Below, one piece after another: positions 1-64,000 of a DNA stretch of 64,000 bases. The translations under genes were made by a program, and so were the position numbers. Location of the stretch: positions 40,872,969 through 40,936,968 of the forward strand of contig NC_057719.1 in assembly GCF_004010195.1 (NCBI RefSeq), written 5' to 3'. The stretch comes from Chiloscyllium plagiosum (Eukaryota). Under the pieces are notes generated by a model. It was not told the DNA's origin. It saw only the letters and a program-made list of their open reading frames with translations, and ran no database searches. Numbering within the stretch: position 1 is the stretch's first letter; each line of letters starts with the position of its first letter.

Positions 1-665
1 TGTGGGAGTGGCCATGATGGGGGCGGAAGTGACATCATCAATCAGCGTGGGGGTGGTAGCTGCATCAGCCGCATGGCTAATGGCCAGGGGAATCTTCTGG
101 AATGTTTGAGGAGCGCTGGTTATGGAGGTGGGTGGATAAAAGTTTGTTGTACTTACAGTTTTTGATGTTTGAGATGGAGTTGAAATACTGTTTGTTGAGA
201 GTATGAATTCTCCTGAGGATGTAGTACAGAGTGGGTCCTTTGCAATTCTGAGAGAGTGTGGCCCTCAGCTGAGGGAGGGCTGACTGTAGAGAGGTTAGGT
301 GCCGGCGCATTGCTGCAAGCGTGGAGCGGAGGATCTTGAAGGAGAACCATTGCTGGTGTTTTTGAATCTGTAGTCTGTACTGTTTGTCTTGTTCGGGTCC
401 GAACTCTGCTGGTTTAAAGGTGGTCTGGAGTCCATGTGGGATGAGTTGGCTATGGAGGCAGGCACTGAGGAAGCAAATGTGGCTGTGATGGCAAGTTTGT
501 TTCAGGACATGGTTGAAGAGCTTCAGGGCAGAGGAAATGACCTGGGAGTTGCAGTGGGAGAGGGACTCCCTGAGATTCTTGTAGAGAGAGGAGGAAAACT
601 TCTTCAAGGCAGGCATCCTTTCAAGAGGATTCGCAGTAGGGCTAAAATCAACGAGGTAAAACAAA
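1..665 (-). mobile_element. Penelope-like element, N-terminal ORF region, continuing off the left edge
   Basis: ORF 77-691(-) contains HSHICFLSACLHSQLIPHGLQ, resembling the H..FL..C....IP.G motif of PLE N-termini. It begins just after a TTTTACCT motif similar to the ends of the short PLE termini in this window. Confidence 0.65.
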
Positions 666-687
666 TCCACACTGACCCACCACCCGT

Positions 688-868
688 ACATTTAGCCAAT
701 TTAGCATGCCCAATTCACCTAACCTTCACGTTTTTGGAATTTGGGAGGAAACCCACACAGACACAGGGAGAATGTGCAAACTCTACACAGTCAGTTACCT
801 GAGGCAGGAATTGAACCCAGGTCTCTGGCACTGTGAGGCAGCAGTGCTAACCACTGTGCCACTGTGCT
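688..868 (-). mobile_element. HE1/V-SINE-type tRNA-derived SINE, partial
   Basis: Reverse complement reads GCACAGTGGCACAGTGGTTAGCACTGCTGCC...GGTTCAATTCC (A/B boxes) and includes the TTTGCACATTCTCCC central domain. Confidence 0.85.
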
Positions 869-1781
869 AGGTACCAAAAAAATGTAATGTTTCGTTAAAG
901 CAAATGAAGGAAGTTCTATTTTTGCTATTTATTGTTTTACAAAACTTAGAGGTTTTGAGATCTTTTATGGATTTCAGAAACTGATTGAACCATTAATTAA
1001 TAAAACTAATTGTCCAAGGCTACAAATTTATAAAGCAAATGCATCATTTGATACTCCATATGATATTTTTCGAACCTACCACTATGGACAAGGATGAAAG
1101 GACATCAATGGGACTGATGTTGGTGTAGCGAGAGACCTGAAACCAGAACCGACCTATCAGCTGGAGAGCCACACCACTTTTCTTGAAAGTCATACCTGAA
1201 TTAAATGCCTGTTAAGCAAATAACTGGCCAGTGCTGGATCTTTCATGGGGTTGAGGACCTGGGAGTGGAAATTCTCCTCCCTATGTGACAGCACTCAATC
1301 AGAGGTCAGCAACCCTCTATTGCCTATCAGAGCTACTGAGATGGTGGCTGCCACTCACGGTGGTAGTGAGAGTCTCAGGATCAATGATGGACCAAGGCCA
1401 CTGATGTATGAGGGCAAGATGTGGATTGCAGGAATGGGTTGGGGGAGGGGGGGGGGGGTGCTAGCAAGAAGAAGTGAAAAATTTGTTTTATTCACTCGTA
1501 GGACTTAGGCATCGCTGGCTGGCCAGCATTTTATTGCATGCTCCCTAGTTGCCCTTGAGAAGGTGATGGTGAGCTGCCTTTTTGAACTGCTGCAGTCCAT
1601 GTACAAGGGGAGAAGGGTGCAAGAAAGTAGATTGGAGCATGGCTATGAGTAGGCCTTTTCTATATTCACCCCTTTCCTGATGCTAGCTCCATTAAGTCTG
1701 GCAATGAGTAACTTTGAACGAAGGACACCACAGAAGACCAGAGGCAATCCTAACCAAGTCTCTAGTAAAGTTAACACAGCC

Positions 1782-1912
1782 TGTTCTGATGGAAGAGGTT
1801 AATATCTGACTGAAACGTTAACTCTGTTTCTCCCTCCACAGATTGTAAGACTTGCTAAATTTCTCCAGGTTTTAATTTCAGATTTCTGACATCCACAGAA
1901 ATTCACTTTTAT
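1782..1912 (+). mobile_element. Old Penelope-like terminus with decayed hammerhead motif
   Basis: TTCTGATGGAAGAGG...GAAACGTTAACTCTGTTTCTCCCTCCACAGA resembles the termini at 3451-3659 and 42975-43110. Confidence 0.6.
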
Positions 1913-2249
1913 TGACTGACTCAATCACTGTTGATCTGGGGTGCAGTAATTGTTTATTAAGATGTTGCATTATCAAACTTTGAGTGTTATTACAGCAGAA
2001 GGAGCATTAGATAACTGGAATAACAGATATTCAAGAAGAAGCAAATATCTGTGACAAAATTTGTATATGATGGTCTATTAGCATACTGTAATTTGCCTGA
2101 TATTTCTGGAAGTAACAATCTCATTCCTATGGCTTTAGGTCAGTTAGGTAGTTAATGGAACATCAGGTCCTGGTCCTTTATAAACACCAGTTGTTGTTTT
2201 ATTTTTATAGCTTCTTTTGTATAGTAAAATGGACCAAGCCACTTCACAG

Positions 2250-2441
2250 AGTGTGGTGCTGGAAAACACAGCAGGTCAGGCAGCATCCAAGGATCAGGAG
2301 AATTGACATCAGCTCTCCTGATGAAGGGCTAATATCCAAAACATCAATTCTCCTGCTCCTCGGATGCTGCCTGACCTACTGTGCTTTTCCAGTACCACAA
2401 TCTCGACTCTGATCTCCAGCATCTGCAGTCCTCACTTTCTA
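2250..2441 (+). mobile_element. Fold-back Penelope-like mini-element, family A
   Basis: Inverted arms flank a CTGATGAAGGGC core. TSD caagccact(t/a)cacag at 2235-2249 and 2442-2456. Confidence 0.85.
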
Positions 2442-2489
2442 CAAGCCACTACACAGCAGCATTATTAAATAAAGTTGGACAATAGACGC

Positions 2490-3436
2490 AAAATAAATAT
2501 TTTGGCAAATGGTTAAAGGCTTGGTCAAAGAAGTTGATTTTAGGTAGTGTCTTAATGCAGGGAGAAAAGTCTAAGAGGGGGCAGAGATTGAAGGTAATAA
2601 CCCAGAACGTGGTGTTTTGGCAGCTGAAGGTGCAGCAAGTAATGTCAGGCTTTTTCAGGAGGCCACGTTTGGAGGAGCATAGGTATTCCAAAACTTTGTA
2701 GGGAAGGAGAAGTTTATTGAGGTCGGGAAAGGCTATAGGAGTGTGAACACAAGGATGAGAATTCAAAATTGAGCTATTGCTTTACTGGGAGAAATACAGA
2801 TTAGCAGCCAAAGAATGGGTAAACAGGACTTGGGAAAGCTATTACATGGGCAACAAGAGATTTGGATGACCTCAAATTTACAAGGGGTAGAGGGAAGGGG
2901 TTGGCCAGAAGTGTATTGCATTGGTCAAATGTGGAATTAACAAAGATATGCATAAGGATTTTAACACCAGATGTGCTGAGGCTTTGTCAATGTCATGGAT
3001 CTGGAAATAGACTACTTAATGATGGCACAAACATGTGTTTGGAAGCTCACCGTGGGGTTAAAAATGTTACCAAATTTGTGAACTGTTTGGCTCAACTTCA
3101 GACAGGAAGAGGGATGCAATCAATGGCAGAATTTGTAGAAGAGACTTATAGTATGGCTTCAGTCTTCCCAGTACTTAATCAGAGGAAACATTTGTCCTTC
3201 CAGAGCTGGATGTTGAACAGACAGTCTGCCAATTTAAAGATAATGCAAGAGTTCAGTAAGTTCGAGTTGAGATGAAGCTGAGTGTTGTCAGTATATGTCG
3301 GATTGTGAGTTTTTGGATGAATTCACCAAAGGGCAGCCCATAAAGTGAAGACCCAAAAATAGATCCTTGTGGGACACCTGGGATCATAATGTGGGAGTGG
3401 AAAGAGAAGCAATTGCAGACGAATCTTGGTCACAAC
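2490..3436 (-). mobile_element. Decayed L2-type LINE 3' portion
   Basis: Reverse complement shows a GVPQGS-like codon string near 3361-3380 and an L2-like 3' tail (CTTTGACCAAGC) near 2520. Confidence 0.6.
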
Positions 3437-3450
3437 TGGCTATCCTTAAT

Positions 3451-3659
3451 TAAATGAACTATGGACTTTGTAAATCAGGAACAAAAACTGAAGTTGCTGG
3501 AACAGCTTAGCAGGTCTGCCAGCATATGTGAAGAAAAATCAGAGTTAATGTTTCAAGTCTGGTGACCCTTCCTCAGAAAGGGTCACTGGACCCAAAACGT
3601 TAACTCTGATTTTTCTTCACAGATGCTGCCAGACCTGCTTAGCTTTCCAGCAACTTTTG
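3451..3659 (-). mobile_element. Fold-back Penelope-like mini-element, family B
   Basis: Inverted arms of about 80 bp meet at about 3570-3580, at a CTGAGGA-A-GGGTC core. Perfect 14-bp TSD tggctatccttaat at 3437-3450 and 3660-3673. Confidence 0.85.
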
Positions 3660-4389
3660 TGGCTATCCTTAATACTTAATCATACATTTAAAACTTCTAC
3701 TTAATTTGAAATCTAACTTCTAGATGATTCATCACATTATAATAGTATAATTTCTTCCTCTCCCTCAATGCTGAACTGAAAACCAAATTACATCACATAG
3801 ATGTGATGACAACTTGCTATCATTAAGCATGTATAAAATAGCTTCAGAAAATGCACTGGGCTGTACTGTGGAGGGAAATCTACTATTGAGAAGATAATGG
3901 CTTATAATTGTATGTCTTACATTGCAACAAGCAGGCAGGTGAATATTTTGCACTGGAGAACATTAGTGCCACTTGAAGAAAATGTAATTTAGTCTGGATA
4001 TACTAATGGCTGACTTCAATCCTTGTGATATATAAATAATAATTAGATGTGGCTCATGTATTTGTGCCATTGTGCAAATTTCAAAATTAATTTACAAATA
4101 AGCATTTTAGCATTTGGTAAACCAGCCATTCCATTGTTGTAATTGTATTTATTTATAACATCCTTGTCAAATGCAGTTTAAGATTTCAGTTATTTAGATT
4201 GGGTATAGTAAGTGCCCCACTCCATTTTAACTACCCCTTTCTCAGGTTTCTGCCAGGTTTGGGGAGATTATAATCAACTCTTTATAATTAAATAATTAAG
4301 CATGAAGAATGACTGTTTCGAGAAGCTTCCAAAACTCTCCCCAAACCCGAGCCATTACCATGTGGAGAGAAGAGAAAAGGGAAAATGAT

Positions 4390-4742
4390 ATAAGACCATA
4401 AGACATAGGAGCTGAAATTAGGCCATTCAGCCCATCAGGTCTGCTCTACCATTCAATCATGGCTGAATCGTTTCTTGACCCTATTCTCCTGCTTTCTTCT
4501 GTAACCCTTGATTCCCTTGATACTCAAACACCTATCTATGTCAATCTTATATATACTCAATGACCTGGCCTCCACAGCCTTCTGTGGCAATGAATTCCAC
4601 AGATTCACCACTCCCTGGTTGAAGAATTTTCTCCTTATCTCCATTGTAAAAGGTCTTCCTTTTACTCTAAGGCTGTGCCCTCAGGTCCTCATCTCTCCTA
4701 CCAATAGAAACATCTTCCGAACATCCATTCTGTCCAGGCCTC
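4390..4742 (-). mobile_element. CR1-type LINE 3' end
   Basis: ORF 4453-4644(-) RRKFFNQGVVNLWNSLPQKAVEA is a CR1 ORF2 C-terminal motif; (TAAGACCA)-type tail. Confidence 0.85.
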
Positions 4743-7414
4743 TGCAAGGAATATTAATGATTAAAGGATTTTCTAGGAACAGATTTTCCTCATTAAATTT
4801 AGATAAGGTGGCTTCCCTGAGCAAACAGCACTGAGAAAGTTCAAATGGGAACATCTTTTTCTGCCCATTAATTCAAGCAGACAGGACATCAGGCAGACTC
4901 TGGTACACGTGAGCAATCCACCCTCGCCTTCTTACGCTGTACATTGAGAACATTTATTTGCTCAAATACAGTAAGAAGAAATGTTCATAAAACAAACTGA
5001 CATTCTTTAAATTCCAAAAGCAATGGGCCTTATCTTCTAATATCAACCACAGCAAATATTGAGGCAACCTGTTGTGTGTTAGGACTCATCAGAAGCCCTG
5101 ATCCAAATATATGCGATGGAATTGCCTGAGAAGTTTAAAGTTCCAAAAGGCAGATTTTCACTGTCCAAGATCTTTAAGAATCAAAGTTGTTACACTGTTT
5201 AACCTATAGTCTAACTCAGTGATTAACAACAGAACTTAACCCATCAGACCCACACACAGTCCGAATATACCACCCACCATCCATCTGACCTGACTATCCT
5301 CTGTATGACCCCACCCAACCATTCACTCACTCAACTAGTCACTCAGTGACTCCTCTGAAAACCTTTGTGATCTTTAATTGCTTAGCTAAATGTGGCAGCT
5401 GATATTATAAATATGTGCTGTGTTGTTTGTGCTGTTCATCACAGTGGATGGTTTCTTGACCAGTTTGAAAGATGTGAAAAGATAAGGGCAGAGCAATTTT
5501 CACCACCAATGGTGTTTTCACCGTCAATGGTGATTGCCTAGCGTTGTCACTGATTGGAAGCTCTGGATCAATAAAGGAGCTAGGTATACCTTTGTTCATT
5601 CAAAGTACATAGCTTTTGTTTTCTGAGAAAAGAATACAGTTTGTATTCATATTCCCTCTTGTTTTTCCTGACTTGATATAAAAGTTGTGGATGAGTCAAG
5701 AATATAGCTTGCTAAATGTTAAGTTCCAATTAAATAGCAGTCAAACCAAAGCATTGTTTTTGGCCTTCACCACAAAATCAGTTGCATTATTGTTGATTTG
5801 CTCCCTCCTTGGCCACTGTTTCTGTCCCATTCAGATTATTTGTAAACTTTGCACCTTTTTGATATTCGGCTGAGTATCTAAACATACATCTCTGATATAA
5901 CAAAGACTATCTACCTCGACTTCGATAACATTGTGTCTCCACTGCTGCCTCAGCTGATCTAAGCATGACAATTCTGAGGTTCTGTTGGCTGATCTCTCAT
6001 CTTCCTTGTACTTATTTATTAGCAGCCTGTATCCTGACAACAAATCCCATTTGCCAATCACCCCTATGCTTGGTAATCTACTTGGGTACTTGGTCTGCCA
6101 ATATCTTAACATTTTGATCCTTGTGTTCAAATCCACCCAAAACCATCCAAGAATGTCTCCTTTCTCTAACTCTGGCTTCTTGCACATCACTCTCTCCACT
6201 TCATTTTTGTCTTGTGCCCTCAAATTCCATTTCTAAAATTCAGCACCTCTGCACCTCTCTCTACTTTTCAGAGCTGGATCAAAATCTATCCTTTAGGTCA
6301 GCTATTCTATTCTCTTCTTCGGTTTGTGTAAGGTTTTGTCTTTTTTTCAAATTTTTTCAAGGACATGGGCGTCGTTGGGTGGCCAGCATTTATTGCTTCT
6401 CCCTAGTTGCTGTTGAGAAGGTGGTGGTGAGTTGCCTTCTTGAACCTGCTGTGGTTTAACCCAGGATGCCCTTTTGGAGGGAATTCCAAGATTTTGACCC
6501 AGTGACAGTGAAGGAACAGTGATATATTTCCAAGTCAGAATCATGCAGGACTTGGAGGGGAACTTGAAAGTGGTGGTGTTCCCATACATCTACTGTGGTT
6601 GTCCTCCTACATGGAAGTGGTTGAGTGTTTGGAACATGCTGTCTAAGGAATTTCTGCAATGCATTTTGTAAATAATAGCAGCAGTGTGTACTGAGCATCA
6701 GTGGTGGGGGGAGTGGATGCTTGTGGATGTGGTGCCAGACAAAAGGACCATTTTGTCCTGATTGGTGTCAAGCTTCTTGAGTATTGTTGCAGCTGCACCC
6801 ATCCAGGCAAATGGGGAGTATTGCATCACACTCCTGACTTGTGCCTTGTAAGGTGGTGGACAGGATTTGGGGAGTCAGAAGGTGAGTTACTCACCGCTGT
6901 ATTCCAAGCCTCTGACCTGCTGTTGTAGCCACTGTGTTTATATGGCAAGTTTAGTGAGTTTCTGGTTCATGATGACTCCCAGGAAGTTGATAGTTGGGGA
7001 TTCAATGATGATAACACCATTAAATGCCAAGGGGCAGTGGTTAGATTGTCTCTTATTGGAGATGATCATAGTCTGGCATTTGTGTGGCTCGAATGTTACT
7101 TGCCCCTTGTCAGCCGAAGGCTTAATATTGTTCAGATCTTGTTGCAGTTGACCACTGATTGCTTCAGTATGTGAGGAGTTGCAGTAGTGCTGAACATTGT
7201 GCAATATTGGTGAACATTGCCACTTCTGATATTATGATTGAGGGAAGGTCATTGATGAAGCAGCTGAAGGACACTATTCTGAGGAACTCTTGCAGAGATG
7301 TACTGGAGCTGAGATGACTGACCTCCAATGACCACGCCCATCTTCCTATGTGTCAGGTATGAATCTAACCACCAGAGAGTTTGCCCCCGATACCCATTGA
7401 TTCCAGTTTTGTTA

Positions 7415-8041
7415 GAAATAGAGTGAGATATAACTTTATTGTCACATGTACTCAAATGCGTACAATGAAAAGTTTACAAGTCGCCACTTATGGCGCCATC
7501 TTAGGTACAAAGGTACCGAGGTAAAGATTGTTAAGTACAAATCAGAAAAGTAAAGAAATAAGAAGTCCAGCAATATAGATCATTGGAATAAATGAGAAAA
7601 TAAAGAAATAGAAAATTCAGAATAACAGTCCTTCCAAACCAGTCAGACTTCACCTTGACGCTGTCAAGGCTAGCAGACCACTCTGTAATTAATCTTGAGG
7701 CTAGAAGTCCATGTTGAGGCCACGCTAACCTTCTGACAAGTAGCCGCACTGATCTGAGAAATTACTACGCCAGGTCCGCTCTGAGGCCAGGAGTTGGAGC
7801 TTGCCATGAGGCCTGGAGTCTGAGTCTGTGCTGAGACCAGGAGGAGAAAGTGAGGTCTGCCAATGCTGGAGATCAGAGCTGAAAATGTGTTGCTGGAAAA
7901 GCGCAGCAGGTCAGGCAGCATCCAGGGAACAGGAGAATTGGCATTTCGGGCATAAGCCCTTCTTTAGGGCTTCTTCAGGGCTGAGACCAAGAGTTCAGGG
8001 CATCACCAAGACGAAAGAATGAAAAACACACAAAAGGGAAA
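7415..8041 (-). mobile_element. Non-autonomous retroelement with a Rex1/Babar-like 3' tail, inserted in the CR1 LINE
   Basis: Reverse complement ends TTTCATTGTAC...TACATGTGACAATAAA, a Rex1-like tail recalled from memory. It cleanly interrupts the LINE. Confidence 0.5.
7844..7979 (-). mobile_element. Penelope-like terminus, family A, with decayed hammerhead
   Basis: Same terminal sequence as 9353-9559. TSD gctgagacca(g/a)gag at 7830-7843 and 7980-7993. Confidence 0.85.
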
Positions 8042-9352
8042 AGGGCTCCTTGATGCCACACTCAGTCAAATGCATCCTTGGTGTCAAGGTTTGTCATCTC
8101 ACCTTACCTCCTGGAATTCAGCTCTTTTGTCCATGTTTGACCCAAGGCTGTAATGAAGTCAGGAGATGAGTAGCCCTGGTGGAACCCAAACTGGGCGTAA
8201 CTGAGTAGGTTATTGCTGAGCAGGTGCTGCTTGATGACTCTTTCCATCACTTTACTGACGATCAAGAGTAGACTGATGGGGCAGTAATTGACTGGATTGG
8301 ATCTGTCCTGCTTTGCATGTATAGAACAAACCTGTGCAATTTTCCACCTTGTTGGGTAGTGCCAGTGTTGTAACTTTACTGGAACAGCTTAGCCAGGGAG
8401 CGACACATTCTGGAGCACAAGTTTTTAGTATTATTGCCGGAAAGTTGTCAGGCCCATAATCTTTGCAGTATCTAGTGTTTCCAACTGTTTCTTGATATCA
8501 CATGGAGTGAGTCAAATTGGCTGGAGACTGGTATCTGAAATGCTGGGGACCATTGGAGAAGGCTGAGATGGATCATTCAATCGGCACTTCTTGCTGAAGA
8601 TTGCTGTGAATGTTTCACCCTTATCTTTTGCACTGACTTGCTGGGCTCTTCCGTTATTGAGGATGGGGATATTTGTGGAGCCTCCTTCTCCAGTGAGTTG
8701 TTTAATTGTCCAACAACATTCATGACTGGATGTGGCAGGACTGCAGAGGTTAGATCTGATCTGTTGGTCGTGAGATCACTTAGCTCTGTCTATCACTTGT
8801 TGCTTCTGTTGTTTGGCATGCAAGTAGTCCTTGTGGCAGCTTCATCAGGCTGACGCCTCATCTTCAGGTATGCGTGGGACTGCTCCTGGCATGCCCTCCT
8901 GCACACTCCATTGAACCAGGTTTAATCCCCTGGCCTGATGGTATTGGTTGAGTGGGGGATATGCTGGGTCATGAGGTGGCAGAATGTGTTGGAGTACAGT
9001 TCTACTGCTGTTGATGGCCCACTGAACTGGATGTCCGGTTTTGAGCTGCTAAATTAGTTCAAAGTTTTATTTATAAGCACTATATAAATGCTAATTGTTG
9101 TTGGCTGTACAGACCATATTTTATTTTCCCTCACTGCTGATGATGTTGACTCCTTCCTAGAATAAGGTTCCATGAGTTTCAGTTACTCTCTATTTTCTCC
9201 AAATGACAGTTATTGATGCTTGATCATCAATGGTGAAAATTAGAAGGTTCGTCAATCAGAAATTGGGGGATGTGGGGATGAGGATGGAGGGGTGGCTATT
9301 ACTTTGCAGCCTGATCCTGTTCTTTCTTAAAAGCAAGGATCACTGAGTATTG

Positions 9353-9559
9353 GAGCTGAAAATGTGTTGCTGGAAAAGCGCAGCAGGTTAGGCAGCATCC
9401 AAGGAACAGGAGAATCGACGTTTCGGGCATAAGCCTGAAGAAGGGCTTATGCCCAAAACGTCGATTCTCCTGTTCCTTGCATGCTGCCTGACCTGTTGCG
9501 CTTTTCCAGCAACACATTTTCAGCTCTGATCTCCAGCATCTGCAGTCCTCACTTTCTCC
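9353..9559 (+). mobile_element. Fold-back Penelope-like mini-element, family A
   Basis: Near-perfect inverted arms of about 80 bp join at CTGAAGA (9435). Flanking repeat tcactg(a)gtattg at 9340-9352 and 9560-9571. Confidence 0.85.
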
Positions 9560-11069
9560 TCACTGGTATTGATCAGGAGTGGGAGCATTGACCAGCTTAT
9601 GGTTTTCTTAACTAGATGGATGGGGGATGTATGATGGTTGTGGTGGGTCTGAAAGCATAAAAACCAACTGTATTTCCTGTGCCCTTCCTCTGGCTAAAAC
9701 AAGTTAAATTAGTGCAATTGTGTGTGTTTTGCAGTCTATGCGACTCCATTTTCTCTGAACCATCAAGGAAGCAGACATTTAATTTTAAAGAGTCAGATTT
9801 AATCCCTCCATCATTGCGTATAATATGAGGATAAATCTAATTATTTAGGACAGTTACGTCAATAATCATAATTCATATTTATGTTTTATATTATTATATA
9901 ATTCAATTGTAATATTTTGCTAGTTAACCCTACCGCTTGCTATGACCAGACAGTAATTGGATATAATAAGGAAAATTACACTTCCCAATTGACAATGTTT
10001 AAGCTCACTTTTATTTATGATTGTGTTTCAACCTTATTAATCCACATTTTAACAGACATTATAAACAAACAACAATGTACTGCTGCAAAAGTATTAAGTG
10101 ATTCAGAATTTTCCTTTATGAATCTTATACCTAACTGAGGCTTTGAGAGAAAGGAAAGTGGCCAGACACGGAATGTACATTTTTTGCAGGATCTTACATC
10201 TTTGGTTTCTGCAAAAGTGGATTAATTTTTTAAAAAACGCATAAGAAAAGTTGCATGTGGGAAAAGGATTGCTTCTGATTGCGAGAGCACAGGCCACACC
10301 ACTTGCCTTCAGTCATGGCTTCTTGCTTCTCTTAGGCTGCTACATGACAGGAAGATTGATCAGAAACAGGAGTTAAGGGGACAAGATGCTTCCAGAGGGA
10401 GGAGAAGGACTTGAAGGGTGTGGTGAAGGCTTCTGCACAGGAAGCTTGAGTTACTGGAGTTCTCCCAGGAACATTTCTCTTGCCTGCACCTAAGAGATCC
10501 TGCAATAAATGTGTTGTCCAGATGCTTTCAGGAAGAAAATTCTCATATAATTCTTCCAGCTCTTGGAACTAGATCTGCAGCTTCACAACAGGGCAGGAAT
10601 AGTGCTGATAGTAACACTGTAGGTTGAAGAAAGCAACTTATTTCTAACGGTTTCCAGATGAGGTCCACTGCTACAGAGACGTGACACAAGCTGTTCATGC
10701 TTCCAGGAGAGAAACCAGAGAGAAATAGCATGACTGTGCATGTAGCTTTCAGCAGATAATAGGATTCTCCATAGAGCAGTCTGTCACCAACTGCACAGGC
10801 GTGACTTTACGGATGCTGCAGCTGCCTGTGAGGTATATCAAAATTCCTAAGATTACTCCACTCTATGGAGTTATTGGCCAAGCTGGTAGGTTCCTGCTGT
10901 CCTGACTCTTCCATTTTGTGATTCTTCCATTTTGCACTGGTCTGTTGTTCCATCAATCTTTCACCCATCACATCAAACCAATGGATGGCTTCCAATTCAC
11001 ACATTGTGGGTAGGGAATACAGTATTTTATGTTGTGCGAAGTAAAAATAGAGCATTATTTCATCTGGGA

Positions 11070-12790
11070 GGAATATTCTGGCCTTGGACAGTGAGAGGGA
11101 AGGAAGTAAAATGAAGTGTTTGTGTGGAAAGGTGTTGTGGGCAGGAGAGTTGATATTGGGTGCGATGAAGAAATGGACCAGTATGGTGAGGGAATGGCCC
11201 TTTTGGAATGCTAAATAGGGAAGGGAGAGGAAAGAGTGGATCCATCCTGAAATGTTGATTAACGATTTTGTGCTTATTGAGACTATTTAGGTGGAAGGCC
11301 GGGGGAACCAAAGTGTGGTTTTAAAGTTGGGAGAAGGGACAAGAGCAAATGTACAATGGGACAGACATGATTGAGTGCCTTGTCAACAATAGTGGAGGGG
11401 AATCCTTGTTGACAGAGAAGGAAGACGTCTCAGAAGTGTTGTATGGAAGACTCAGTTATTGAAAGTATTCAATGGAGATGAAAAAACTTGGAGCATGGAA
11501 TAGAGTCTGTACAAGAAGTAGAGTGTGAGGAAATGCACTTGAGGGAGAAGGGAGTCAGTTAGCTCATTTATTTGAACACCCTTAGAAACGGAGTTGAGAA
11601 ACGGAAGACATGATTTGGAAATGGACCAGGTGAATGTCAGGAAAGGATTGAAATTGGAAGCATTGGAATTTTCCAGTTCAGTTTGAGGGCAGGAAATGGC
11701 ACCAATGCAGATATCTATACATCAGAATCATAGCTGAACTGTCTTCACATCTCACAAAAAAAAGGTAGGCATTGCCAGGAGCCATATGGGTTCCAATAGC
11801 AACATTTTAACTTCAAGGAGTAGGCGGAATTGAAGGAGAAGTTGTTCAATGTTAGAAAACATTCAGCCGGGTAGAGGAGGATGCTGGTAGATGGACACAG
11901 ATTAGACATCTGCTCAGAGTAGGAGCAGAAATGCCCAGACCATGCTGGTGGGAAAGTGGAGGTGTAAAGGGTCTGCACACCCATGGTGTAGGTGAGACAG
12001 TTGGGTTGGTGAGGATTCGCCACGGCACATTCGCTGCCGCTGATTAGCCACTGTCAGTTCGCCACCAGCGTTTCTCCACTGGTGTCGTTTGACCTCTGGA
12101 GACTATTTGCCACCGGAAATATATATATGTACTGATTGTTTTCCCTCCCGCCTGTTCTTTCATACTTCTCAGACATATATATCATTTTATTGGTTTATAC
12201 ATAAAAATGAGTTACAAACACTTGCGGTGGCGAAGCGTCCTCAGCAGCCAGTGGGCGGTGGCGAAGCGTCCTCGGTGGTGGAAAGGCAGTGGCTAATCGG
12301 CGGCGGCGAATGGTCCCAGAGACGGTTAGGTTTAGGAAACTGGAAACACTTGACGTGTCAGAGGTCATTAGAAAGGTCAGGCAAATTGGTAAGAGACTGG
12401 AAAAATAATGTTAACATAGAAGGAAATCTGTTCAGTAGATCAGGAGTGAGGTTTATGGGCATTGATGTTTGTAGATCTTGGGAAGTAGATGAAAATGGGA
12501 TGTTTGTATTTCAAGGTTAATAGAGCTGTGGAGGAAAGATCTCCAGTGGAGATGAAGTCTGTGATAAACCTGGAGATGAATGCTTGATGTCCAATAGTGG
12601 GCTCATGGTCCAGCAGTAGCTAGGTGAAGTATTACAGATTTGGTGTTTGGCTCTGAAAGGTACAATAATTTGATAGACAACACCAGCACTATCCCTGTCA
12701 GCAAGTTTGATCATTGGACCTAAGAGAATAAAGTGCTGCATGAACCGAGAGAGGCAGGCCTGTGTAAGTGATGGAAGTTTAAAAGTTAAG
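11070..12790 (-). mobile_element. Old Penelope-like element RT remnant, interrupted at about 12008-12318
   Basis: Minus-strand peptides AECFLTLNNFSFNS and a frameshifted VAIGTHMAP (PLE RT motif B), plus IKLADRDSAGVV, typical of PLE RT. Confidence 0.7.
12008..12318. mobile_element. CpG-rich MITE/foldback-like insert, superfamily unassigned
   Basis: 28-bp inverted repeats (about 12029-12056 and 12285-12312, 3 transitions), repeated TTCGCCAC/GGTGGCGAA units and an AT-rich centre. Confidence 0.7.
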
Positions 12791-13012
12791 ATGGCTAATG
12801 TCATGGCTGAAATATTCATCATGGCCTAGGTGTTGTATTCTTTTCACCATCAGGTTATTCAAATATGATAAAGAAGAAATTAACTGTGGAGCTGCCTAGT
12901 CAGAACACTCACCAAGTGTCAGATAGATTTGCTAGTATAATTTGAGGAGGAACTGCCTGGATTCCGAGCAAAGGGCCCAGTTATAAATGTTAAGCCAGTG
13001 TAGTCATTGTCA

Positions 13013-14808
13013 GGGTTGAGAGTGTGGTGCTGGAAAAGCACAGCAGGTCAAGCAGCATCTGAGGAGTAGGAGAATCAATATTTCGGGCATATGCCCTTCA
13101 CCAGGAATGAGGCTTGTGGGCTGGGGGACTGAGAGATAAATGGGAGGGGGTGGGGCTGGGGGGAAGGTAGCTGAGAATGCAATAGGTAGATGAAGGTGGG
13201 AGAGAAGGTGATAGGTTGGAGAGGAGGGTGGAGTGGATAGATGGGAAAGACGATGGACAGATCAAGGGGGTGGTGCCAAGTTGGAGGCTTGGGATAGGGA
13301 TAAGGTGGAGGGGGGTGGCATGGAATGAGGAAACTGGTGAAATCCGCAGGAGGCAGGGTGGGAGGAGGTGTAGTCATGGGCACCCGCATATACCCCAGCT
13401 ATGCCTGTCTCTTTGTCAGGTACGTGGAACAGTTTTCTTCCGCAGTTACACCAGCACCATCCCACACCTCTTCCTTTGCTGCATTGATGACTGTATCGGT
13501 GCTACCTCGTGCTCTCATGGGGAGGTTGAACAGTTCACCAACTTCACTAGCACCTTTCACCTGAACGTCAAATTCACCTGGACCATTTCAGACACCTTCC
13601 ACCCCTTTCTGGACCTCTCCATCTCCATCAATGGCGAACAACTAAGTATGGACACCTACTAGAAACCCACTGACTCCCACAGCTACCTGGACTACACCTC
13701 CTCCCACCCTGCCTCCTGTAAAAACGCCATCCCTTATTACCAACTCCTCTGTCTCTGCTGCATCTGCTCCCAGAATAACCAATTCCATCATAGAAAATCC
13801 CAGATGGCCGTCTTCTTGATAGATCGCAATTTCCTCTCCCATGTGGTTGACGATGCCCTCCAGCGCACCTCCTCCATTTCCCACACCTCCCACACAACAA
13901 GGACGGAACCCACTGGTCCTCACCTTCCACTTAACCAATCTCTGTACACATTGCCTCATCCTCCGTCACTTCCACCAGTTACAAACAGACCAGACAAATA
14001 GGGACATATATTTCCCTCCCCACCCCTATCAGCGTTCCTGAGAGACAATTCCCTGTGTGACTTCTTTGTCAGATCCATGCCCTCCACTAGCCCACACCCC
14101 ACGTCTGACACCTTCCCTGCCACTGCAAGAAGTGCCAAACCTGCGCCCACACCTCCCCCTCACTTCCGTCCCAAGGCCCCAAAGGATTCTTCCATATCCA
14201 ATAGAAATTTACATGTACCTGTACCAATGTCTTCTACTGCAGCCTATATAGCTTCTTCTACATCCAGGAGAATGGGCGCCACTTGCAGATCGTTTCAGAG
14301 AACATCTCCAGGACACCTGCACCAACCAACCCCACCACCTGAACACTTCAACTCCCCCTCCCACTCCACCAAGGACATACAGGTCCTGGGCCTCCTCCAT
14401 CGACAAACCCTAGCCACCCTATGCCTGGAGGAAGAATGCCTCATTTTCTACCTTGGGACCCTGCAACCACACAGGGTTTATGTGGATTTCACTAGTTTCC
14501 TCATATCCCCCCCCACCTTATCCCTGTCCCAAGCCTCCAACTCGACACCACCCTCTTGACCTGTCCATCAACCTTTCCTATCTATCCGCTCCACCCTCCC
14601 CTACAATCTATCACCTTCTCCCCCACCTCCATCTACCTATCCAGTTCTCAGCTATATTCTCTCCCATTTATCTCTCAGACTCTCTGCCCACAAGCCTCAT
14701 TCCTGGTGAAGGGCTTATGCCCGAAACATCGATTCTCCTGTTCCTCCTTTTCCAGCACCACACTCTCAACACTGTTCTCCAGCATTTGCAGTCCTCACTT
14801 TCTTCCGG
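13013..14808 (+). mobile_element. 5'-truncated Penelope-like element (RT plus GIY-YIG endonuclease remnant) with inverted terminal copy
   Basis: Peptides GVVMGTRIYPSYACLFV, CIDDCIG (YIDD-like), KPTDSHSYLDYTSSHP and HFNSPSHS...LEEECLIFYLGTLQPH. 13013-13350 is the reverse complement of about 14470-14770. TSD agtcat(t/a)gtca at 13002-13012 and 14809-14819. Confidence 0.9.
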
Positions 14809-14919
14809 AGTCATAGTCATCACCAAATAAAATGAAGTCATCAAAGCTATAAAATGTATTGATCTCTGATCCAATTCAGAAAGCAAAAACAAATTTACCT
14901 TACTATGGAAGCGAGTGAC

Positions 14920-16182
14920 TGACTCCATTAGTCTTGTTGGTAACTGTCTCAGGCTGAACTAGACTGTTTACAGTTGGTGTCACAGTTGACCCTGAGATGT
15001 GATTCCAATCATATTTCTGTGCCATCACTAAGGCTGCATTCTGAGAATATTATGCATTTTTGTCTCAGTTTATTTTCAGCCACTTGATAGCTCCAGACTT
15101 GAGTATTTCATGCATTCCCTGGCCAACCTTACACATTCTACTCTCCATACATTTAAGGTCATCCAAAACCCTGCTGCCTGTGTCCTTACTTAGGTTATTA
15201 CTCCTGTTCAGCATCTGTGCTCACATTAGGTCCTGGTTAAGCAATCCCTCAAATTTAAAATGCTCATCTCATGTTTTCATACACCTCATGGCCTCACGTC
15301 TCCCGATCTCACCTTAAGCCCCGAAGTCTGGTCATATACTTGCACTCTGTCAATTATGACATCTTTAACGTTTGCTCTCATTCTCACATTGATGGCTATG
15401 CCTTCAGCAGCCTAGGCTCTGCATTCTGGAATTCTCTTCTGAAATCCCTCCACATCCTCACCTCTCTGGTCAGGCCACATTTGGAGTATTGTGCACAGTT
15501 TTAGGCCCCATATCTTAAAAGTATGTACTGGCCTTAGAGTGTGTTCAGAGGAGGTTCACGAGAATGGTCCCAGGAATGAAAAGTTTAACATATGAGGAAT
15601 GTTTGAGGACTGATTTATACTTAATGGAGTTTAGAAGGATGAGGGGGGATCTAATTGAAACATACAGAATACTGAATGACCTCGGACAGAGTAGATGTTG
15701 GGATGATGTTTCCATTGGTAGGAGAGACTAGGACTCGAGGGCACAGCCTTCGAGTAAAGGGAAGACCTTTTAGAATGGAGAAAAGGAGAAATGTCTTCAG
15801 AGTAGTGAATTTATGAAATTCCTTGTCACAGAAGGCTGTGGAGGCCTGGTCATTGAATATGTTTAAGACTGAGGTATATAAGTTATTGATCAAGGGTTAC
15901 AGGGAGAAAGCGGGAGAATAGGGTTGAGAAACTTATCAGCCATGATTGAAGGGCAGAGCAGACTCAATGGGCTGAATGGCCTAATTTCTGCTCCTATGTC
16001 TTATGGTCTAATGGTCTTTCTTTCTTTATGGTGTACTTTAAGACTTACCTCTGAATGATCTTTTGATCACTTGACCTAATTTCCCCTTATGTGGTTTACT
16101 GACACAGTTTGCTTCACAATGCTAATGTGCCTTTGGAACTTTTCTTTGATTAAAGGTACTATAGGAATACAAGTTGTTGTTG
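14920..16182 (+). mobile_element. Decayed L2-type LINE 3' end, interrupted by a CR1 3' fragment (about 15462-16016)
   Basis: L2-like AFSSLGSAFWNSL codons and a GTTGTTG tail. The insert has LVRPHLEYCAQF (CR1) and a (TTATGGTC)-type tail. Confidence 0.7.
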
Positions 16183-16272
16183 AAATGTGCTGGTCTCGTG
16201 TTGAATACAATAACCATTGCCTCTCAACACATGTTGCTAAGTGGCAATTGTAGTTAGCTGACCAGATAACTT

Positions 16273-16556
16273 TCAGGCGACTCTCTGTGTGGAGTTTGCA
16301 CATTCTCCCCGTGTCTGCGTGGGTTTCCTCCGGGTGCTCCGGTTTCCTCCCACAGTCCAAAAAAAATGTGCAGGTTAGGTGAATTGGTCATGCTAAATTG
16401 CCCGTAGTGTCAGGTGAAGGGGTAAATGTAGGAGAATGGGTCTGGGTGGGTTACGCTTCGGCGGGTCGGTATGGACTTGTTGGGCCGAAGGGTCTGTTTC
16501 CACACTGTAAGTAATCTAATCTAATCTAATCTAATCAAGTAATCTAATCTAATCAA
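16273..16556 (+). mobile_element. HE1/V-SINE-type SINE, 5'-truncated, with (TAATC)n tail
   Basis: Near-consensus central domain with CpGs retained; (TAATC)n at 16512-16556. Confidence 0.9.
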
Positions 16557-17219
16557 GATATAGTCTTCAAAATTTTACACAATGTCCCACTTTATTTGAA
16601 AATGAATATGATCTTTACAAGTAGAAGTGATTGTATACTTTATAAATACAGCATTTCTTTATTGAAACAAAGGCTCCTTTACTCAGATCAGTTTCTACTT
16701 TGTACAAAAATGCTGAATAGCTTTATCAGAGAGTATTTAATAATGTTTATTTAAGACTATAAGTAAATAATGAATGCTGTTAGAATGGTTGATTTAGCAT
16801 CTTGAATGATTTGCATAAAACTACTAAAGAGACACAATTGTGTTCCAGCACAGTTTGAGGGCACAAGGAACAAGAATTCTCTTTTCTGGCTAATGAAGAA
16901 TTCATGGCAATCTTTGTGTTGTGAATGGAAGATAGAAGGAATTAGGGAAGTGGTGGTCACATAGTGTGAATGTATTGCTACCTCAGCTGGCACTGGAGAA
17001 AGGGAGGGAGTAGGAAAAATCAAGGACAGCTGCCAGTTCTCTGTCAAAGTAATGGAGAAATTTTAATTTGCATCATGATTAACTGAAAGCTGCTCATTGA
17101 AGATATTGACAAGGAGGAGCCTTTGACAAGAGAGGCACGGGACAAATCACGCCTGAGCTTCTGTTCCTTGAGAAAGCAGAGATTAGACGGGATTAGTATT
17201 TAGCTCTCCGGTGAGCATT

Positions 17220-17256
17220 TATAAAGGTGACGGAGAGAGGCTGCATTGTTCATTCT
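17220..17256 (+). promoter_or_regulatory. Putative TATA box plus initiator of an internal promoter
   Basis: TATAAAG at 17220-17226 and the Inr-consensus TCATTCT at 17250-17256, with the +1 A at 17252 (32 nt from the first T of the TATA). Lies in repeat-free DNA upstream of the candidate first exon. Confidence 0.45.
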
Positions 17257-17640
17257 TTAAGAGTTAATACAACTTTTGGATACATGGGGATCAGACAGAG
17301 AGGAAGATTCGGAACTGTTTCAGAAATCAACAGCTAAAGATCAAGTTGAGCAGGGAGGGAAACTGACAGTGTAAAGAAGGGAAGATGTACAATATGATAT
17401 TCAAGTCTCTACTGATGAGCTATTTATGTATCTTGATGACTTATGCTCGGCACCACTGCAGTGCCTTTGTTGAGCTCAGCGGTTTATCAGGAGTCACCGT
17501 GTAATCATGTGGAAACCTCAATGATTGCTGCTGGACCAGACTGTCCCTACACATCCTGGATAATGGAGTGTCAAAGGAAAATGGATAGGAAAGTTGTGGT
17601 TTATTGGCTTTATGTGCTGGTTATAAACCCTAACTAGATG

Positions 17641-17657
17641 ATGGATTGGAAAGAACT
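17641..17657 (+). CDS. KIF26A: Candidate alternative first coding exon of KIF26A (MDWKE-L, phase-2 donor)
   Basis: ATG GAT TGG AAA GAA CT is followed by the consensus donor gtaagt (17658-17663). The ATG has a strong Kozak context (A at -3, G at +4) and an in-frame TAG at 17635-17637. CT plus the first base A of exon 19294 gives CTA (Leu), in frame with AAQKLNL. Confidence 0.7.
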
Positions 17658-19293
17658 GTAAGTAAATTCAAGCATCTTTTCCTATATTGATTTACAACAG
17701 TTGACTCCAGACACCTTCATTATATTGGTTATCAATCATATTTAGTAGATTATTCTTTTGGAGTTTTGAAGGAATAAAGAATTTGAGGATTATTTGAGTT
17801 TGTATAAAATATGACCTTTACTTTCCTCTTAATGAACTCATAGAACATTTCATTTTTTAATGTCATTTAAACCCATTGTCTGATTTGATACTGTGATTTT
17901 GATTTCAAATGTAATCTTGTAATTTAAAATTGTTGTTGCCTTTCTGATGTCAGAGGTGGAATCTTGTTCAAAGATACTGATTTAATGCTGGCTCAGAAAA
18001 ATGGCTTCGATCATTACTTCTAAAAGCTTTTATCAAAATAAAAATTCTGCTGTTACTGATAACAAGGAAAGTAATTCAATACTTTTAAATATGATTTCCA
18101 CACCTAAAATAATGAAAGATGATTGAAAATGTCTTTAAGAAGAAATAGAATTCCCTATACTTGATTGAAATTGTAGCAAGTAATCTGATAGTTTTTCCTG
18201 CAACATGCTTTCAACTACAAGAATTGCTTCACCAAAACTTCAGAGTTAGCAGCGGGTTGAAGCTTTGTCTGTCTAACTGAACAGTGGATGTGCAAATGCA
18301 GCCTTTAAGTCCTGTTTCCTTTCACAGTCTCTCCCAAGGGAAATCCTACTCTAGACTTTATTGAAGTAATAATTATTTCATCAGATCTCGTGTATTTCAT
18401 GTCTGTATTTGGACTGGAACCTCCAGAGGCTACAGTTGTCATTTTTATCCAGGATTGACCACTTGCATTGCAGCACATGGTTTACAAAACAGATTTTTGC
18501 ACAATTCAGGGCACGATGCTAATGGTTGTTTTGAAAGTTTAAAATTAAATGTAGCTTTAATAATAAAATTCTGTTACTCGAAAGTGTCCTGTTGGAAAGG
18601 TGAACTTTCACATCTACTCTTCTGTCAATACTGAAAAGCTTGAGTGCTTGATTAGTGATGAATTGACAATTAATTTTTCATCCAAGATCTGAAAATGCAT
18701 TAGTGCTTTCATGTTTTGTTTCATTGAGCAATGCTGTTTTAACGAGCCACTATGGTGCCGAATTATTTATGGCCTGTTGTGTTTGCCTGCTGTTTGCACC
18801 TCTTGAGTAAACCAGAAGCAGAACTGATATAGTAATTAATGGGAAGCTACAAAAGTGACCATTACTATATATTTTTCCAGAAACTGGAGGAATGTGATTC
18901 CTCTGAAATGCAAATAACTTGTTAGATTATAATGTATCGTCTACTCCAGAGTAGTCCATCTGGCCTTATAGTGACAGGAGAATGATTTCAGTTTTTATGG
19001 TGTCACTGAGATTTCTGAAGCCTTGGACTCAGCTGCTGAAGCTGTTCAGCAAGTTATAGTCTAATTGAAACTCTGCTAGGGAGAATTAAGTGAATATTGT
19101 CTTGGCTATATTTCTGCCTGAATCTGCCTATATTAGTCTCTTGACAGAATAGTCCTATGGAATTTGATTAGAATCAAATGAGTTGATTTGTTAAACAGGG
19201 AATGATGACATTGAACATCTGTTTTGTTGGGCCAAATTACATTTCACTCTTAGTAACACAACTGTTTTGTTTTTGTCTCCTTCTATTCTACAG

Positions 19294-19477
19294 AGCAGCA
19301 CAGAAGCTGAATCTCTCTTCAAAGCAAAAGAAAAACCATCCACTTCTCCAGCATTCGCACGAGCTGTCAAACAGCAGAACAAATTTCAGTGGTATTTTGC
19401 AAGTGTCCCCTCCCCCCGCACCACCATGCCTTTTGAGGGCTGTATGTAAAGTCAAGGACAACCCAGGCATTGGAAAG
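19294..19477 (+). CDS. KIF26A: KIF26A internal exon, pre-motor segment ([10 protein letters not shown]...[23 protein letters not shown])
   Basis: Polypyrimidine tract plus cag acceptor; donor AAG|gtatga; 184 nt, phase 2 to 0. The peptide matches the KIF26 pre-motor motif. Confidence 0.95.
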
Positions 19478-19953
19478 GTATGAGCTAAGTCTGCTAACAG
19501 TTGTCTTTGATGCGTGTCACTGCTGAAATCTGTGTAAATATAGATACATTAAATAAATCCTGCATTTCTGTTAAACTTAATTTTAAATGAATATCATTTA
19601 AATATAATAAAACACATCTCTTGATAAAGTTTTATTACTTACAGATCATTTGATGATGTTTTGTAGACATACATTTGTAAACTTCTGGAATGTTCCTGGC
19701 TCCAAGCTGAAAACTGCAGTGCGTATATCACTTTGTAGTGCATTCATAGGGCTAAGTGGAGTCCACCACATTTCTTTATACACGGTCCAAAGTATAATTT
19801 AACACTGGAATTTATAATATGATCTTAACTTTATCAGTATTAATTGGATGCATGATGTTGAATTTCAGAAGACAAGCATTTCCAGTACAGACCCTCACAG
19901 TCAGTTTGCACACTATTTCATCACCCACAGCAAACTCTATTCTGTTATTTACG

Positions 19954-20255
19954 TAGAAACCCTACAGTGTGGAAGAAGGCCATTCGGCCCATCGAGTCCA
20001 CACCAATCCTTCGAAGAGCATTCCACCCAGACCCACCCTTTCTACCCTGTAACCCTGCATTTCCCATGGGTAACCTACATATCCCTGGATGCTACAGGCA
20101 ATTTAGCATGGCCAATCCATCTAACCTGCACATCTTTGGACTGTGGGAGGAAACCGAAGCATCCTGAAGAAACCCACACAGTCACTTGAAACTGAAATCT
20201 AACCCAGGAGGTCTCTGGCACTGTGAGGGAATTATTCTAACCACTGAGCCACCAT
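19954..20255 (-). mobile_element. HE1/V-SINE-type SINE
   Basis: Same SINE family in reverse orientation. Confidence 0.85.
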
Positions 20256-21686
20256 GTCTCTTACAGAGTCTCTTAATGTTAGGTGCTGTTGTTTAAGGAT
20301 GTCCCTGCACACATGCTAAGTACCCCCATTTTAACTGCAACAGTAGATGGAATCTTATTCCTTCCACTTAGTGGGTTTTAGTAACGGGGAAAGGGAGAGG
20401 CCCCTTTTCAATCAGGTGGAAGGGTATCCAGGTGGGACACTGCCACCATTCTACCTCCACTTGTTAATGGAGGCCCTTCAGTGGATAATTAATACCCCAT
20501 TAATAGGTCTCATTCCACCACTGTTGATAATAACCCAGCAGTAGAGGGGAATGCTTGCTTTTCAGGAAATACAACACACAAACTCTGTTCGCATTGTTTG
20601 AGAATTCCCCAGGGCTGGAGGGGTTAGATGGTCCCCTCACTCAAGAAGATGTTTGTACCTGAACAATACCAGTGGCATTGGGAAGGAGGTGGGGGAGCTT
20701 CTCACTGACAGCCACCTCTGTCCTTGCTGCAATTCCCTTTCCACATGCGCCCCTCTCCTGCTATCCCTCACTTCTTGTGGGTGCAGCAGTCATTGTATTC
20801 CCAGTGGCACTGCCATTTGATTGAGGTGCTGGCCTCTGCTTGGCTGGTAGCTCTTGGTAGGCTGGACCTGCACTCCATAGTCCTTGAATCTTCACGTAAG
20901 TCCCGTGACCAGCCTGTCAAGTGTCCAAGTGGATTAAAGTACGTTGAACTTTGCCAGAAAGAGGAAGCCATGCAACTTTCGAGACCCCTGCCACCTCCAT
21001 AAGATTCTGCACTGTGATGTCATGATGAACTATTGGGTGAAAACGTGATGTTTTGGATGAACAATTCTAAGATTGTACTTCTGAAATAAATATTGATTAC
21101 AAAAGGGAACATTCATTTGAAAGTGATATTTAACATAGCCCTGAAGTTTTTGAAGAATGCTTTTCATCAGCAAATAGCAGCTCTGTGCAGTATTATTGAG
21201 TTCCAATTTATACAGAAAAATAGTTAGAAAAGAAGCATAATTCCTCAATCTTTCAATATCTGAACTTTCATTTATCAGTACAATTCTTTTGTGGATAAGT
21301 GATCAGTCCCTTCTAATCTGTTTTTAACAATAAAAATAGTTGATGCAGAATGATTGATCAACCAGCCGAACTTCTGACTCATGTTGTCTACCTAATGACT
21401 CAATTGAGAGACTCATCTGAAATCTAAAGCTGCCTACACTCCCCAAGCCATTAACCTCCACTGCAGGGAATGAGTACATGTTCATTTGCTGTCATTCTTG
21501 CCTCTGAGTCAGAAAGTTACTGCCCCAGTTCAGGATATGTGCACCTACCTTTTGTTGACCTTTTAGTAACCAGTTCCACTTTTTCAAAAGAACTTTCGTT
21601 TTTGTTAGTTGTGGTGTTCACAAAATACTTTGACCTTTTTTTTAGGGGATCTGATATGGTGTTTTTGAAATGCAAATCTTCTCCAG

Positions 21687-21996
21687 CTTTGACTGGGCTG
21701 ATTTTGGTTAAAGTTAACAGCTGGTTTAGAAACTCCGAAAAGTGTTGCCAGCAAAATATAGGTTTAAAGAGACAATATCACAGATTCATTGAATTTCTAC
21801 AGCATGGAAGCAGGCCTTTCGGCCCATCGAGTCCACACTGACTTTGACTAGGCTGATTTTGGTGAAAGTTAACAGCTGGTATAGAAACTCCGAAAAGTGT
21901 TGCCAGCAAAATATAGGTTTAAAGAGACAATATCGCAGATTCATTGAATCTCTACAGCATGGAAGCAGGCCTTTCGGCCCATCAAGTCCACACTGA
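21687..21996 (+). repeat. Tandem duplication, 2 x 155 bp
   Basis: 21687-21841 versus 21842-21996: 6 substitutions, no indels. Confidence 0.95.
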
Positions 21997-22137
21997 CCTT
22001 CAAAGAATATCCCACCCACTCCCACCCTCCACCCTATCCCTGTAACCTTGCTTCCCCATGCTAATCCATCTAACCTGCATATCCCTAGAACTATGGAAAA
22101 TTTAGCATGGCCAATCCACCTAACCTGCATATCTTTA
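21936..22137 (-). mobile_element. HE1/V-SINE-type SINE, 3' half
   Basis: AATTTAGCATGGCCAATCCACCTAACCTGCA and the GGCCTTTCGGCCCATC tail. Confidence 0.8.
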
Positions 22138-23542
22138 TGTTTGATTTTTCTCAGAATATCTGAAATATTCTGATCTAAGTGGAGGCTAGTGATGGCATTG
22201 TTAGAGTTGAATGCAAGCTTTTGCTGCTGTCCAGGCCTTTTGATTGATACAAGGATTTGGATCTTTTGTCTGACTAACATCTGGAGTTATGAATACATCC
22301 ATGGGATCCGATGAACCAGTAAACCAAATGATGATATAGATAACATAAGGTGATCATGGATGAATCAGAAGACCAGAGTCTCATTGAAGGTGATTGAGGC
22401 AAGCAGTTGGGGATAGGCATCATCTTGAAGAAAAACAACAATCAGCCATGTAATTTGGAATTCTCTCAGTTATTTGGCAATACACAAATATTCAACATAG
22501 GAAGTTGTTCAATAATTTGTGCTGCACATATAAGACAGTTATATTTTAATTAGAAGTAACATATCATAAGCAAAATATTTTTTATATAGATACAAATAAG
22601 TTTGTAATATGGATGAACAGAACCTGATGTTTATTCATCATACGCACAGTTATACAAATAATTTGTACAATTAGTTCTTAAGTACAACTGAAGTTAATTG
22701 TTTAAAGTTCTATATTGTTCAGCATTCATCCCATTTAGACAGTTCCATTTATGACAGCTTATTAAAAAAACAAAGTCCATTAATTCAAAATTGGGACTAT
22801 TTTACTTTTTTTTCTTACATAAATAAGTGATTCATGATGAAGATAATTTTCCTCCTCACAGCCACTGGCACTTGACATTTACTACATTTTTTTTCAATCC
22901 AGAACATGTCTGCATGTAATTTAAGATCTAACTGTTTTGTTCACTGTGAATATATTGGTGCTAAATCAAAACTTAACTTTTAATGTCAAATGAAAATGCA
23001 GGTAACAAGGATAATGGAGAAATTAACATCACTTCAGATCATGGCAAATTAAAATCCAATTGAATTCTCCATGGTTACAACTGTAGACTGCCTTCTGATG
23101 AAAGTGATGGAAATGTTGCATTTACATATTGAATACAAACCATGCCCTGCACTATTACACTGGTAAAAAGAAAAAGAAGTACAAAACACTAATCAAGAAT
23201 ATCTATTATGCTGATCTCATTGTTCTAAGATTCATTTCGTGGTCAGGAACTTTCAGTTGCACTGTTATCTTGACACCTTGTCAATGAGGTAGTTGCTAAA
23301 CATGCCAGTGTTCAAAACAAGCCAATGTAGCTTGTTTACATTCTGCCCAATATCTTTCCAAATGAGAAGGTAAATTGAGTGAAGTATTTAATAAGCAGAT
23401 GATCTGCCGCTGTTCATCTTCAGCCCCTGGCAAAATAGAAAATTACCATATTTCTCAATGCTTGACCTCTGTAGAAATCTGTCCATCCCTTTTCATCCAT
23501 GACTCCAAATGGTTCATGTGAACTCATCTTGACTGCACTTTT

Positions 23543-23670
23543 GGATCAGTGGTGCTGGAAGAGCACAGCAATTCAGGCAGCATCCGAGGACAGGCAAAAT
23601 CGACGTTTCGGGCAAAAGCCCTTCATCAGACCTGGCTCGCAGGTTGGGCAGACTTTAATCCCGCTAAAAA
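23543..23670 (-). mobile_element. Penelope-like terminal fragment with intact hammerhead core plus 41 nt of unassigned sequence
   Basis: Minus strand reads CTGATGA-A-GGGC-TTTT-GCCC-GAAACGTC (23602-23629). Perfect 15-bp TSD cttgactgcactttt at 23528-23542 and 23671-23685. Confidence 0.85.
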
Positions 23671-25613
23671 CTTGACTGCACTTTTCCCTATTTTGAATGG
23701 AATAGGATTTAAAGATTATAAGGTACGCATCACCAGAATTCATGTACAGCACTTTAACCATGCATTACTGACTATTTCAAGAAGAAAATAAGGTCAAAAA
23801 TATCTGATGGTCAAACCAATATATAAGAAGACTTTTAGCCATTTTGGTTTGGGACTTTTAATCATGTAAAGGAACTGACTATCTCCATAGCAGAGTCTAT
23901 TTGAGCCTGATTAATTTCTTTTTTATTGCACTTGACCCTGATTCTCCTCAAGTTGCCTATCTATTGTTGTTTAATACATAATTATAGTGTAGACTGGGCT
24001 TTGGGGAGGGGCGGCATATGTCTAAGACAGAAAAAGGACCTGGATGGTAATACTTAAAAGAAAGCATTTGAAAAGCTAAATTTGCTGTCAGGTTGTTTTG
24101 GTTATCAATATAATTTGGAGGCAACTGTAGGAAATCCAAAGTCTGGTTCAAAACTGCTGGCTATCTTTCCTCTTCTTGTGAATAATGCTGCACAGAAAGA
24201 TAATTGAGAATGATTTGGGTCGAATTGGTCCATTATTTTTGCTTTTTTGTTACGGGGTGCATATATCGTCAATACTCAGGCGGTTTGGCTGAAATCAGAA
24301 ACATGCCATGTCAGGGTCACAGGTATGAATATACATCTCACCACCTTGAAGCACTTTAATCTTCTCTAACTGAAGTCTGGAACTGGTGCTAGCCTGGTTG
24401 ATTTGTTGGAAAACTTGAAGGGATTTGGAGCATGCCTCAGAGAAAGGAGAGAATGAAACTTGAAAAAATGCCCTGAGACAAAACAATTTTTCAAAATTTG
24501 CTCGTGGGGTGTGAGTGTCACTGGTTACTTTCTGTATATACTTGAGTAAAAGTCAACTTTGGCACTTTCTTTTTCCCATTCATTCACACTAGGGTAAGTG
24601 AGGCATGTGCAATCTAATCAACAGGACATTGGAGTGGCCTGTTTCACTCCTCAAGACTTTGACTCACCACTTCACTCTTTCTACAGCTCATAGCTCCTTT
24701 CCTGCTTTCTTCCTCTTTCTCTCTCTCTGTTCTAAGCCCTCGCACACAGATGGGGTTCAGAAGAGAAAGTGGGAAGGTTGGGGGAAGGAGAGAATCAGCT
24801 TGAGGGTGAAGCAGCAATCAGGAGAGCCAGCAAATGAGAGGCTGTGGCATTAAGAAAGACAAGATAGTTGGCCTGCAAGGGAGATATTAACTCGGTCTGA
24901 AGTGATGAATTAAGGTGTTTTGATAACAAATTGGGCCTTGACTTTTATCAATGATTTCTTGAATGTATGTGGTATTTATCAAAATTTAAAATTACTCAGT
25001 ATCATGACTGACTATCAGTGAGGCTAAAGATGAAACCTAGTAGTGTTATGACTCACGAGAATAGCCTACTGAAAATCAAGCCCTGCTATCCTGGAGTCAT
25101 CACAAAATTTGAAGATTTTATGAAGTATGTGAAGTTCCCCAATTTACCTGATTTTCAGGCCCAGGTTGACAAAGCATAGATCAGATTTCTGTACTGAACA
25201 AGAACTAGAGTTTATTACAAATAATAAGACTCTTGCTGCAGTAAAACAGTTATCAACCATCAGCACATAATGCCATTAATGAAATTTTAATCCCCTTATA
25301 AACTCCCCTATACACATACACAGACAAATAGACAGAGTAAAAAAGGTTATAAAAGATTGGAAAGACAGTTCATTAGTCTTTGTTGTCCAGATTCTTAGTT
25401 GAGATGTTCCTTTTGACTCTTCCACTGGCCAGCATATTGTTTCCACTGGTCAGTGAGAAGTACAGGGTAGCTGGTGCACTTAAGAAAAGTCTTTGACTTG
25501 TCAGTTAAAAGTCACAGCATACAACAACTTATGCATGGAAGATTTTCTTCAGGGTTACAGTGTGTTTTGACGAAGAGAAGCTGGAGAAGAGCTGAACATA
25601 TCTCTCCCTGAGG

Positions 25614-26508
25614 AGTCATGGACATATACAGCATGGAAACAGACCCTGGGTGCACCTGTCTAAGCCTACCAGATAGCCAAATAAATCTACCTCCATTTGG
25701 CCCATATCCCTCTAAACCCTTCCTATTGAAATACTCTTACAGATGTCTTTTAAATGTTGTAATTGTACCAGCCTCCACCACTTCCTCTGGCAGCTCATTT
25801 CATACAGGCACCACCCCTTCGGTCCCTTTTTAAATCTTTCCCCTCTCACCTTAAATCTATGCCCTCCAGCTCTGGACTGCCCCATCCCTCAGAAAAGACC
25901 TTGTCTATTTACCCTATTCATGCCACTCCATAAGGTCACCCCTCAGCCTGCAATGCTCCAGGGAAAATACTCGCAGCCTATTTAGCCGCCCCCTGTCGCT
26001 CAAGCCCTCCAACCCTGGCAACATTCTTTTAAATCTTTTCTGAACCCTTTCAAGTTTCACAATGTCCTTCGTAAAGCAGAGAGACTAGAATTGAATGCAA
26101 TATTCCAATAGTGGCCTAACTAACAGTTCCCAACTCTGATACTCAAGGGGCTGACCAATAAAGGAAACCATACCAAATGCCTTCTTCACTATCCAATCTA
26201 CCTGTGATTGTACTTTCAAGGAACTATAAACAAGCACTCTTGTTCAGCAAGACTCCCTAGTACCTTACCATTAAATGTATAAATCCTGCCCTGATTTGCC
26301 TTTCCAAAATGCAGCACCTCGCATTTATCTAAATTAAACTCCATCTGGTCCATTGGCCATAAGATCAAGATCTCATTGTAATCTGAGGTAACCTTCTTTG
26401 CTGTCCACTACACCTCCAATCTTGGTGTCATCTTCAAACTTACTAACATTCCTTCTATGTTCACATCCAAATCATTTATATAAATGATGAAAAACAGTGG
26501 ACCCAGCT
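25614..26508 (-). mobile_element. CR1-type (HER1-like) LINE 3' fragment
   Basis: Reverse complement of the family at 30296-32141; includes SKFEDDTKIGG-like RT codons near 26410-26442. Confidence 0.85.
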
Positions 26509-29500
26509 AACTTCCTCCCAGCTCCAAGCTGTTCAGTTACGTGAGAATGAACCACACAGTTGTTGCCAGGTAAAAGGGTGTCTGTCATTGATAACTGGTC
26601 ACTGATCCCATAGACCAATTAACTTCTTGATGCCAGGAAAAGCTGCATTCATCCAACCCCTCAGCTCCAATTAGGCTAAAACCAAATTTCAATTACTGCT
26701 TATTCAAGCAGCTATTTACAATGCTTGCAAAGGTAAGTTATGTGTTTCAAAGCTGCAGCCACTCTTTCAAACATTTTGTTTTATTTTGTTTCCATTCCCA
26801 GTTTTGAAAAGCGCAAAATAAAAATAAAATACTGTTACTCTAATGGATGTTATTCCAACCTATAACATTAACTGAATGAAGTATAAAAATAAGTCTGGTA
26901 TTTTGGGGGAATTTGTGGCTTTTGAAATGAGATTTTATTAAGTAAATGTTCTGCTGAAAACAAAGTGACTCAAAAATCTTAAATGTTTCATGTCTCATGC
27001 TGAGATTTTCAGGGAAATTGTAGCTATGCTACTGAAAATGTAAAAGGTTTTTGTTTGATATGATTTATTTACTCAGTAATTAAGATGGATTCCTGTGCAA
27101 ATTTTTATGCACCCACCATTAAAAAAAAATCTTGATTGAAAGGGTTAGCCACCTGCAAATCACAGTAAATCACAGTCCCAGCACAACTATATATATTTCC
27201 ACCGTCACCCAAGTAAGCTTCAGGGAAATCCAGCCTGAAAGTTTGCAGCTTTCAATTTCCAGTAGCAACACTCATACTCCCATTCACAGAGAAGAGAACT
27301 GATATGATTTCTTTTGCACAGTAAAGTAAGATGACTTACCAATTGAAAATATGATTGGGCAAGCAATCATTTTTACCTGCATAAGAAGGGGTCAGTAAAA
27401 CTCAGTCTAATGTTGCATTGTCATTTGTAAAAACCAGAATAGTTCTACCCTTCTTTTGCACTTTTTACTATCTATGCTTCATAATATTAATATATTCAAG
27501 AACTGGTTATTGGAAGGTATGTAAGAAGAGTTCTAATTTCATTTTTTAGAGTTATTTTATTCTTTTCTGAGATTAATGTGCTTATTTTGAGATGAAGCAT
27601 TTATGAAACTGTAGCGTCGCTGAAGTATATCTCATTATCCCTCTCTTGGAATACTTTAAAGCAGTAGATGATACCTTTCTTTCTAAAACACTTTTCTGAA
27701 CTATCTGCTCAACAAATGTCTTGAAGTGGTGTTCTACTCTTATGAACAGCGTGTAAGTGCTTTACAATTACAAAGCTTCTGTCAGTTTTTCTGACAGAGA
27801 CCTCTTACGTGAGACATGTGGCAAAAAAGAAAGGCAATTAAACTCTCCAGTCTGACACAAAATGTGCTTAAAAGGGTCGATGCCAATAAGGTTTGATGCC
27901 TTTACTTTTTTTGAGTGCAGTGAGAAGCCTTCTACTGGCTCTTTATAAGATAACTACAAAGGGACAAGGATGTTGCAGCTATTAAACTTGCAAATGTGAC
28001 ATACATAAACTCACTCTCATTAGAAGTACGAAAGCTATTGAGGTGCTTTTTTATAACCTTGTTGGTGTCAGAAATAGTGCATCCGAGAACACTAGAGAGG
28101 CTTATGAAACTTAATGATTTCAACTGGCATGAAAGGAATTACTTACTTAAACAGTGTATCTTGACCAACAACAAGCTGCCTTATGAAAGTAATGTATAAC
28201 AGATTTGGAGAATAAGGCTTTCTATTTAACGTGCAATTATTCAGGTACTCAACTATAACTTATCTCATTTTCACAACTAAATTCACGATGAAATATTTTA
28301 ATTGAGGATGCTGCTGAGATAAGGAACAGAAAATGTGCTTTGTTTGCATCTCAGTTACTCTAAGAGACAGCTTTAATTCATTATAATAGCAGATGGATCA
28401 CAGAAGAATGCCCTTGCAACCTATAATTTCACAACGGTAGGCAAATAACACAAGAGTGATGTCAGAAGTGGCTGACTTCATCCTTTTGATATCTTGATGA
28501 CAAATCAAGTTGGTAATATAATCCATTGGTGTAACATCTCAGCTGAACAGTTTTTGGACTAAAATCTGTTGAAGCTATGGAGTTGTGAGTTCTTGTAGTG
28601 TTGCGCTTTAGAACAGTTACAGCATTAGAGCTGAAACAACAAATATTCCTGATGTTGTGGCTTTGATATTTGGCTGCTTAGATTAGAAATATAATTAACA
28701 ACAATCAATGTCAAGTTGCCAAAGGCACCATCTTTAATTGGAGGACTGATAAAATTATAATGCTTCTTGGAAGTTTGCAGCTAATTTCGCTTGTTTTTTT
28801 TTACTATCAGTACAACATTTTGAGTTATTCAGTATTGATTCTTACAGGATATTTTAATTGGATGCTTATGACATTCAGATCGCATTATTGTATATGGCCT
28901 AATTCTGCTCCTATATCTTACAGAAGCCATCAGATGATCATTAAAATAGATTATTGTAAACTAAAAGGAGAAGTGGGGAAAAATGAGAGACCTTTAAACA
29001 CACAATAACAAAAGCATGTTAAATAAAAATATTTTCTCAGTAGGTACACTGACAACAGAAATTACAATGTTTTATATGATGGTGCTTTGTTTTAATGGCC
29101 TGGATTATATGGTGGGAATGACTATAAAACTGTCAGCATTTCCATCATTTTGCCACTGAAATTAACAGCAACTTTGGGATTTGGCACTGTGAAGAATATT
29201 GTGAAATTCAGAATTTGCTGTCAGTAATCATTGCTCCTTCAGAGTGTACACTGTTGAAGCCCCCTCCAGAGTGTAATCCTGAAGTAATCAACACAATCTT
29301 GCTGTAAAACCCCTTTGAAAGTGTTGCCCCTTGGGTTTTGAAAGCATTCTCATGCCACAATTATGGTGCCAACCATACTCATTGGTGCTGAAAACATGAT
29401 TATGTATTTGTGAAGTATCAAACTTTTTTCATCATGATGAAATTTTACATATTTTACTACTTTAAATTGTAATTAAAGGTGAATGATCAGTGTTTGTAAC

Positions 29501-30295
29501 TTCCTAGTTTGCGTTTAATGAGAGTACTGCAATGTAATTGGCTGCCCATCCTTGCTGACATCACTACTATTGGACACCTGGAGAGCCCCTTGACTTTGCA
29601 CTAAACTTAAACTGAGATTGGGAAATGGGAGATGCACAGCGATTGCCAGTTCTTTGTTGGTAAATGGCAAACACAGGTGCTCCAGTTTTGACTATAACAT
29701 GCCACCCAACATTGGTTTTGCTTAACTATAGTTATAAAAAAAAATAAGAACTAGAAGCTTGAGTAGATCATACTCCCCCCATTGAGCCCGGTCTCCCATT
29801 CAATTTGATCAAAACCTAAACTTCTGCCTGAGTTCCATTTTTCTATCTGTTCTCCAATTGATTTTCTGAGTGACTGGAAATCTGCCTATCTTTACTTGAT
29901 GGTGGAATATCCACTATCTCCTTCTAGATTGGAAAATCTAAGGTTCACAACATTTAACTGATGATATTTTTCCTCATCACAACCCAAAGCAATTAGCCCC
30001 TCATCCTGAAATTGTGTTCCTATGTTTTTGATTCAACAGCCAAGAGAAATAGCATCTCATTGTCTACCCTTTCAAATCCCTTCAGATTCCAATGAAATCA
30101 CCTCTCATTCTTTTAAACTGCAGAGAGCACAGATCCATAGAACAGTCCTAACATCTCCAGGACTAATCTAGTGAACCATTGCCGCATTACCTCTGATGCG
30201 ATTATATACAGTTTCTCAGGTGTGTATGTTCCACCAAAATCCTGTAGAATTGTAGCAAAACTTCCTCATTCCTGTATTTTCATGAAGCCCCATAA

Positions 30296-32141
30296 GGATC
30301 TGATCAGGTGTATCCTAGAACGCTGTGGGAAGGTCGGGAAGTAATTGCTGGGCCCCTTGCTGAGATATTTGTATCATCGATAGTCGCAGGTGAGGTGCCG
30401 GAAGACTGGAGGTTGGCTACCGTGGTGTCACTATTTAAGAAAGGAGGTAAGGAAAAACCAGGGAGTCTGACATCAGTTGTGGGCAAGTGTTTGCAGGGAA
30501 TCTTGAGGGACAGGGTTAACATGTATTTGGAAAGGCAAGGACTGATTAGGGATAGTCAACATGGTTTTGTGCGTGGGAAAAATGTCTCACAAACTTGACT
30601 GAGTTTTCTGAAGAAGTAAGTAAGAGGATTGATGACGGCAGAGCAGTAGACATGATCTATATGGACTTCAGTAAGGCATTTGACAGGGTTTCTCATGGTA
30701 GACTGGTTAGAAAGGTTAGATCTCATGGAACACAGGGAGAACTAGCCATTTAGATACAAAAATGGTTCAAAGATAGAAGACAGAGGGTGGTGATGGAGTG
30801 TTGCTTCTCAGAATGTGGAGGCCTGTAACCAGTGGTGTGCGACACGGATCGGTGCTGGGTCCACTGCATTTTGTCATTTATATAAATGATTTGAATGTGA
30901 ACAGAGGAGGTATAATTAGTAAGTTTGCAGATGACACCAATATTGGAGGTATAGTGGACAGCGAAGACGGTTACCTCAGAGTAAACGGGATCTTGATCAA
31001 ATGGGCCAATGGGCTGAGGAGTGGCAGATGGAGTTTAATTTAGATAAATGTGAGGTGCTGCATTTTGGAAAAGCAAATCCGAGCAGAATTCACATTTAAT
31101 GGTTAGGTTCTGGGGGGTATTGCTGAGCAAAGAGACCTTGGAGTGCAGGTTCTTAGCTCCTTGAAAGTGGAGTCGCAGGTAGATAGGATAGTGAAGAAGG
31201 CATTTGGTATGTTTTCCTTTATTGGTCAGAGCATTGAGTATCAGAGTTGGGAGGTCATGTTACGGCTGTACAGGACATTGGCTAAGCCACTTTTTCAATA
31301 TTGCGTGCAATTCTGGTCTCCTTCCTATCGAAGGATGTTGTGAAACTTCGATTAGATTACTTTACTGTGTTGTAACAGGCCCTTCGGCCCAACAAGTCTA
31401 CACCGACCCTTTGAAGAGCAACCCACCCAACCCATTCCCTTACATTTACCACTTCAGCTAACACAGGCAATTTAGCATGGCCAATTCACCTGACCTGCAC
31501 ATCTTTGGATGTGGGAGGAAACCGGAGCACCCGGAGGAAACCCACACAGGCACGGGGAGAATATGCAAAGTCCACACAGACAGTTGCCCAAGGCGGGAAT
31601 TGAACCCGGGGTCTCTGGCGCTGTGAGGCAGCAGTGCTAACCACTGTGCCACCTTGAATGGGTTCAGGACAGATTTACCAGGATGTTGTCAGGGTTGGAG
31701 GATTTGAGCTATAGGGAGAGGCTGAATAGGCTGGAGCTGTTTTCCCTGGAGCATTGGAGGCTGAGGGGTGACCTTATAGAGGTTTATAAAATCATGAGGG
31801 GCATGGATAGGGTAAATAGACAAAGTCTTTTCACTGGGGTGGAGAAGTCTAGAACTAGAGGACATAGCTTAAGGCTGAGAGGGGAAAGATATAAAAGGTA
31901 CCTAAGGTGCAGCTTTTTCACATGGTTGTGTGTGTATGGAATGAACTGCCAGAGGAAGTGGTGGAGGCAAGTACAAATGTAACATTTAAAGGGCATCTGG
32001 ATGGGTTATACATAGGAAGGATTTGGAGGGATATGGGCTGGTTGCTGGCAAATGGGACTAGATTAGGTAAGGATATCTGGCCGGCATGGACGAGTTGGAC
32101 TGAAGGATCGATTTCCATGCTGTACATCTCTAAGACTCTAT
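30296..32141 (+). mobile_element. CR1-type (HER1-like) LINE, 5'-truncated RT region
   Basis: Peptides VPEDWRLATVVSLFKKG, SQHGFVRG, YMDFSKAFD, SKFADDT, YCVQFWSP and RLRGDLIEVYKIM, with frameshifts and stops. Confidence 0.92.
31349..31652 (-). mobile_element. HE1/V-SINE-type SINE inserted in the CR1 LINE
   Basis: Near-full-length SINE. The LINE rejoins as gtgaaactt / gaatgggttcag, with ctt repeated at both junctions. Confidence 0.92.
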
Positions 32142-32144
32142 GCC

Positions 32145-32180
32145 ATTCCTGAAGAAGGGCCTGTGCCCGAAACGTCGAAT
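32145..32180 (+). ncRNA. Minimal type I hammerhead ribozyme motif, family A, intact
   Basis: Stem I ATTC/GAAT; core CTGAAGA plus an extra A; stem II GGGC-ctgt-GCCC; GAAA; palindromic ACGT stem III. GUC cleavage triplet ends at 32176. Confidence 0.8.
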
Positions 32181-32272
32181 CTCCTGTTCCCTGGATGCTG
32201 CCTGACCTGCTGTGCTGTTCCAGCAATAAAGTTTCAACTTTGATCTCCAGCATCTGCAGACCTCACTTTCTC
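32145..32272 (+). mobile_element. Penelope-like terminus, family A, inserted at the CR1 tail
   Basis: Terminal sequence ending CTCACTTTCTCC. Flanking repeat ctctatg(c/t)catt at 32136-32147 and 32273-32284. Confidence 0.85.
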
Positions 32273-34413
32273 CTCTATGTCATTTGCCTCACTAATTGCT
32301 TGCTTACCCCTATGCTACCTTTGCATTCATTGTGAGAGTGCACCCAAGTATCTCTGAACATCACATTGAAAGATTTCTCACATTAAAAAAGAAATGTCAT
32401 TTTCTATTCTTTCTACTGAAGTGTATAACCGCAACTTAATTCATTTCTGTCACCATGTTGCCTATTCAGTAAACCCACCTTTTCTAACTTGTGTCGTCTC
32501 TCATCTTAAATGTCCACCGAGCTTTGTAACATCAACCAATATCGACATTTTATTCTTCATCTTTTTAAGTTATTAATACTTGTTGCAAAAAGCTGAAGCT
32601 CCAGTACTGATACCTGTTGCATTCCACCAATTACAGTTTGCCAACTTGAAAAACCTCTTGTTTCTGGCTGCTCTTAAGCATTCCCAAATCCATGAGCCTT
32701 TCTTCTGTTCATTCTCCTTTGATGTGGCACATTATCGAATGGCTGTTTTAAAATCCAAGTATATATTGCCTCCCGGAAGGGCTCTTGGGGGGCAGTGGTA
32801 GTATCTCTATGTTAGGCCAGGAGGGCTGGGTTCAAATACCACCTATTCCAACCGTTAGTGGTGTCGATAGTAGTCCAACACCTACTCCAAGAGTGTATAA
32901 ATAACATCATTGAACAGGTTCACTAGAAAATATCTACAACATCTACCGATTTTCCATATTCACCCATCCTCAAAAGAATGTCAGTAAAATTGTCAAATAT
33001 GTTTTCCATTTGGTAAAAGCACATTGACTTTGTCTGATCATGATCAGGGATTTTAAGTGCATTGTTAAGACTTACTAATAATAGATTTTAACACTTCTCT
33101 GACAAGTGATGTCAGACATAACTCGTCTGTTGTTTTCCGTTTTCTCTCTACTTACTTTGAATAGCAATGTCATGTTTGATAACTTCCAAATTGCTGGGAT
33201 TGCTGTAAATTCTAGTGAATTTTGGAAATCTATAACCAATGCAATTATGTCTTTTAGCGTCTCAGGATGCGAGCCATCCAGTTCTGAGAAATTGTCAGCT
33301 TTCAGTCTCTAAGTTTCTCCAATAACTTTTCTTCTTGCTATTAATTACTGTAAGTTCTTCACTCTTACTAGCCCCTTGGGAACCTTCTATTTCTGCCTTC
33401 TATTGTGAAGGCAGACACAAAATTCTTCAACATCTGTGCAATTTCCTTATTTCTCCATGCCAGTTAATGACCAATGATTAATTTAACTGCTGTCTTTCTT
33501 TACTTTTATTTACTTTTAAAGGCGCTTCCAATTTATTACTATATTCCTGGCAAGGTTTCTCATGTTATCAACTTTTCAACTTTTTAAGCCCTTTAAACTT
33601 TCTAAAACTCTTCCAATTCTATGGTTACCTGTATAATTGCAGTATTATGAACCCCCTTTAAACTAATATTTTCCTTAATTAAAAATAAGAAATAGATGGA
33701 ACCTTCATAACTCCTAAATGATATAGGAATAGGCAAGTCAATTGGGAAAACCAGTCAAACTCAGCAGAAATGAGGTTCTCAACTTCAAGAAAAGTAATCC
33801 AAGTCTGCAACAAGCATTGAACAGCGAGATGATAATCTCACTAATGAGTGGCACAAAGTCTATTTGTATCAAATTGTATATATTAGCATGCAGTTTTTAC
33901 CTAATATCACCTCATTAATGTGCAATTTTCCATCCTCCGAGATGCCTGAGAGAGATTAGATGATGACAATTCCCAACTTGAAAGTCAAAGTGGGTACCAG
34001 GTGATTCCAACTCACCACTTGCTCCTCTGGATTTTTATTTTGGAAGAGTCACCAGCATCTCAGGGTGCAGTCAATGGGCAATGACTGTCTGCATTCTTGT
34101 TCCATGGACTTTTGCATTGGACCAGCCTCACCACACCCTCACGGCACATGTCTGGTCTTCTTAGAGAATAGTTCTTCACTGCAGTGCTGCAGTGTCAAGT
34201 ACATTGGTACCTTTCATTGTAATGCTGCTGCCAGGACACTTTGTGCAGAGGGGTGGGTACCCATCTCATGATCAGGTAATAACATTCTCTGATTAAAAAG
34301 GAAGAATCTAAAATGGCTGCAATGGACCTCTTGCCATAGATTGAGCAAACTTCAGGAACCATCCATGCTGAAATGACCATTTCTATCTAAAGATCTCAAA
34401 AGTGGACAAATGA

Positions 34414-34690
34414 GCACAGTGGCTCAGTGGTTAGCACTGCTGCCTCACAGCACCAGGGTCCTAGGTGAAATTCTAGCCTCAGGCGACTGTCTGTGTGAAG
34501 TTTGCACATACTCCCCATGTCTGCGTGGGTTTCCTCCCATAGTCCAAAGGCATGCAGGGCAGGTGAATTGGCCATGCTAAATTGCCCATAGTGTTAGGTG
34601 CATTTGTCAGAAGGTAATGGGTCTGGGTAGGTTACTCTTCAGAGTCGGTGTGGGCTGAAGGGCCTGTTTCCACACTGTCGGGAATGTAAA
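34414..34690 (+). mobile_element. HE1/V-SINE-type SINE
   Basis: A-box TGGCTCAGTGG, central domain and LINE-derived tail. Confidence 0.88.
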
Positions 34691-37600
34691 AAAAAGGCAT
34701 TTACGTCTCCTACTTTAATTTACATTTGTATGATAATTTCATATATTGGGAGATGAAAGGCCTATTTGCAAGTTAGCCAGCTTGGAAAGACAATGGAGAT
34801 AGACTTTAAAATACACACTGAACTATATTGCAACAGCTGCTTTTGAGCAGCAGAATAGAGAGAAGGAAAAATAAATCTGTGATGACAAGGGATGGAACTC
34901 TCTCTTTCCTCACCTGTTTCTGTCATTATCTTAGAATCCAGCACCCAATGAGAAAGCAAATTAGGGAAATAGCTATTCACTGAGAACACCAAACTATTTA
35001 AGGATTCTGCTGCTGTTGGATTCAAGTTAACCGCTAAACCACTGTGATCTCTAGTTAGAGTTGATTAACAGCTCAAAGGCTCTAAGGACTGTGTGATCTT
35101 TATTTTCCCTCTCCGACCTAGAGACCAATTTGAAATTTATTACCTGTATTTGGGTTTGCATTTGATGTTGTGGTTTTAGTATCTTTCAGTCATGTTAATC
35201 AATACTAAAAATTCTCTTTTACACAAGTAATGCTTGGTAATTGACCCCTTCATTTTCTTTTGCACTACATTTAATTGAAGTGTGATAGTTGCATTCTAAA
35301 AGATAGTAAAAAAATTGTGATAAACCGAGAGGGGAATTAAAAAGATGCAAACCGATTTACCTCTCCTCACCCAACCATAACAAATGAAGAACAAAAAGAT
35401 GGAAAAATATAAAGAAACTGAAGGTCCATAAATAAATAGTGATAAAATAGAGGAGCTTTATTTTGCTTTGCTATTCGTTGTTTTAACATATGTATCTATT
35501 TCTCACTGTCTTCAAACCAGTGAGACAGACCACCAACCAGAATCTGTTCCAAAATGCTCTTGTGTGTTTAATGAACTTCAGAAGGTTCTTTGATCTTCAA
35601 AGGCATCACATCTGTACTTGACTGTGTTTTCACCAAATGTTCACATTGAACTATTTCCAGATGGGGGCCACTGTGTATTGCTTAGGGATTGAATGCAGAT
35701 GCTGATTATTACTTCCTAATGGCTGCCAGGTCAAAATCACACATCTCTGCACACATCGGAGTTTGATTCTGGGGTTTTCAGGTTTGAAAGAATTGTTCTA
35801 ATTACTTTAAATTAAACTTTGATTAATGTATTATTACACTTAATAAATATTCAGTTCACAAAATTCTATGGTCTGTTATCCGTCCTCTATCATGAAAGAT
35901 TCTGGTATGTAGTATTTTATAGTTGCTACATACATGAAGCTCCTCCCAAATGCTGAGGTCATTACTGTAGCTGACTTTCTGGCCTATCATTTGGGGAAAT
36001 GCCATTCTGATAAAATCTAGCAATACAATACGTAATGGTCTCTCATTGTAAATCACTGCTAAATCAGATCTAGCTAATATCTTCTATCTATATAATTGCA
36101 TTTTTAGAAGGGATGATTGTGATGGTGATCAGAAGGGATGGCTCACTTTCATTTCGAATCCACAGCGCAAGTGTGGTGGTTTTTCATTGCCTGGTCTTGA
36201 GATTCAGATGGCTGGACTTTTTTCTTATAATCTTGTTATTTATTTTTGAGCCATTGAGAAAGCTCACAAATAGCTCTTTAGAAAAACAAGAATCTGGTGT
36301 TGACATTTAGAAGGTTCACAATAGGAAGGAAATCTGACAAAAGGTTGATACCGACAAATCAAGTCTGTAATTATTAGTTTTACTTTAACAATTACTCAGT
36401 TAATTTGTTACTCTTGTGTAATCAGAGAATTGTAGCAGTACCAATACAGACCACAAATGATCCAATGTGGTATAATTCACTTCTGACTATACTGCAAAAG
36501 TCAAATGGTTATGATAGCAACTAATCCCCCACAAATTGTTTCACTGTAAATTAATAATCTCTATTCTCTCCACAGTGGCTGATTTCTGAACATAATGCTA
36601 CTGCAAAAACTGCAAATTAAGTAGGGATTAATTTTCTATGTCAGTGCTAAACTCTTTTAGTGCCATGTATCATGTTTAAATTATTTATTATCTTTTCAAA
36701 AAATTAAAACAGAATTTCACCCTGAAAGTTGCTCTGTACACAAACAATGAATATGAAATGTGAAAATGAGCTGAATGAGCAAATTAATTTGTAAAGTCAT
36801 ACACAGCTATCAATTCCAATTAAGTGCACAGTAAAATCGTCTCTGAACTGAGACCTATATAATGTGATTTACACTGTGGTGCAATAATATTGGATCTCAT
36901 CAGTGGGATTCACAGCAGTATTAATTTAAGGTTAATTAAATAAAATGCTAAAAACTCTCAGTCTGAAGGTTTGAGAGTAGCTGTGTAATAAGCTTATAGC
37001 CTGGCTGTAGAATATATATGTACTTAATCCTTTTGGGTACCAGGCAAGATGAACCTATTAACGCAGTGGTCAGTGGTTGTTATCAAGGTACAAGTGGGAG
37101 GCATAATGATTATAGTTTCGATATGTTGATCTTTATTGTGCAAGATTGAATTCCTTATCATTCTCTAACAGTCAATGTGGAGTTGTTTGTAGTGCCTTCA
37201 TCAGAAATATACCAGAAGCTGGATGAAAAAAAAAGATTAGTGTCGGGAATCACTGGTTTGCTCATTCAACTAAGACTGTACTATAATACATCAGCAAAAT
37301 AAATTGAAAATTGTAATTAAGATGGAGTTAATTGGATACATTGAAATTGTATGGGAACATTGCAATTCTGTTTATAGACTAATAGCTCCATTGGAATAAC
37401 TGAAAGCTTGCACAAAATGATATGAATTATAAACCTGACCTCATTCAGTTTATATGAGTAATGAAAACTTCGAATCTGCCACTTCTGAGAGTCTTGCTAT
37501 TTAAAGTAGCTGTTTCATTTATTTTAAGATTTGTTTGGTTTCTAGTTCTGTCTTTTCACACTGCTGTCAATACTAACAGTATTCACTGATGAGGACAGAT

Positions 37601-38179
37601 GCTGAGGGCAGGTAGTCATGAAAGCATGGATTGTTTGAGACACTTGTGTGATACTGATGTTCTTATCTGTCCTTTGTTTATGTATGAATTGTAGGTTCTT
37701 AAGAATGTATTCCATGTTTGTTTTCTCTGTGGGAAAGGGTGGTAGAAAAAAATGATTGCTTACATCTTTATTAATTATCATAGATGTTGGTATATGAATG
37801 CACCTTTGATACCTTCAAGACTTGCAGTTGACTTACATGCCAAGTATAAAAAAATGTGGGTTGTTGCTATTTTTGTTGTCTGACACATAGAATCTGCTCC
37901 ATGTGGACAGGTTTTAATTTCCAGCACATCTTCTCTACATCACCTCTGTTGGTTGCTTGATTTCTTGCACCCAGCTATAAGGCAAGTATAACATGCATTA
38001 TTTGGGTGAAAAGCTGAGGCTTTATAGCTTAACATGTCATCGCTGAGAGAAAGGTTGCAAACTTATACATTGAATAAATGTAAAATCATGATTTTTGTGC
38101 TGAAAATATACGTTTTTTTTTCTTCTGTTGTTTTTGAATATTAACTGTACTGGTGCTTACATAGAGTCACCACATGGAA

Positions 38180-38631
38180 AGACCGTAACAGATATAGGAG
38201 CAATTAGGCCATTTGACTCTTCCAATCTGCTCGGCCATCATGGCTGATATGTTTCTCAGCACAAATTCGCCTACCTTCTCCCTAGTAGCCTTTGATGCCC
38301 TTACTAATCAAGAACCAATCTATCTATGTGTTAAATACACTCAATGACTTGGCCTCCACAGCCCTCTGTGGCAATGAGTTTCACAAATAAACTACCCTCT
38401 GGCTGAAGAAATTTCCCCTCATCTTGAGGGTCCCCCTCCATTCTGAGGCTGTCCCCTTGGGTCCTAATCTCTCCTACTAATGGAGCTCTCCATTGAGGCC
38501 TCTCGGTATTCTGCAAGTTTCAATGATATTCCCTCTCATCCCTCTAAACTCCCATCGAGTACAGAGCCAGAGTCCTCAACACTCCTCATATGACAAGCCC
38601 TTCATCGCCGTGATCATTCTTGCAAACTCCT
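38180..38631 (-). mobile_element. CR1-type LINE 3' end running into the assembly gap
   Basis: Same family as 4390-4742. Confidence 0.8.
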
Positions 38632-39131
38632 NNNNNNNNNNNNNNNNNNNNNNNNNNNNNNNNNNNNNNNNNNNNNNNNNNNNNNNNNNNNNNNNNNNNN
38701 NNNNNNNNNNNNNNNNNNNNNNNNNNNNNNNNNNNNNNNNNNNNNNNNNNNNNNNNNNNNNNNNNNNNNNNNNNNNNNNNNNNNNNNNNNNNNNNNNNNN
38801 NNNNNNNNNNNNNNNNNNNNNNNNNNNNNNNNNNNNNNNNNNNNNNNNNNNNNNNNNNNNNNNNNNNNNNNNNNNNNNNNNNNNNNNNNNNNNNNNNNNN
38901 NNNNNNNNNNNNNNNNNNNNNNNNNNNNNNNNNNNNNNNNNNNNNNNNNNNNNNNNNNNNNNNNNNNNNNNNNNNNNNNNNNNNNNNNNNNNNNNNNNNN
39001 NNNNNNNNNNNNNNNNNNNNNNNNNNNNNNNNNNNNNNNNNNNNNNNNNNNNNNNNNNNNNNNNNNNNNNNNNNNNNNNNNNNNNNNNNNNNNNNNNNNN
39101 NNNNNNNNNNNNNNNNNNNNNNNNNNNNNNN
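38632..39131. other. Assembly gap of 500 N
   Basis: Run of N; the round size suggests a placeholder length. Confidence 1.
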
Positions 39132-39409
39132 GTTAAATTTTAAAAAAAATATTAGGCTATGCAAGATTGATGTGAATTACTGCAGTTTAGGTTAGGTATG
39201 AGATACACTCACTCAAAGGAGTTTCCAATATGTTCTGCCTTCATCTGGTTTAACTTCAAGGTATTAAACCTGGCTTCGGACAATCACAGTTACATCACTG
39301 TATTGTGCCAGTATTTGGAAAATGGTCTTTGCTTTTCTATTCCCTTATGATGAAACTGCAAGATACATTACAATTGACAGAATTTAGTCCATCAAGTGAC
39401 TGTTCAATT

Positions 39410-39915
39410 ACAAAATCAGAAATTGCTGGTTAAACTCAGGAGGTCAGGCTGCATCCATGGAGAGAAAGCTGAGTTGACATTTTGGGTCTAGTGACCCTTC
39501 TTCAGAACTGATTGTGGCTTGGTTAGTATATATGCTAAAGCAGGGATAGGGAAATGAGAAAGGAGTAAATACTAGATAGAGATGGAGCCCAGAGAGAGAG
39601 AGAAAACAGTTGGGCAGACAAAGGAGTGGGTAAAGGTCATCCTGGGAAAATGAATAGCTAATGGAGATCATTTGTGGCTGATGAGGGATTGTTTGTGGTT
39701 GCAGCCCATGTGATGACAGAGCCTGATTTGTGGGGGTTTGGGTAAGGACATAGGGCCTGAGCACTTCCTAAAATTGTTGAGTGTGATTTTGAGTCCTGAT
39801 GGTACAGGGTTTCCAAGTCGAAAATGAGATATTGTTCTTCCAGTTTGCATTGAGCTTCGATCGAGAACTTTAGATAAGTAAGGAAGCTCGAGACTGAGAT
39901 GTTGGCCAACAATCA
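39410..39915 (-). mobile_element. Penelope-like 3' end, family B: endonuclease C-terminus plus decayed hammerhead
   Basis: Peptide KLEEQYLIFDL. Minus strand reads AGTT-CTGAAGA-A-GGGTC-acta-GACCC-AAAATGTC-AACT, with stem I intact and the core CpG-decayed. Confidence 0.8.
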
Positions 39916-40585
39916 AGACTAACTGAAAGGGTTGTAATTGGCTGGTTTAGATTTGTTCTGCTTTTTCTATCAGGACATATTTGGGCAATTTTCCACTTTT
40001 CCAGTTAGATGCCAGTGTTGTAGCTATACTGGAAGAGCTTAGCCAAGATAAAACTTATTTCAGAGCACAAGTCTTCAGTAGCATTGCTGATATGTTATCA
40101 GGGCTTTTCCAGTGCCTCCAACCATTTTTTGATATCATGTTGAGTGGAATCTGTGATGTGAGGGACCTCAGAGTGGGGCTATTATGATCAATTAACTGGT
40201 CATTCTTACCATTACCCTCATTATTGTCACTTAACAGTTCCTGTGCTTTGTACATATTGCCACAGACAATGAACTTCTCGGTACGAGATTCAATGATCAG
40301 TTTGAGTATTACATTATGCACGTGAATGAGGTTTTGCAATCCAACCCTGTTAATTGTGTAAACTGAAAAAGTCAAAAGCAATCCTGTTCGCTTTTTGGAA
40401 TTAGAGTTAACAGCAGCCGCAGCAGCAGTGATACCATTGATAAGTGATTCCTACCTCTGTGTTTATGATCTGTGTAAGTGTTCATAATTGCAAGCACAAT
40501 TGCATTTATTACTAATATTGCTTCTTTTAATGGTAGACTACTGATACAAGTATCTCCACAACATTGCACAGAATCACAGAATCAT

Positions 40586-40712
40586 TATCCTGATGGAGGG
40601 TTTTTGCCTGAAACTTCGATTTTCCTGCTCCTCGGATGCTGCCTGACCTGCTGTGCTTGTCCAGCACCACACACTCGACTCTAATCTCCAGCATCTGCAG
40701 TCCTCACTTTCA
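40586..40712 (+). mobile_element. Penelope-like terminus, family A, with decayed hammerhead
   Basis: CCTGATGGAGGGTTTTTGCCTGAAACTTCGAT...CTCACTTTC. Confidence 0.8.
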
Positions 40713-41329
40713 CCCACTTTTGAAAAACAGACATTTTGGAGATAATTATTTTGAGGCAACTCAAATGGTGCATTTAGCATATGGTATTTCACTCTTCATA
40801 TGTTGTCGCTTAGCAATCACTGTGACTGTCTCCCCTTCATTGCCCATATCCCCACCCTGTGATGTTCGAACTACGTCACTGCATAATAACTGTGAAGTGA
40901 GTGTGCCTAGATTGCTGAATGATTTATGCATGACTTATGATGTTTGGTGCTCTAGTGATTGCTATGCTAGAGGCACATTGTCTTTCTTCTCCACGTTCTG
41001 CAAAGAGAACAAGTAGTAATTTAGAAACTAAACGCACTTACCTATTGTGTGTCATATTTATTTTACATGATGTATAAAGAATATACTTGCTACACATGAA
41101 GTATTTGAAACCACCTGCCCATGTTTTTGGGAGTTGATGCCCCAGTGATGTGTGGCAAGTTAGTCCTTTATCTGAATTTCTTGCTTTATAACTTTGCTCT
41201 GATAGGAGAATAACATTAAACTGTTAGAATATTTGTAATTGTTGATTGGCCTGTAAAGAGAATAGTGAAAAAATGTCTTGTTCAATGCTGGTTTTGTGCA
41301 CTAAACTGATTATATTGCTTTCCTTTCAG

Positions 41330-41542
41330 GTGAAGGTAATGGTACGGATTTGTCCTTCTCAAGGAGCAAACGATACATCGGAGTCAATGTCTTTCCTGAA
41401 AGTAGACTCTCGCAAAAAACAAATAACCCTTTATGACCCCTCAGTGAGTGGTCATTCTGGTTCTGCCCACAGACGAGCCCCAGCTGTTGCTGCTCCAAAA
41501 ATGTTTGCATTTGATGCAGTTTTTACCCAAGATGCCTCACAA
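41330..41542 (+). CDS. KIF26A: KIF26A exon, start of motor domain (VKVMVRIC...[15 protein letters not shown])
   Basis: tttcag acceptor, CAA|gtgagt donor; 213 nt, phase 0 to 0. Confidence 0.96.
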
Positions 41543-41682
41543 GTGAGTAGGACAACAAAAGACATTGATTAAATTAATTATTATTTATTGGCTTGTATTA
41601 GTATCGTATTAATTTCTGCTTTTGTTTATGTGCCCACAGAAATTAGTTAATGTGTTTTCTTCATTTATCTTAATATTCCTAG

Positions 41683-41776
41683 GCTGAGGTCTGCTCAGGA
41701 ACAGTGGCAGAAGTAATTCAGTCTGTTGTGAATGGTGCCGATGGCTGCATATTTTGCTTCGGTCATGTCAAGCTTG
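41683..41776 (+). CDS. KIF26A: KIF26A exon ([32 protein letters not shown]), first half of the P-loop
   Basis: ttcctag acceptor, G|gtaagc donor; 94 nt, phase 0 to 1. Not in the supplied ORF track; translated by hand. Confidence 0.96.
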
Positions 41777-42041
41777 GTAAGCTCCCAAATTTGTTACTGT
41801 TAATTACAATGCCAGACTGGTAATTACATGCTGTCAGAGTTTGCAACACTAAACCTGAAAGCATGTGACTATTTTCTTTTCAATTACTTTGTAGACTTAT
41901 TAAGTTCTGCTTCTAAATTAATTTTTGAAATGTTCAGAAGACCGTGAGAGGATTTAAAATTTAATAATCAAAATAGATTTTCCATTTTTCCATAGATTTG
42001 CATTCAAGTAAATATATCATAAAGTTTACTTTTCAGCTGTT

Positions 42042-42963
42042 CACTATGGCTCAGTGGTTATCACTGCCGCCTCTCAGTGTCAGGGACCCAGGAGGTCATG
42101 TTGCGGCTGTACAGGCCACTTTTAGAATATTGCATGTACATCTGGTCACCTTCCTATTGGAAGGATATGATGAAACTTGAAAGGGTTCAGAAAAGATTTA
42201 CAAGGGTGCAGAGTTGGAGTATTTGAGCTATAGGAAGAGGTTGAATAGGCTGGGGCTGTTTTCCTTGGAACGTTGGAGGCTAAGGGGTGACCTTATAGAG
42301 GTTTGTAAAATCATGAGGGGCATGGATAAGATAAATAGACAAAGTCGCTTCCCTGGTGTGGGGGAGTCCAGAACTAGAGGGCATAGATTTAGGGTGAGAG
42401 GGGAAAGATATAAAAGAGACCTAAGGGGCAACTTTTTCAGGCAGAGGGTGGTATGTGTATAGAATGAGCTGCCAGAGGAAGTGGTGGAGCAGAGTACGAT
42501 TGCAACATTTAAAAGGCATTTGGATGGGTATATGAATGGGAAAGGTTTGGAGGGATATGGGCCGGGGGCTGGCAAGTGGGACTAGATTGGGTTGGGATAT
42601 CTGTCGGCATGGACGGGTTGGACCGAAGGTTCAGTTTCCGTGCTGTACACCTCTATGACTCTACCATTGATTCTTGGCTTGGGCGAACATCTGTATGGAG
42701 TTTGCACATTCTTCCCCTATCTGCATGGGTTTCCTCTGGGTGCTCCAGTTTCCTCTCACTGTCCAAAGATGTGCAGATTAGGTGGATTGACCGAGGTAAA
42801 TTGCCCACTGGTGTACAGGGATGTGTAGATTAAGTGGATTAGCCATGGGAAATACAGGTTACAGGGATAGAGTAGGGTCTGGGTCTGGGTGCAATGTTCC
42901 TTGGAGGGTTGATGCAGATTCAATGGGCTGAATGGCCTCTTTCCTCACTGTAAAAATTCTACG
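42042..42963 (+). mobile_element. HE1/V-SINE-type SINE split by a CR1 3' fragment (42091-42663)
   Basis: The SINE head ends at GGGACCCA (42090), the CR1 fragment follows (RLRGDLIEVCKIMRG, tail CTCTATGACTCTA), and the SINE resumes at about 42666. Confidence 0.88.
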
Positions 42964-42974
42964 AATACTTCCAT

Positions 42975-43110
42975 ACAAAAAACAAAGAACCATAGATGTC
43001 GGAAATCTGAATTAAAAACAGAAAAAGCTGGAGAAACTCAGCAGGTTTGGCAGCATCTGTGGAGAGAAAACAAAGTTAACATTTCAGTTCTAGTGAATCT
43101 TCTTTGGAAT
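42975..43110 (-). mobile_element. Old Penelope-like terminus, family B-like
   Basis: GCTGGAGAAACTCAGCAGGTTTGGCAGCATCTGTGGAGAGAAA...GTTAACATTTCAG. Confidence 0.7.
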
Positions 43111-43149
43111 ATATTATTTCCTTGTCGTGTTTACCAACTATAGACATAT

Positions 43150-45300
43150 TTCCCTTCCAATCTCACTTCTTTCATATTCAGCCCTGGAGGGGGGAAAAAA
43201 CTCTTGCCCCAAGTCACTTATAGCAACACTTTCAAACATAACCTTTAGCGTCCTTTCTTCACAATATTCTGCAGCAATCAATTTGTTCAGCCACACTTTC
43301 ATCTCCACACTTGATATCTTCTTCCTTAGTGAACTCTTTATTATCATTATCTTCCTGTTTGTTAGTCCTTCTGTGGACCTGATTACTCCCTGAAATCCAA
43401 AAGACACAGTCCTGAGCACAGGTTTATTCATCTATCGCCATAACTTCACAGGACATATCAAATGTTTCCGGGTCTCAAAATTCCTTGCTAAAATGACTCA
43501 CTGCTGCAAGCTCATCCTAGAAAGCAAAGGAACTCCATCGTTTCTCTTTCCAGAGTGAATTGCACCTTACACACTTCACCCTATTTCCTCCATCTTCCAA
43601 TGAATCCAAGGACTTCTTTGTCACCAAGATTTGTTCACTGGGTTTTCTTGCCTTTCCTTGACTATTATGACAGATGTTCCCTAGGCAGCCCATGTCATTG
43701 ACTTGAACTCTCACCTTTCTCCAATGTCTCTCTAATCTCTTGTTACACTGCTTTCAAACCACAAAACTATACAAGGTGCCGGCATCTTGTATCCTCAGTC
43801 TGTTTCCACTAAACTCTTGACCGCTCAGGCTTGCTTCTTGAATGCTGACATTGGGAGTGGTTTATTCTCTTTCGGTGCCGTCATCACCTCTTCTCAAAAA
43901 ATGTCACCCTTACTCTCTCTACAGCATATTACCAATTACCCTGTCCTCATCAAGGATCTTGTGTCCTTCCAAACATCTGATTAACTTTCTCAGACTCTGT
44001 GCTAAAATTTCTTCAATTAGGTTTTTGTTTTCGCCACAGCACTGAACTGGCCCTATTTAAGTCACAAATGGCGATCTCTATGACTCTGAATGTAACACAT
44101 TGACCCTTCCACTGCTCTTTGCTGTCCCCGCAGACTTGGAGCGAACTGACCACATGGCCCTCTAACATTGCTGGTACTTATTTGTCTAGTTGAATCCACT
44201 TTTTATTTATAGAAACAGCAATAGTTTCTCTTTCCTCTCCTACACCATTACCCCTGCCCACTCCATTAGCTTCTTCCTCTGCTTTCCTCATGTGCTGCCC
44301 CTCAGTATCCTTCACACATATCTTTTGACTACATTAAAAATACAAGTTCAAGTTCTTACTTACTAGAATTGCAAATTAAACAGAAATAAATAATTCAAGA
44401 TGAATAAATGCTTAAATTTGTGACTTCAACTTCAAAGTATTAAACATAAAAATTATTTTAATCATATTAAAATCCCAATTCTAACCCTGACCACCAGTGG
44501 GATTGTGTTCTAGGTTTATGAGATTGATACTTGAAGTGAGAAGGTTGTCTCATCAGGAAGATTGGGCAGACTGGGCTTGTGAGGGGTAATTTTATTGAAG
44601 TCAGTAAGATCCTCAACACCCTTGGTAAGGTGAACATGGAAATAATGTTTCCGCTTGTCAGTGAGTCCTGAGCTCCAGGGCACTGTTTACATGTTAGGGA
44701 TTGCTCTTGGACAGTGAGAGCCTTTTTCCTCGGATGGCGATGGCTAGCATGAGGGGACATAGCTTTAAATTGAGGGGTTTTAGAAACTGTGTTCTTTGTT
44801 TTCATTGAACTCAGATTTTCTTGCCACTGCCCTCTAGGCACAGCCCCTAACTGCTCTAACCCACTTGCTGCACACTATTTATGGCAGGGAGGTTTGGTAT
44901 GACAAACTAGTTTTGTTATCTGCTCTTTCTGCAGCCTTTGGGGACCAGTATGAGGGGGAATGATCTTAAACTATGAAATAGAGACTGAAATTCCTAATGC
45001 TGCATTTGGGAAAGAGTCAATGTCTCAACCCTAGTGGGCCTCTCAACCTCTTCACCACACTATTAGCATCGAAACTTAGTCTTTGTGGTCCTAAACTCTA
45101 CAATTAATTCCCTCCATTTATTTGATTCTGCTTTACTCTCTTCTTCTAAGACCCTCTTTAAATCCTGCTTCTTTGATTTTACTCTTGTTTCCTCATGTCT
45201 GCTTTGGCTTGGTGTCATTTTTGGTATTTTAGTGCTTCTGTGAAATTCCTTTGGCTATTTTCCTCTGGTATAGTCACTTTTTAATGCAATTTATTGTGCT
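43150..45300 (+). mobile_element. Highly decayed L2-type LINE with an embedded CR1 fragment (about 44500-44780)
   Basis: Pyrimidine-rich strand bias, CACAGCACTGAA (HSTE-like) codons near 44035 and an L2-like tail near 45150-45300. Confidence 0.5.
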
Positions 45301-47295
45301 CGAGACTTAGTTTTTTGAAGACAAATCTAAATGTTATATGAATTCCTCAGATCCTTTCTACCAATTAGTGGTCCTGTTTTTGTTCCTGCCTCATACTTCT
45401 GAACATTTATCAATGTCTGACAGTGGAAATTGAACACGTACATGTAAAACATCATATTAATGTTATTGAGACCACAATCTGAGAAGAGTTGAAAGATTAT
45501 TCTGCAAATAGGTCCATTTAACAACTTTGATACAAAAACCAGGTTGCAAGAGTTCAGATCATAGCACTAGTCTTTGCCATGTTTACAAAGCAGTCAAAAA
45601 CAACTGGTGACCAGGGGTTCATATGGGCGATGAAGGTCTTGTCTACTGGTACAAGTTCCGCACCACTTTTCTCCAGGAAACATGTAATTATTTAATTTAA
45701 ATTAGGCTCCGACCCAGTGAGAACAAGCCTCCCACCTGATTAATAACTCAGTATGATGGAAATCTTGCAACGTAGAACTGCTGGCCAATCAGAGGGGCCT
45801 GCAGGAGGGATTGCCCCTGAATCCCTAAATACAAGTGAGTGTGAGAGGATTGGGATCACGGCTGGGGTGTAGCAGTGGTTGATAGGTGAGGGCAGGATGT
45901 TCAGACAAAGGCCAGGGGGCTGCCATCTTGCAGGGACTCCCGCTTCCTGATGCTGGTTCCCTTAATCGGATTCAATTTGTCAGTGACTGAGGGACACCCT
46001 TCACTGCTCACTCCCAATCCCAGACCAGGGTTACTGAGTGCTTTTTATGGCTGAAGAGTCCTCTGGACACTGCTCCTTGTGTATTATTTCAGGGCATTAA
46101 TTCACTTCCAGCAGGTAGGATGCTGACAAGCCTACCTGTCCTGGGCTTGAGGTGTAAAAGCAGCAAGATCTTTACCCTGTAACTTAATGTCTTCCCTCTG
46201 CCCCTTCTATCTGAACCTTTCTCTGAGTTGGAGGGGGAGGTGAGGTTGAGTAGGTATGGTTTTAAATTTCACCCGGTATCTTTTATACTGACTCATTTAA
46301 AAAAAACTTTACCATGCGGATTGATAAGATTAGCTGTAAGATATTCTAATTTAAGTATCAATTGACCAGTGATGTGTTCCCTTTTATAGTATCAGTTGAG
46401 CTTTTTTGCTGATACCTAAATTCAAAGTGGCTCTCTCTGTGTTTTGACGAGGATCACATTAGCCTCCATTACTAAGTAACTTATTTATATAGCTAGAGAT
46501 GACACTTGAGAAAACAGAAGAGCATAAGATATATCATCTTGTGTACAATCACATTCACACATTAACATACAGGAATTAAGAATGATCTGTTTGACCTCTA
46601 CAAAATTTGCTAAATAGCAAAATATTCAGACACATAATACTACCATATGTAAATGAGTGGGCAAACAGTGAGGTACTGCTCTTGTCCATGTGTGTCTATC
46701 ATAGAGAGTTATCACCAACAGCCAAGACACTGGGGAAGGTTCTCACTAACTATGTCATTTAGAAATCTAATGGTACCTCTCCAGAAATCATAGAAAGTAG
46801 TGAATCATCTCTTTTCTTCACCCAGTTTCGCTGCCACTGTTTACATAAATCCTTTTAAGATGCATTTGTGGTCCATTTGACATAGATAGTTTTGGGAGAT
46901 TGCAGGAAGGAGATTGTGTTGTGCAGACCTGGGTTTGCAATATAGTCAATGAGGGTGATACGTTAGAGCTTTAAATGTATCATTGTGGGAGCACGAGGAA
47001 CTGAGATGCTTCTTCAGAGTGCAGATGGCATATGTTAGCAACTACTACTCTAGAGTCCTTTACCACCAACCCACACTGGATTCTCTGGATCTACCATGCT
47101 GCTGGTCAGCTGCTTTGAATTCTAGGATGTGCATTGTTGTGCTTAGAAGGTGGGATGCTAGAGTATCTTTGGTGATTACGGTCCTGTGGCGGTTGTAAAC
47201 CCAGACCACAAAATGTTGCATATCCAATCTATATTTATCTAACCCACTAAAGAAACTAAAACAGCCTAACATTCAAACTTAAATCTTAATTCCAG

Positions 47296-47558
47296 GAAAA
47301 ACATATACTATGATTGGAAAAGACAATTCAATGCAAAATCTTGGCGTGATTCCCTGTGCAATATCCTGGCTTTTTAAACTAATAAATGAACGCAAGGAGA
47401 AAACCGGCACTCGATTCTCGGTCAGGGTATCCGCTGTGGAGATCTGGGGCAAGGATGAAAATCTTCGGGATTTGTTATCTGAAGTGGCCACTGGCAGCCT
47501 CCAGGATGGTCAGTCTCCTGGCGTCTATCTCAGGGAAGATCCGATCTGCGGAACTCAG
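47296..47558 (+). CDS. KIF26A: KIF26A exon (KTYTMIGKD...[11 protein letters not shown])
   Basis: ttccag acceptor, CAG|gtattt donor; 263 nt, phase 1 to 0. Confidence 0.96.
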
Positions 47559-47824
47559 GTATTTTTATTATGCTATGTTGTTATATTGTTTTCAAGTAGA
47601 TTGATATGTGTTTCTCTACTCACTGCTTTTCCAGTTGTGCATTGAAGGTTGTTTGAAACATTCCAGCTGCATTTAAATGTCACTGCCACTCTTTTGGCAT
47701 TACTGCTTTTCCATCTTTGCTCCCTTGGTACACATATTTTGTTACTAATTGCCCCAGAGAGTTAATCTGTTGAGCAGAAATGCAATCCTCTTCCAATTAG
47801 CAATATATTTTTCTTCATATGCAG

Positions 47825-48008
47825 CTTCAGAATCAAAGTGAGCTGAGAGCCCCTACGGCAGAAAAAGCTGCCTATTTCCTTGATGCGGCAATAGCCTCCA
47901 GAAGGACCAGTCGGCCAGATTGTGATGAGGAGGAGAGAAGAAACTCCCATATGCTCTTTACCCTTCACATTTACCAGTACCGAATGGAGAAGAGTGGAAA
48001 AGGGGGAA
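47825..48008 (+). CDS. KIF26A: KIF26A exon ([16 protein letters not shown]...[24 protein letters not shown]), switch I region
   Basis: tgcag acceptor, A|gtatgt donor; 184 nt, phase 0 to 1. Confidence 0.96.
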
Positions 48009-48237
48009 GTATGTTCACTCTGATTTGGAAACTGTGTCTGTCCTGCTTGTATGCATCATTGATTTAAAAATGTACAATGAGTAACTGTGGTCACTATCTG
48101 ATTTCTCAGAAAACTTCACTATTTGCTTGTCATTTATATTTAATAGAGGTGCTGGGTTGTTGTGTTTATTCTGTCTGTTAGTTGAATAAATTCAGAATCT
48201 CTTAAATGGCTTTGTATATCTTACCATCCTTTTGCAG

Positions 48238-48397
48238 TGTCCGGGGGGCGTAGCCGTTTGCACTTGGTCGATCTGGGGAGCTGTGAAAAGGTTTTAAGCA
48301 AGAGCCGAGATGCTGGTGGTGGCCTCTGTCTATCACTTTCAGCTCTGGGCAATGTCATTCTGGCGTTAGTTAATGGCGCTAAGCATGTGCCGTACAA
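48238..48397 (+). CDS. KIF26A: KIF26A exon ([17 protein letters not shown]...[13 protein letters not shown]), switch II region
   Basis: ttttgcag acceptor, AA|gtaagt donor; 160 nt, phase 1 to 2. Translated by hand. Confidence 0.96.
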
Positions 48398-50490
48398 GTA
48401 AGTAATGCATATGATGAATTATATGAGAACACTTGAATAAGAATTTTGATGCAGGAATGAAGATGTAAGAGGTGACCGTGATGTAAAAATTATATGGATT
48501 TATAAAGTCAGAAATTGCCTTGCATTTTTGTATCTAAAGCCCCTTTCTCATCTTCTAAAAAAAGTTTAAGGCTTAAAATCTGATTTAACTTTGCCAGTCT
48601 TCTAACAAAATAGCCATGAGCTAACCCATGTCCCACCCTCACAGCCACATTTTCTGGATGACCTTGTTGGGGGTGGGGGTGTATCTTTACCAAACTTTTA
48701 CAAGGACTGCGTAGGGTGGGATAAAGGTCTTTCTGCAAGTGATACCAGCTGACCAGCTGGTGAGCATGACAGAGCATTAAAAATATATCATTTAAAAATA
48801 AGTTTTGGGGATCAAGGAACAGCAAAAATGACCCCTGCTCATTAGTTTCCGCCCACATATTCATAGCAGATTTCTTGGCATCTTCATTGCAAGCGGAGGT
48901 GTCCCAGATTGGACCTCATCCACTTTGTCATTCAAATTGTACAATCTTTCAATGACTCCCCAAACACTGACAGAGCCAGCGGTAGAAGTAAGGGAAAGGC
49001 ACCATTTATTTTTGCCTGTAACTGTTAAAGTTGTAAACTAGGCATAATTCAATACTATTCATTTGAAAAAGGTCTATATATTTAATGGCAAACTGTAAGA
49101 TGAGGAGAATTTGTATGTTTGCCAATTAGCTGTTTGTGCAACTCTTAATTGCCATGGAACACTGAAATTCTCGGGCAATTCTTGGACTGGGATTATTGAG
49201 TAGACAGGACACATTGGGCAGCATCTTGCTGGAAAATTATGGTATTTCAATGATAACATGCTATTATTATATAAATCTATTAGAGAATTCAGAATGAGAG
49301 TTTTAATGTGAGATGCTAGGTGATTTTTCACTCAGTTATTTGTTTTGCACAAACAGCATCTTAAACTTCCCATTATTCTAACAAACCTGAACATTTTTGC
49401 ATATGATTTGACTATTAGACATGGGCTCAGAGTTTATGATTAATACTAATTAACGACATGATCATTGTTAATGCAGTGCCAATCAAACTTGCTGGCCCAC
49501 AAAAACCACATTCTATCTTTCTAAATGTTTCCCCTACTTTTGTTTCTGTCTCTTTTTCAGATTCTTAATGCAACCTTTGATTCGCTGTCCATTTCTGTTG
49601 TTCCTTTGTTTCTTTCTCAGTCATTGAATCTCACTGTTTAAGGTGATGCACTATTACCCCTGCCAGTTGCTCTTGCTGTTCCATTGTTAGCACAGTCTGA
49701 CAGGTTATGGTACAAAAAGATTTTCAGCTGAACAATGCAGAAAAGTGCTGATGCTGCAAATGACCTGGGTCCAATAATGGTTAGCTGAATATTTGGCACA
49801 ATAATCTTTGATATAAGTGCAGAAATCTAATGATTGAAATTCTTTCTGCCATTAATTAAGATTGAAAAGCTAATATGCCCATGAATAAAAATGGCATGTG
49901 AACAAATGGCATTACTGTGCCTATCATTTTAATGTAAACTTTATTGAAGTGTTGCTGAAGAAAAGAGATTTTTTATACATTGATGCAAATCAGTTGAAAT
50001 TTTGCTTCATCTTTCCGAATTCAACACTAATCATGTCCAGGCAATGAACAATGCCATTACGTTTGTGGCAATAATAAAAAAAACTCTGTTTATCTTCTTA
50101 AGGAATGTCTTGTAACTATGCTAAACATGAATTTTGTAATTCTCCACAGTAAGTTACTGCGCTTACACTTATTTGAAGCTGCATGCTATCTTCCACAGAC
50201 AAAAACATATTATCCACATTTTCAAACAAATAACCTCAGCTGATGTTCTTACCTGAAGTGATTTTATCAGGAAACTGTCGTAAAGTCGAACAGAATGAAA
50301 TACTGCCAGTCTTGTTCTGTGCCTGAACTAAAGTACAACATTAAAATCCATTTAATTCCAATGAAATTTTGACGAGGAAAAAGAAAATAGTATGAAAATT
50401 CTGGACGTATGAAAATAGATGATTAACTTAAAGTACTTAATCCATCACTTTCTTTGCCTCTGAATGAATTTGTTTTGTTGTACAATATAG

Positions 50491-50653
50491 GGATAGCAAA
50501 CTTACTATGCTCTTGAGAGAATCGCTGGGGAATATAAACTGCAGAACAACCATGATCACCCATATTTCTGACTCTCCTGCCAACTATGCAGAAACCCTTA
50601 CAAGCATTCAGCTTGCGGCACGAATTCATCGTATGAGAAAGAAAAAGTCCAAG
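50491..50653 (+). CDS. KIF26A: KIF26A exon, end of motor domain ([29 protein letters not shown]...[11 protein letters not shown])
   Basis: tag acceptor, AAG|gtccgt donor; 163 nt, phase 2 to 0. Carries a kinesin SKLTxLLxESLG-type motif. Confidence 0.95.
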
Positions 50654-50861
50654 GTCCGTATCTGTTCCAAGTGGAATATCAAATGATGTTAGTTTCAAAT
50701 GTAGACCTCAAAAGCATTGATAACCCTGTCAATATAGATAACTTTCCACCTAGTTTTGTCAAGTTTAAAGAGTCAGATTTTAAAAAAAATCTACATTACC
50801 TTGTTTTAAAATATGTGGTTCCATGTTCCATTTGAAATAAACATTTTTCTATTTGAACTAG

Positions 50862-53800
50862 TACGCCTCAAGTTCTTCAGGAGGAGAGAGTTCTTGTGAA
50901 GAAGGCCGGATTCGAAGACCACCTAATTTAAGACCCTTTCACTCAAGAACCACAGCTCTTGATTCAAATCTTCCTGTATTAGGAATACCCAGTGATCCAG
51001 ATTATTCATCAAGCAGTGAGCAATCATGCGATACAGTTATTTATGTTGGTCCTAATGGTGCAGCACTGTCTGATCGAGAGCTAACAGATAATGAGGGACC
51101 ACCAGAGTTTGTCCCCATAATCCCTTCTCTTAACAAGAAGCATGACCCCAAGAAAAGCAAGGAAACTATGATTGTTGGTAAGAGGACTGAAAGAGACTAT
51201 TTCAAATGTAACACTTTTGCTGAACTGCAGGAAAGATTAGAGTGCATTGATGGGAGTGAGGAACCCATCCAGTTTTCCTGTGAGCAAGGACTTTTCATCT
51301 GTAGTAATAATCCAACCCCTATGAGGATGGAGAATGTGCAATGTCTAATATCACACGAAACAGCACAATCTGGCCCGGCAACAGAAAAGGTACCGGTACC
51401 TTCTCACAATCTCTATGGAAAACATTCTCCAATAGAAGTGGTGTCTCCTAAAAAGGGCCAGAGCTTGCATGCTCCGTTACCAGTTCAGCAGCATAATGGA
51501 TCTCCAGTGAAGAGCCCTTCTCACTCGATAACAACTGAACATTCAAAAGTGCAAACCAAAGCTGAAGGAAGCATAATGGAATTAAGTGGTAACACTGGAA
51601 TGGATGGAGTGAAGGAGACAATCACAGCTTCCACAAAAGTGCCCAAATCCAACAGCCCGAAAGCACACAAGCCGGCCCACACTACGCCTGCGCCTGCCGT
51701 GAGGGAAAAGTTGTTTTTCAATAGAAGGCCGTTGCCAAGCCCTGCACCACCACCTCCCCAAACAAAAGATAGAAAAATCGATTGCTCTGAATCTAGTAGT
51801 GGCGGTGTGATAAGAACTCCTCCAGTAGGAATGAGCCATCAGGTAACAAATAAATCGGATTCCATTGTAACTGGAGGTGCTGCTGCACATTGCAAAAGCA
51901 AATACAAACAATCCACTGGATCAGATGCAAATTGTATAAGGTCAGCATTCAGGAATGATTGTATTGACCGAGATATGTTGACTACTACTGTGACTTTGCA
52001 GCAGCCTGTGGAACTGAATGGCGAAGATGAGCTGGTATTTACTGTTGTAGAAGAACTGTCATTTGAAGGGATTTTGGAAAGTGGTCGACCTGCTAGCATT
52101 ATTAGCTTTAATAGTGATTGCTCACTTCAGGCCTTGGCCTCAGGCTCACGGCCTGTCAGCATTATTAGTAGCATAAACGATGACTTTGAAGCTTATACCT
52201 CACCGGCAACCACTGCTGGAGCAAACATGGACAATGTTGTGCCAGTTGCAGATGATTCTTTTTGCAACAGTAGCAGACGATCATCAATTAGTTCCTGGCT
52301 CAGTGAACTAAGCATCTGTGCTATAGAAAGTGATGGGGCTCAACCCTCTGACACTTTCATTGTGCAGTCTTGTTACAGTTATGGTGAGAACACTCTGGGA
52401 TCTTTTAATTTGGACTCATCTGACATGCTGCAAGACATGTGTGCACCACTGATGCAGGCTCAAAACAGTAACTTGACTGATAGCTTCTTCAGAGTAACAG
52501 AAGCTAACAAAAGCACTGGTTCAATCAAACCTGTTGTCAACACCGACAAAGGTTCCAGTGCCTTAGGTTTATCCAAAGTGGTGTCTGGCAAAGTTGTGAT
52601 TGGCAGTAATGATTCATCAGCAACTAAAACCAGCACCCCAGTGCATCGTCATGTCCCCGTAATTTCTGAAGATCCTATTTGCTACTCTAGTCTTCCCCGG
52701 AAAATGAAATCTACCTCATCTGTGAACCATAGCGGTAGCACAGTAGATTGTGGAGATACTCTACAGCAAGAAATCGAGTCTGAGGATCCTTGGTTACAAC
52801 GCACAAGTGGCCACTCAGAGCCAAAAGCTGAGGATCAAGCACTTTCTGTCAAGTTTGCTCCCAAATCTGCTTCTCACAGTCAAATCAAACAGCAAATGAA
52901 AACATCCCATAATACTGGAACTATTCCTCGGCTTAACAAGTCTCATACACCTGCTTCCTGTACACAACGGGTTGTTTATGGATGTGAAATGGTGAATAAA
53001 TCTGATGGATTCAACAATGCCATTGGTGCAAACACAAGAAAAAATGATGCGCCAGCTAAGGTATCACAAGTGAAAAAAGGAAATGCAATGGTTGCTACAA
53101 TGCCAATAATGCACACCAGTGTTAATACTGGAGCTATACCCAAAGACCAACCAGATTTTGCTTCAGTGACAAGCAGCTTAAAATCAGCTTCATGCAAGAA
53201 AACTTCAGTGCCCAAAACAAGCTTGCTACCAAGGCTCAATGGGATACCTCCAGCTCCCCCAGTCCGTAAATCCAGTCTAGAGCAAAGAAACAGAGTTACT
53301 CCACAAACTAATGCTCAAAAATGTACCAGTCCAGAGGTAGTTAATGTATCACCATCAAAATTAGAGGATGAAATAGATGGGAGACTAAATGTTGCTTCTT
53401 GTATTGTTGAAGGTAACAACAGCAGATCAACAAACATAAAGTCTGACCACATGTTTGTTAAAAACATTTCAAGCTCAAAATCCCGAATGCCTAAACCTGA
53501 GTCCGTGCATCGCTGTGGGAGTCTGCAATCACTTGAGAGATGTGATAGTCTTACATCAGTTGGATCCAAACATAGCATGTCTAAGGAAAGTGGCCACCTC
53601 GTCAACAACAGTAGAGCAGGCCGATCAGTACCGAGGCTTGGTGTGTCACCATCAGCTCCAGTAATGTCCACTCCGACCGTTCCTGTCGTCCCTGCTACTG
53701 GGAAATCCAATCAAACCAAAAGTACTTCCACTAATAAGGTGATGGTGTCAGGAAATAAATGCCGAAGCCTTTCTACAAGTGGTGTGAAAGGGTTAAGCAC

Positions 53801-54360
53801 ATCGGTTAAATCATTAACCCAATCAATGGGTCGAAGTTCCAGTGTGCCATCAAATGGAAAAACAATACCTCGTTCAACACAGGTAGCAATGTGCAAACCT
53901 GGTAAAGGAACTATCATGGGAACAAAGCAAGCCGTCAGGGCAGCAAACAGCCGTGTCTCTGAACTAGCTTCTGGGGCGTCCTCCAGTAAAGTGGGCCACT
54001 TGAGAGGATCCACTGACTCTGACAGTGGGAATGACAGTGGGGTCAACCTCAGCGATGAAATATCACAGATTCCAGTCTTGCCTTCTCCATACAGTAAAAT
54101 AACTGCACCAAGGAGACCTCAACGCTACAGCAGCGGGCATGGTAGTGACAACAGCAGTGTTCTTAGTGGAGAGCTGCCTCCAGCCATGGGAAGAACAGCT
54201 CTTTTTTATCATAGTGGTGGCAGCAGTGGCTATGAAAGTATGATACGTGACAGTGAAGCTACAGGGAGTGCATCATCTGCACATGATTCCATGAGTGAAA
54301 GTGGAATGTCTTCATCTGGTCGTAACAGAAGTTCAAAGTCCCCCAAAAAACGGATGGCTG
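50862..54360 (+). CDS. KIF26A: KIF26A giant exon encoding the Ser/Pro-rich tail (YASSSSGGESSCEEGR...SPKKRMA-G)
   Basis: tag acceptor, G|gtaagc donor; 3499 nt of open frame that includes ORF 51168-54386. KIF26 blocks present: DPDYSSSSEQSCDTVIYVGP, FAELQERLECIDG, LQQPVELNGEDELVFT, YSKITAPRRP, HSGGSSGYES. Across the exons, residues such as DNPG, VCSG, GTRF, YLRED, AKHVPY and SDRE recall KIF26A rather than KIF26B. Confidence 0.93.
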
Positions 54361-55254
54361 GTAAGCTAGAAATTTATTTATTATAGTATTTGGCTCCAAT
54401 TTTTGAGAATGAAAATGCAAGAACATTTTTGAGGAGAAATTACATTAAATATTTTTTATTTATTCATGGAATCTGGGCATCAGCACTTATTTTCCATCTC
54501 TAATCACTCTTACAAAGAAAAATGAAAAGTGTAGCTTTTGTGTGAAGGTATATTGCCTGATCATCTTCTGTGTAATATTTACAAGTGTCACTATGTACTA
54601 AGCATGACTCAAGGTGTCTATATAGTGATTTACTTTCTTGGTAACCACAAATGGAACTGATACTAGTTATTCAGCTTCCCCTGAATCTGACTATCAACTA
54701 GACTATCAACTATTCACTAGAAATTGAATTACATAAAGTGAAAACCTTTTGCCAGTTATTTGTAAGCCTCAGTCTATGGCTGCATATTACCCTCTATTCC
54801 CCCCCCCCCCCCAGCGAAGGGGGTCTTGTTAAATCCAATGGATGGCCTGCCCACTATCCACCTGCCCATCCCTGTCCCCACCACAAATGTACCAGTGGCA
54901 GGGGTGACATAGTGTCACCTGCCTAGCAGTGGGCCAATTGAGATCTTTATTTGGGTAATTAATGCCTGTGATGCCTCTGGAATTGAATACACAGTGGGAA
55001 AGTCCAGTGCCATTGCTCAGCCTGGCAGGTTGTTCTGCATATGTTGGTGTCTGGAGGGACATGGAGAAGCTCCCACTTTAATGGATCTCTGAGGGTATTG
55101 GAGGTGCTCTCCTCCTGCCTTTGCCTCCCAATCCCCTATCTTCTCTTTGTGGCCTTTAAACTTGGCATTCAGCAAGGTCCCCATATATTTACCGAAATCC
55201 TGATCCAGGGTTGGATGTGCCTGTTGCTCATTGGCTGGCAGCTGTCTAAGAATG

Positions 55255-55765
55255 TAACGTAAGCAACAAAAGCAGGATTAGTTCAATTGGCTCCTTGAAT
55301 TTGCTCTATCGTAGATGCTCTGAGCATGAGTTTAACTGTATTTTGTTGGTATTCATATGATTCTTGATTCCTTTATAAATCAAAATTCTCACTAACTCAG
55401 CCTTGAGTGTATTTGATGACCCAGCCTCCAGGATTTGCAGTGGCAAGGTAATTCCAAACAGGAATTACCCTTTTCATCTTCAGTAGGAGATCCCTTATTT
55501 TAAAACTGTGTATCCTTAGTTCTTCATGTTTCCTGTACAATGGGAAATACCATCTTGGTACCTACCTTGTCAAAATGCCTCAGAATCTTTTATGTTTCAA
55601 TAAAATGACTTTTCAGTCTTCCAAATTCCAAAGAATGTAGGTATACTTGCTTAACCTTTTCTGGTACAAATAACCTCTCATCCCAGGAATCAGCCTGGTG
55701 AATCTTCCCTGGACTTACAGTGCAAGAATACCCATCATTAAGTAGAGTGACTAAACTGCACAGCT
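55255..55765 (-). mobile_element. Old CR1-type LINE 3' fragment
   Basis: Similar to 4390-4742 and 29745-30285. Confidence 0.6.
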
Positions 55766-57465
55766 ATTGCTGAAGGCTGGAAATCCTGCCTCCAGCCTAT
55801 TGTTACCCATGGGGCAGCCGGTTTTCCCATTCCTGGCTTTCCTTCAGAAATTCCGTGTCTCACAATTCATCCGCATATCACTCCTTGGCACAAATTCTTG
55901 TCAAAGGCATCTGGTTTGGAGTTTTAAGCATGCCAGTATTTTGCCAAGTATCAGCATTCATTTTCATATCTTCACAGTGAGTCTTAGCTGGATAATTAAT
56001 TGTCAACAAGTAGCTATCTCACAAGTGAACTACAAAATCTATAGCTCCGAGAGCAGAAACGTAAAGTATTGTGGATGGGCAAGATCAGAATTTGGTTTGT
56101 TGCTGAGTGACCTCTTGTTGTTAACCCTTATTATGTCCATTGGAAATTTTGATTAAATTGAGGATTAAATATGGCTGCACCTGTTTGAGGGGGAATATTA
56201 TGACTTGGTAATGATAGGTGTGAGGGATACCTATGCATCTTTGGCATTCACTGTTACTAAGACCTTCAGGGCAAATTTACATTTTTTAAGGGGAAATGTT
56301 TTTAGAAACACTTTATGAGTAAATGGCAGCGGCAGAATTTATTTTGTACATTGAGTCAAGACTATACAAGAATGCATGTGGCAGCAAGGCACCAATAAGC
56401 ATTTTGAATGGAGCAGGAACCAGTGTACTGGGTCAGGAATACATCCATGTAGACGGATGGAATTATATGTACCAGGTCACCTCAACACTGCTTATGAGAG
56501 AACCTCATATAGAGTAGATGTGCTATTGTTGTGGTAATAATAGCCACATTTATTTTCCATGATTGTAGGCAACCAATTCTTGAAAGTCTGTGCCTAATTT
56601 ACTGCTAATAGTCACTTGAAATCTCTATCAGAAACCAGTTGATAACCTCATTAATATATTACATAATGAATGCAAAATAAAAGTAACATCATAAACTGAT
56701 ACTAATTATGCAAAGTGGAGTTCAGCAGGAGACAGCAATGGCCATGTTTCACCAAGAGAGTTATTATTCTCATCAATAGTTTACAAACATCAAGATGCTT
56801 TCTTTGGAGCAGTCACTTCAGTACCAATATCCACTGAAAAGTTGGCAACACCGCAACCTTGTCATAAGCGAATCAGTGACCTGAAAAGGCTTGTGAGAAA
56901 AAATTGTTCAAAGGTTGAAAGAACACTGTTGAGGTGCTATGCTCCAGAAGAAATGGAAGAGACACAACAATCTTCAAAATCATTCTAAGGGGAAAGTACC
57001 AATCTTGGAGCACCAGACAATCTGGTGAGTTTTGAATTATTATTTCTCCTACGCAATTGTGTGCATTTATATTTATCAAGAACAATGTTTAATGTTGTTT
57101 CTAAATTTGCAAAAAGAAGTTGCACTTCACCTTTGTTTGAACTATTTCAGTTCAAAGGGTATTTGCGTATAAGTAATGTTTTGTATCTTGTCCCTTTTGT
57201 CTCCACAGAGGAGTTGCTGTTCTTCAATTTATACACTATTTAATGCAAAAGAATTTGTCCTTCCCAGACTCTACCCGACAGCAAGGAATTCATTACTGTG
57301 AAGAAGTCATTGGGACCGAATTTCAGCTATTCACCTGAATGTACTTCAATGAAAATAAAGGTTTTACGGTGGTTATTATAAGGAGCTCATTGGCTGTTAC
57401 AATCTTACAATGCAACAGCAAGTTGCAAATCTAGCCCATTAACCATCAGTCAATTGAAATATATG

Positions 57466-57817
57466 GGGGCAACATGGGGGCTGAGCACTGCTGCCTCATA
57501 GTGGCCAGGGAGCCAAGTTCAATTTCACCTTCTGGTGACTGTGTGAAGTTTGCACATTACACATTCTCCCTTAACCTGCGTGAGTTTCCTCCAGGTGCTC
57601 CAGTTTCTTGCTACAGTCCAAAGATGTGCAGGTTAGGTGAATTGGCCATGCAAAATTACCCATAGTGTCCAGGGATGTGCAGGCTAGGTGGGTTAGCCAT
57701 AGGAAATATAGGATTATAGGGATAGGTTAGAGGTATGTGCCTGAGTCAGATGCTCTTCAGAGGGTCATTGTGGACTGGATGGGCTGAATGGCCTGCTACC
57801 ACACTGTAGAGATTCTG
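57466..57817 (+). mobile_element. HE1/V-SINE-type SINE
   Basis: Head, central domain and tail recognisable. Confidence 0.85.
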
Positions 57818-58383
57818 TTAAATAACTTGCACTGTCTGCTGTGTACCTCACCTGTCAGGAATGTGCTAGTCATGATTTACCAACCATGAAAGGAATAATT
57901 GAAAATCATGTGCAATGTTTGTCACTAAGTTTCCAATATATACTACTGCTCAAAGACTCCTCCTGGAATGGCACTGTTTGAAAACTATTCATCAAGAATA
58001 GGGACTTTTTAAACAATCTTTCATGAAATATGGACCTTGCCAATGAAGCAGCTTTTATTGCCCATCCCCATTCACCCTTGAGAGCACTGAAAGGATACGA
58101 TGTTGCTGTGCTTCTGGAATAAGATAGGCCACACTTGGTAAGGAAAGTGGATTTCTTTCCCTTTTTTTGACAATTGAAAATAATATTATGGTCACTGTTA
58201 CTGAGACTAGACTTTTAATTCTAGACTTAAAGATTGAATTTAAATTCCACTAGCTGCTTTGGTGAGATTTGAACCCATTTCTGGAGCATAGCTTAGGCCT
58301 CCAGACTACTTGCCCAATGACATCCATGATTTGGAGTTGAGTGGGTACATTTTTCAATTCTTTTGGTTCTAACTTTAGAAATT

Positions 58384-58755
58384 GGGTGGCGCAGTGGCAG
58401 AGTGGTTAGCATTGCTACCTCATGGTGCCAGGGACCTGGGTTAAATTCCACCCTTGGGTGACTGTCTGTGTGGAGCTTGCACATTCTCCCTGTGTCTGTG
58501 TGGGTTTCCTCCAGGTGCTCTGGTTTCCTCCAATAGTCCAAAGATGTGCAGGTTGGGTGAATTGTCCATGCTAGATTGCTCCATAGTATCCAGTGATGCA
58601 CAGGATAGGTGGATTAGCCATGGGAAATGCAGGATAACAGACATAAGATGGAGGGGGGAAAAAAGAGAGACTGGGGTGGGATCCTCTTTGGAGGATCGTC
58701 GTGGAGTCAATGGGCTAAATTGCCTGCTTCCACACTATAGGGATTCTACGATTCT
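58384..58755 (+). mobile_element. HE1/V-SINE-type SINE
   Basis: GGGTGGCGCAGTGGCAGAGTGGTTAGCA head, central domain and tail. Confidence 0.88.
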
Positions 58756-61700
58756 TATTATCTGATCCAACACTGATTCAGCTGGACGTGCCCCTGTTCC
58801 TCATGTGAAAAACAGGCAAGTAAGAAGAATTAATTAACCATGTCATGTTCCAGTGTATTAACAGTTTGGCTTTGTCCTTCTCTGCATTGGATAGACTAAA
58901 GATATGACATTACTAAACAAAGACTGTAGCAATTCAGTATCAAAGCTGTAACCCCACACTATTTAGAGAGGATTAAGCACACAAAGTAATTGGATCTTAA
59001 TGAGGTGCTATTTACTTTTTGAACATGTTTATTATTGTAGTCAGTGCTGAGCAGTGCAAGCAGTAACCCAACACCATTTAGAAGAGATTAAGTATCGAAG
59101 GGAATTGCAACTTAATGAGGTGTGAGCTACCCAGTGAACACCTGTTAGTACCCAAATTAGATGGAATACATGACATGTGGCCAGCAGCAACTTAATAATT
59201 AAGTGTAATGAAAATGGTAAAATGGTTAGTGTTTTTGAATGATTTAGATGATTGCTTGGCATAAGGGAATGTTGTGATGCAGTGGCTGTCTGCTTACCTC
59301 TGGAGCAGAAAAACTGAGTTTAAGTTCTGACTGTCCTAGAGTAGGAACAGGAACAGGAACAGGTTGACTAAAAATAATAGATGATTGCCTGATTTGAAGA
59401 TAGCAAGATGAAATGCTGGGGACAGCATATAGCTGCTGAATTGGGCTATTTGTCAAAGAGTGTCATCTAAGGCACACATTGTATATTGCTGTGGTTAATG
59501 TGGAAATATTTAGTTTGGCCAGAGTTAATAGAGCATATGGGTTCTCTTGTTAATCGATTGCTGTAACATTAGTAACCCTCCTCTATATTTGAGGTGCAGT
59601 CACTCAGTTTTTAGAGAAAACTGAAACCTTTCCATGGGACCAGTAAATATTTAAATAGTGGAACACCATTCAATGGACATGACATTCAAAACCCTACCAG
59701 CTAATTTTATTGACATTAAAAATTTGAACACGAAACCATGAGCTGGTTGTTTTTGATATGGGGACAAAATTGTTGCTTTACTTTAAATATTTTTACTGAG
59801 AGACATGATGTACTGGTAGGAATTGCACTTATATTTGAGTCATGTCCATATCATTTATACAGTTGTACAATCTAAAAGTAATGAGGATAACTACAATTAA
59901 ATGTATTCTACTTTTATAATGAGTAATAACTTATTCATTTGTAATATTTTTCTAGCTCTACAATAAAGTAGGCCTATTCTACTCAATTATGCTTCCTGTG
60001 TTTATTTTAAAGTCTCTCTCCACTTTCTATTCATTCTCTAAACTAGTCTTATATGCACACTGAGATTGATTCCTTTAACAGATGTGGAATGAAAACAATT
60101 TCTCAATTCAATTTGGCACAATTTCTCCCAGGCTCTTGAAAATCTTATTTTACTGGTGGAAGATATCTTCCCTGCCACCAATAGAAAAAGTACAGTACCA
60201 CAATCTACATCTATACTATGGATGTGCATCCAGAGCAATACAATTTTGTAACATTTGTCACGTGAAGCATAGAAAAGATGTCTATCAATCACGTGTTTGG
60301 ATGAATGATGGCTGCTCACACTTCATTACATCAGAGTTGCCTGTTTTCAATGCTGCTGCATTTTGAATAATTAGATATCATGGCATCTCAGTGACTGGTG
60401 TTAAATTAAGACTTACTTGAGTGTGACTAAACCATCCAGGTAGATCAGCCACATAATGATTGCCTGGCTAAAGTAATTGATTCCATTTCCCAATAATTAG
60501 CTTAATTGCTCCTTTTCCTCAAGCATCTTTAAAATTTTAACCATTTTGTTAAAGTGATAGATGAAATGTGAATTGAATTTGCCACTGCTAAACAGTACTT
60601 TAAAATTTTAACATTACCTGGTTTAGGTGAGTGTTAGAATTTATCGCCAGGTGCATTATCACTCACATATGCTTCAAAGAATACCACCAACAATTGATCA
60701 GTATGTCATTAAATTTCATCGTGAGTTGCCCCATAGGTCAGGGGAAGTGGAAATAATTAAAAATTCGTTTATTAAAGACTTTTACTGAAATCCACATACC
60801 CATTTATCTTGGATCCCAGACTGCTCTACTGCAGGACTCTGCCATCCTTTCTCTACTCACAATACATCTCAACTGGTCTAAATGTTGCAACATGTCCTGT
60901 TTCCAGTCAGTCAGCAGTTCTTTCTGACTGACTTAGGGGTTGCCATCTGAGAAGACAACTTAATGTTTATGACCTTGTCATTAAACCCTCCATGGTTTTG
61001 CATGTTCATTCTTTTTCCCTCCACAGTCTTGTGCTGCTTGGTTTTTGCAATCTCTTCTAGCCTGTTACCTACTTTTGTCCTCATAAATTCAATACCTTGG
61101 ACTCTGGACTGTTGCACATCCCATACTACGGCCTTCCCCTGCCAACTCTACCTCCTTCAGTCTTTTGTTGACAGCAGAACCTTAATCTTTTCCATCTATC
61201 AAGATTTTCCTTCCTCAACCTCTCTGTTACTATCTTGTCTTTTAAAAACTGTGTCAAACTCCAACTTTTCCATTATTGCATTTAATCACTGCCTTCCTGC
61301 ATCTGTTTTCATTATCACTGTCTTTGAAATCCCTTGTGGCATCCTGCTCACTGACTCTTCCCAACTCAAAACAGCTATGGACAATTATTTTTTCCACAGA
61401 GATGAAGCCAAAGTTTAACCTTACTTTCCACTGTTACCTTTGTTGACGATTGATTCATGAAGCCACCAATCAAAACTGTCACTTTCACTCTTTCAGTGTC
61501 AGTTATGGAATTACGTTCCCATTTTGCTGAGACTGCTGCCATATAAATAGCTGTAGAAGAGGGTGGATGGCTATAATTAGTTCAATCTAATCTGGCAGTT
61601 TCGAATTCCTGGAAATTGAGTTCTGTATGAACCAATTTTAATATCAAAGCACCATCATCAATTTAAATTAATGCAAAAATAAGAAAAAAACCGATGATAA

Positions 61701-62027
61701 TACGGTTTTATAGGTGGGAGGATGGTTAAAACAAAGGAATGTACAACAGGCCATGATGTGCAAACTAGGAGCTGTCACCACCATTAAAAGTCATTTGAGA
61801 AGATGTGTAAAGGTTAAAAGATAAATAGCAAGACAGATGAATTTGGAAAAGGAATTCCAGTAATTAACAACAAAAAGTTGAAAGTCTTATTCTTAATGAG
61901 GGTTGAAACAAGGAAAAATACACAACATGGAACGAGTTCAAGAAGAGATGTTTGGCTTGAGGAAGCCTCAGAGTTTGGGTGACATAAGGTCACAAAAGGG
62001 TTTAAAGACAATAATGAGATCTGTGAA

Positions 62028-62234
62028 AAGTTAAAAGATCACACAACACCAGGTTATAGTCCAACAGGTTTAATTGGAAGCACACTAGCTTTCGGAGCGC
62101 CACTCCTTTATCAGGTGATGAAGGAGCAGCACTCCAAAAGCTAGTGTGCTTCCAATTAAACCTGTTGGACTATAACCTGGTGTTGTGTGATTTTTAACTT
62201 TGTATACCCCAGTCAAACGCCAGCAACCCAAATC
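62028..62234 (+). mobile_element. Fold-back Penelope-like mini-element, family C
   Basis: Near-perfect inverted arms of about 80 bp meet at the hammerhead core (about 62108-62122). Perfect 14-bp TSD atgagatctgtgaa at 62014-62027 and 62235-62248. Confidence 0.88.
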
Positions 62235-63286
62235 ATGAGATCTGTGAAGTCAATGTAGCTCACCAGAGCTGGTAATAATGTGCAAATGTAGTCGCTGCCA
62301 GTCAAGTCCCATTCAGCTGAGTTTGAACAAAATTATTAACACTGAGAAAGGATTGAAGGCAAGCTGACAGGCTTAGATGCAGAAAAAATGGTTTGGTGAG
62401 AATTTAATATGGAGCTGAGATGAGACAATACATTCAAGGACTTGAGGAACAAAGCAAGTTTAAAATTGGGTGGTGTTGAAGAAGATGATGTGACAAGTGG
62501 AGACTTTTTGAGGACAACAGTTTTTAAAAATACAAGAAATGGTATCTGGTCAATGAAGAAGCCAACAATGAGTTAATTATTAATCATGAGTTTCTTCAGT
62601 TGGAATGTAATAAATCCCTTTAGGCTCCACAAACCCAAATTACATATCAAGAGAATCATTGTTGTGAATATCTGTGGAGGTAGTCCTGCTCAATTGCTTA
62701 ATTTTAGTCAAAGATCTATAGCAAGACTGGAAAAGAGAATCTGTGGGTCTTAGTTACAATGGATGAACAGAGAACCATATTGGGAATTCAGCTTCCTGTG
62801 TATCAAAGTCAACTTTTTTTCCCAATTCTTCTGCAGATCTGTTCTCCTGTTCTTTGCTTGCATTAGTGGATTGGTGATGAAGAAGGAATGAGGGAAGACT
62901 GGATTACTGTGATTGAGATCTAGAGGCAGCACATGAAAGGATTTGGAAATAATTTTGCTTTAGCTGTGTTTAAAGTCAATGAATTAAGTGATTAGAGAAT
63001 AAATTAAGGAATTGGGTTTTGTTTATTGTAGGCATATAAATAAGCAGTAATCTGTACTTATCATATGAGAGAGTTACAAATGTAACTAAACATGGGGGAG
63101 ATACAACTGGTGGCTACACAACTGTTATGGCCCAGTGTTCTAGGTAGGGTGGTGCTGGAAAAGCACAGCAGGTCAGCCAGCAGCTGAGGATTAGGAAAGT
63201 TGACTTTTGCTTAGTTGTGAAATAAGGATTGTGGGCAAAAGTAACAATTATTAATCAAGATTAGCAAGAGTCCAGTCACCTAAATA

Positions 63287-63529
63287 ATCACCTAACAGAT
63301 GAAAGGCTTAACAGACAATCAATTTTTCAATGTATAATTTCAGTTACATCACACTGTAAATTTTTGTTATAAATTCTGTGTGTTAGGATTGAGCCCTCCA
63401 CTACCACCTGATGAAGGAGCGACGCTCCGAAAGCTAGTGTGCTTCCAATTAAACCTGTTGGACTATAACCTGGTGTTGTGTGATTTTTAACTTTGTACAC
63501 CCCAGTCCAACACCGGCATCTCCAAATCA
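63287..63529 (+). mobile_element. Penelope-like 3' terminus, family C
   Basis: Shares its 3' ~120 nt with 62116-62234. TSD cacctaaata at 63277-63286 and 63530-63539. Confidence 0.85.
63405..63439 (+). ncRNA. Minimal type I hammerhead ribozyme motif, family C, intact
   Basis: Stem I CAC/GTG; core CTGATGA plus an extra A; stem II GGAGC-gac-GCTCC; GAAA; palindromic AGCT stem III. CUA cleavage triplet ends at 63436. Confidence 0.8.
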
Positions 63530-64000
63530 CACCTAAATATGAGTCAATTGGAAGTAAAAACCAGTTGGGGTAGTATTTGTGAAACATGCGTATGACAAGG
63601 GCAGGGTTATCCATCTCTGGAACAATAAATGAACAGCTTTAATAAGAACAATCTGTTTAAACATACAGCACTTTGCAAATGCGTTGTTTATACAACTTCT
63701 CCTTTGAAAGGTTACTAAATTAAAAAGTTCAAGGGCCAGATTTTTTTTTGTGTCCGTCAACATTCCAGCAAAACTGAGACAAGGCTTAGAGGCATATCCT
63801 GCTCCCTTCCATTTCACAATGGGAGTACAATGGATTGTCTAAAATACATTATCCCCATGTTTGTGGGCAAAGCAACTTTAAATAAGAGAATTGTTGTCCT
63901 AAACTTATTTTTCAGCAGTTACCTGACTTAATGCTGGATGTAAGGAGTTAGTTAGGTCTCAGTGTTTAGTCGTTCATGGAGATTTCCTTCAATGTTGTTC

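What the first reader, a model, noticed from the sequence alone, without database searches (positions are those of the whole stretch)
2250..62234. Recurrent fold-back mini-elements from three Penelope-like families, each inverting at the hammerhead
Seen: four insertions of about 190-210 bp (2250-2441, 3451-3659, 9353-9559, 62028-62234) look like MITE hairpins. However, they have 12-15 bp TSDs, one arm extends into a PLE 3' tail, and each inversion point falls at or just before CUGANGA. The single-arm copies at 7844, 23543, 32145 and 40586 also begin at the 5' edge of the hammerhead. That is about 30 nt upstream of the cleavage triplet, so self-cleavage alone does not explain these ends. Established: PLE insertions often carry an inverted, 5'-truncated terminal copy. 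Inference: the ribozyme fold is a hotspot for RT stalling or template switching, or these are a mobile class of non-autonomous ribozyme-bearing mini-retroelements.
Basis: partly seen in the sequence, partly recalled or inferred. Interest (0 to 1): 0.7.

Follow-up and report, generated by a model that had tools for sequence, protein, structure and literature searches.

The report
Penelope hairpins stop at capped start
These 190-210-base hairpins are real, very common stubs of Penelope-type jumping genes, likely built anew at each site when two DNA copies of one RNA ran off its likely capped start just ahead of the ribozyme and were joined head to head, which would explain how this class makes its inverted ends.

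Summary
The four hairpins and four single arms are real, and five of the six checked duplications are 13-15 bp. They are termini of three endonuclease-bearing Penelope-like (PLE) families. In 1.36 Mb sampled at fixed coordinates, 5' ends pile up at -6..+2 (hammerhead C3 = 0) at 14 times the upstream rate, with no peak at the cleavage site. The landmark is an Initiator-like A (-4 in families A and B, -8 in C). Genome-wide, arms starting there are preceded by G in 67, 47 and 73 of 100 listed copies (26% expected; 13-31 at neighbouring positions), the mark of a capped RNA start rather than a ribozyme stall. Junctions are nearly all unique (107 of 110). One arm has the tail and the other ends about 35 nt earlier, both arms share one haplotype, and one junction occurs in both polarities. 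They are therefore by-products, not a self-copying element. Likely mechanism: both cut strands prime on one RNA. The layout is in print; I did not find this mechanism in print. The scan reported the same thing before, in this and other genomes. Interest 0.5.

The parts
2250..2441 (+). Family A (A2) head-to-head insertion: tail-less antisense arm about 2250-2307 (+84 to +25), 8-nt filler, tailed sense arm 2316-2440 (-2 to +124)
   Evidence: TSD 2235-2249/2442-2456
3451..3659 (-). Family B head-to-head insertion: tailed arm on the minus strand (3451-3578), tail-less arm on the plus strand (3572-3659), overlapping at the hammerhead core
   Evidence: exact 14-bp TSD 3437-3450/3660-3673
9353..9559 (+). 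Family A (A1) head-to-head insertion: tail-less antisense arm 9353-9435 (+92 to +9), tailed arm 9434-9559 (-1 to about +126), 2-nt microhomology; hammerhead C3 at 9435, G12 mutated to A at 9455
   Evidence: TSD 9340-9352/9560-9571
62028..62234 (+). Family C (C1) head-to-head insertion: tail-less antisense arm 62028-62117 (+87 to -3), tailed arm 62116-62234 (+1 to about +121); its junction type recurs 186 times exactly in the genome
   Evidence: exact 14-bp TSD 62014-62027/62235-62248
7844..7979 (-). Single tailed family A arm (-1 to +127) with an 11-nt re-copied stretch at its 5' end
   Evidence: TSD 7830-7843/7980-7993
23539..23629 (-). Single tail-less family A (A3) arm, 0 to +91
32144..32275 (+). 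Single tailed family A (A1b) arm starting at -5/-4, overlapping its TSD by microhomology
40588..40714 (+). Single tailed family A (A2) arm, -2 to +126; no TSD found
13010..14803 (+). Long family A PLE copy with the same geometry: inverted tail-less pLTR (about 13010-13314), decayed RT and GIY-YIG remains, 3' UTR, hammerhead and tail
63292..63529 (+). Family C arm that continues upstream into the parent 3' UTR (-116 to +122); shows the Initiator-like motif at -8
39410..39695 (-). Long tail-less family B arm (about -200 to +96)
42984..43102 (-). Old single tailed family B arm (+5 to +124)

Best explanation
The hairpins are short head-to-head insertions of endonuclease-bearing Penelope-like retrotransposons that likely arise anew at each site: the element's RNA likely starts at a capped, Initiator-like A 4-8 nt ahead of the hammerhead, both nicked target strands likely prime reverse transcription on that one RNA at two internal sites about 35 nt apart, and the two cDNAs likely run off the 5' end and are joined through microhomology. 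Shown here: the layout, the TSDs, the pile-up of 5' ends, the extra G, unique junctions, shared haplotypes and the one-sided tail. Inferred steps: (1) the start site is the RNA 5' end (about 0.8); (2) the stubs do not copy themselves as a unit (about 0.9); (3) two primings on one RNA, the trailing RT displacing the first cDNA (about 0.65). Single arms, tailed or tail-less, are the same event with only one strand primed. The ribozyme is a bystander that happens to sit directly behind the start site. Because priming is internal, the copy of the priming site near the RNA's 5' end yields only 90-130 nt of cDNA.
For: (326 of 451 unbiased arms kept: identity >= 0.85 and reaching +75): 5'-end hazard 0.056/nt at -6..+2, against 0.004/nt at -16..-150; no excess at the cleavage site (8 ends vs 64 in the rest of +11..+45, p = 0.83). 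Exact genome-wide patterns, first 100 listed rows counted by hand. Family A start -4: 5,359 copies, preceded by G 67 / A 18 / T 15. Family C start -8, a position picked beforehand from the Initiator-like motif and a 3-of-3 hint: 480 copies, G 73. Family B start -4: 1,247 copies, G 47. Expected 26%; p = 7e-18, 8e-23, 5e-6. Controls: A start -3, G 13 of 100; A start -5, G 21; C start -7, G 31. In held loci G precedes 17 of 27 ends at -4 but 25 of 111 ends at -3..+45. The upstream flanks of the G copies differ locus by locus in A and C. An untemplated 5' G is read as a capped template for L1 (PMC6425141, passages). Tail on exactly one arm: 102 of 110 pairs have a tailed arm, 4 have two, 88 have the other arm ending at +75..+100; 109 head-to-head vs 0 tail-to-tail. 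Unpaired short arms end at either site (38 tailed, 32 at the inner site, 9 other). TSD found in 35 of 45 young unbiased pairs (swapped-flank control 1 of 217), mostly with 1-4 nt microhomology at both outer ends. The arms agree at three common variant sites in 41/42, 38/42 and 44/45 pairs (about 23 expected), and share 100 derived alleles vs 52 in permutations (max 68). The tail-less arm reaches further 5' than the tailed one in 64 pairs vs 40 (p = 0.024); simple fold-back from the tailed cDNA cannot give those 64. In vitro, an anole PLE cuts and extends both strands, starts at two internal sites that bound the tail, and does not need ribozyme cleavage (PMC11167929). Drosophila Penelope has an internal Inr/DPE promoter in the pLTR (PMC2377424).
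Against: No RNA 5' end was observed; the cap is inferred from DNA. An RT that adds C at any template end (for example an uncapped processed end) would leave the same G. Apparent ends at -3 (5,707) are as many as at -4, and many ends lie at +3..+40 (103 of 326), so trimming, microhomology or premature stops are common. A fourth variant site is discordant between arms (34 of 45, 36 expected). I attribute this to selection by my query, whose tailed arm carries that variant; it appears only in query-selected loci. Shared haplotypes cannot separate one RNA from two RNAs of one source locus. Family B is weaker: it is older, and 3 of its first 13 G rows are one insertion duplicated. In D. virilis the ribozyme's 5' edge coincides with a 3' splice site, not the start site (PMC4209133), so the arrangement is not universal. 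No full-length copy starting at -4 and running into the ORF was found among held loci.
Confidence: 0.72

Rival explanations
1. Same RNA 5' end, but one cDNA folds back on itself (or jumps onto its own nascent strand) and the second arm is copied from DNA, not RNA.
For: It explains shared haplotypes and the 40 of 104 unequal pairs in which the tailed arm reaches further 5'. Fillers at junctions often repeat nearby element sequence.
Against: In 64 of 104 pairs the tail-less arm holds 5' sequence absent from the tailed arm, while the tailed arm holds the tail absent from the other, so neither can be a copy of the other. The tail-less outer end coincides with the 3' end of unpaired arms, as a priming site would. 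Inner ends of the two arms are uncorrelated (Spearman 0.12, p = 0.22).
Confidence: 0.12
2. RT stalls or switches template at the folded hammerhead.
For: The hazard rises steadily across the ribozyme from +40 to -6. In families A and B the start site is also the 5' strand of stem I, so the two landmarks coincide there. The fold may account for part of the +3..+40 shoulder.
Against: A stall inside a longer RNA gives no reason for a non-parental G at one exact position. In family C the G-marked end is at -8 while stem I begins at -3. The minimal hammerhead has only 2-4 bp in stem I.
Confidence: 0.07
3. A non-autonomous, self-propagating hairpin or retrozyme-like mini-element.
For: Very high numbers: about 80 pairs per Mb. 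One family C junction recurs in 186 exact copies, and a second in at least 7 of 30 loci. Single stubs may keep downstream promoter parts and could be re-transcribed.
Against: 107 distinct junctions in 110 unbiased pairs. The -8/-3 junction carries the tail on one arm in 2 loci and on the other in 5. 16 fetched copies of the 186-class have outer ends (70-93) like other pairs (81-94) and no allele shared by more than 3. 5 of the 6 commonest A1 haplotypes also occur in long copies.
Confidence: 0.05
4. Self-priming on an antisense transcript makes the head-to-head palindrome, as proposed in PMC3846280 (passages).
For: It predicts head-to-head rather than tail-to-tail repeats, as seen (109 vs 0).
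Against: It does not predict an extra G on the sense strand at an Initiator-like A, single arms ending at either of two sites, or target microhomology at both outer ends.
Confidence: 0.04

Closest known systems
Insertion units of EN+ Penelope-like elements (inverted 5'-truncated copy, 30-40-bp tail at one end, TSD; PMC8557442 Fig. 2 passages, PMC3846280 passages)
   Same: Head-to-head inverted copy, one-sided tail of about 35 nt, TSD, hammerhead in the pLTR, RT upstream of GIY-YIG in long copies; a long copy of this layout lies in the window at 13010-14803.
   Different: Here most units are only 122-250 bp (94 of 109 pairs have both arms starting at -15 or later), extremely numerous, and end at one G-marked position.
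Poseidon PLE of the green anole in vitro (PMC11167929, main text read)
   Same: Two internal RT start sites bounding the tail, both strands cut and extended, hammerhead dispensable.
   Different: The parts of that paper I read give no model for inverted copies and no run-off at a capped start. Families A and B carry a CX4CxxC linker, so they are Neptune/Nematis-type rather than Poseidon.
L1 twin priming (recalled, not from a call)
   Same: Both target strands prime cDNA on one RNA, and the cDNAs are joined by microhomology into an inversion within a TSD.
   Different: In L1 the two cDNAs cover different parts of the RNA and the second priming site is variable. Here both cover the same 90 nt, from two fixed sites, giving a palindrome.
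Non-LTR retrozymes (bioRxiv 10.64898/2026.07.22.740005, first fifth and passages; PMC7229834 listing only)
   Same: Non-coding, type I hammerhead, related to PLE pLTRs.
   Different: Retrozymes are head-to-tail tandem units thought to move through cleaved circular RNA. These are head-to-head, and their ends ignore the cleavage site.
Opposite-strand dual minimal hammerheads in Schistosoma (PMC4209133, parts 1-2 of 4 read)
   Same: Pairs of minimal hammerheads close together on opposite strands, attributed to truncated PLEs.
   Different: Only noted there (about 100-700 bp apart), with no breakpoint analysis.
MITEs / DNA transposons
   Same: Short fold-back appearance.
   Different: Variable 9-20-bp TSD, asymmetric arms, variable centre, retroelement-derived sequence.

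Membership tests
EN+ Penelope-like element | RT followed by a C-terminal GIY-YIG endonuclease upstream of the terminus | tested here: met
   Long copies of A and B, and two of C, show GIY-YIG-type motifs 270-860 nt upstream of C3; RT motifs lie further upstream in A and B. Atlas look-alikes of the window fragment include RVT_1 clusters (19% of members). Pfam and PDB found nothing for the decayed fragments. Motif naming is recalled.
EN+ Penelope-like element | Inverted 5' copy and 30-40-bp tail at one end only | tested here: met
   102 of 110 pairs tailed on one arm, 4 on both; 109 head-to-head, 0 tail-to-tail
EN+ Penelope-like element | Minimal type I hammerhead in the pLTR (CUGANGA, extra nt, stem II, GAA, palindromic 15.1-16.1, short stem I) | tested here: met
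   A and C: stem II of at least 4 bp, 4-nt palindrome, stem I 2-4 bp. B read by eye from the reference (stem II 5 bp, palindrome, stem I 4 bp; G12 in 33 arms, A in 41 by CpG decay; the script's offsets for B were wrong). Cleavage activity not tested.
EN+ Penelope-like element | Intact single ORF and partial tandem (pLTR-ORF-pLTR) | tested here: inconclusive
   No intact or full-length copy among held loci
Neptune/Nematis clade | CX2-5CxxC linker between RT and EN | tested here: met
   CX4CxxC seen before the GIY motif in A (BL131, BL151) and B (L202) copies; not seen for C; no tree built
Non-LTR retrozyme | Head-to-tail tandem units each with a hammerhead, ends set by self-cleavage | tested here: not met
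   Head-to-head layout; no excess of ends at the cleavage site
Non-autonomous replicating unit (SINE/MITE-like) | Fixed junction, ends and private alleles shared among dispersed copies | tested here: not met
MITE / DNA transposon | Fixed short TSD and symmetric terminal inverted repeats | tested here: not met
   TSD 9-20 bp in 104 of 127 pairs; tail on one arm
Capped Pol II start at an Initiator | RNA 5' ends with a cap at the Inr A | not testable with these tools
   Only the DNA footprint (extra G) was tested; the Initiator consensus is recalled

The most novel reading that the evidence does not exclude
PLE integration is two-ended, and the 90-130-nt run-off cDNA is a normal strong-stop-type intermediate. 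The start site at -4/-8 and ribozyme cleavage at about +28 in the downstream pLTR would define a roughly 32-36-nt terminal repeat through which that cDNA jumps to the RNA's 3' end, as in retroviral first-strand transfer. The hairpins and single stubs would be the failed jumps, and this would give the PLE hammerhead a function. The run-off and two-ended parts are supported here; the jump is untested. Upstream and downstream subfamilies agree in 65 of 66 confidently assigned long arms, so jumps between different RNAs are rare, which leaves jumps within one RNA open.
Probability: 0.2. Interest if true: 0.8.

Novelty: new variant of a known kind. Interest (0 to 1): 0.5.

Why it matters
How Penelope-like elements make their inverted ends, tails and pLTRs is an open question; the published proposal I saw invokes self-priming on antisense RNA (PMC3846280). 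This genome holds roughly 80 head-to-head pairs per Mb in the sample (some 0.28 million if that extends to 3.56 Gb), a fossil record that maps the likely RNA start to the nucleotide in three families, links the in vitro two-site, two-strand priming to a genomic product, and removes the ribozyme as the cause of the turn. It gives direct predictions for 5'-RACE and for the existing in vitro system. It also warns annotators that such hairpins are neither MITEs, microRNA precursors nor retrozymes.

Tried and rejected
Rfam found no hammerhead, only three sub-threshold microRNA-like matches, two of them on the hairpins. Two DNA searches of the own genome returned nothing, probably because very common words are skipped; no evidence either way. 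No RNA holder was listed as on record. Raw single-cell poly(A) reads from 2 runs: one laid 2,755 reads in both directions, 93% running on into unlike sequence, i.e. dispersed copies inside other transcripts, with no start pile-up; the other laid none. This is no evidence on the start site. Pfam and PDB gave nothing for decayed ORF fragments. A 3' splice site as the cause of the edge was considered and rejected for A and C (no AG before the edge, no shared upstream exon); for B an AG lies at -4/-3 and is not excluded. A parent subfamily with G at -5/-9 was rejected because flanks differ. Target preference for G was rejected because ends at neighbouring positions lack it. The first impression of a recurrent family C junction was inflated by my query, which spanned the junction; in the unbiased sample no C junction recurred. 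A wider genome-wide histogram of 5' ends from -21 to +49 was not obtained, so that range rests on the 1.36-Mb sample. Loci for the 186 recurrent junctions could not be fetched; only 16 found earlier were examined. No full-length element start was found. Supplements of PMC11167929 held as text had no hit for four terms; its supplementary figures and the bioRxiv supplements were not seen.


Full report
Observation. One arm is about 35 nt longer. They belong to three families: A (2250, 9353, and single arms at 7844, 23539, 32144, 40588), B (3451) and C (62028). With hammerhead C3 as 0, the inner ends are +25/-2, -2/0, +9/-1 and -3/+1 (with the last read from the sequence). The window also holds a long family A copy (13010-14803) with an inverted tail-less pLTR, decayed RT and GIY-YIG remains, then hammerhead and tail.

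What they are. Long copies elsewhere show GIY-YIG-type motifs upstream of the core in A, B and two C copies, and a CX4CxxC linker in A and B (motif naming recalled; the linker is described for Neptune in PMC8557442 passages). The core is a minimal type I hammerhead with a 4-nt palindrome in place of stem III (for A and C; B by eye), as described for PLEs in PMC4209133 (parts 1-2 of 4). Rfam does not detect it. The window is C10:40872969-40936968 of a 3.56-Gb assembly.

Unbiased census. I fetched 14 blocks of 100 kb at round coordinates on 14 contigs (1,358,274 non-N bases). They hold 451 arms and 110 head-to-head pairs (450 and 109 in the re-run). To avoid false truncations I aligned each arm to subfamily references that extend 165-200 nt upstream. 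Among 326 arms kept (125 dropped for identity under 0.85 or not reaching +75), the per-nt chance of a 5' end climbs from 0.004 (+41..+60) to 0.056 (-6..+2), is 0.025 at -15..-7 and drops to 0.004 further upstream. The cleavage site shows no excess (8 vs 64 ends, p = 0.83).

The landmark is a likely RNA start. In family A the modal end is -4, the A of an Initiator-like motif; B has one at -4 and C at -8 (consensus recalled). Exact genome-wide patterns gave 5,359 A copies starting at -4, of which 67 of the first 100 listed are preceded by G; 480 C copies at -8, 73 of 100 G; 1,247 B copies at -4, 47 of 100 G. 26% is expected; p = 7e-18, 8e-23 and 5e-6. These tallies are hand counts of the listed rows; the first 30 were confirmed by script. 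Neighbouring positions show 13 (A, -3), 21 (A, -5) and 31 (C, -7) of 100, against about 29 expected. The G is either untemplated or supplied by the partner strand or target where it can pair with a terminal C on the cDNA. For L1 such a G is taken as the mark of a capped template (PMC6425141 passages). Because the marked position is -8 in C while stem I starts at -3, the edge follows the Initiator, not the ribozyme. Against a clean picture: apparent ends at -3 are as numerous as at -4 (5,707), 103 of 326 ends lie at +3..+40, three of B's first 13 G rows are one duplicated insertion, and RNA reads were uninformative.

Not a self-copying unit. 107 of 110 unbiased junctions differ. The family C junction of the window recurs in 186 exact copies, but 16 examined copies have the same spread of outer ends as other pairs and no allele shared by more than three. 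A second recurrent junction (-8/-3), whose overlap includes the extra base, carries the tail on one arm in 2 loci and on the other in 5. Five of the six commonest A1 haplotypes also occur in long copies. Recurrence is thus explained by microhomology. Re-mobilisation of single stubs is not excluded.

Two primings on one template. 102 of 110 pairs have one tailed arm, 88 have the other ending at +75..+100, and 4 have two tails; there are 109 head-to-head and 0 tail-to-tail pairs, and unpaired short arms end at either site (38 and 32). TSDs were found in 35 of 45 young unbiased pairs and 104 of 127 overall (9-20 bp; swapped-flank controls 1 of 217 and 11 of 632), with short microhomology at both outer ends. 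Both outer ends therefore look like priming sites. The arms agree at three common variant sites (41/42, 38/42, 44/45; about 23 expected); a fourth disagrees (34/45), which I attribute to query selection. The tail-less arm reaches further 5' in 64 pairs and the tailed arm in 40; in those 64 neither arm can be a copy of the other. This fits the anole PLE, which in vitro cuts and extends both strands, starts at two internal sites bounding the tail, and does not need ribozyme cleavage (PMC11167929, parts 1-2 of 4), and the internal promoter of Drosophila Penelope (PMC2377424, parts 2-3 of 4).

Mechanism. Inferred: transcription starts at the Initiator just ahead of the hammerhead; the protein nicks both strands 12-16 bp apart; each 3' end anneals by a few bases to one of two sites about 90 and 125 nt into the RNA; each cDNA runs to or near the cap; the ends are trimmed and joined by microhomology or a short filler. 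One priming gives a single stub; priming at the downstream copy of the site gives long copies. Confidence 0.72. Rivals: cDNA fold-back 0.12, stall at the ribozyme 0.07, self-copying element 0.05, antisense self-priming (PMC3846280 passages) 0.04.

Novelty. The layout (inverted copy, one-sided tail, hammerhead, opposite-strand hammerhead pairs) is in print. Nine paper searches showed no report of run-off at a capped start or of two-ended priming as the origin of PLE inverted ends, but the library lacks most subscription papers, including the 2005-2006 PLE reviews, and I read the listed papers only in part. The scan itself has noted this pattern in 228 findings in at least 29 genomes and repeatedly in this genome, with the same capped-start reading. 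I reached that reading before those look-ups; they are unchecked AI notes and add no independent support. The boldest reading left open is a strong-stop-type transfer through the repeat between start site and cleavage site (probability 0.2); one search shows that jumps between subfamilies are rare (1 of 66) but cannot test jumps within one RNA.

Verdict. Real; a new variant of a known kind; interest 0.5.

Noticed in passing
window 50862-54383 (+): A 1,174-codon stop-free stretch, probably the large exon of a KIF26-type kinesin gene (name recalled, not tested); many of the window's stubs may then be intronic.
   Followed up: no
window 697-868, 16276-16519, 20071-20185, 34413-34689, 42678-42962, 57537-57818, 58389-58749: A second abundant dispersed repeat of about 300 bp, SINE-like (families D2, D7, D9, D12); several PLE stubs elsewhere sit next to or inside it.
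   Followed up: no
L297, L299, L303 (around 1500): The same family B stub with identical flanks at three loci on C1: an insertion carried along inside another repeat or a duplication.
   Followed up: no
L305 and L269 (around 1400-1500): Arms of different PLE families abut: C then B in L305, A then C in L269; either targeting of earlier stubs or a jump between RNAs.
   Followed up: no
family C tail end (held loci): The bases beyond the tail stay conserved for a few positions and include an ATG, suggesting that the outer priming site lies at the ORF start.
   Followed up: partly
window 7969-7979; L191, L226, L267, L268: Junction fillers often re-copy 6-30 nt of the element's own 5' end, which suggests repeated slip-and-extend cycles during joining.
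   Followed up: no
L225:2604-2900: A head-to-head pair with tails on both arms and mirrored flanking sequence, a different product from the usual one-tailed hairpin.
   Followed up: no
window 21687-21996: A 155-bp tandem duplication at 96% identity within SINE-like sequence.
   Followed up: no

Follow-up and report, generated by a model that had tools for sequence, protein, structure and literature searches.

Does the KIF26A locus of the bamboo shark Chiloscyllium plagiosum encode, besides the full-length kinesin, a shorter form that starts from an exon and a promoter of its own inside an intron? A reading made from the DNA letters alone (here called the sequence-only reading) proposed such a form for the window, by which we mean the whole 64,000-nt stretch of DNA that was analysed. 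It placed a TATA box and an initiator (Inr) ahead of the start codon of a short first exon, which would begin the protein with MDWKEL and splice to the exon that opens with AAQKL.

The coding elements were found where that reading had put them (Table 1). The ATG at 17641 has a strong context, with A at −3 and G at +4, and an in-frame TAG stop lies upstream (17635-17637). A second in-frame ATG at 17638, immediately before 17641, had been overlooked. A double methionine start was found in 15 of 27 teleost models and a triple one in a marmot record. The stop of the upstream open reading frame (uORF) abuts this double start codon as TAG ATG ATG at 17635-17643. Following the final CT, the donor at 17658 is GTAAGT, the acceptor reads AG before 19294, and both are in phase 2 as claimed. 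Splicing nine exons from 17641 gave exactly 4777 nt with no stop codons and GT-AG at every intron, and the motor (KVKVM) began at residue 67 of the short model, in agreement with the predicted start about 65 residues before the motor domain. A strong ATG followed by a short open frame and a phase-2 GTRAG donor is a rare combination, with two candidates in positions 1-19293. No second copy of 17000-17800 was found within the window, and Rfam returned no matches over 16000-20500.

Table 1. Features of the short KIF26A form in the window (position 1 is the first letter of the 64,000-nt stretch).
Feature	Position	Strand	Basis
TATA-box motif TATAAAG, candidate core promoter	17220..17226	+	sequence; function inferred from position just 5′ of the start of contig cover
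Inr-like TCATTCT, within the pyrimidine run before AGs ending at 17261 and 17263	17250..17256	+	sequence; X2 contig passes through
Alternative and most likely first exon; 5′ limit approximate	17241..17657	+	contig cover in 4 runs
In-frame uORF, 64 codons, one of several uORFs	17443..17637	+	sequence
Coding part of alternative exon, (M)MDWKE + CT, phase 2	17638..17657	+	sequence; leader matches teleost models
Intron, 1636 nt, GT..AG	17658..19293	+	joint 17657^19294 in one X1 contig
Shared exon AAQKL...GIGK, common to canonical and short forms	19294..19477	+	contigs in 4/4 runs
Motor-domain exon	41330..41542	+	spliced model
Motor-domain exon	41683..41776	+	spliced model
Motor-domain exon, Pfam Kinesin match	47296..47558	+	spliced model
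Motor-domain exon	47825..48008	+	spliced model
Motor-domain exon	48238..48397	+	spliced model
Motor-domain exon	50491..50653	+	spliced model
Large exon, central and tail region	50862..54360	+	spliced model

The canonical last KIF26A exons were not found before window position 64000. A possible alternative last exon at 56780-56988 (+) has an open frame after an AG and a phase that fits the donor at 54360. Its translation matches the atypical tail of Heterodontus isoform X2 (P0002) at ~72% identity. One of 465 proteins among the matches listed has such a tail, and use of this exon would remove the C-terminal coiled coil. A 500-base run of N at 38632-39131, in the intron 3′ of the shared exon, could conceal an exon; contigs connect 19477 directly to the sequence at 41330 across this intron. 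The window also holds a 155-nt tandem duplication at 21687-21997 and a short TAATC array at 16512-16557.

Transcript evidence came from the contigs of four of 24 listed runs (X1-X4), representing two organisms and three studies, which we guess to be likely RNA. A 250-nt contig from X1 joins 17657 to 19294 across a GT..AG intron with zero mismatches, and this is the junction that the sequence-only reading had predicted; the short side is 27 nt, below the 31 nt at which the tool marks a bridge. The same joint was absent from the contigs of X2, X3 and X4, all of which cover parts of the exon. Cover of the exon extended over 17435-17657 in X1, 17241-17434 in X2, 17419-17650 in X3 and 17465-17630 in X4, with no single contig spanning 17241-17657. 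Contig cover was zero in all four runs both at 16800-17240 and in the intron at 17658..19293. In each of the four runs, a long contig also continued from the shared exon into the canonical exon upstream, seen as a loose end encoding ...SAAASFFI. This canonical exon lies outside the window, and the alternative exon therefore sits within a long intron. Splicing thus joins the alternative exon in frame with the one that opens with AAQKL, and the short KIF26A isoform is almost certainly real. Contig depth, a poor measure of amount, was 3.6-4.9 over the alternative exon versus 22-35 over the canonical contig, and is only a hint that the short form is the minor form.

The promoter motifs were present as described, with TATAAAG at 17220 and, within TCATTCT, an A at 17252 that lies 32 nt after the first T of the TATA. 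Contig cover begins near these motifs and no joint from an upstream exon into the alternative exon was listed in the four runs, but the exact +1 at 17252 was left unconfirmed, with the X2 contig reaching 17241, 11 nt further upstream. Judging by their frequency, the TATA and Inr motifs are not specific by themselves: the plus strand of the window carries 57 TATA-like hexamers, three of which are followed by an Inr at 26-34 nt. A relaxed TATA-Inr pattern gave 16 matches on both strands versus 5.65 in shuffles. A bacterial promoter scan stayed at chance level, its model being irrelevant to a shark host. Overall, the alternative exon likely has a promoter of its own within the intron, near 17220-17250.

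The name KIF26A, also given by the sequence-only reading, agreed with the phylogeny. The window model grouped with Callorhinchus, teleost and tetrapod KIF26A (support 99/97) in a 16-row tree built under LG+G4, from which long-branch rows were left out, with pangolin and three fast teleost rows among those omitted; joining the window gene to shark KIF26B was rejected on this tree (p-AU 8.5e-63). A 24-row tree placed the gene with Callorhinchus KIF26A (100/99) and outside KIF26B (100/99) and left the KIF26A clade open. NCBI labels the two closest shark proteins among the matches listed (P0001 and P0002) as KIF26B, a label we rejected because the tree puts both in KIF26A. Brienomyrus P0313 and P0428 are also named KIF26B by NCBI; in the 24-row tree, Brienomyrus formed a long branch that fell outside the clade of KIF26B. 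A kinesin-motor match (PF00225) at 47283-47645 lies over the motor exon, and the window model carries the 12-residue motif of the KIF26 family as well as the DLGS motif. It is 98% identical to shark relatives across the region from AAQKL to the motor. Full-length vertebrate KIF26A (kinesin-11) has the same motor and tail, with 87% identity between the window model and Heterodontus P0002. It has about 310-360 residues before AAQKL, ending in SFFIR and including PF23081. Microtubule binding without ATPase activity has been reported for the family in the available parts of two papers (PMC10585591, PMC3387196).

Among proteins, the short start was found in the first search, with five of the 120 proteins listed beginning (M)MDWKEL-AAQKL. 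The automated bony-fish models Parambassis ranga X2 (XP_028251398.1) and Centropristis striata X2 (XP_059208804.1) have the same start as the shark. The isoform had been called hidden, which is an overstatement: automated annotation already lists teleost isoform models. Over all searches, the pattern M[DE][WC][KRS][EDA][LVI] preceded AAQKL in 34 of 465 proteins among the matches listed, namely 31 of teleost type, two bamboo-shark KIF26B models and one marmot record. Eels, bonefishes, carps, catfish and spiny-rayed fishes are included among the teleost-type carriers, and Lucifuga has the leader in two paralogues (P0116, P0344). The teleost short models are 1,650-1,780 aa long, and PF23081 was absent where tested. 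None of the 465 proteins among the matches listed was a shark KIF26A record with the MDWKEL start, and a profile search that ranked such starts first had only teleosts on top. In Menidia isoform 3 (P0220), AAQKL is preceded by another N-terminus, of 27 residues, which may stem from a further alternative first exon or from faulty prediction.

Conservation of the start among vertebrates had also been suggested. This stood for teleost KIF26A and for the marmot model, which is of KIF26B type, but not for tetrapod KIF26A, where none of 138 records among the matches listed had the leader; in that survey the 90% clusters conceal isoforms (15 of 120 members of the bird cluster were seen) and many records are partial. 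SFFIR ended the sequence before AAQKL in 115 of the 117 tetrapod KIF26A records that have such sequence. These records are weak evidence that the leader may be absent from tetrapod KIF26A. Conservation of the leader was seen at the protein level in the 34 records, and at the DNA level in two close organisms only.

Two other accounts of the exon bear on whether it yields a protein. The pyrimidine run at the putative promoter is followed by AGs that could open an internal cassette exon at 17262 or 17264, or the acceptor could lie further upstream; stops would then end the N-terminal part, followed by re-initiation or RNA decay. Contigs cannot show a 5′ end, but the X2 contig passes through this site with all its 194 nt aligned and no loose end, there is the lack of any joint into the exon already noted, and the TATA motif is found just upstream. 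We regard a cassette exon as very improbable. The leader itself raises the other account. Between 17252 and 17637 it has 12 upstream ATGs versus 8.2 expected from composition, a feature that the sequence-only reading did not mention, and two of these, at 17563 and 17581, have a strong context and lie in frame within the 64-codon uORF that is closed by the TAG touching the main ATGs. A comparison with organism B showed 7 differences in 232 nt of the leader and 8 in 189 nt of the shared exon. The seven changes listed for the shared exon are all synonymous, at ~42 synonymous sites, and the leader is conserved beyond such sites (Fisher p = 0.002, one species pair). All five listed leader differences in organism B alter uORF amino acids, and the constraint therefore seems to be on the DNA or RNA and not on that peptide. 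Folding of the leader RNA gave z = +1.14 and no stable structure. Given its length and its 12 upstream ATGs, the leader likely holds translation at a low level. The exon could even be transcribed and spliced while the uORFs allow no appreciable amount of the protein, in which case conservation would concern a regulatory element or a translationally silenced mRNA, and low contig depth, a weak measure, would fit this. However, shark, teleosts and the marmot model have conserved the six residues and the phase, which points towards selection on the peptide encoded by the exon, and the uORF is without sign of coding constraint. Such silencing is thus unlikely, if less so than a cassette exon, and we retain a short kinesin made from its own first exon as the preferred reading.

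The age of the exon depends on the leaders in the other paralogue. Bamboo-shark KIF26B models start with MECSEV (e.g. XP_043551360.1, isoform X2), and the Marmota monax record KAF7472015.1, a 121-aa gene prediction, starts with MMMDWKAV; the next exon of the marmot record is identical to shark KIF26B at 47 of 62 positions versus 35 of 65 to pangolin KIF26A. Like the short form of the window, these KIF26B models have a leader, here of 6-8 residues, joined at the same AAQKL point, but they belong to the other paralogue and the shark leader has diverged, with only M, E, the length and the splice point in common between MECSEV and MDWKEL. The isoform might be real in shark and teleost KIF26A while the leaders of KIF26B arose separately or are artefacts of gene prediction, with no origin before the duplication. 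KIF26B is barely sampled and only three KIF26B-type records carry the leader, one of them the marmot prediction and others the diverged MECSEV, and among the matches listed the lamprey and invertebrate rows have no leader. On the other hand, MMMDWKAV and the cyprinid KIF26A start MMDWKEV agree at 6 of 7 residues with the same join, which is unlikely by chance. Separate origins are therefore the less likely history, though one with a real share of the probability, and the comparison of leaders suggests that the exon is probably older than the split between KIF26A and KIF26B.

What the short form lacks was defined on the long proteins. PF23081 (KIF26A/B tri-helical) spans residues 73-152 in Heterodontus P0002; the short Parambassis P0078 lacks this domain and keeps PF00225. 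At least two CxxC motifs precede AAQKL in 143 of 147 long proteins, and four cysteines are invariant in 15 aligned long proteins; from the two CxxC motifs, the N-terminal module is probably zinc-binding. A structural model of the domain had three helices with a mean pLDDT of 68. Foldseek gave no match to this model at E <= 0.001, the best VIA Z was 5.3, and for the domain there was no PDB sequence match below E 0.37 and no usable Atlas match. According to the available parts of the papers concerned, it is the KIF26 C-terminus that accounts for Wnt5a-driven degradation and for the binding of Nedd4 (PMC5924538, PMC3387196), and Dvl3 bound a KIF26 construct with the N-terminus and the motor (PMC4791138). 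Because that construct includes the N-terminus, Dvl3 binding could be affected in the short form. The familial reflux variant KIF26B p.S123L, as given in the available text (PMC9683562), falls by its number in the part missing from the short form. In Caenorhabditis elegans, a gene of the KIF26 family has a long isoform and one shortened at the N-terminus, VAB-8L and VAB-8S (PMC12533845, available in part), and resembles the shark in this respect. In contrast to VAB-8S, which is without the motor domain, the shark short form retains the motor in full, with only the residues before AAQKL missing; a motorless isoform of the VAB-8S type was ruled out by the position of the motor in the short model.

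Several mammalian papers, each available in part, bear on a short form. In mouse embryos, a stop cassette placed ahead of Kif26a exon 4 abolished the transcript entirely as measured by qPCR (10.64898/2026.05.20.726728). The forward primer of that study translates to a match near pangolin residue 1672, and the mouse qPCR would therefore detect a short Kif26a as well. From the 87.4% figure in the same paper, we infer that exon 4 in the mouse directly precedes the AAQKL exon. The mouse Kif26a result fits a loss of the exon from mammalian KIF26A, at those stages. For Kif26b, an exon 1-2 knockout in mouse C2C12 cells left no detectable RNA or protein (PMC9409126), and a C-terminal KIF26B antibody gave ~220 kD bands in MEFs, with a smaller form going unmentioned in the available text (PMC5590807). 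Together, these two observations speak against a general occurrence of the short KIF26B in mammals, should it exist there. No description of a short KIF26A or KIF26B isoform was found in the full-text literature, a search that spans neither supplements nor most subscription papers, and the leader motif occurred in no paper of that literature. In the available parts of KIF26 texts, the word isoform either did not occur or had an unrelated sense (10.64898/2026.05.20.726728, PMC10585591, PMC5924538, PMC4791138, PMC13355504, PMC5590807, PMC9409126, PMC9683562, PMC7832431), except in the C. elegans paper, where it concerns the motorless VAB-8S (PMC12533845). It is quite possible that a mammalian short form is listed elsewhere, e.g. 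in Ensembl/GENCODE.

The best explanation, which we hold with good confidence, is that shark KIF26A has an alternative exon, likely with its own promoter, that is predicted to give a short kinesin without the N-terminal domain. The intronic TATA promoter would provide a second route for expression of KIF26A. The predicted product would have the motor and tail and lack the N-terminal ~330-360 residues, including the four-cysteine tri-helical domain. Some cells may then produce KIF26 as a microtubule-binding scaffold that is devoid of the N-terminal interaction module and would still be subject to tail-dependent (Wnt5a, Nedd4) degradation, and the upstream ORFs would throttle the amount of short protein. 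This functional reading, with its missing module, retained degradation and throttling, is tentative and falls somewhat short of an even chance. The exon would have persisted in KIF26B and, among KIF26A genes, in those of sharks and teleosts, whereas tetrapod KIF26A probably lost it. More broadly, and with only a slight balance in favour, an exon present before the duplication, in the jawed-vertebrate ancestor, may act in both paralogues as a switch for KIF26 with or without the four-cysteine domain, with loss in tetrapod KIF26A, a short KIF26B made by mammals and the uORF leader serving as a conserved translational gate.

The mechanism, an alternative-promoter isoform, is ordinary, and the exon is deeply conserved. 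We found no published account of the isoform in shark KIF26A, of its link with KIF26B or of its apparent loss from tetrapod KIF26A. Both KIF26A and KIF26B are genes of disorders in the development of brain, gut nerves and kidney, and the available parts of the texts treat each as one full-length protein. The short form amounts to a natural deletion of the one KIF26 domain without an assigned function, and would therefore allow the role of this domain to be tested directly. The short form would be spared by fish knockouts targeted 5′ of the AAQKL exon and possibly by such alleles of mammalian KIF26B. If the proposal is true, a mammalian short KIF26B made in some tissues would evade first-exon knockouts and variants.

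What the first reader, a model, noticed from the sequence alone, without database searches (positions are those of the whole stretch)
32145..32180. Intact minimal hammerhead ribozyme on the sense strand of a KIF26A intron (family A, GUC site)
Seen: AUUC-CUGAAGA-A-GGGC(cugu)GCCC-GAAA-CGUC-GAAU. All core nucleotides are present, with a 4-bp stem I, a 4-bp stem II and a loopless palindromic ACGU stem III. Established: Penelope-like elements carry minimal type I hammerheads that are thought to cleave as dimers through a palindromic stem III, and an extra nucleotide between A9 and G10.1 occurs in natural hammerheads. Inference: the KIF26A pre-mRNA carries a potentially cleavable site after C32176, probably needing a partner copy.
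Basis: partly seen in the sequence, partly recalled or inferred. Interest (0 to 1): 0.72.

Follow-up and report, generated by a model that had tools for sequence, protein, structure and literature searches.

The report
Penelope retrotransposon stub with hammerhead
The small hammerhead-ribozyme motif in this shark KIF26A intron is real, but it is the front end of a 130-base stub of a young Penelope-type jumping gene with thousands of identical copies genome-wide, a known kind of element that likely does not cut the host transcript.

Summary
The 36-nt minimal type I hammerhead is present letter for letter on the sense strand of a 21.8-kb KIF26A intron. It is not gene-specific. The same 36-mer has 8,512 exact copies in this genome. 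It is the first 36 nt of a 130-bp pseudo-LTR-plus-tail insertion with a 12-bp target duplication, and the same repeat follows the RT/GIY-YIG ORF of a Neptune/Nematis-type Penelope-like element elsewhere. Such motifs are described (PMC4209133). Cleavage of the pre-mRNA is unlikely: stem III needs a partner, no intact family-A sense copy lies elsewhere in the window, and the dimer is not favoured.

Side result: 57 of 99 copies begin at the ribozyme's front edge and 2 of 99 at the cut site. Copies starting at the first A carry a G before it in 1,230 of 2,214 cases, against 26 of 100 at a control position. This suggests a capped transcript that starts at the ribozyme and is copied uncut. The scan has reported this kind of motif, and this idea, before on other DNA.

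The parts
32145..32180 (+). Minimal type I hammerhead motif: stem I 32145-48/32177-80, core 32149-55, extra A 32156, stem II 32157-68, GAAA 32169-72, palindrome 32172-75, predicted cut after C32176
   Evidence: Sequence; it is the monomer MFE fold, stem II pair probability 0.99, stem I 0.3-0.5, falling to 0.04-0.15 in longer contexts
32144..32238 (+). Pseudo-LTR portion of a young Penelope-like element, up to the short 3' end
   Evidence: 95 nt identical to the repeat that follows the RT/EN ORF in L161; 38 of 99 copies end 0-7 nt past 32238
32239..32274 (+). About 36-nt PLE 'tail'
   Evidence: 53 of 99 copies end 32-42 nt past 32238; in longer copies the ORF's ATG follows about 36 nt further on
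32136..32147 (+). Left copy of a 12-bp target-site duplication (1 mismatch); overlaps the element's first bases
   Evidence: Sequence
32273..32284 (+). Right copy of the target-site duplication
   Evidence: Sequence
31641..32143 (+). 3' end of an older LINE into whose tail the stub inserted (CR1-like: recalled, not shown by a call)
   Evidence: 88% identical copy at 42209-42439 and tail match at 42625-42668; Pfam gave no family for its 113-aa frame
19478..41329 (+). Host intron of the KIF26A-like kinesin gene (about 21.8 kb; ends approximate)
   Evidence: tblastn of P0001 and P0003; GT and AG seen at the ends; Kinesin PF00225 E=2e-12 on a downstream exon

Best explanation
This is the hammerhead at the front of a 130-bp stub of a young Penelope-like retrotransposon inserted in a KIF26A intron, and it likely stays uncut in the host pre-mRNA because it lacks the partner copy and the element protein it would need. 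Shown: the motif, the copy number, the pseudo-LTR/tail/target-duplication anatomy, and the link to an RT plus GIY-YIG ORF. Inferred: the element's RNA likely starts, capped, at the first A of stem I inside an initiator-like TCATTCC. Reverse transcription likely begins inside the RNA at one of two sites about 95 and 130 nt downstream and runs off the 5' end of uncut RNA. That would give this stub or, when both target strands prime, the head-to-head twins.
For: 8,512 exact 36-mers and 18,614 exact matches to a downstream 30-mer. In loci such as L144, L146, L147, L157, L159, L160 and L161 the hammerhead lies about 159 nt after the end of the EN ORF. The family ORF hits RVT_1 (E=1.3e-7) and GIY-YIG (E=1.2e-4) in L151. 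Among the 99 anchor copies fetched from the start of C1: 3' ends are bimodal; 25 of 43 solo copies have a duplication of 7 bp or more (2.4% in mismatched controls); 24 of 24 head-to-head pairs have one short end and one tailed end; 57 of 99 5' ends fall at -6..+2 of C3 and 2 of 99 at +26..+30 (cut site +28). With the same pattern design, 1,282 copies begin at the first A and 41 begin 11 nt upstream. G precedes that A in 1,230 of 2,214 non-C cases, against 26 of 100 two bases upstream (hand count; Fisher p=7e-9) and a 29% background. A sister subfamily gives 13 of 20 (hand count). An extra G marks capped full-length L1 insertions (PMC11702581, passage). Two internal RT start sites and uncut RNA as template were shown in vitro for a Poseidon PLE (PMC11167929).
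Against: No cleavage or transcription-start assay was possible. Of 15 solo G-copies with a traceable duplication, the G lies outside it in 7 and inside it in 8; 16 more solo G-copies had none traceable. The G excess over the first control (8 of 22) was not significant (p=0.09). L151, which gives the Pfam RT hit, has no hammerhead match in the fetched stretch, and L161's GIY-YIG score is below the cut-off (E=0.002). No gap-free full-length element was recovered (L138 has an N gap and an inversion). Introns upstream of the window were not searched for partners. The energy model ignores Mg2+, tertiary contacts and proteins.
Confidence: 0.85

Rival explanations
1. The site is cut in KIF26A pre-mRNA at a measurable rate by pairing in trans with one of the thousands of other copies, helped by the element's protein or a host chaperone.
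For: Core and palindrome are intact. Family RNA is present in a single-cell run (492 reads laid). The anole PLE hammerhead cleaves when its protein is added (PMC11167929). The stub keeps the tail region.
Against: Net gain from dimerising is only the 4-bp palindrome; the swapped dimer is -13.1 against -16.1 kcal/mol for two monomer ensembles. No place where many reads begin or end was found on the element, though that library is poorly suited to show it. Few genomic copies begin at the cut site (2 of 99).
Confidence: 0.09
2. The insertion has been adopted as a regulator of KIF26A, like conserved intronic hammerheads of amniotes (recalled).
For: It is the only intact family-A sense copy within the gene's part of the window.
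Against: It is 99-100% identical to many unrelated loci, so it is intact because it is young. 33 of 98 sampled copies are just as intact. It has no monomer stem III.
Confidence: 0.02
3. For the 5' ends only: copies stop at the ribozyme's edge because the element's endonuclease nicks its preferred ATT there, or through target microhomology, not because the RNA starts there.
For: The anole enzyme prefers 5'-ATT-3' (PMC11167929). Many junctions share bases with the target, including this copy.
Against: It does not predict a G excess specific to that one position. No GAG precedes the start in the 50 G cases listed, so fold-back on stem I does not supply the G (hand count).
Confidence: 0.2

Closest known systems
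Minimal hammerheads (min-HHR) of metazoan PLE pseudo-LTRs (Cervera and De la Pena 2014, PMC4209133; text parts 1-2 of 4 read)
   Same: Type I, short helix I, extra nucleotide between 9 and 10.1, G10.1-C11.1 pair, palindromic 15.2-16.2, mostly solitary copies from truncated PLEs, thousands per genome
   Different: Host is a shark (not named in the parts read); stem II is 4 bp rather than 7-8 bp as in Schistosoma; this subfamily is very homogeneous
Poseidon element PAc of Anolis carolinensis (Frangieh 2024, PMC11167929; parts 1-2 of 4 read)
   Same: Hammerhead in the pseudo-LTR, two 3' end positions bounding a tail, copies apparently made from uncut RNA
   Different: There the ORF starts inside stem II; here the ATG lies about 36 nt past the tail. 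This family has the CX4CxxC linker that Penelope/Poseidon lack
EN+ PLE insertions with inverted pLTR, one-sided tail and TSD (PMC3846280, PMC8557442; passages read)
   Same: Head-to-head inversions, 30-40-bp tail at one end only, short target duplications, solo pLTRs
   Different: Those passages propose self-priming on antisense RNA or endonuclease resolution; the ends counted here fit two cDNAs run off a common 5' end
Non-LTR retrozymes (bioRxiv 10.64898/2026.07.22.740005; part 1 of 5 and passages read)
   Same: PLE-derived non-coding units with type I hammerheads; one chondrichthyan sampled
   Different: Retrozymes are tandem arrays; this copy is a single dispersed stub

Membership tests
Minimal type I hammerhead of PLEs | CUGANGA and GAAA boxes, UH site, stems I and II | tested here: met
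Minimal type I hammerhead of PLEs | Extra nucleotide 9/10.1, G10.1-C11.1, palindromic stem III | tested here: met
   features listed in PMC4209133
Minimal type I hammerhead of PLEs | Core kept while stems change between families | tested here: met
   Families in this genome keep CUGA-GA and GAAA with stem II GGGC/GCCC, GGAGC/GCUCC or GUUA../..AC, palindrome ACGU or AGCU, and stem I AUUC/GAAU or CAC/GUG. Those motifs were picked by a core descriptor, so only the stem and palindrome swaps are independent; the larger A2 subfamily has a U-U mismatch in stem I
Minimal type I hammerhead of PLEs | Self-cleavage as a dimer | not testable with these tools
   Needs an assay; the energy model does not favour the dimer
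EN+ Penelope-like element | RT followed by C-terminal GIY-YIG in one ORF next to the repeat | tested here: met
   (pieced from several partial copies)
EN+ Penelope-like element | Pseudo-LTR, tail, inverted copies, target duplication | tested here: met
Neptune/Nematis clades | CX2-5CxxC linker between RT and EN | tested here: met
   CX4CxxC upstream of the GIY-YIG motif; definition in PMC8557442
Neptune/Nematis clades | Placement in an RT phylogeny | not tested
   No reference set or tree
Non-LTR retrozyme | Tandem units each with a hammerhead | tested here: not met
   Single copy; the nearest sense-strand relative is 8.4 kb away and broken
Canonical monomeric hammerhead (Rfam) | Stable stem III; match to Rfam models | tested here: not met
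   No Rfam hit at gathering score; stem III unpaired in the monomer

The most novel reading that the evidence does not exclude
The hammerhead is the first 36 nt of the element's capped mRNA, so cutting after C17 would remove a 32-nt capped leader: a self-decapping switch that fires only when the dimeric element protein holds two RNAs together. The same two-RNA complex, priming from both target strands at the two internal start sites, would explain why every head-to-head pair examined has one short and one tailed arm. That would give PLE hammerheads a role in ending translation rather than in making the template.
Probability: 0.25. Interest if true: 0.55.

Novelty: new member of a known kind. 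Interest (0 to 1): 0.15.

Why it matters
As a KIF26A feature it matters little: it is one young insertion among thousands. The family is useful as a natural record of the PLE copying cycle, which is still open. Thousands of near-identical stubs give a sharp 5' end, a cap-like G and complementary 3' ends, which make the transcription start and the role of the hammerhead directly testable.

Tried and rejected
Rfam: no hit. Pfam on the window's decayed PLE and LINE frames: none of 5 hit, nor did the large kinesin tail exon. Sequencing runs: no RNA holder listed; this is no evidence on expression. Of two raw RNA runs laid on 31950-32550, one gave 492 reads, 488 only partly fitting (paralogues) and none on the unique flank 32286-32550; the other gave 0 (2% and 6% of the runs read, single-cell poly(A) libraries). 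Two contig sets also had no depth on that flank. A second lay gave no result, so whether the insertion is polymorphic is open. Lunse 2017 (PMC5785218) is not held; I saw only its title and a review's account (PMC6765202 passages). Considered and rejected: chance motif; cut-site truncation as the source of stubs (2 of 99); a splice acceptor at the front of stem I as in D. virilis (no AG before the start and no shared upstream exon in solo copies); purifying selection on individual copies (core substitutions 15 of 759 vs 6 of 1,932 outside, inflated by truncations at C3/U4). Paper searches listed no paper on a cap-derived G or a transcription start at PLE hammerheads; I judged this from listings plus the passages read, the library lacks most subscription papers, and supplements were not opened. 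A look-up of scan notes by sequence was empty.

Full report
Observation. The window reads exactly as the finding states at 32145-32180. A strict descriptor (stem I of 3 bp or more, stem II of 4 bp or more, palindromic stem III) finds 2 motifs in the window against a mean of 0.007 in 150 simulated windows. The hammerhead arrangement without stem III is the monomer's minimum-energy fold (-7.1 kcal/mol). Stem II is firm, while stem I is weak and mostly lost in longer contexts. Rfam gives nothing. Shark and chimaera KIF26 proteins place exons on the + strand at 19232-19480 and from 41327 on, so the motif is sense in a 21.8-kb intron. The two best protein hits are sharks labelled KIF26B; no other hit among the 120 listed carries that label and most are labelled KIF26A.

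What it belongs to. The motif opens a repeat with 13 other partial or full relatives in the window. The exact 36-mer occurs 8,512 times in the 3.56-Gb genome, evenly on both strands, and the reversed control 0 times. Related subfamilies add at least 31,970 and 16,606 pattern matches. The window copy spans 32144/5-32274 between two 12-bp repeats with one mismatch, at the tail of an older LINE. In longer copies the same sequence follows, by about 159 nt, an ORF ending in a GIY-YIG domain with a CX4CxxC linker, and RT motifs lie upstream. Pfam confirms RVT_1 and GIY-YIG in L151. L161's repeat is identical to the window's for 95 nt. Beyond the tail, other copies run on into an ORF start (361 matches). 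This is the pseudo-LTR of an endonuclease-bearing Penelope-like element of the Neptune/Nematis type by its linker (PMC8557442 passages). No gap-free full-length copy was recovered.

How the stubs arise. I fetched the first 100 listed matches on C1 of a 30-mer downstream of the ribozyme and recovered 99. 3' ends are bimodal: 38 within 7 nt of 32238 and 53 at the tail end. All 24 head-to-head pairs have one end of each kind, and 19 of 24 have a duplication of 8 bp or more. 5' ends pile up at the ribozyme's front edge (57 of 99 within -6..+2 of C3, peak at -4/-3), and only 2 of 99 lie within 2 nt of the cut site. So the copies come from RNA that was not cut, which agrees with the in vitro work on the anole element (PMC11167929, parts 1-2). 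The peak A sits in TCATTCC, which fits the initiator consensus (recalled). Genome-wide, copies that start at this A are preceded by G 1,230 times and by A or T 984 times. Two bases upstream the share is 26 of 100 listed (hand count; p=7e-9, or 2e-5 after collapsing 19 identical junctions), and 11 bases upstream it is 8 of 22 after dropping 14 identical junctions and 5 point mutants from 41. In L1 an extra G reflects the cap (PMC11702581 passage). Against this, the G lies outside the target duplication in only 7 of 15 traceable solo cases, and no RNA start was observed.

Does it cut KIF26A RNA? By hammerhead topology (inference), the cut at 32176 would be made by a partner's core in a strand-swapped dimer. 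The four other sense family-A cores in the window (2318, 9435, 14703, 40590) are broken. The intact copy at 23629 is antisense. The intact sense copy at 63408 has a different palindrome and lies past the last coding exon. Introns upstream of the window were not searched. The swapped dimer is predicted 3 kcal/mol less stable than two monomers (crude model). Published minimal PLE hammerheads did not cleave as monomers and cleaved weakly as dimers (PMC4209133). Reads from one single-cell run cover the element without any begin or end pile-up but come from paralogues, which is weak evidence.

Comparison and verdict. The motif meets every sequence feature of the minimal PLE hammerheads; cleavage is untested. 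It is not a retrozyme (no tandem array) and not a canonical monomeric hammerhead. The scan's notes list 105 findings of this kind in at least 19 genomes, two of those shown from this genome already proposing that the RNA starts at the ribozyme. I had reached that idea before seeing them, and those notes are not independent support. New member of a known kind; interest 0.15, carried by the family-level end statistics rather than by this copy.

Noticed in passing
window 13010-14803: Decayed PLE of a sister subfamily with inverted pseudo-LTRs flanking RT-thumb and endonuclease remnants; both hammerhead cores are broken.
   Followed up: partly
window 9353-9561 and 62027-62232: Head-to-head twin stubs of families A and B, as in the genome-wide pattern.
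   Followed up: partly
window 63405-63440 +: Intact family-B hammerhead with an AGCU palindrome and a UA site, downstream of the last KIF26A coding exon.
   Followed up: partly
window 77-691 -: Open frame resembling the N-terminus of the PLE ORF of a related family.
   Followed up: no
G000 C8:24157659-24158538 and similar sites: Short tandem arrays (194-224-bp spacing) of the repeat plus ORF start; these are retrozyme-like and would be the places where dimer cleavage in cis is possible.
   Followed up: no
L101, L103, L106, L033, L053: A composite unit with inverted pseudo-LTRs and captured flanking DNA recurs at 99.6-99.8% identity over 0.7-1.4 kb at unrelated loci, suggesting a mobilised non-autonomous element.
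   Followed up: no
listings: Several identical 5' junctions recur many times (13 of 100, 14 of 41, 19 of 100). One equals two arms that both start at the first A, joined with a single extra G.
   Followed up: partly
L005:1285-1324 and L209-L238: The more abundant A2 subfamily keeps the same TCATTCC start although its stem I then has a U-U mismatch, hinting that this strand is constrained as a promoter element as much as a helix.
   Followed up: partly
window about 38614-39136: Assembly gap of about 520 N inside the host intron.
   Followed up: no
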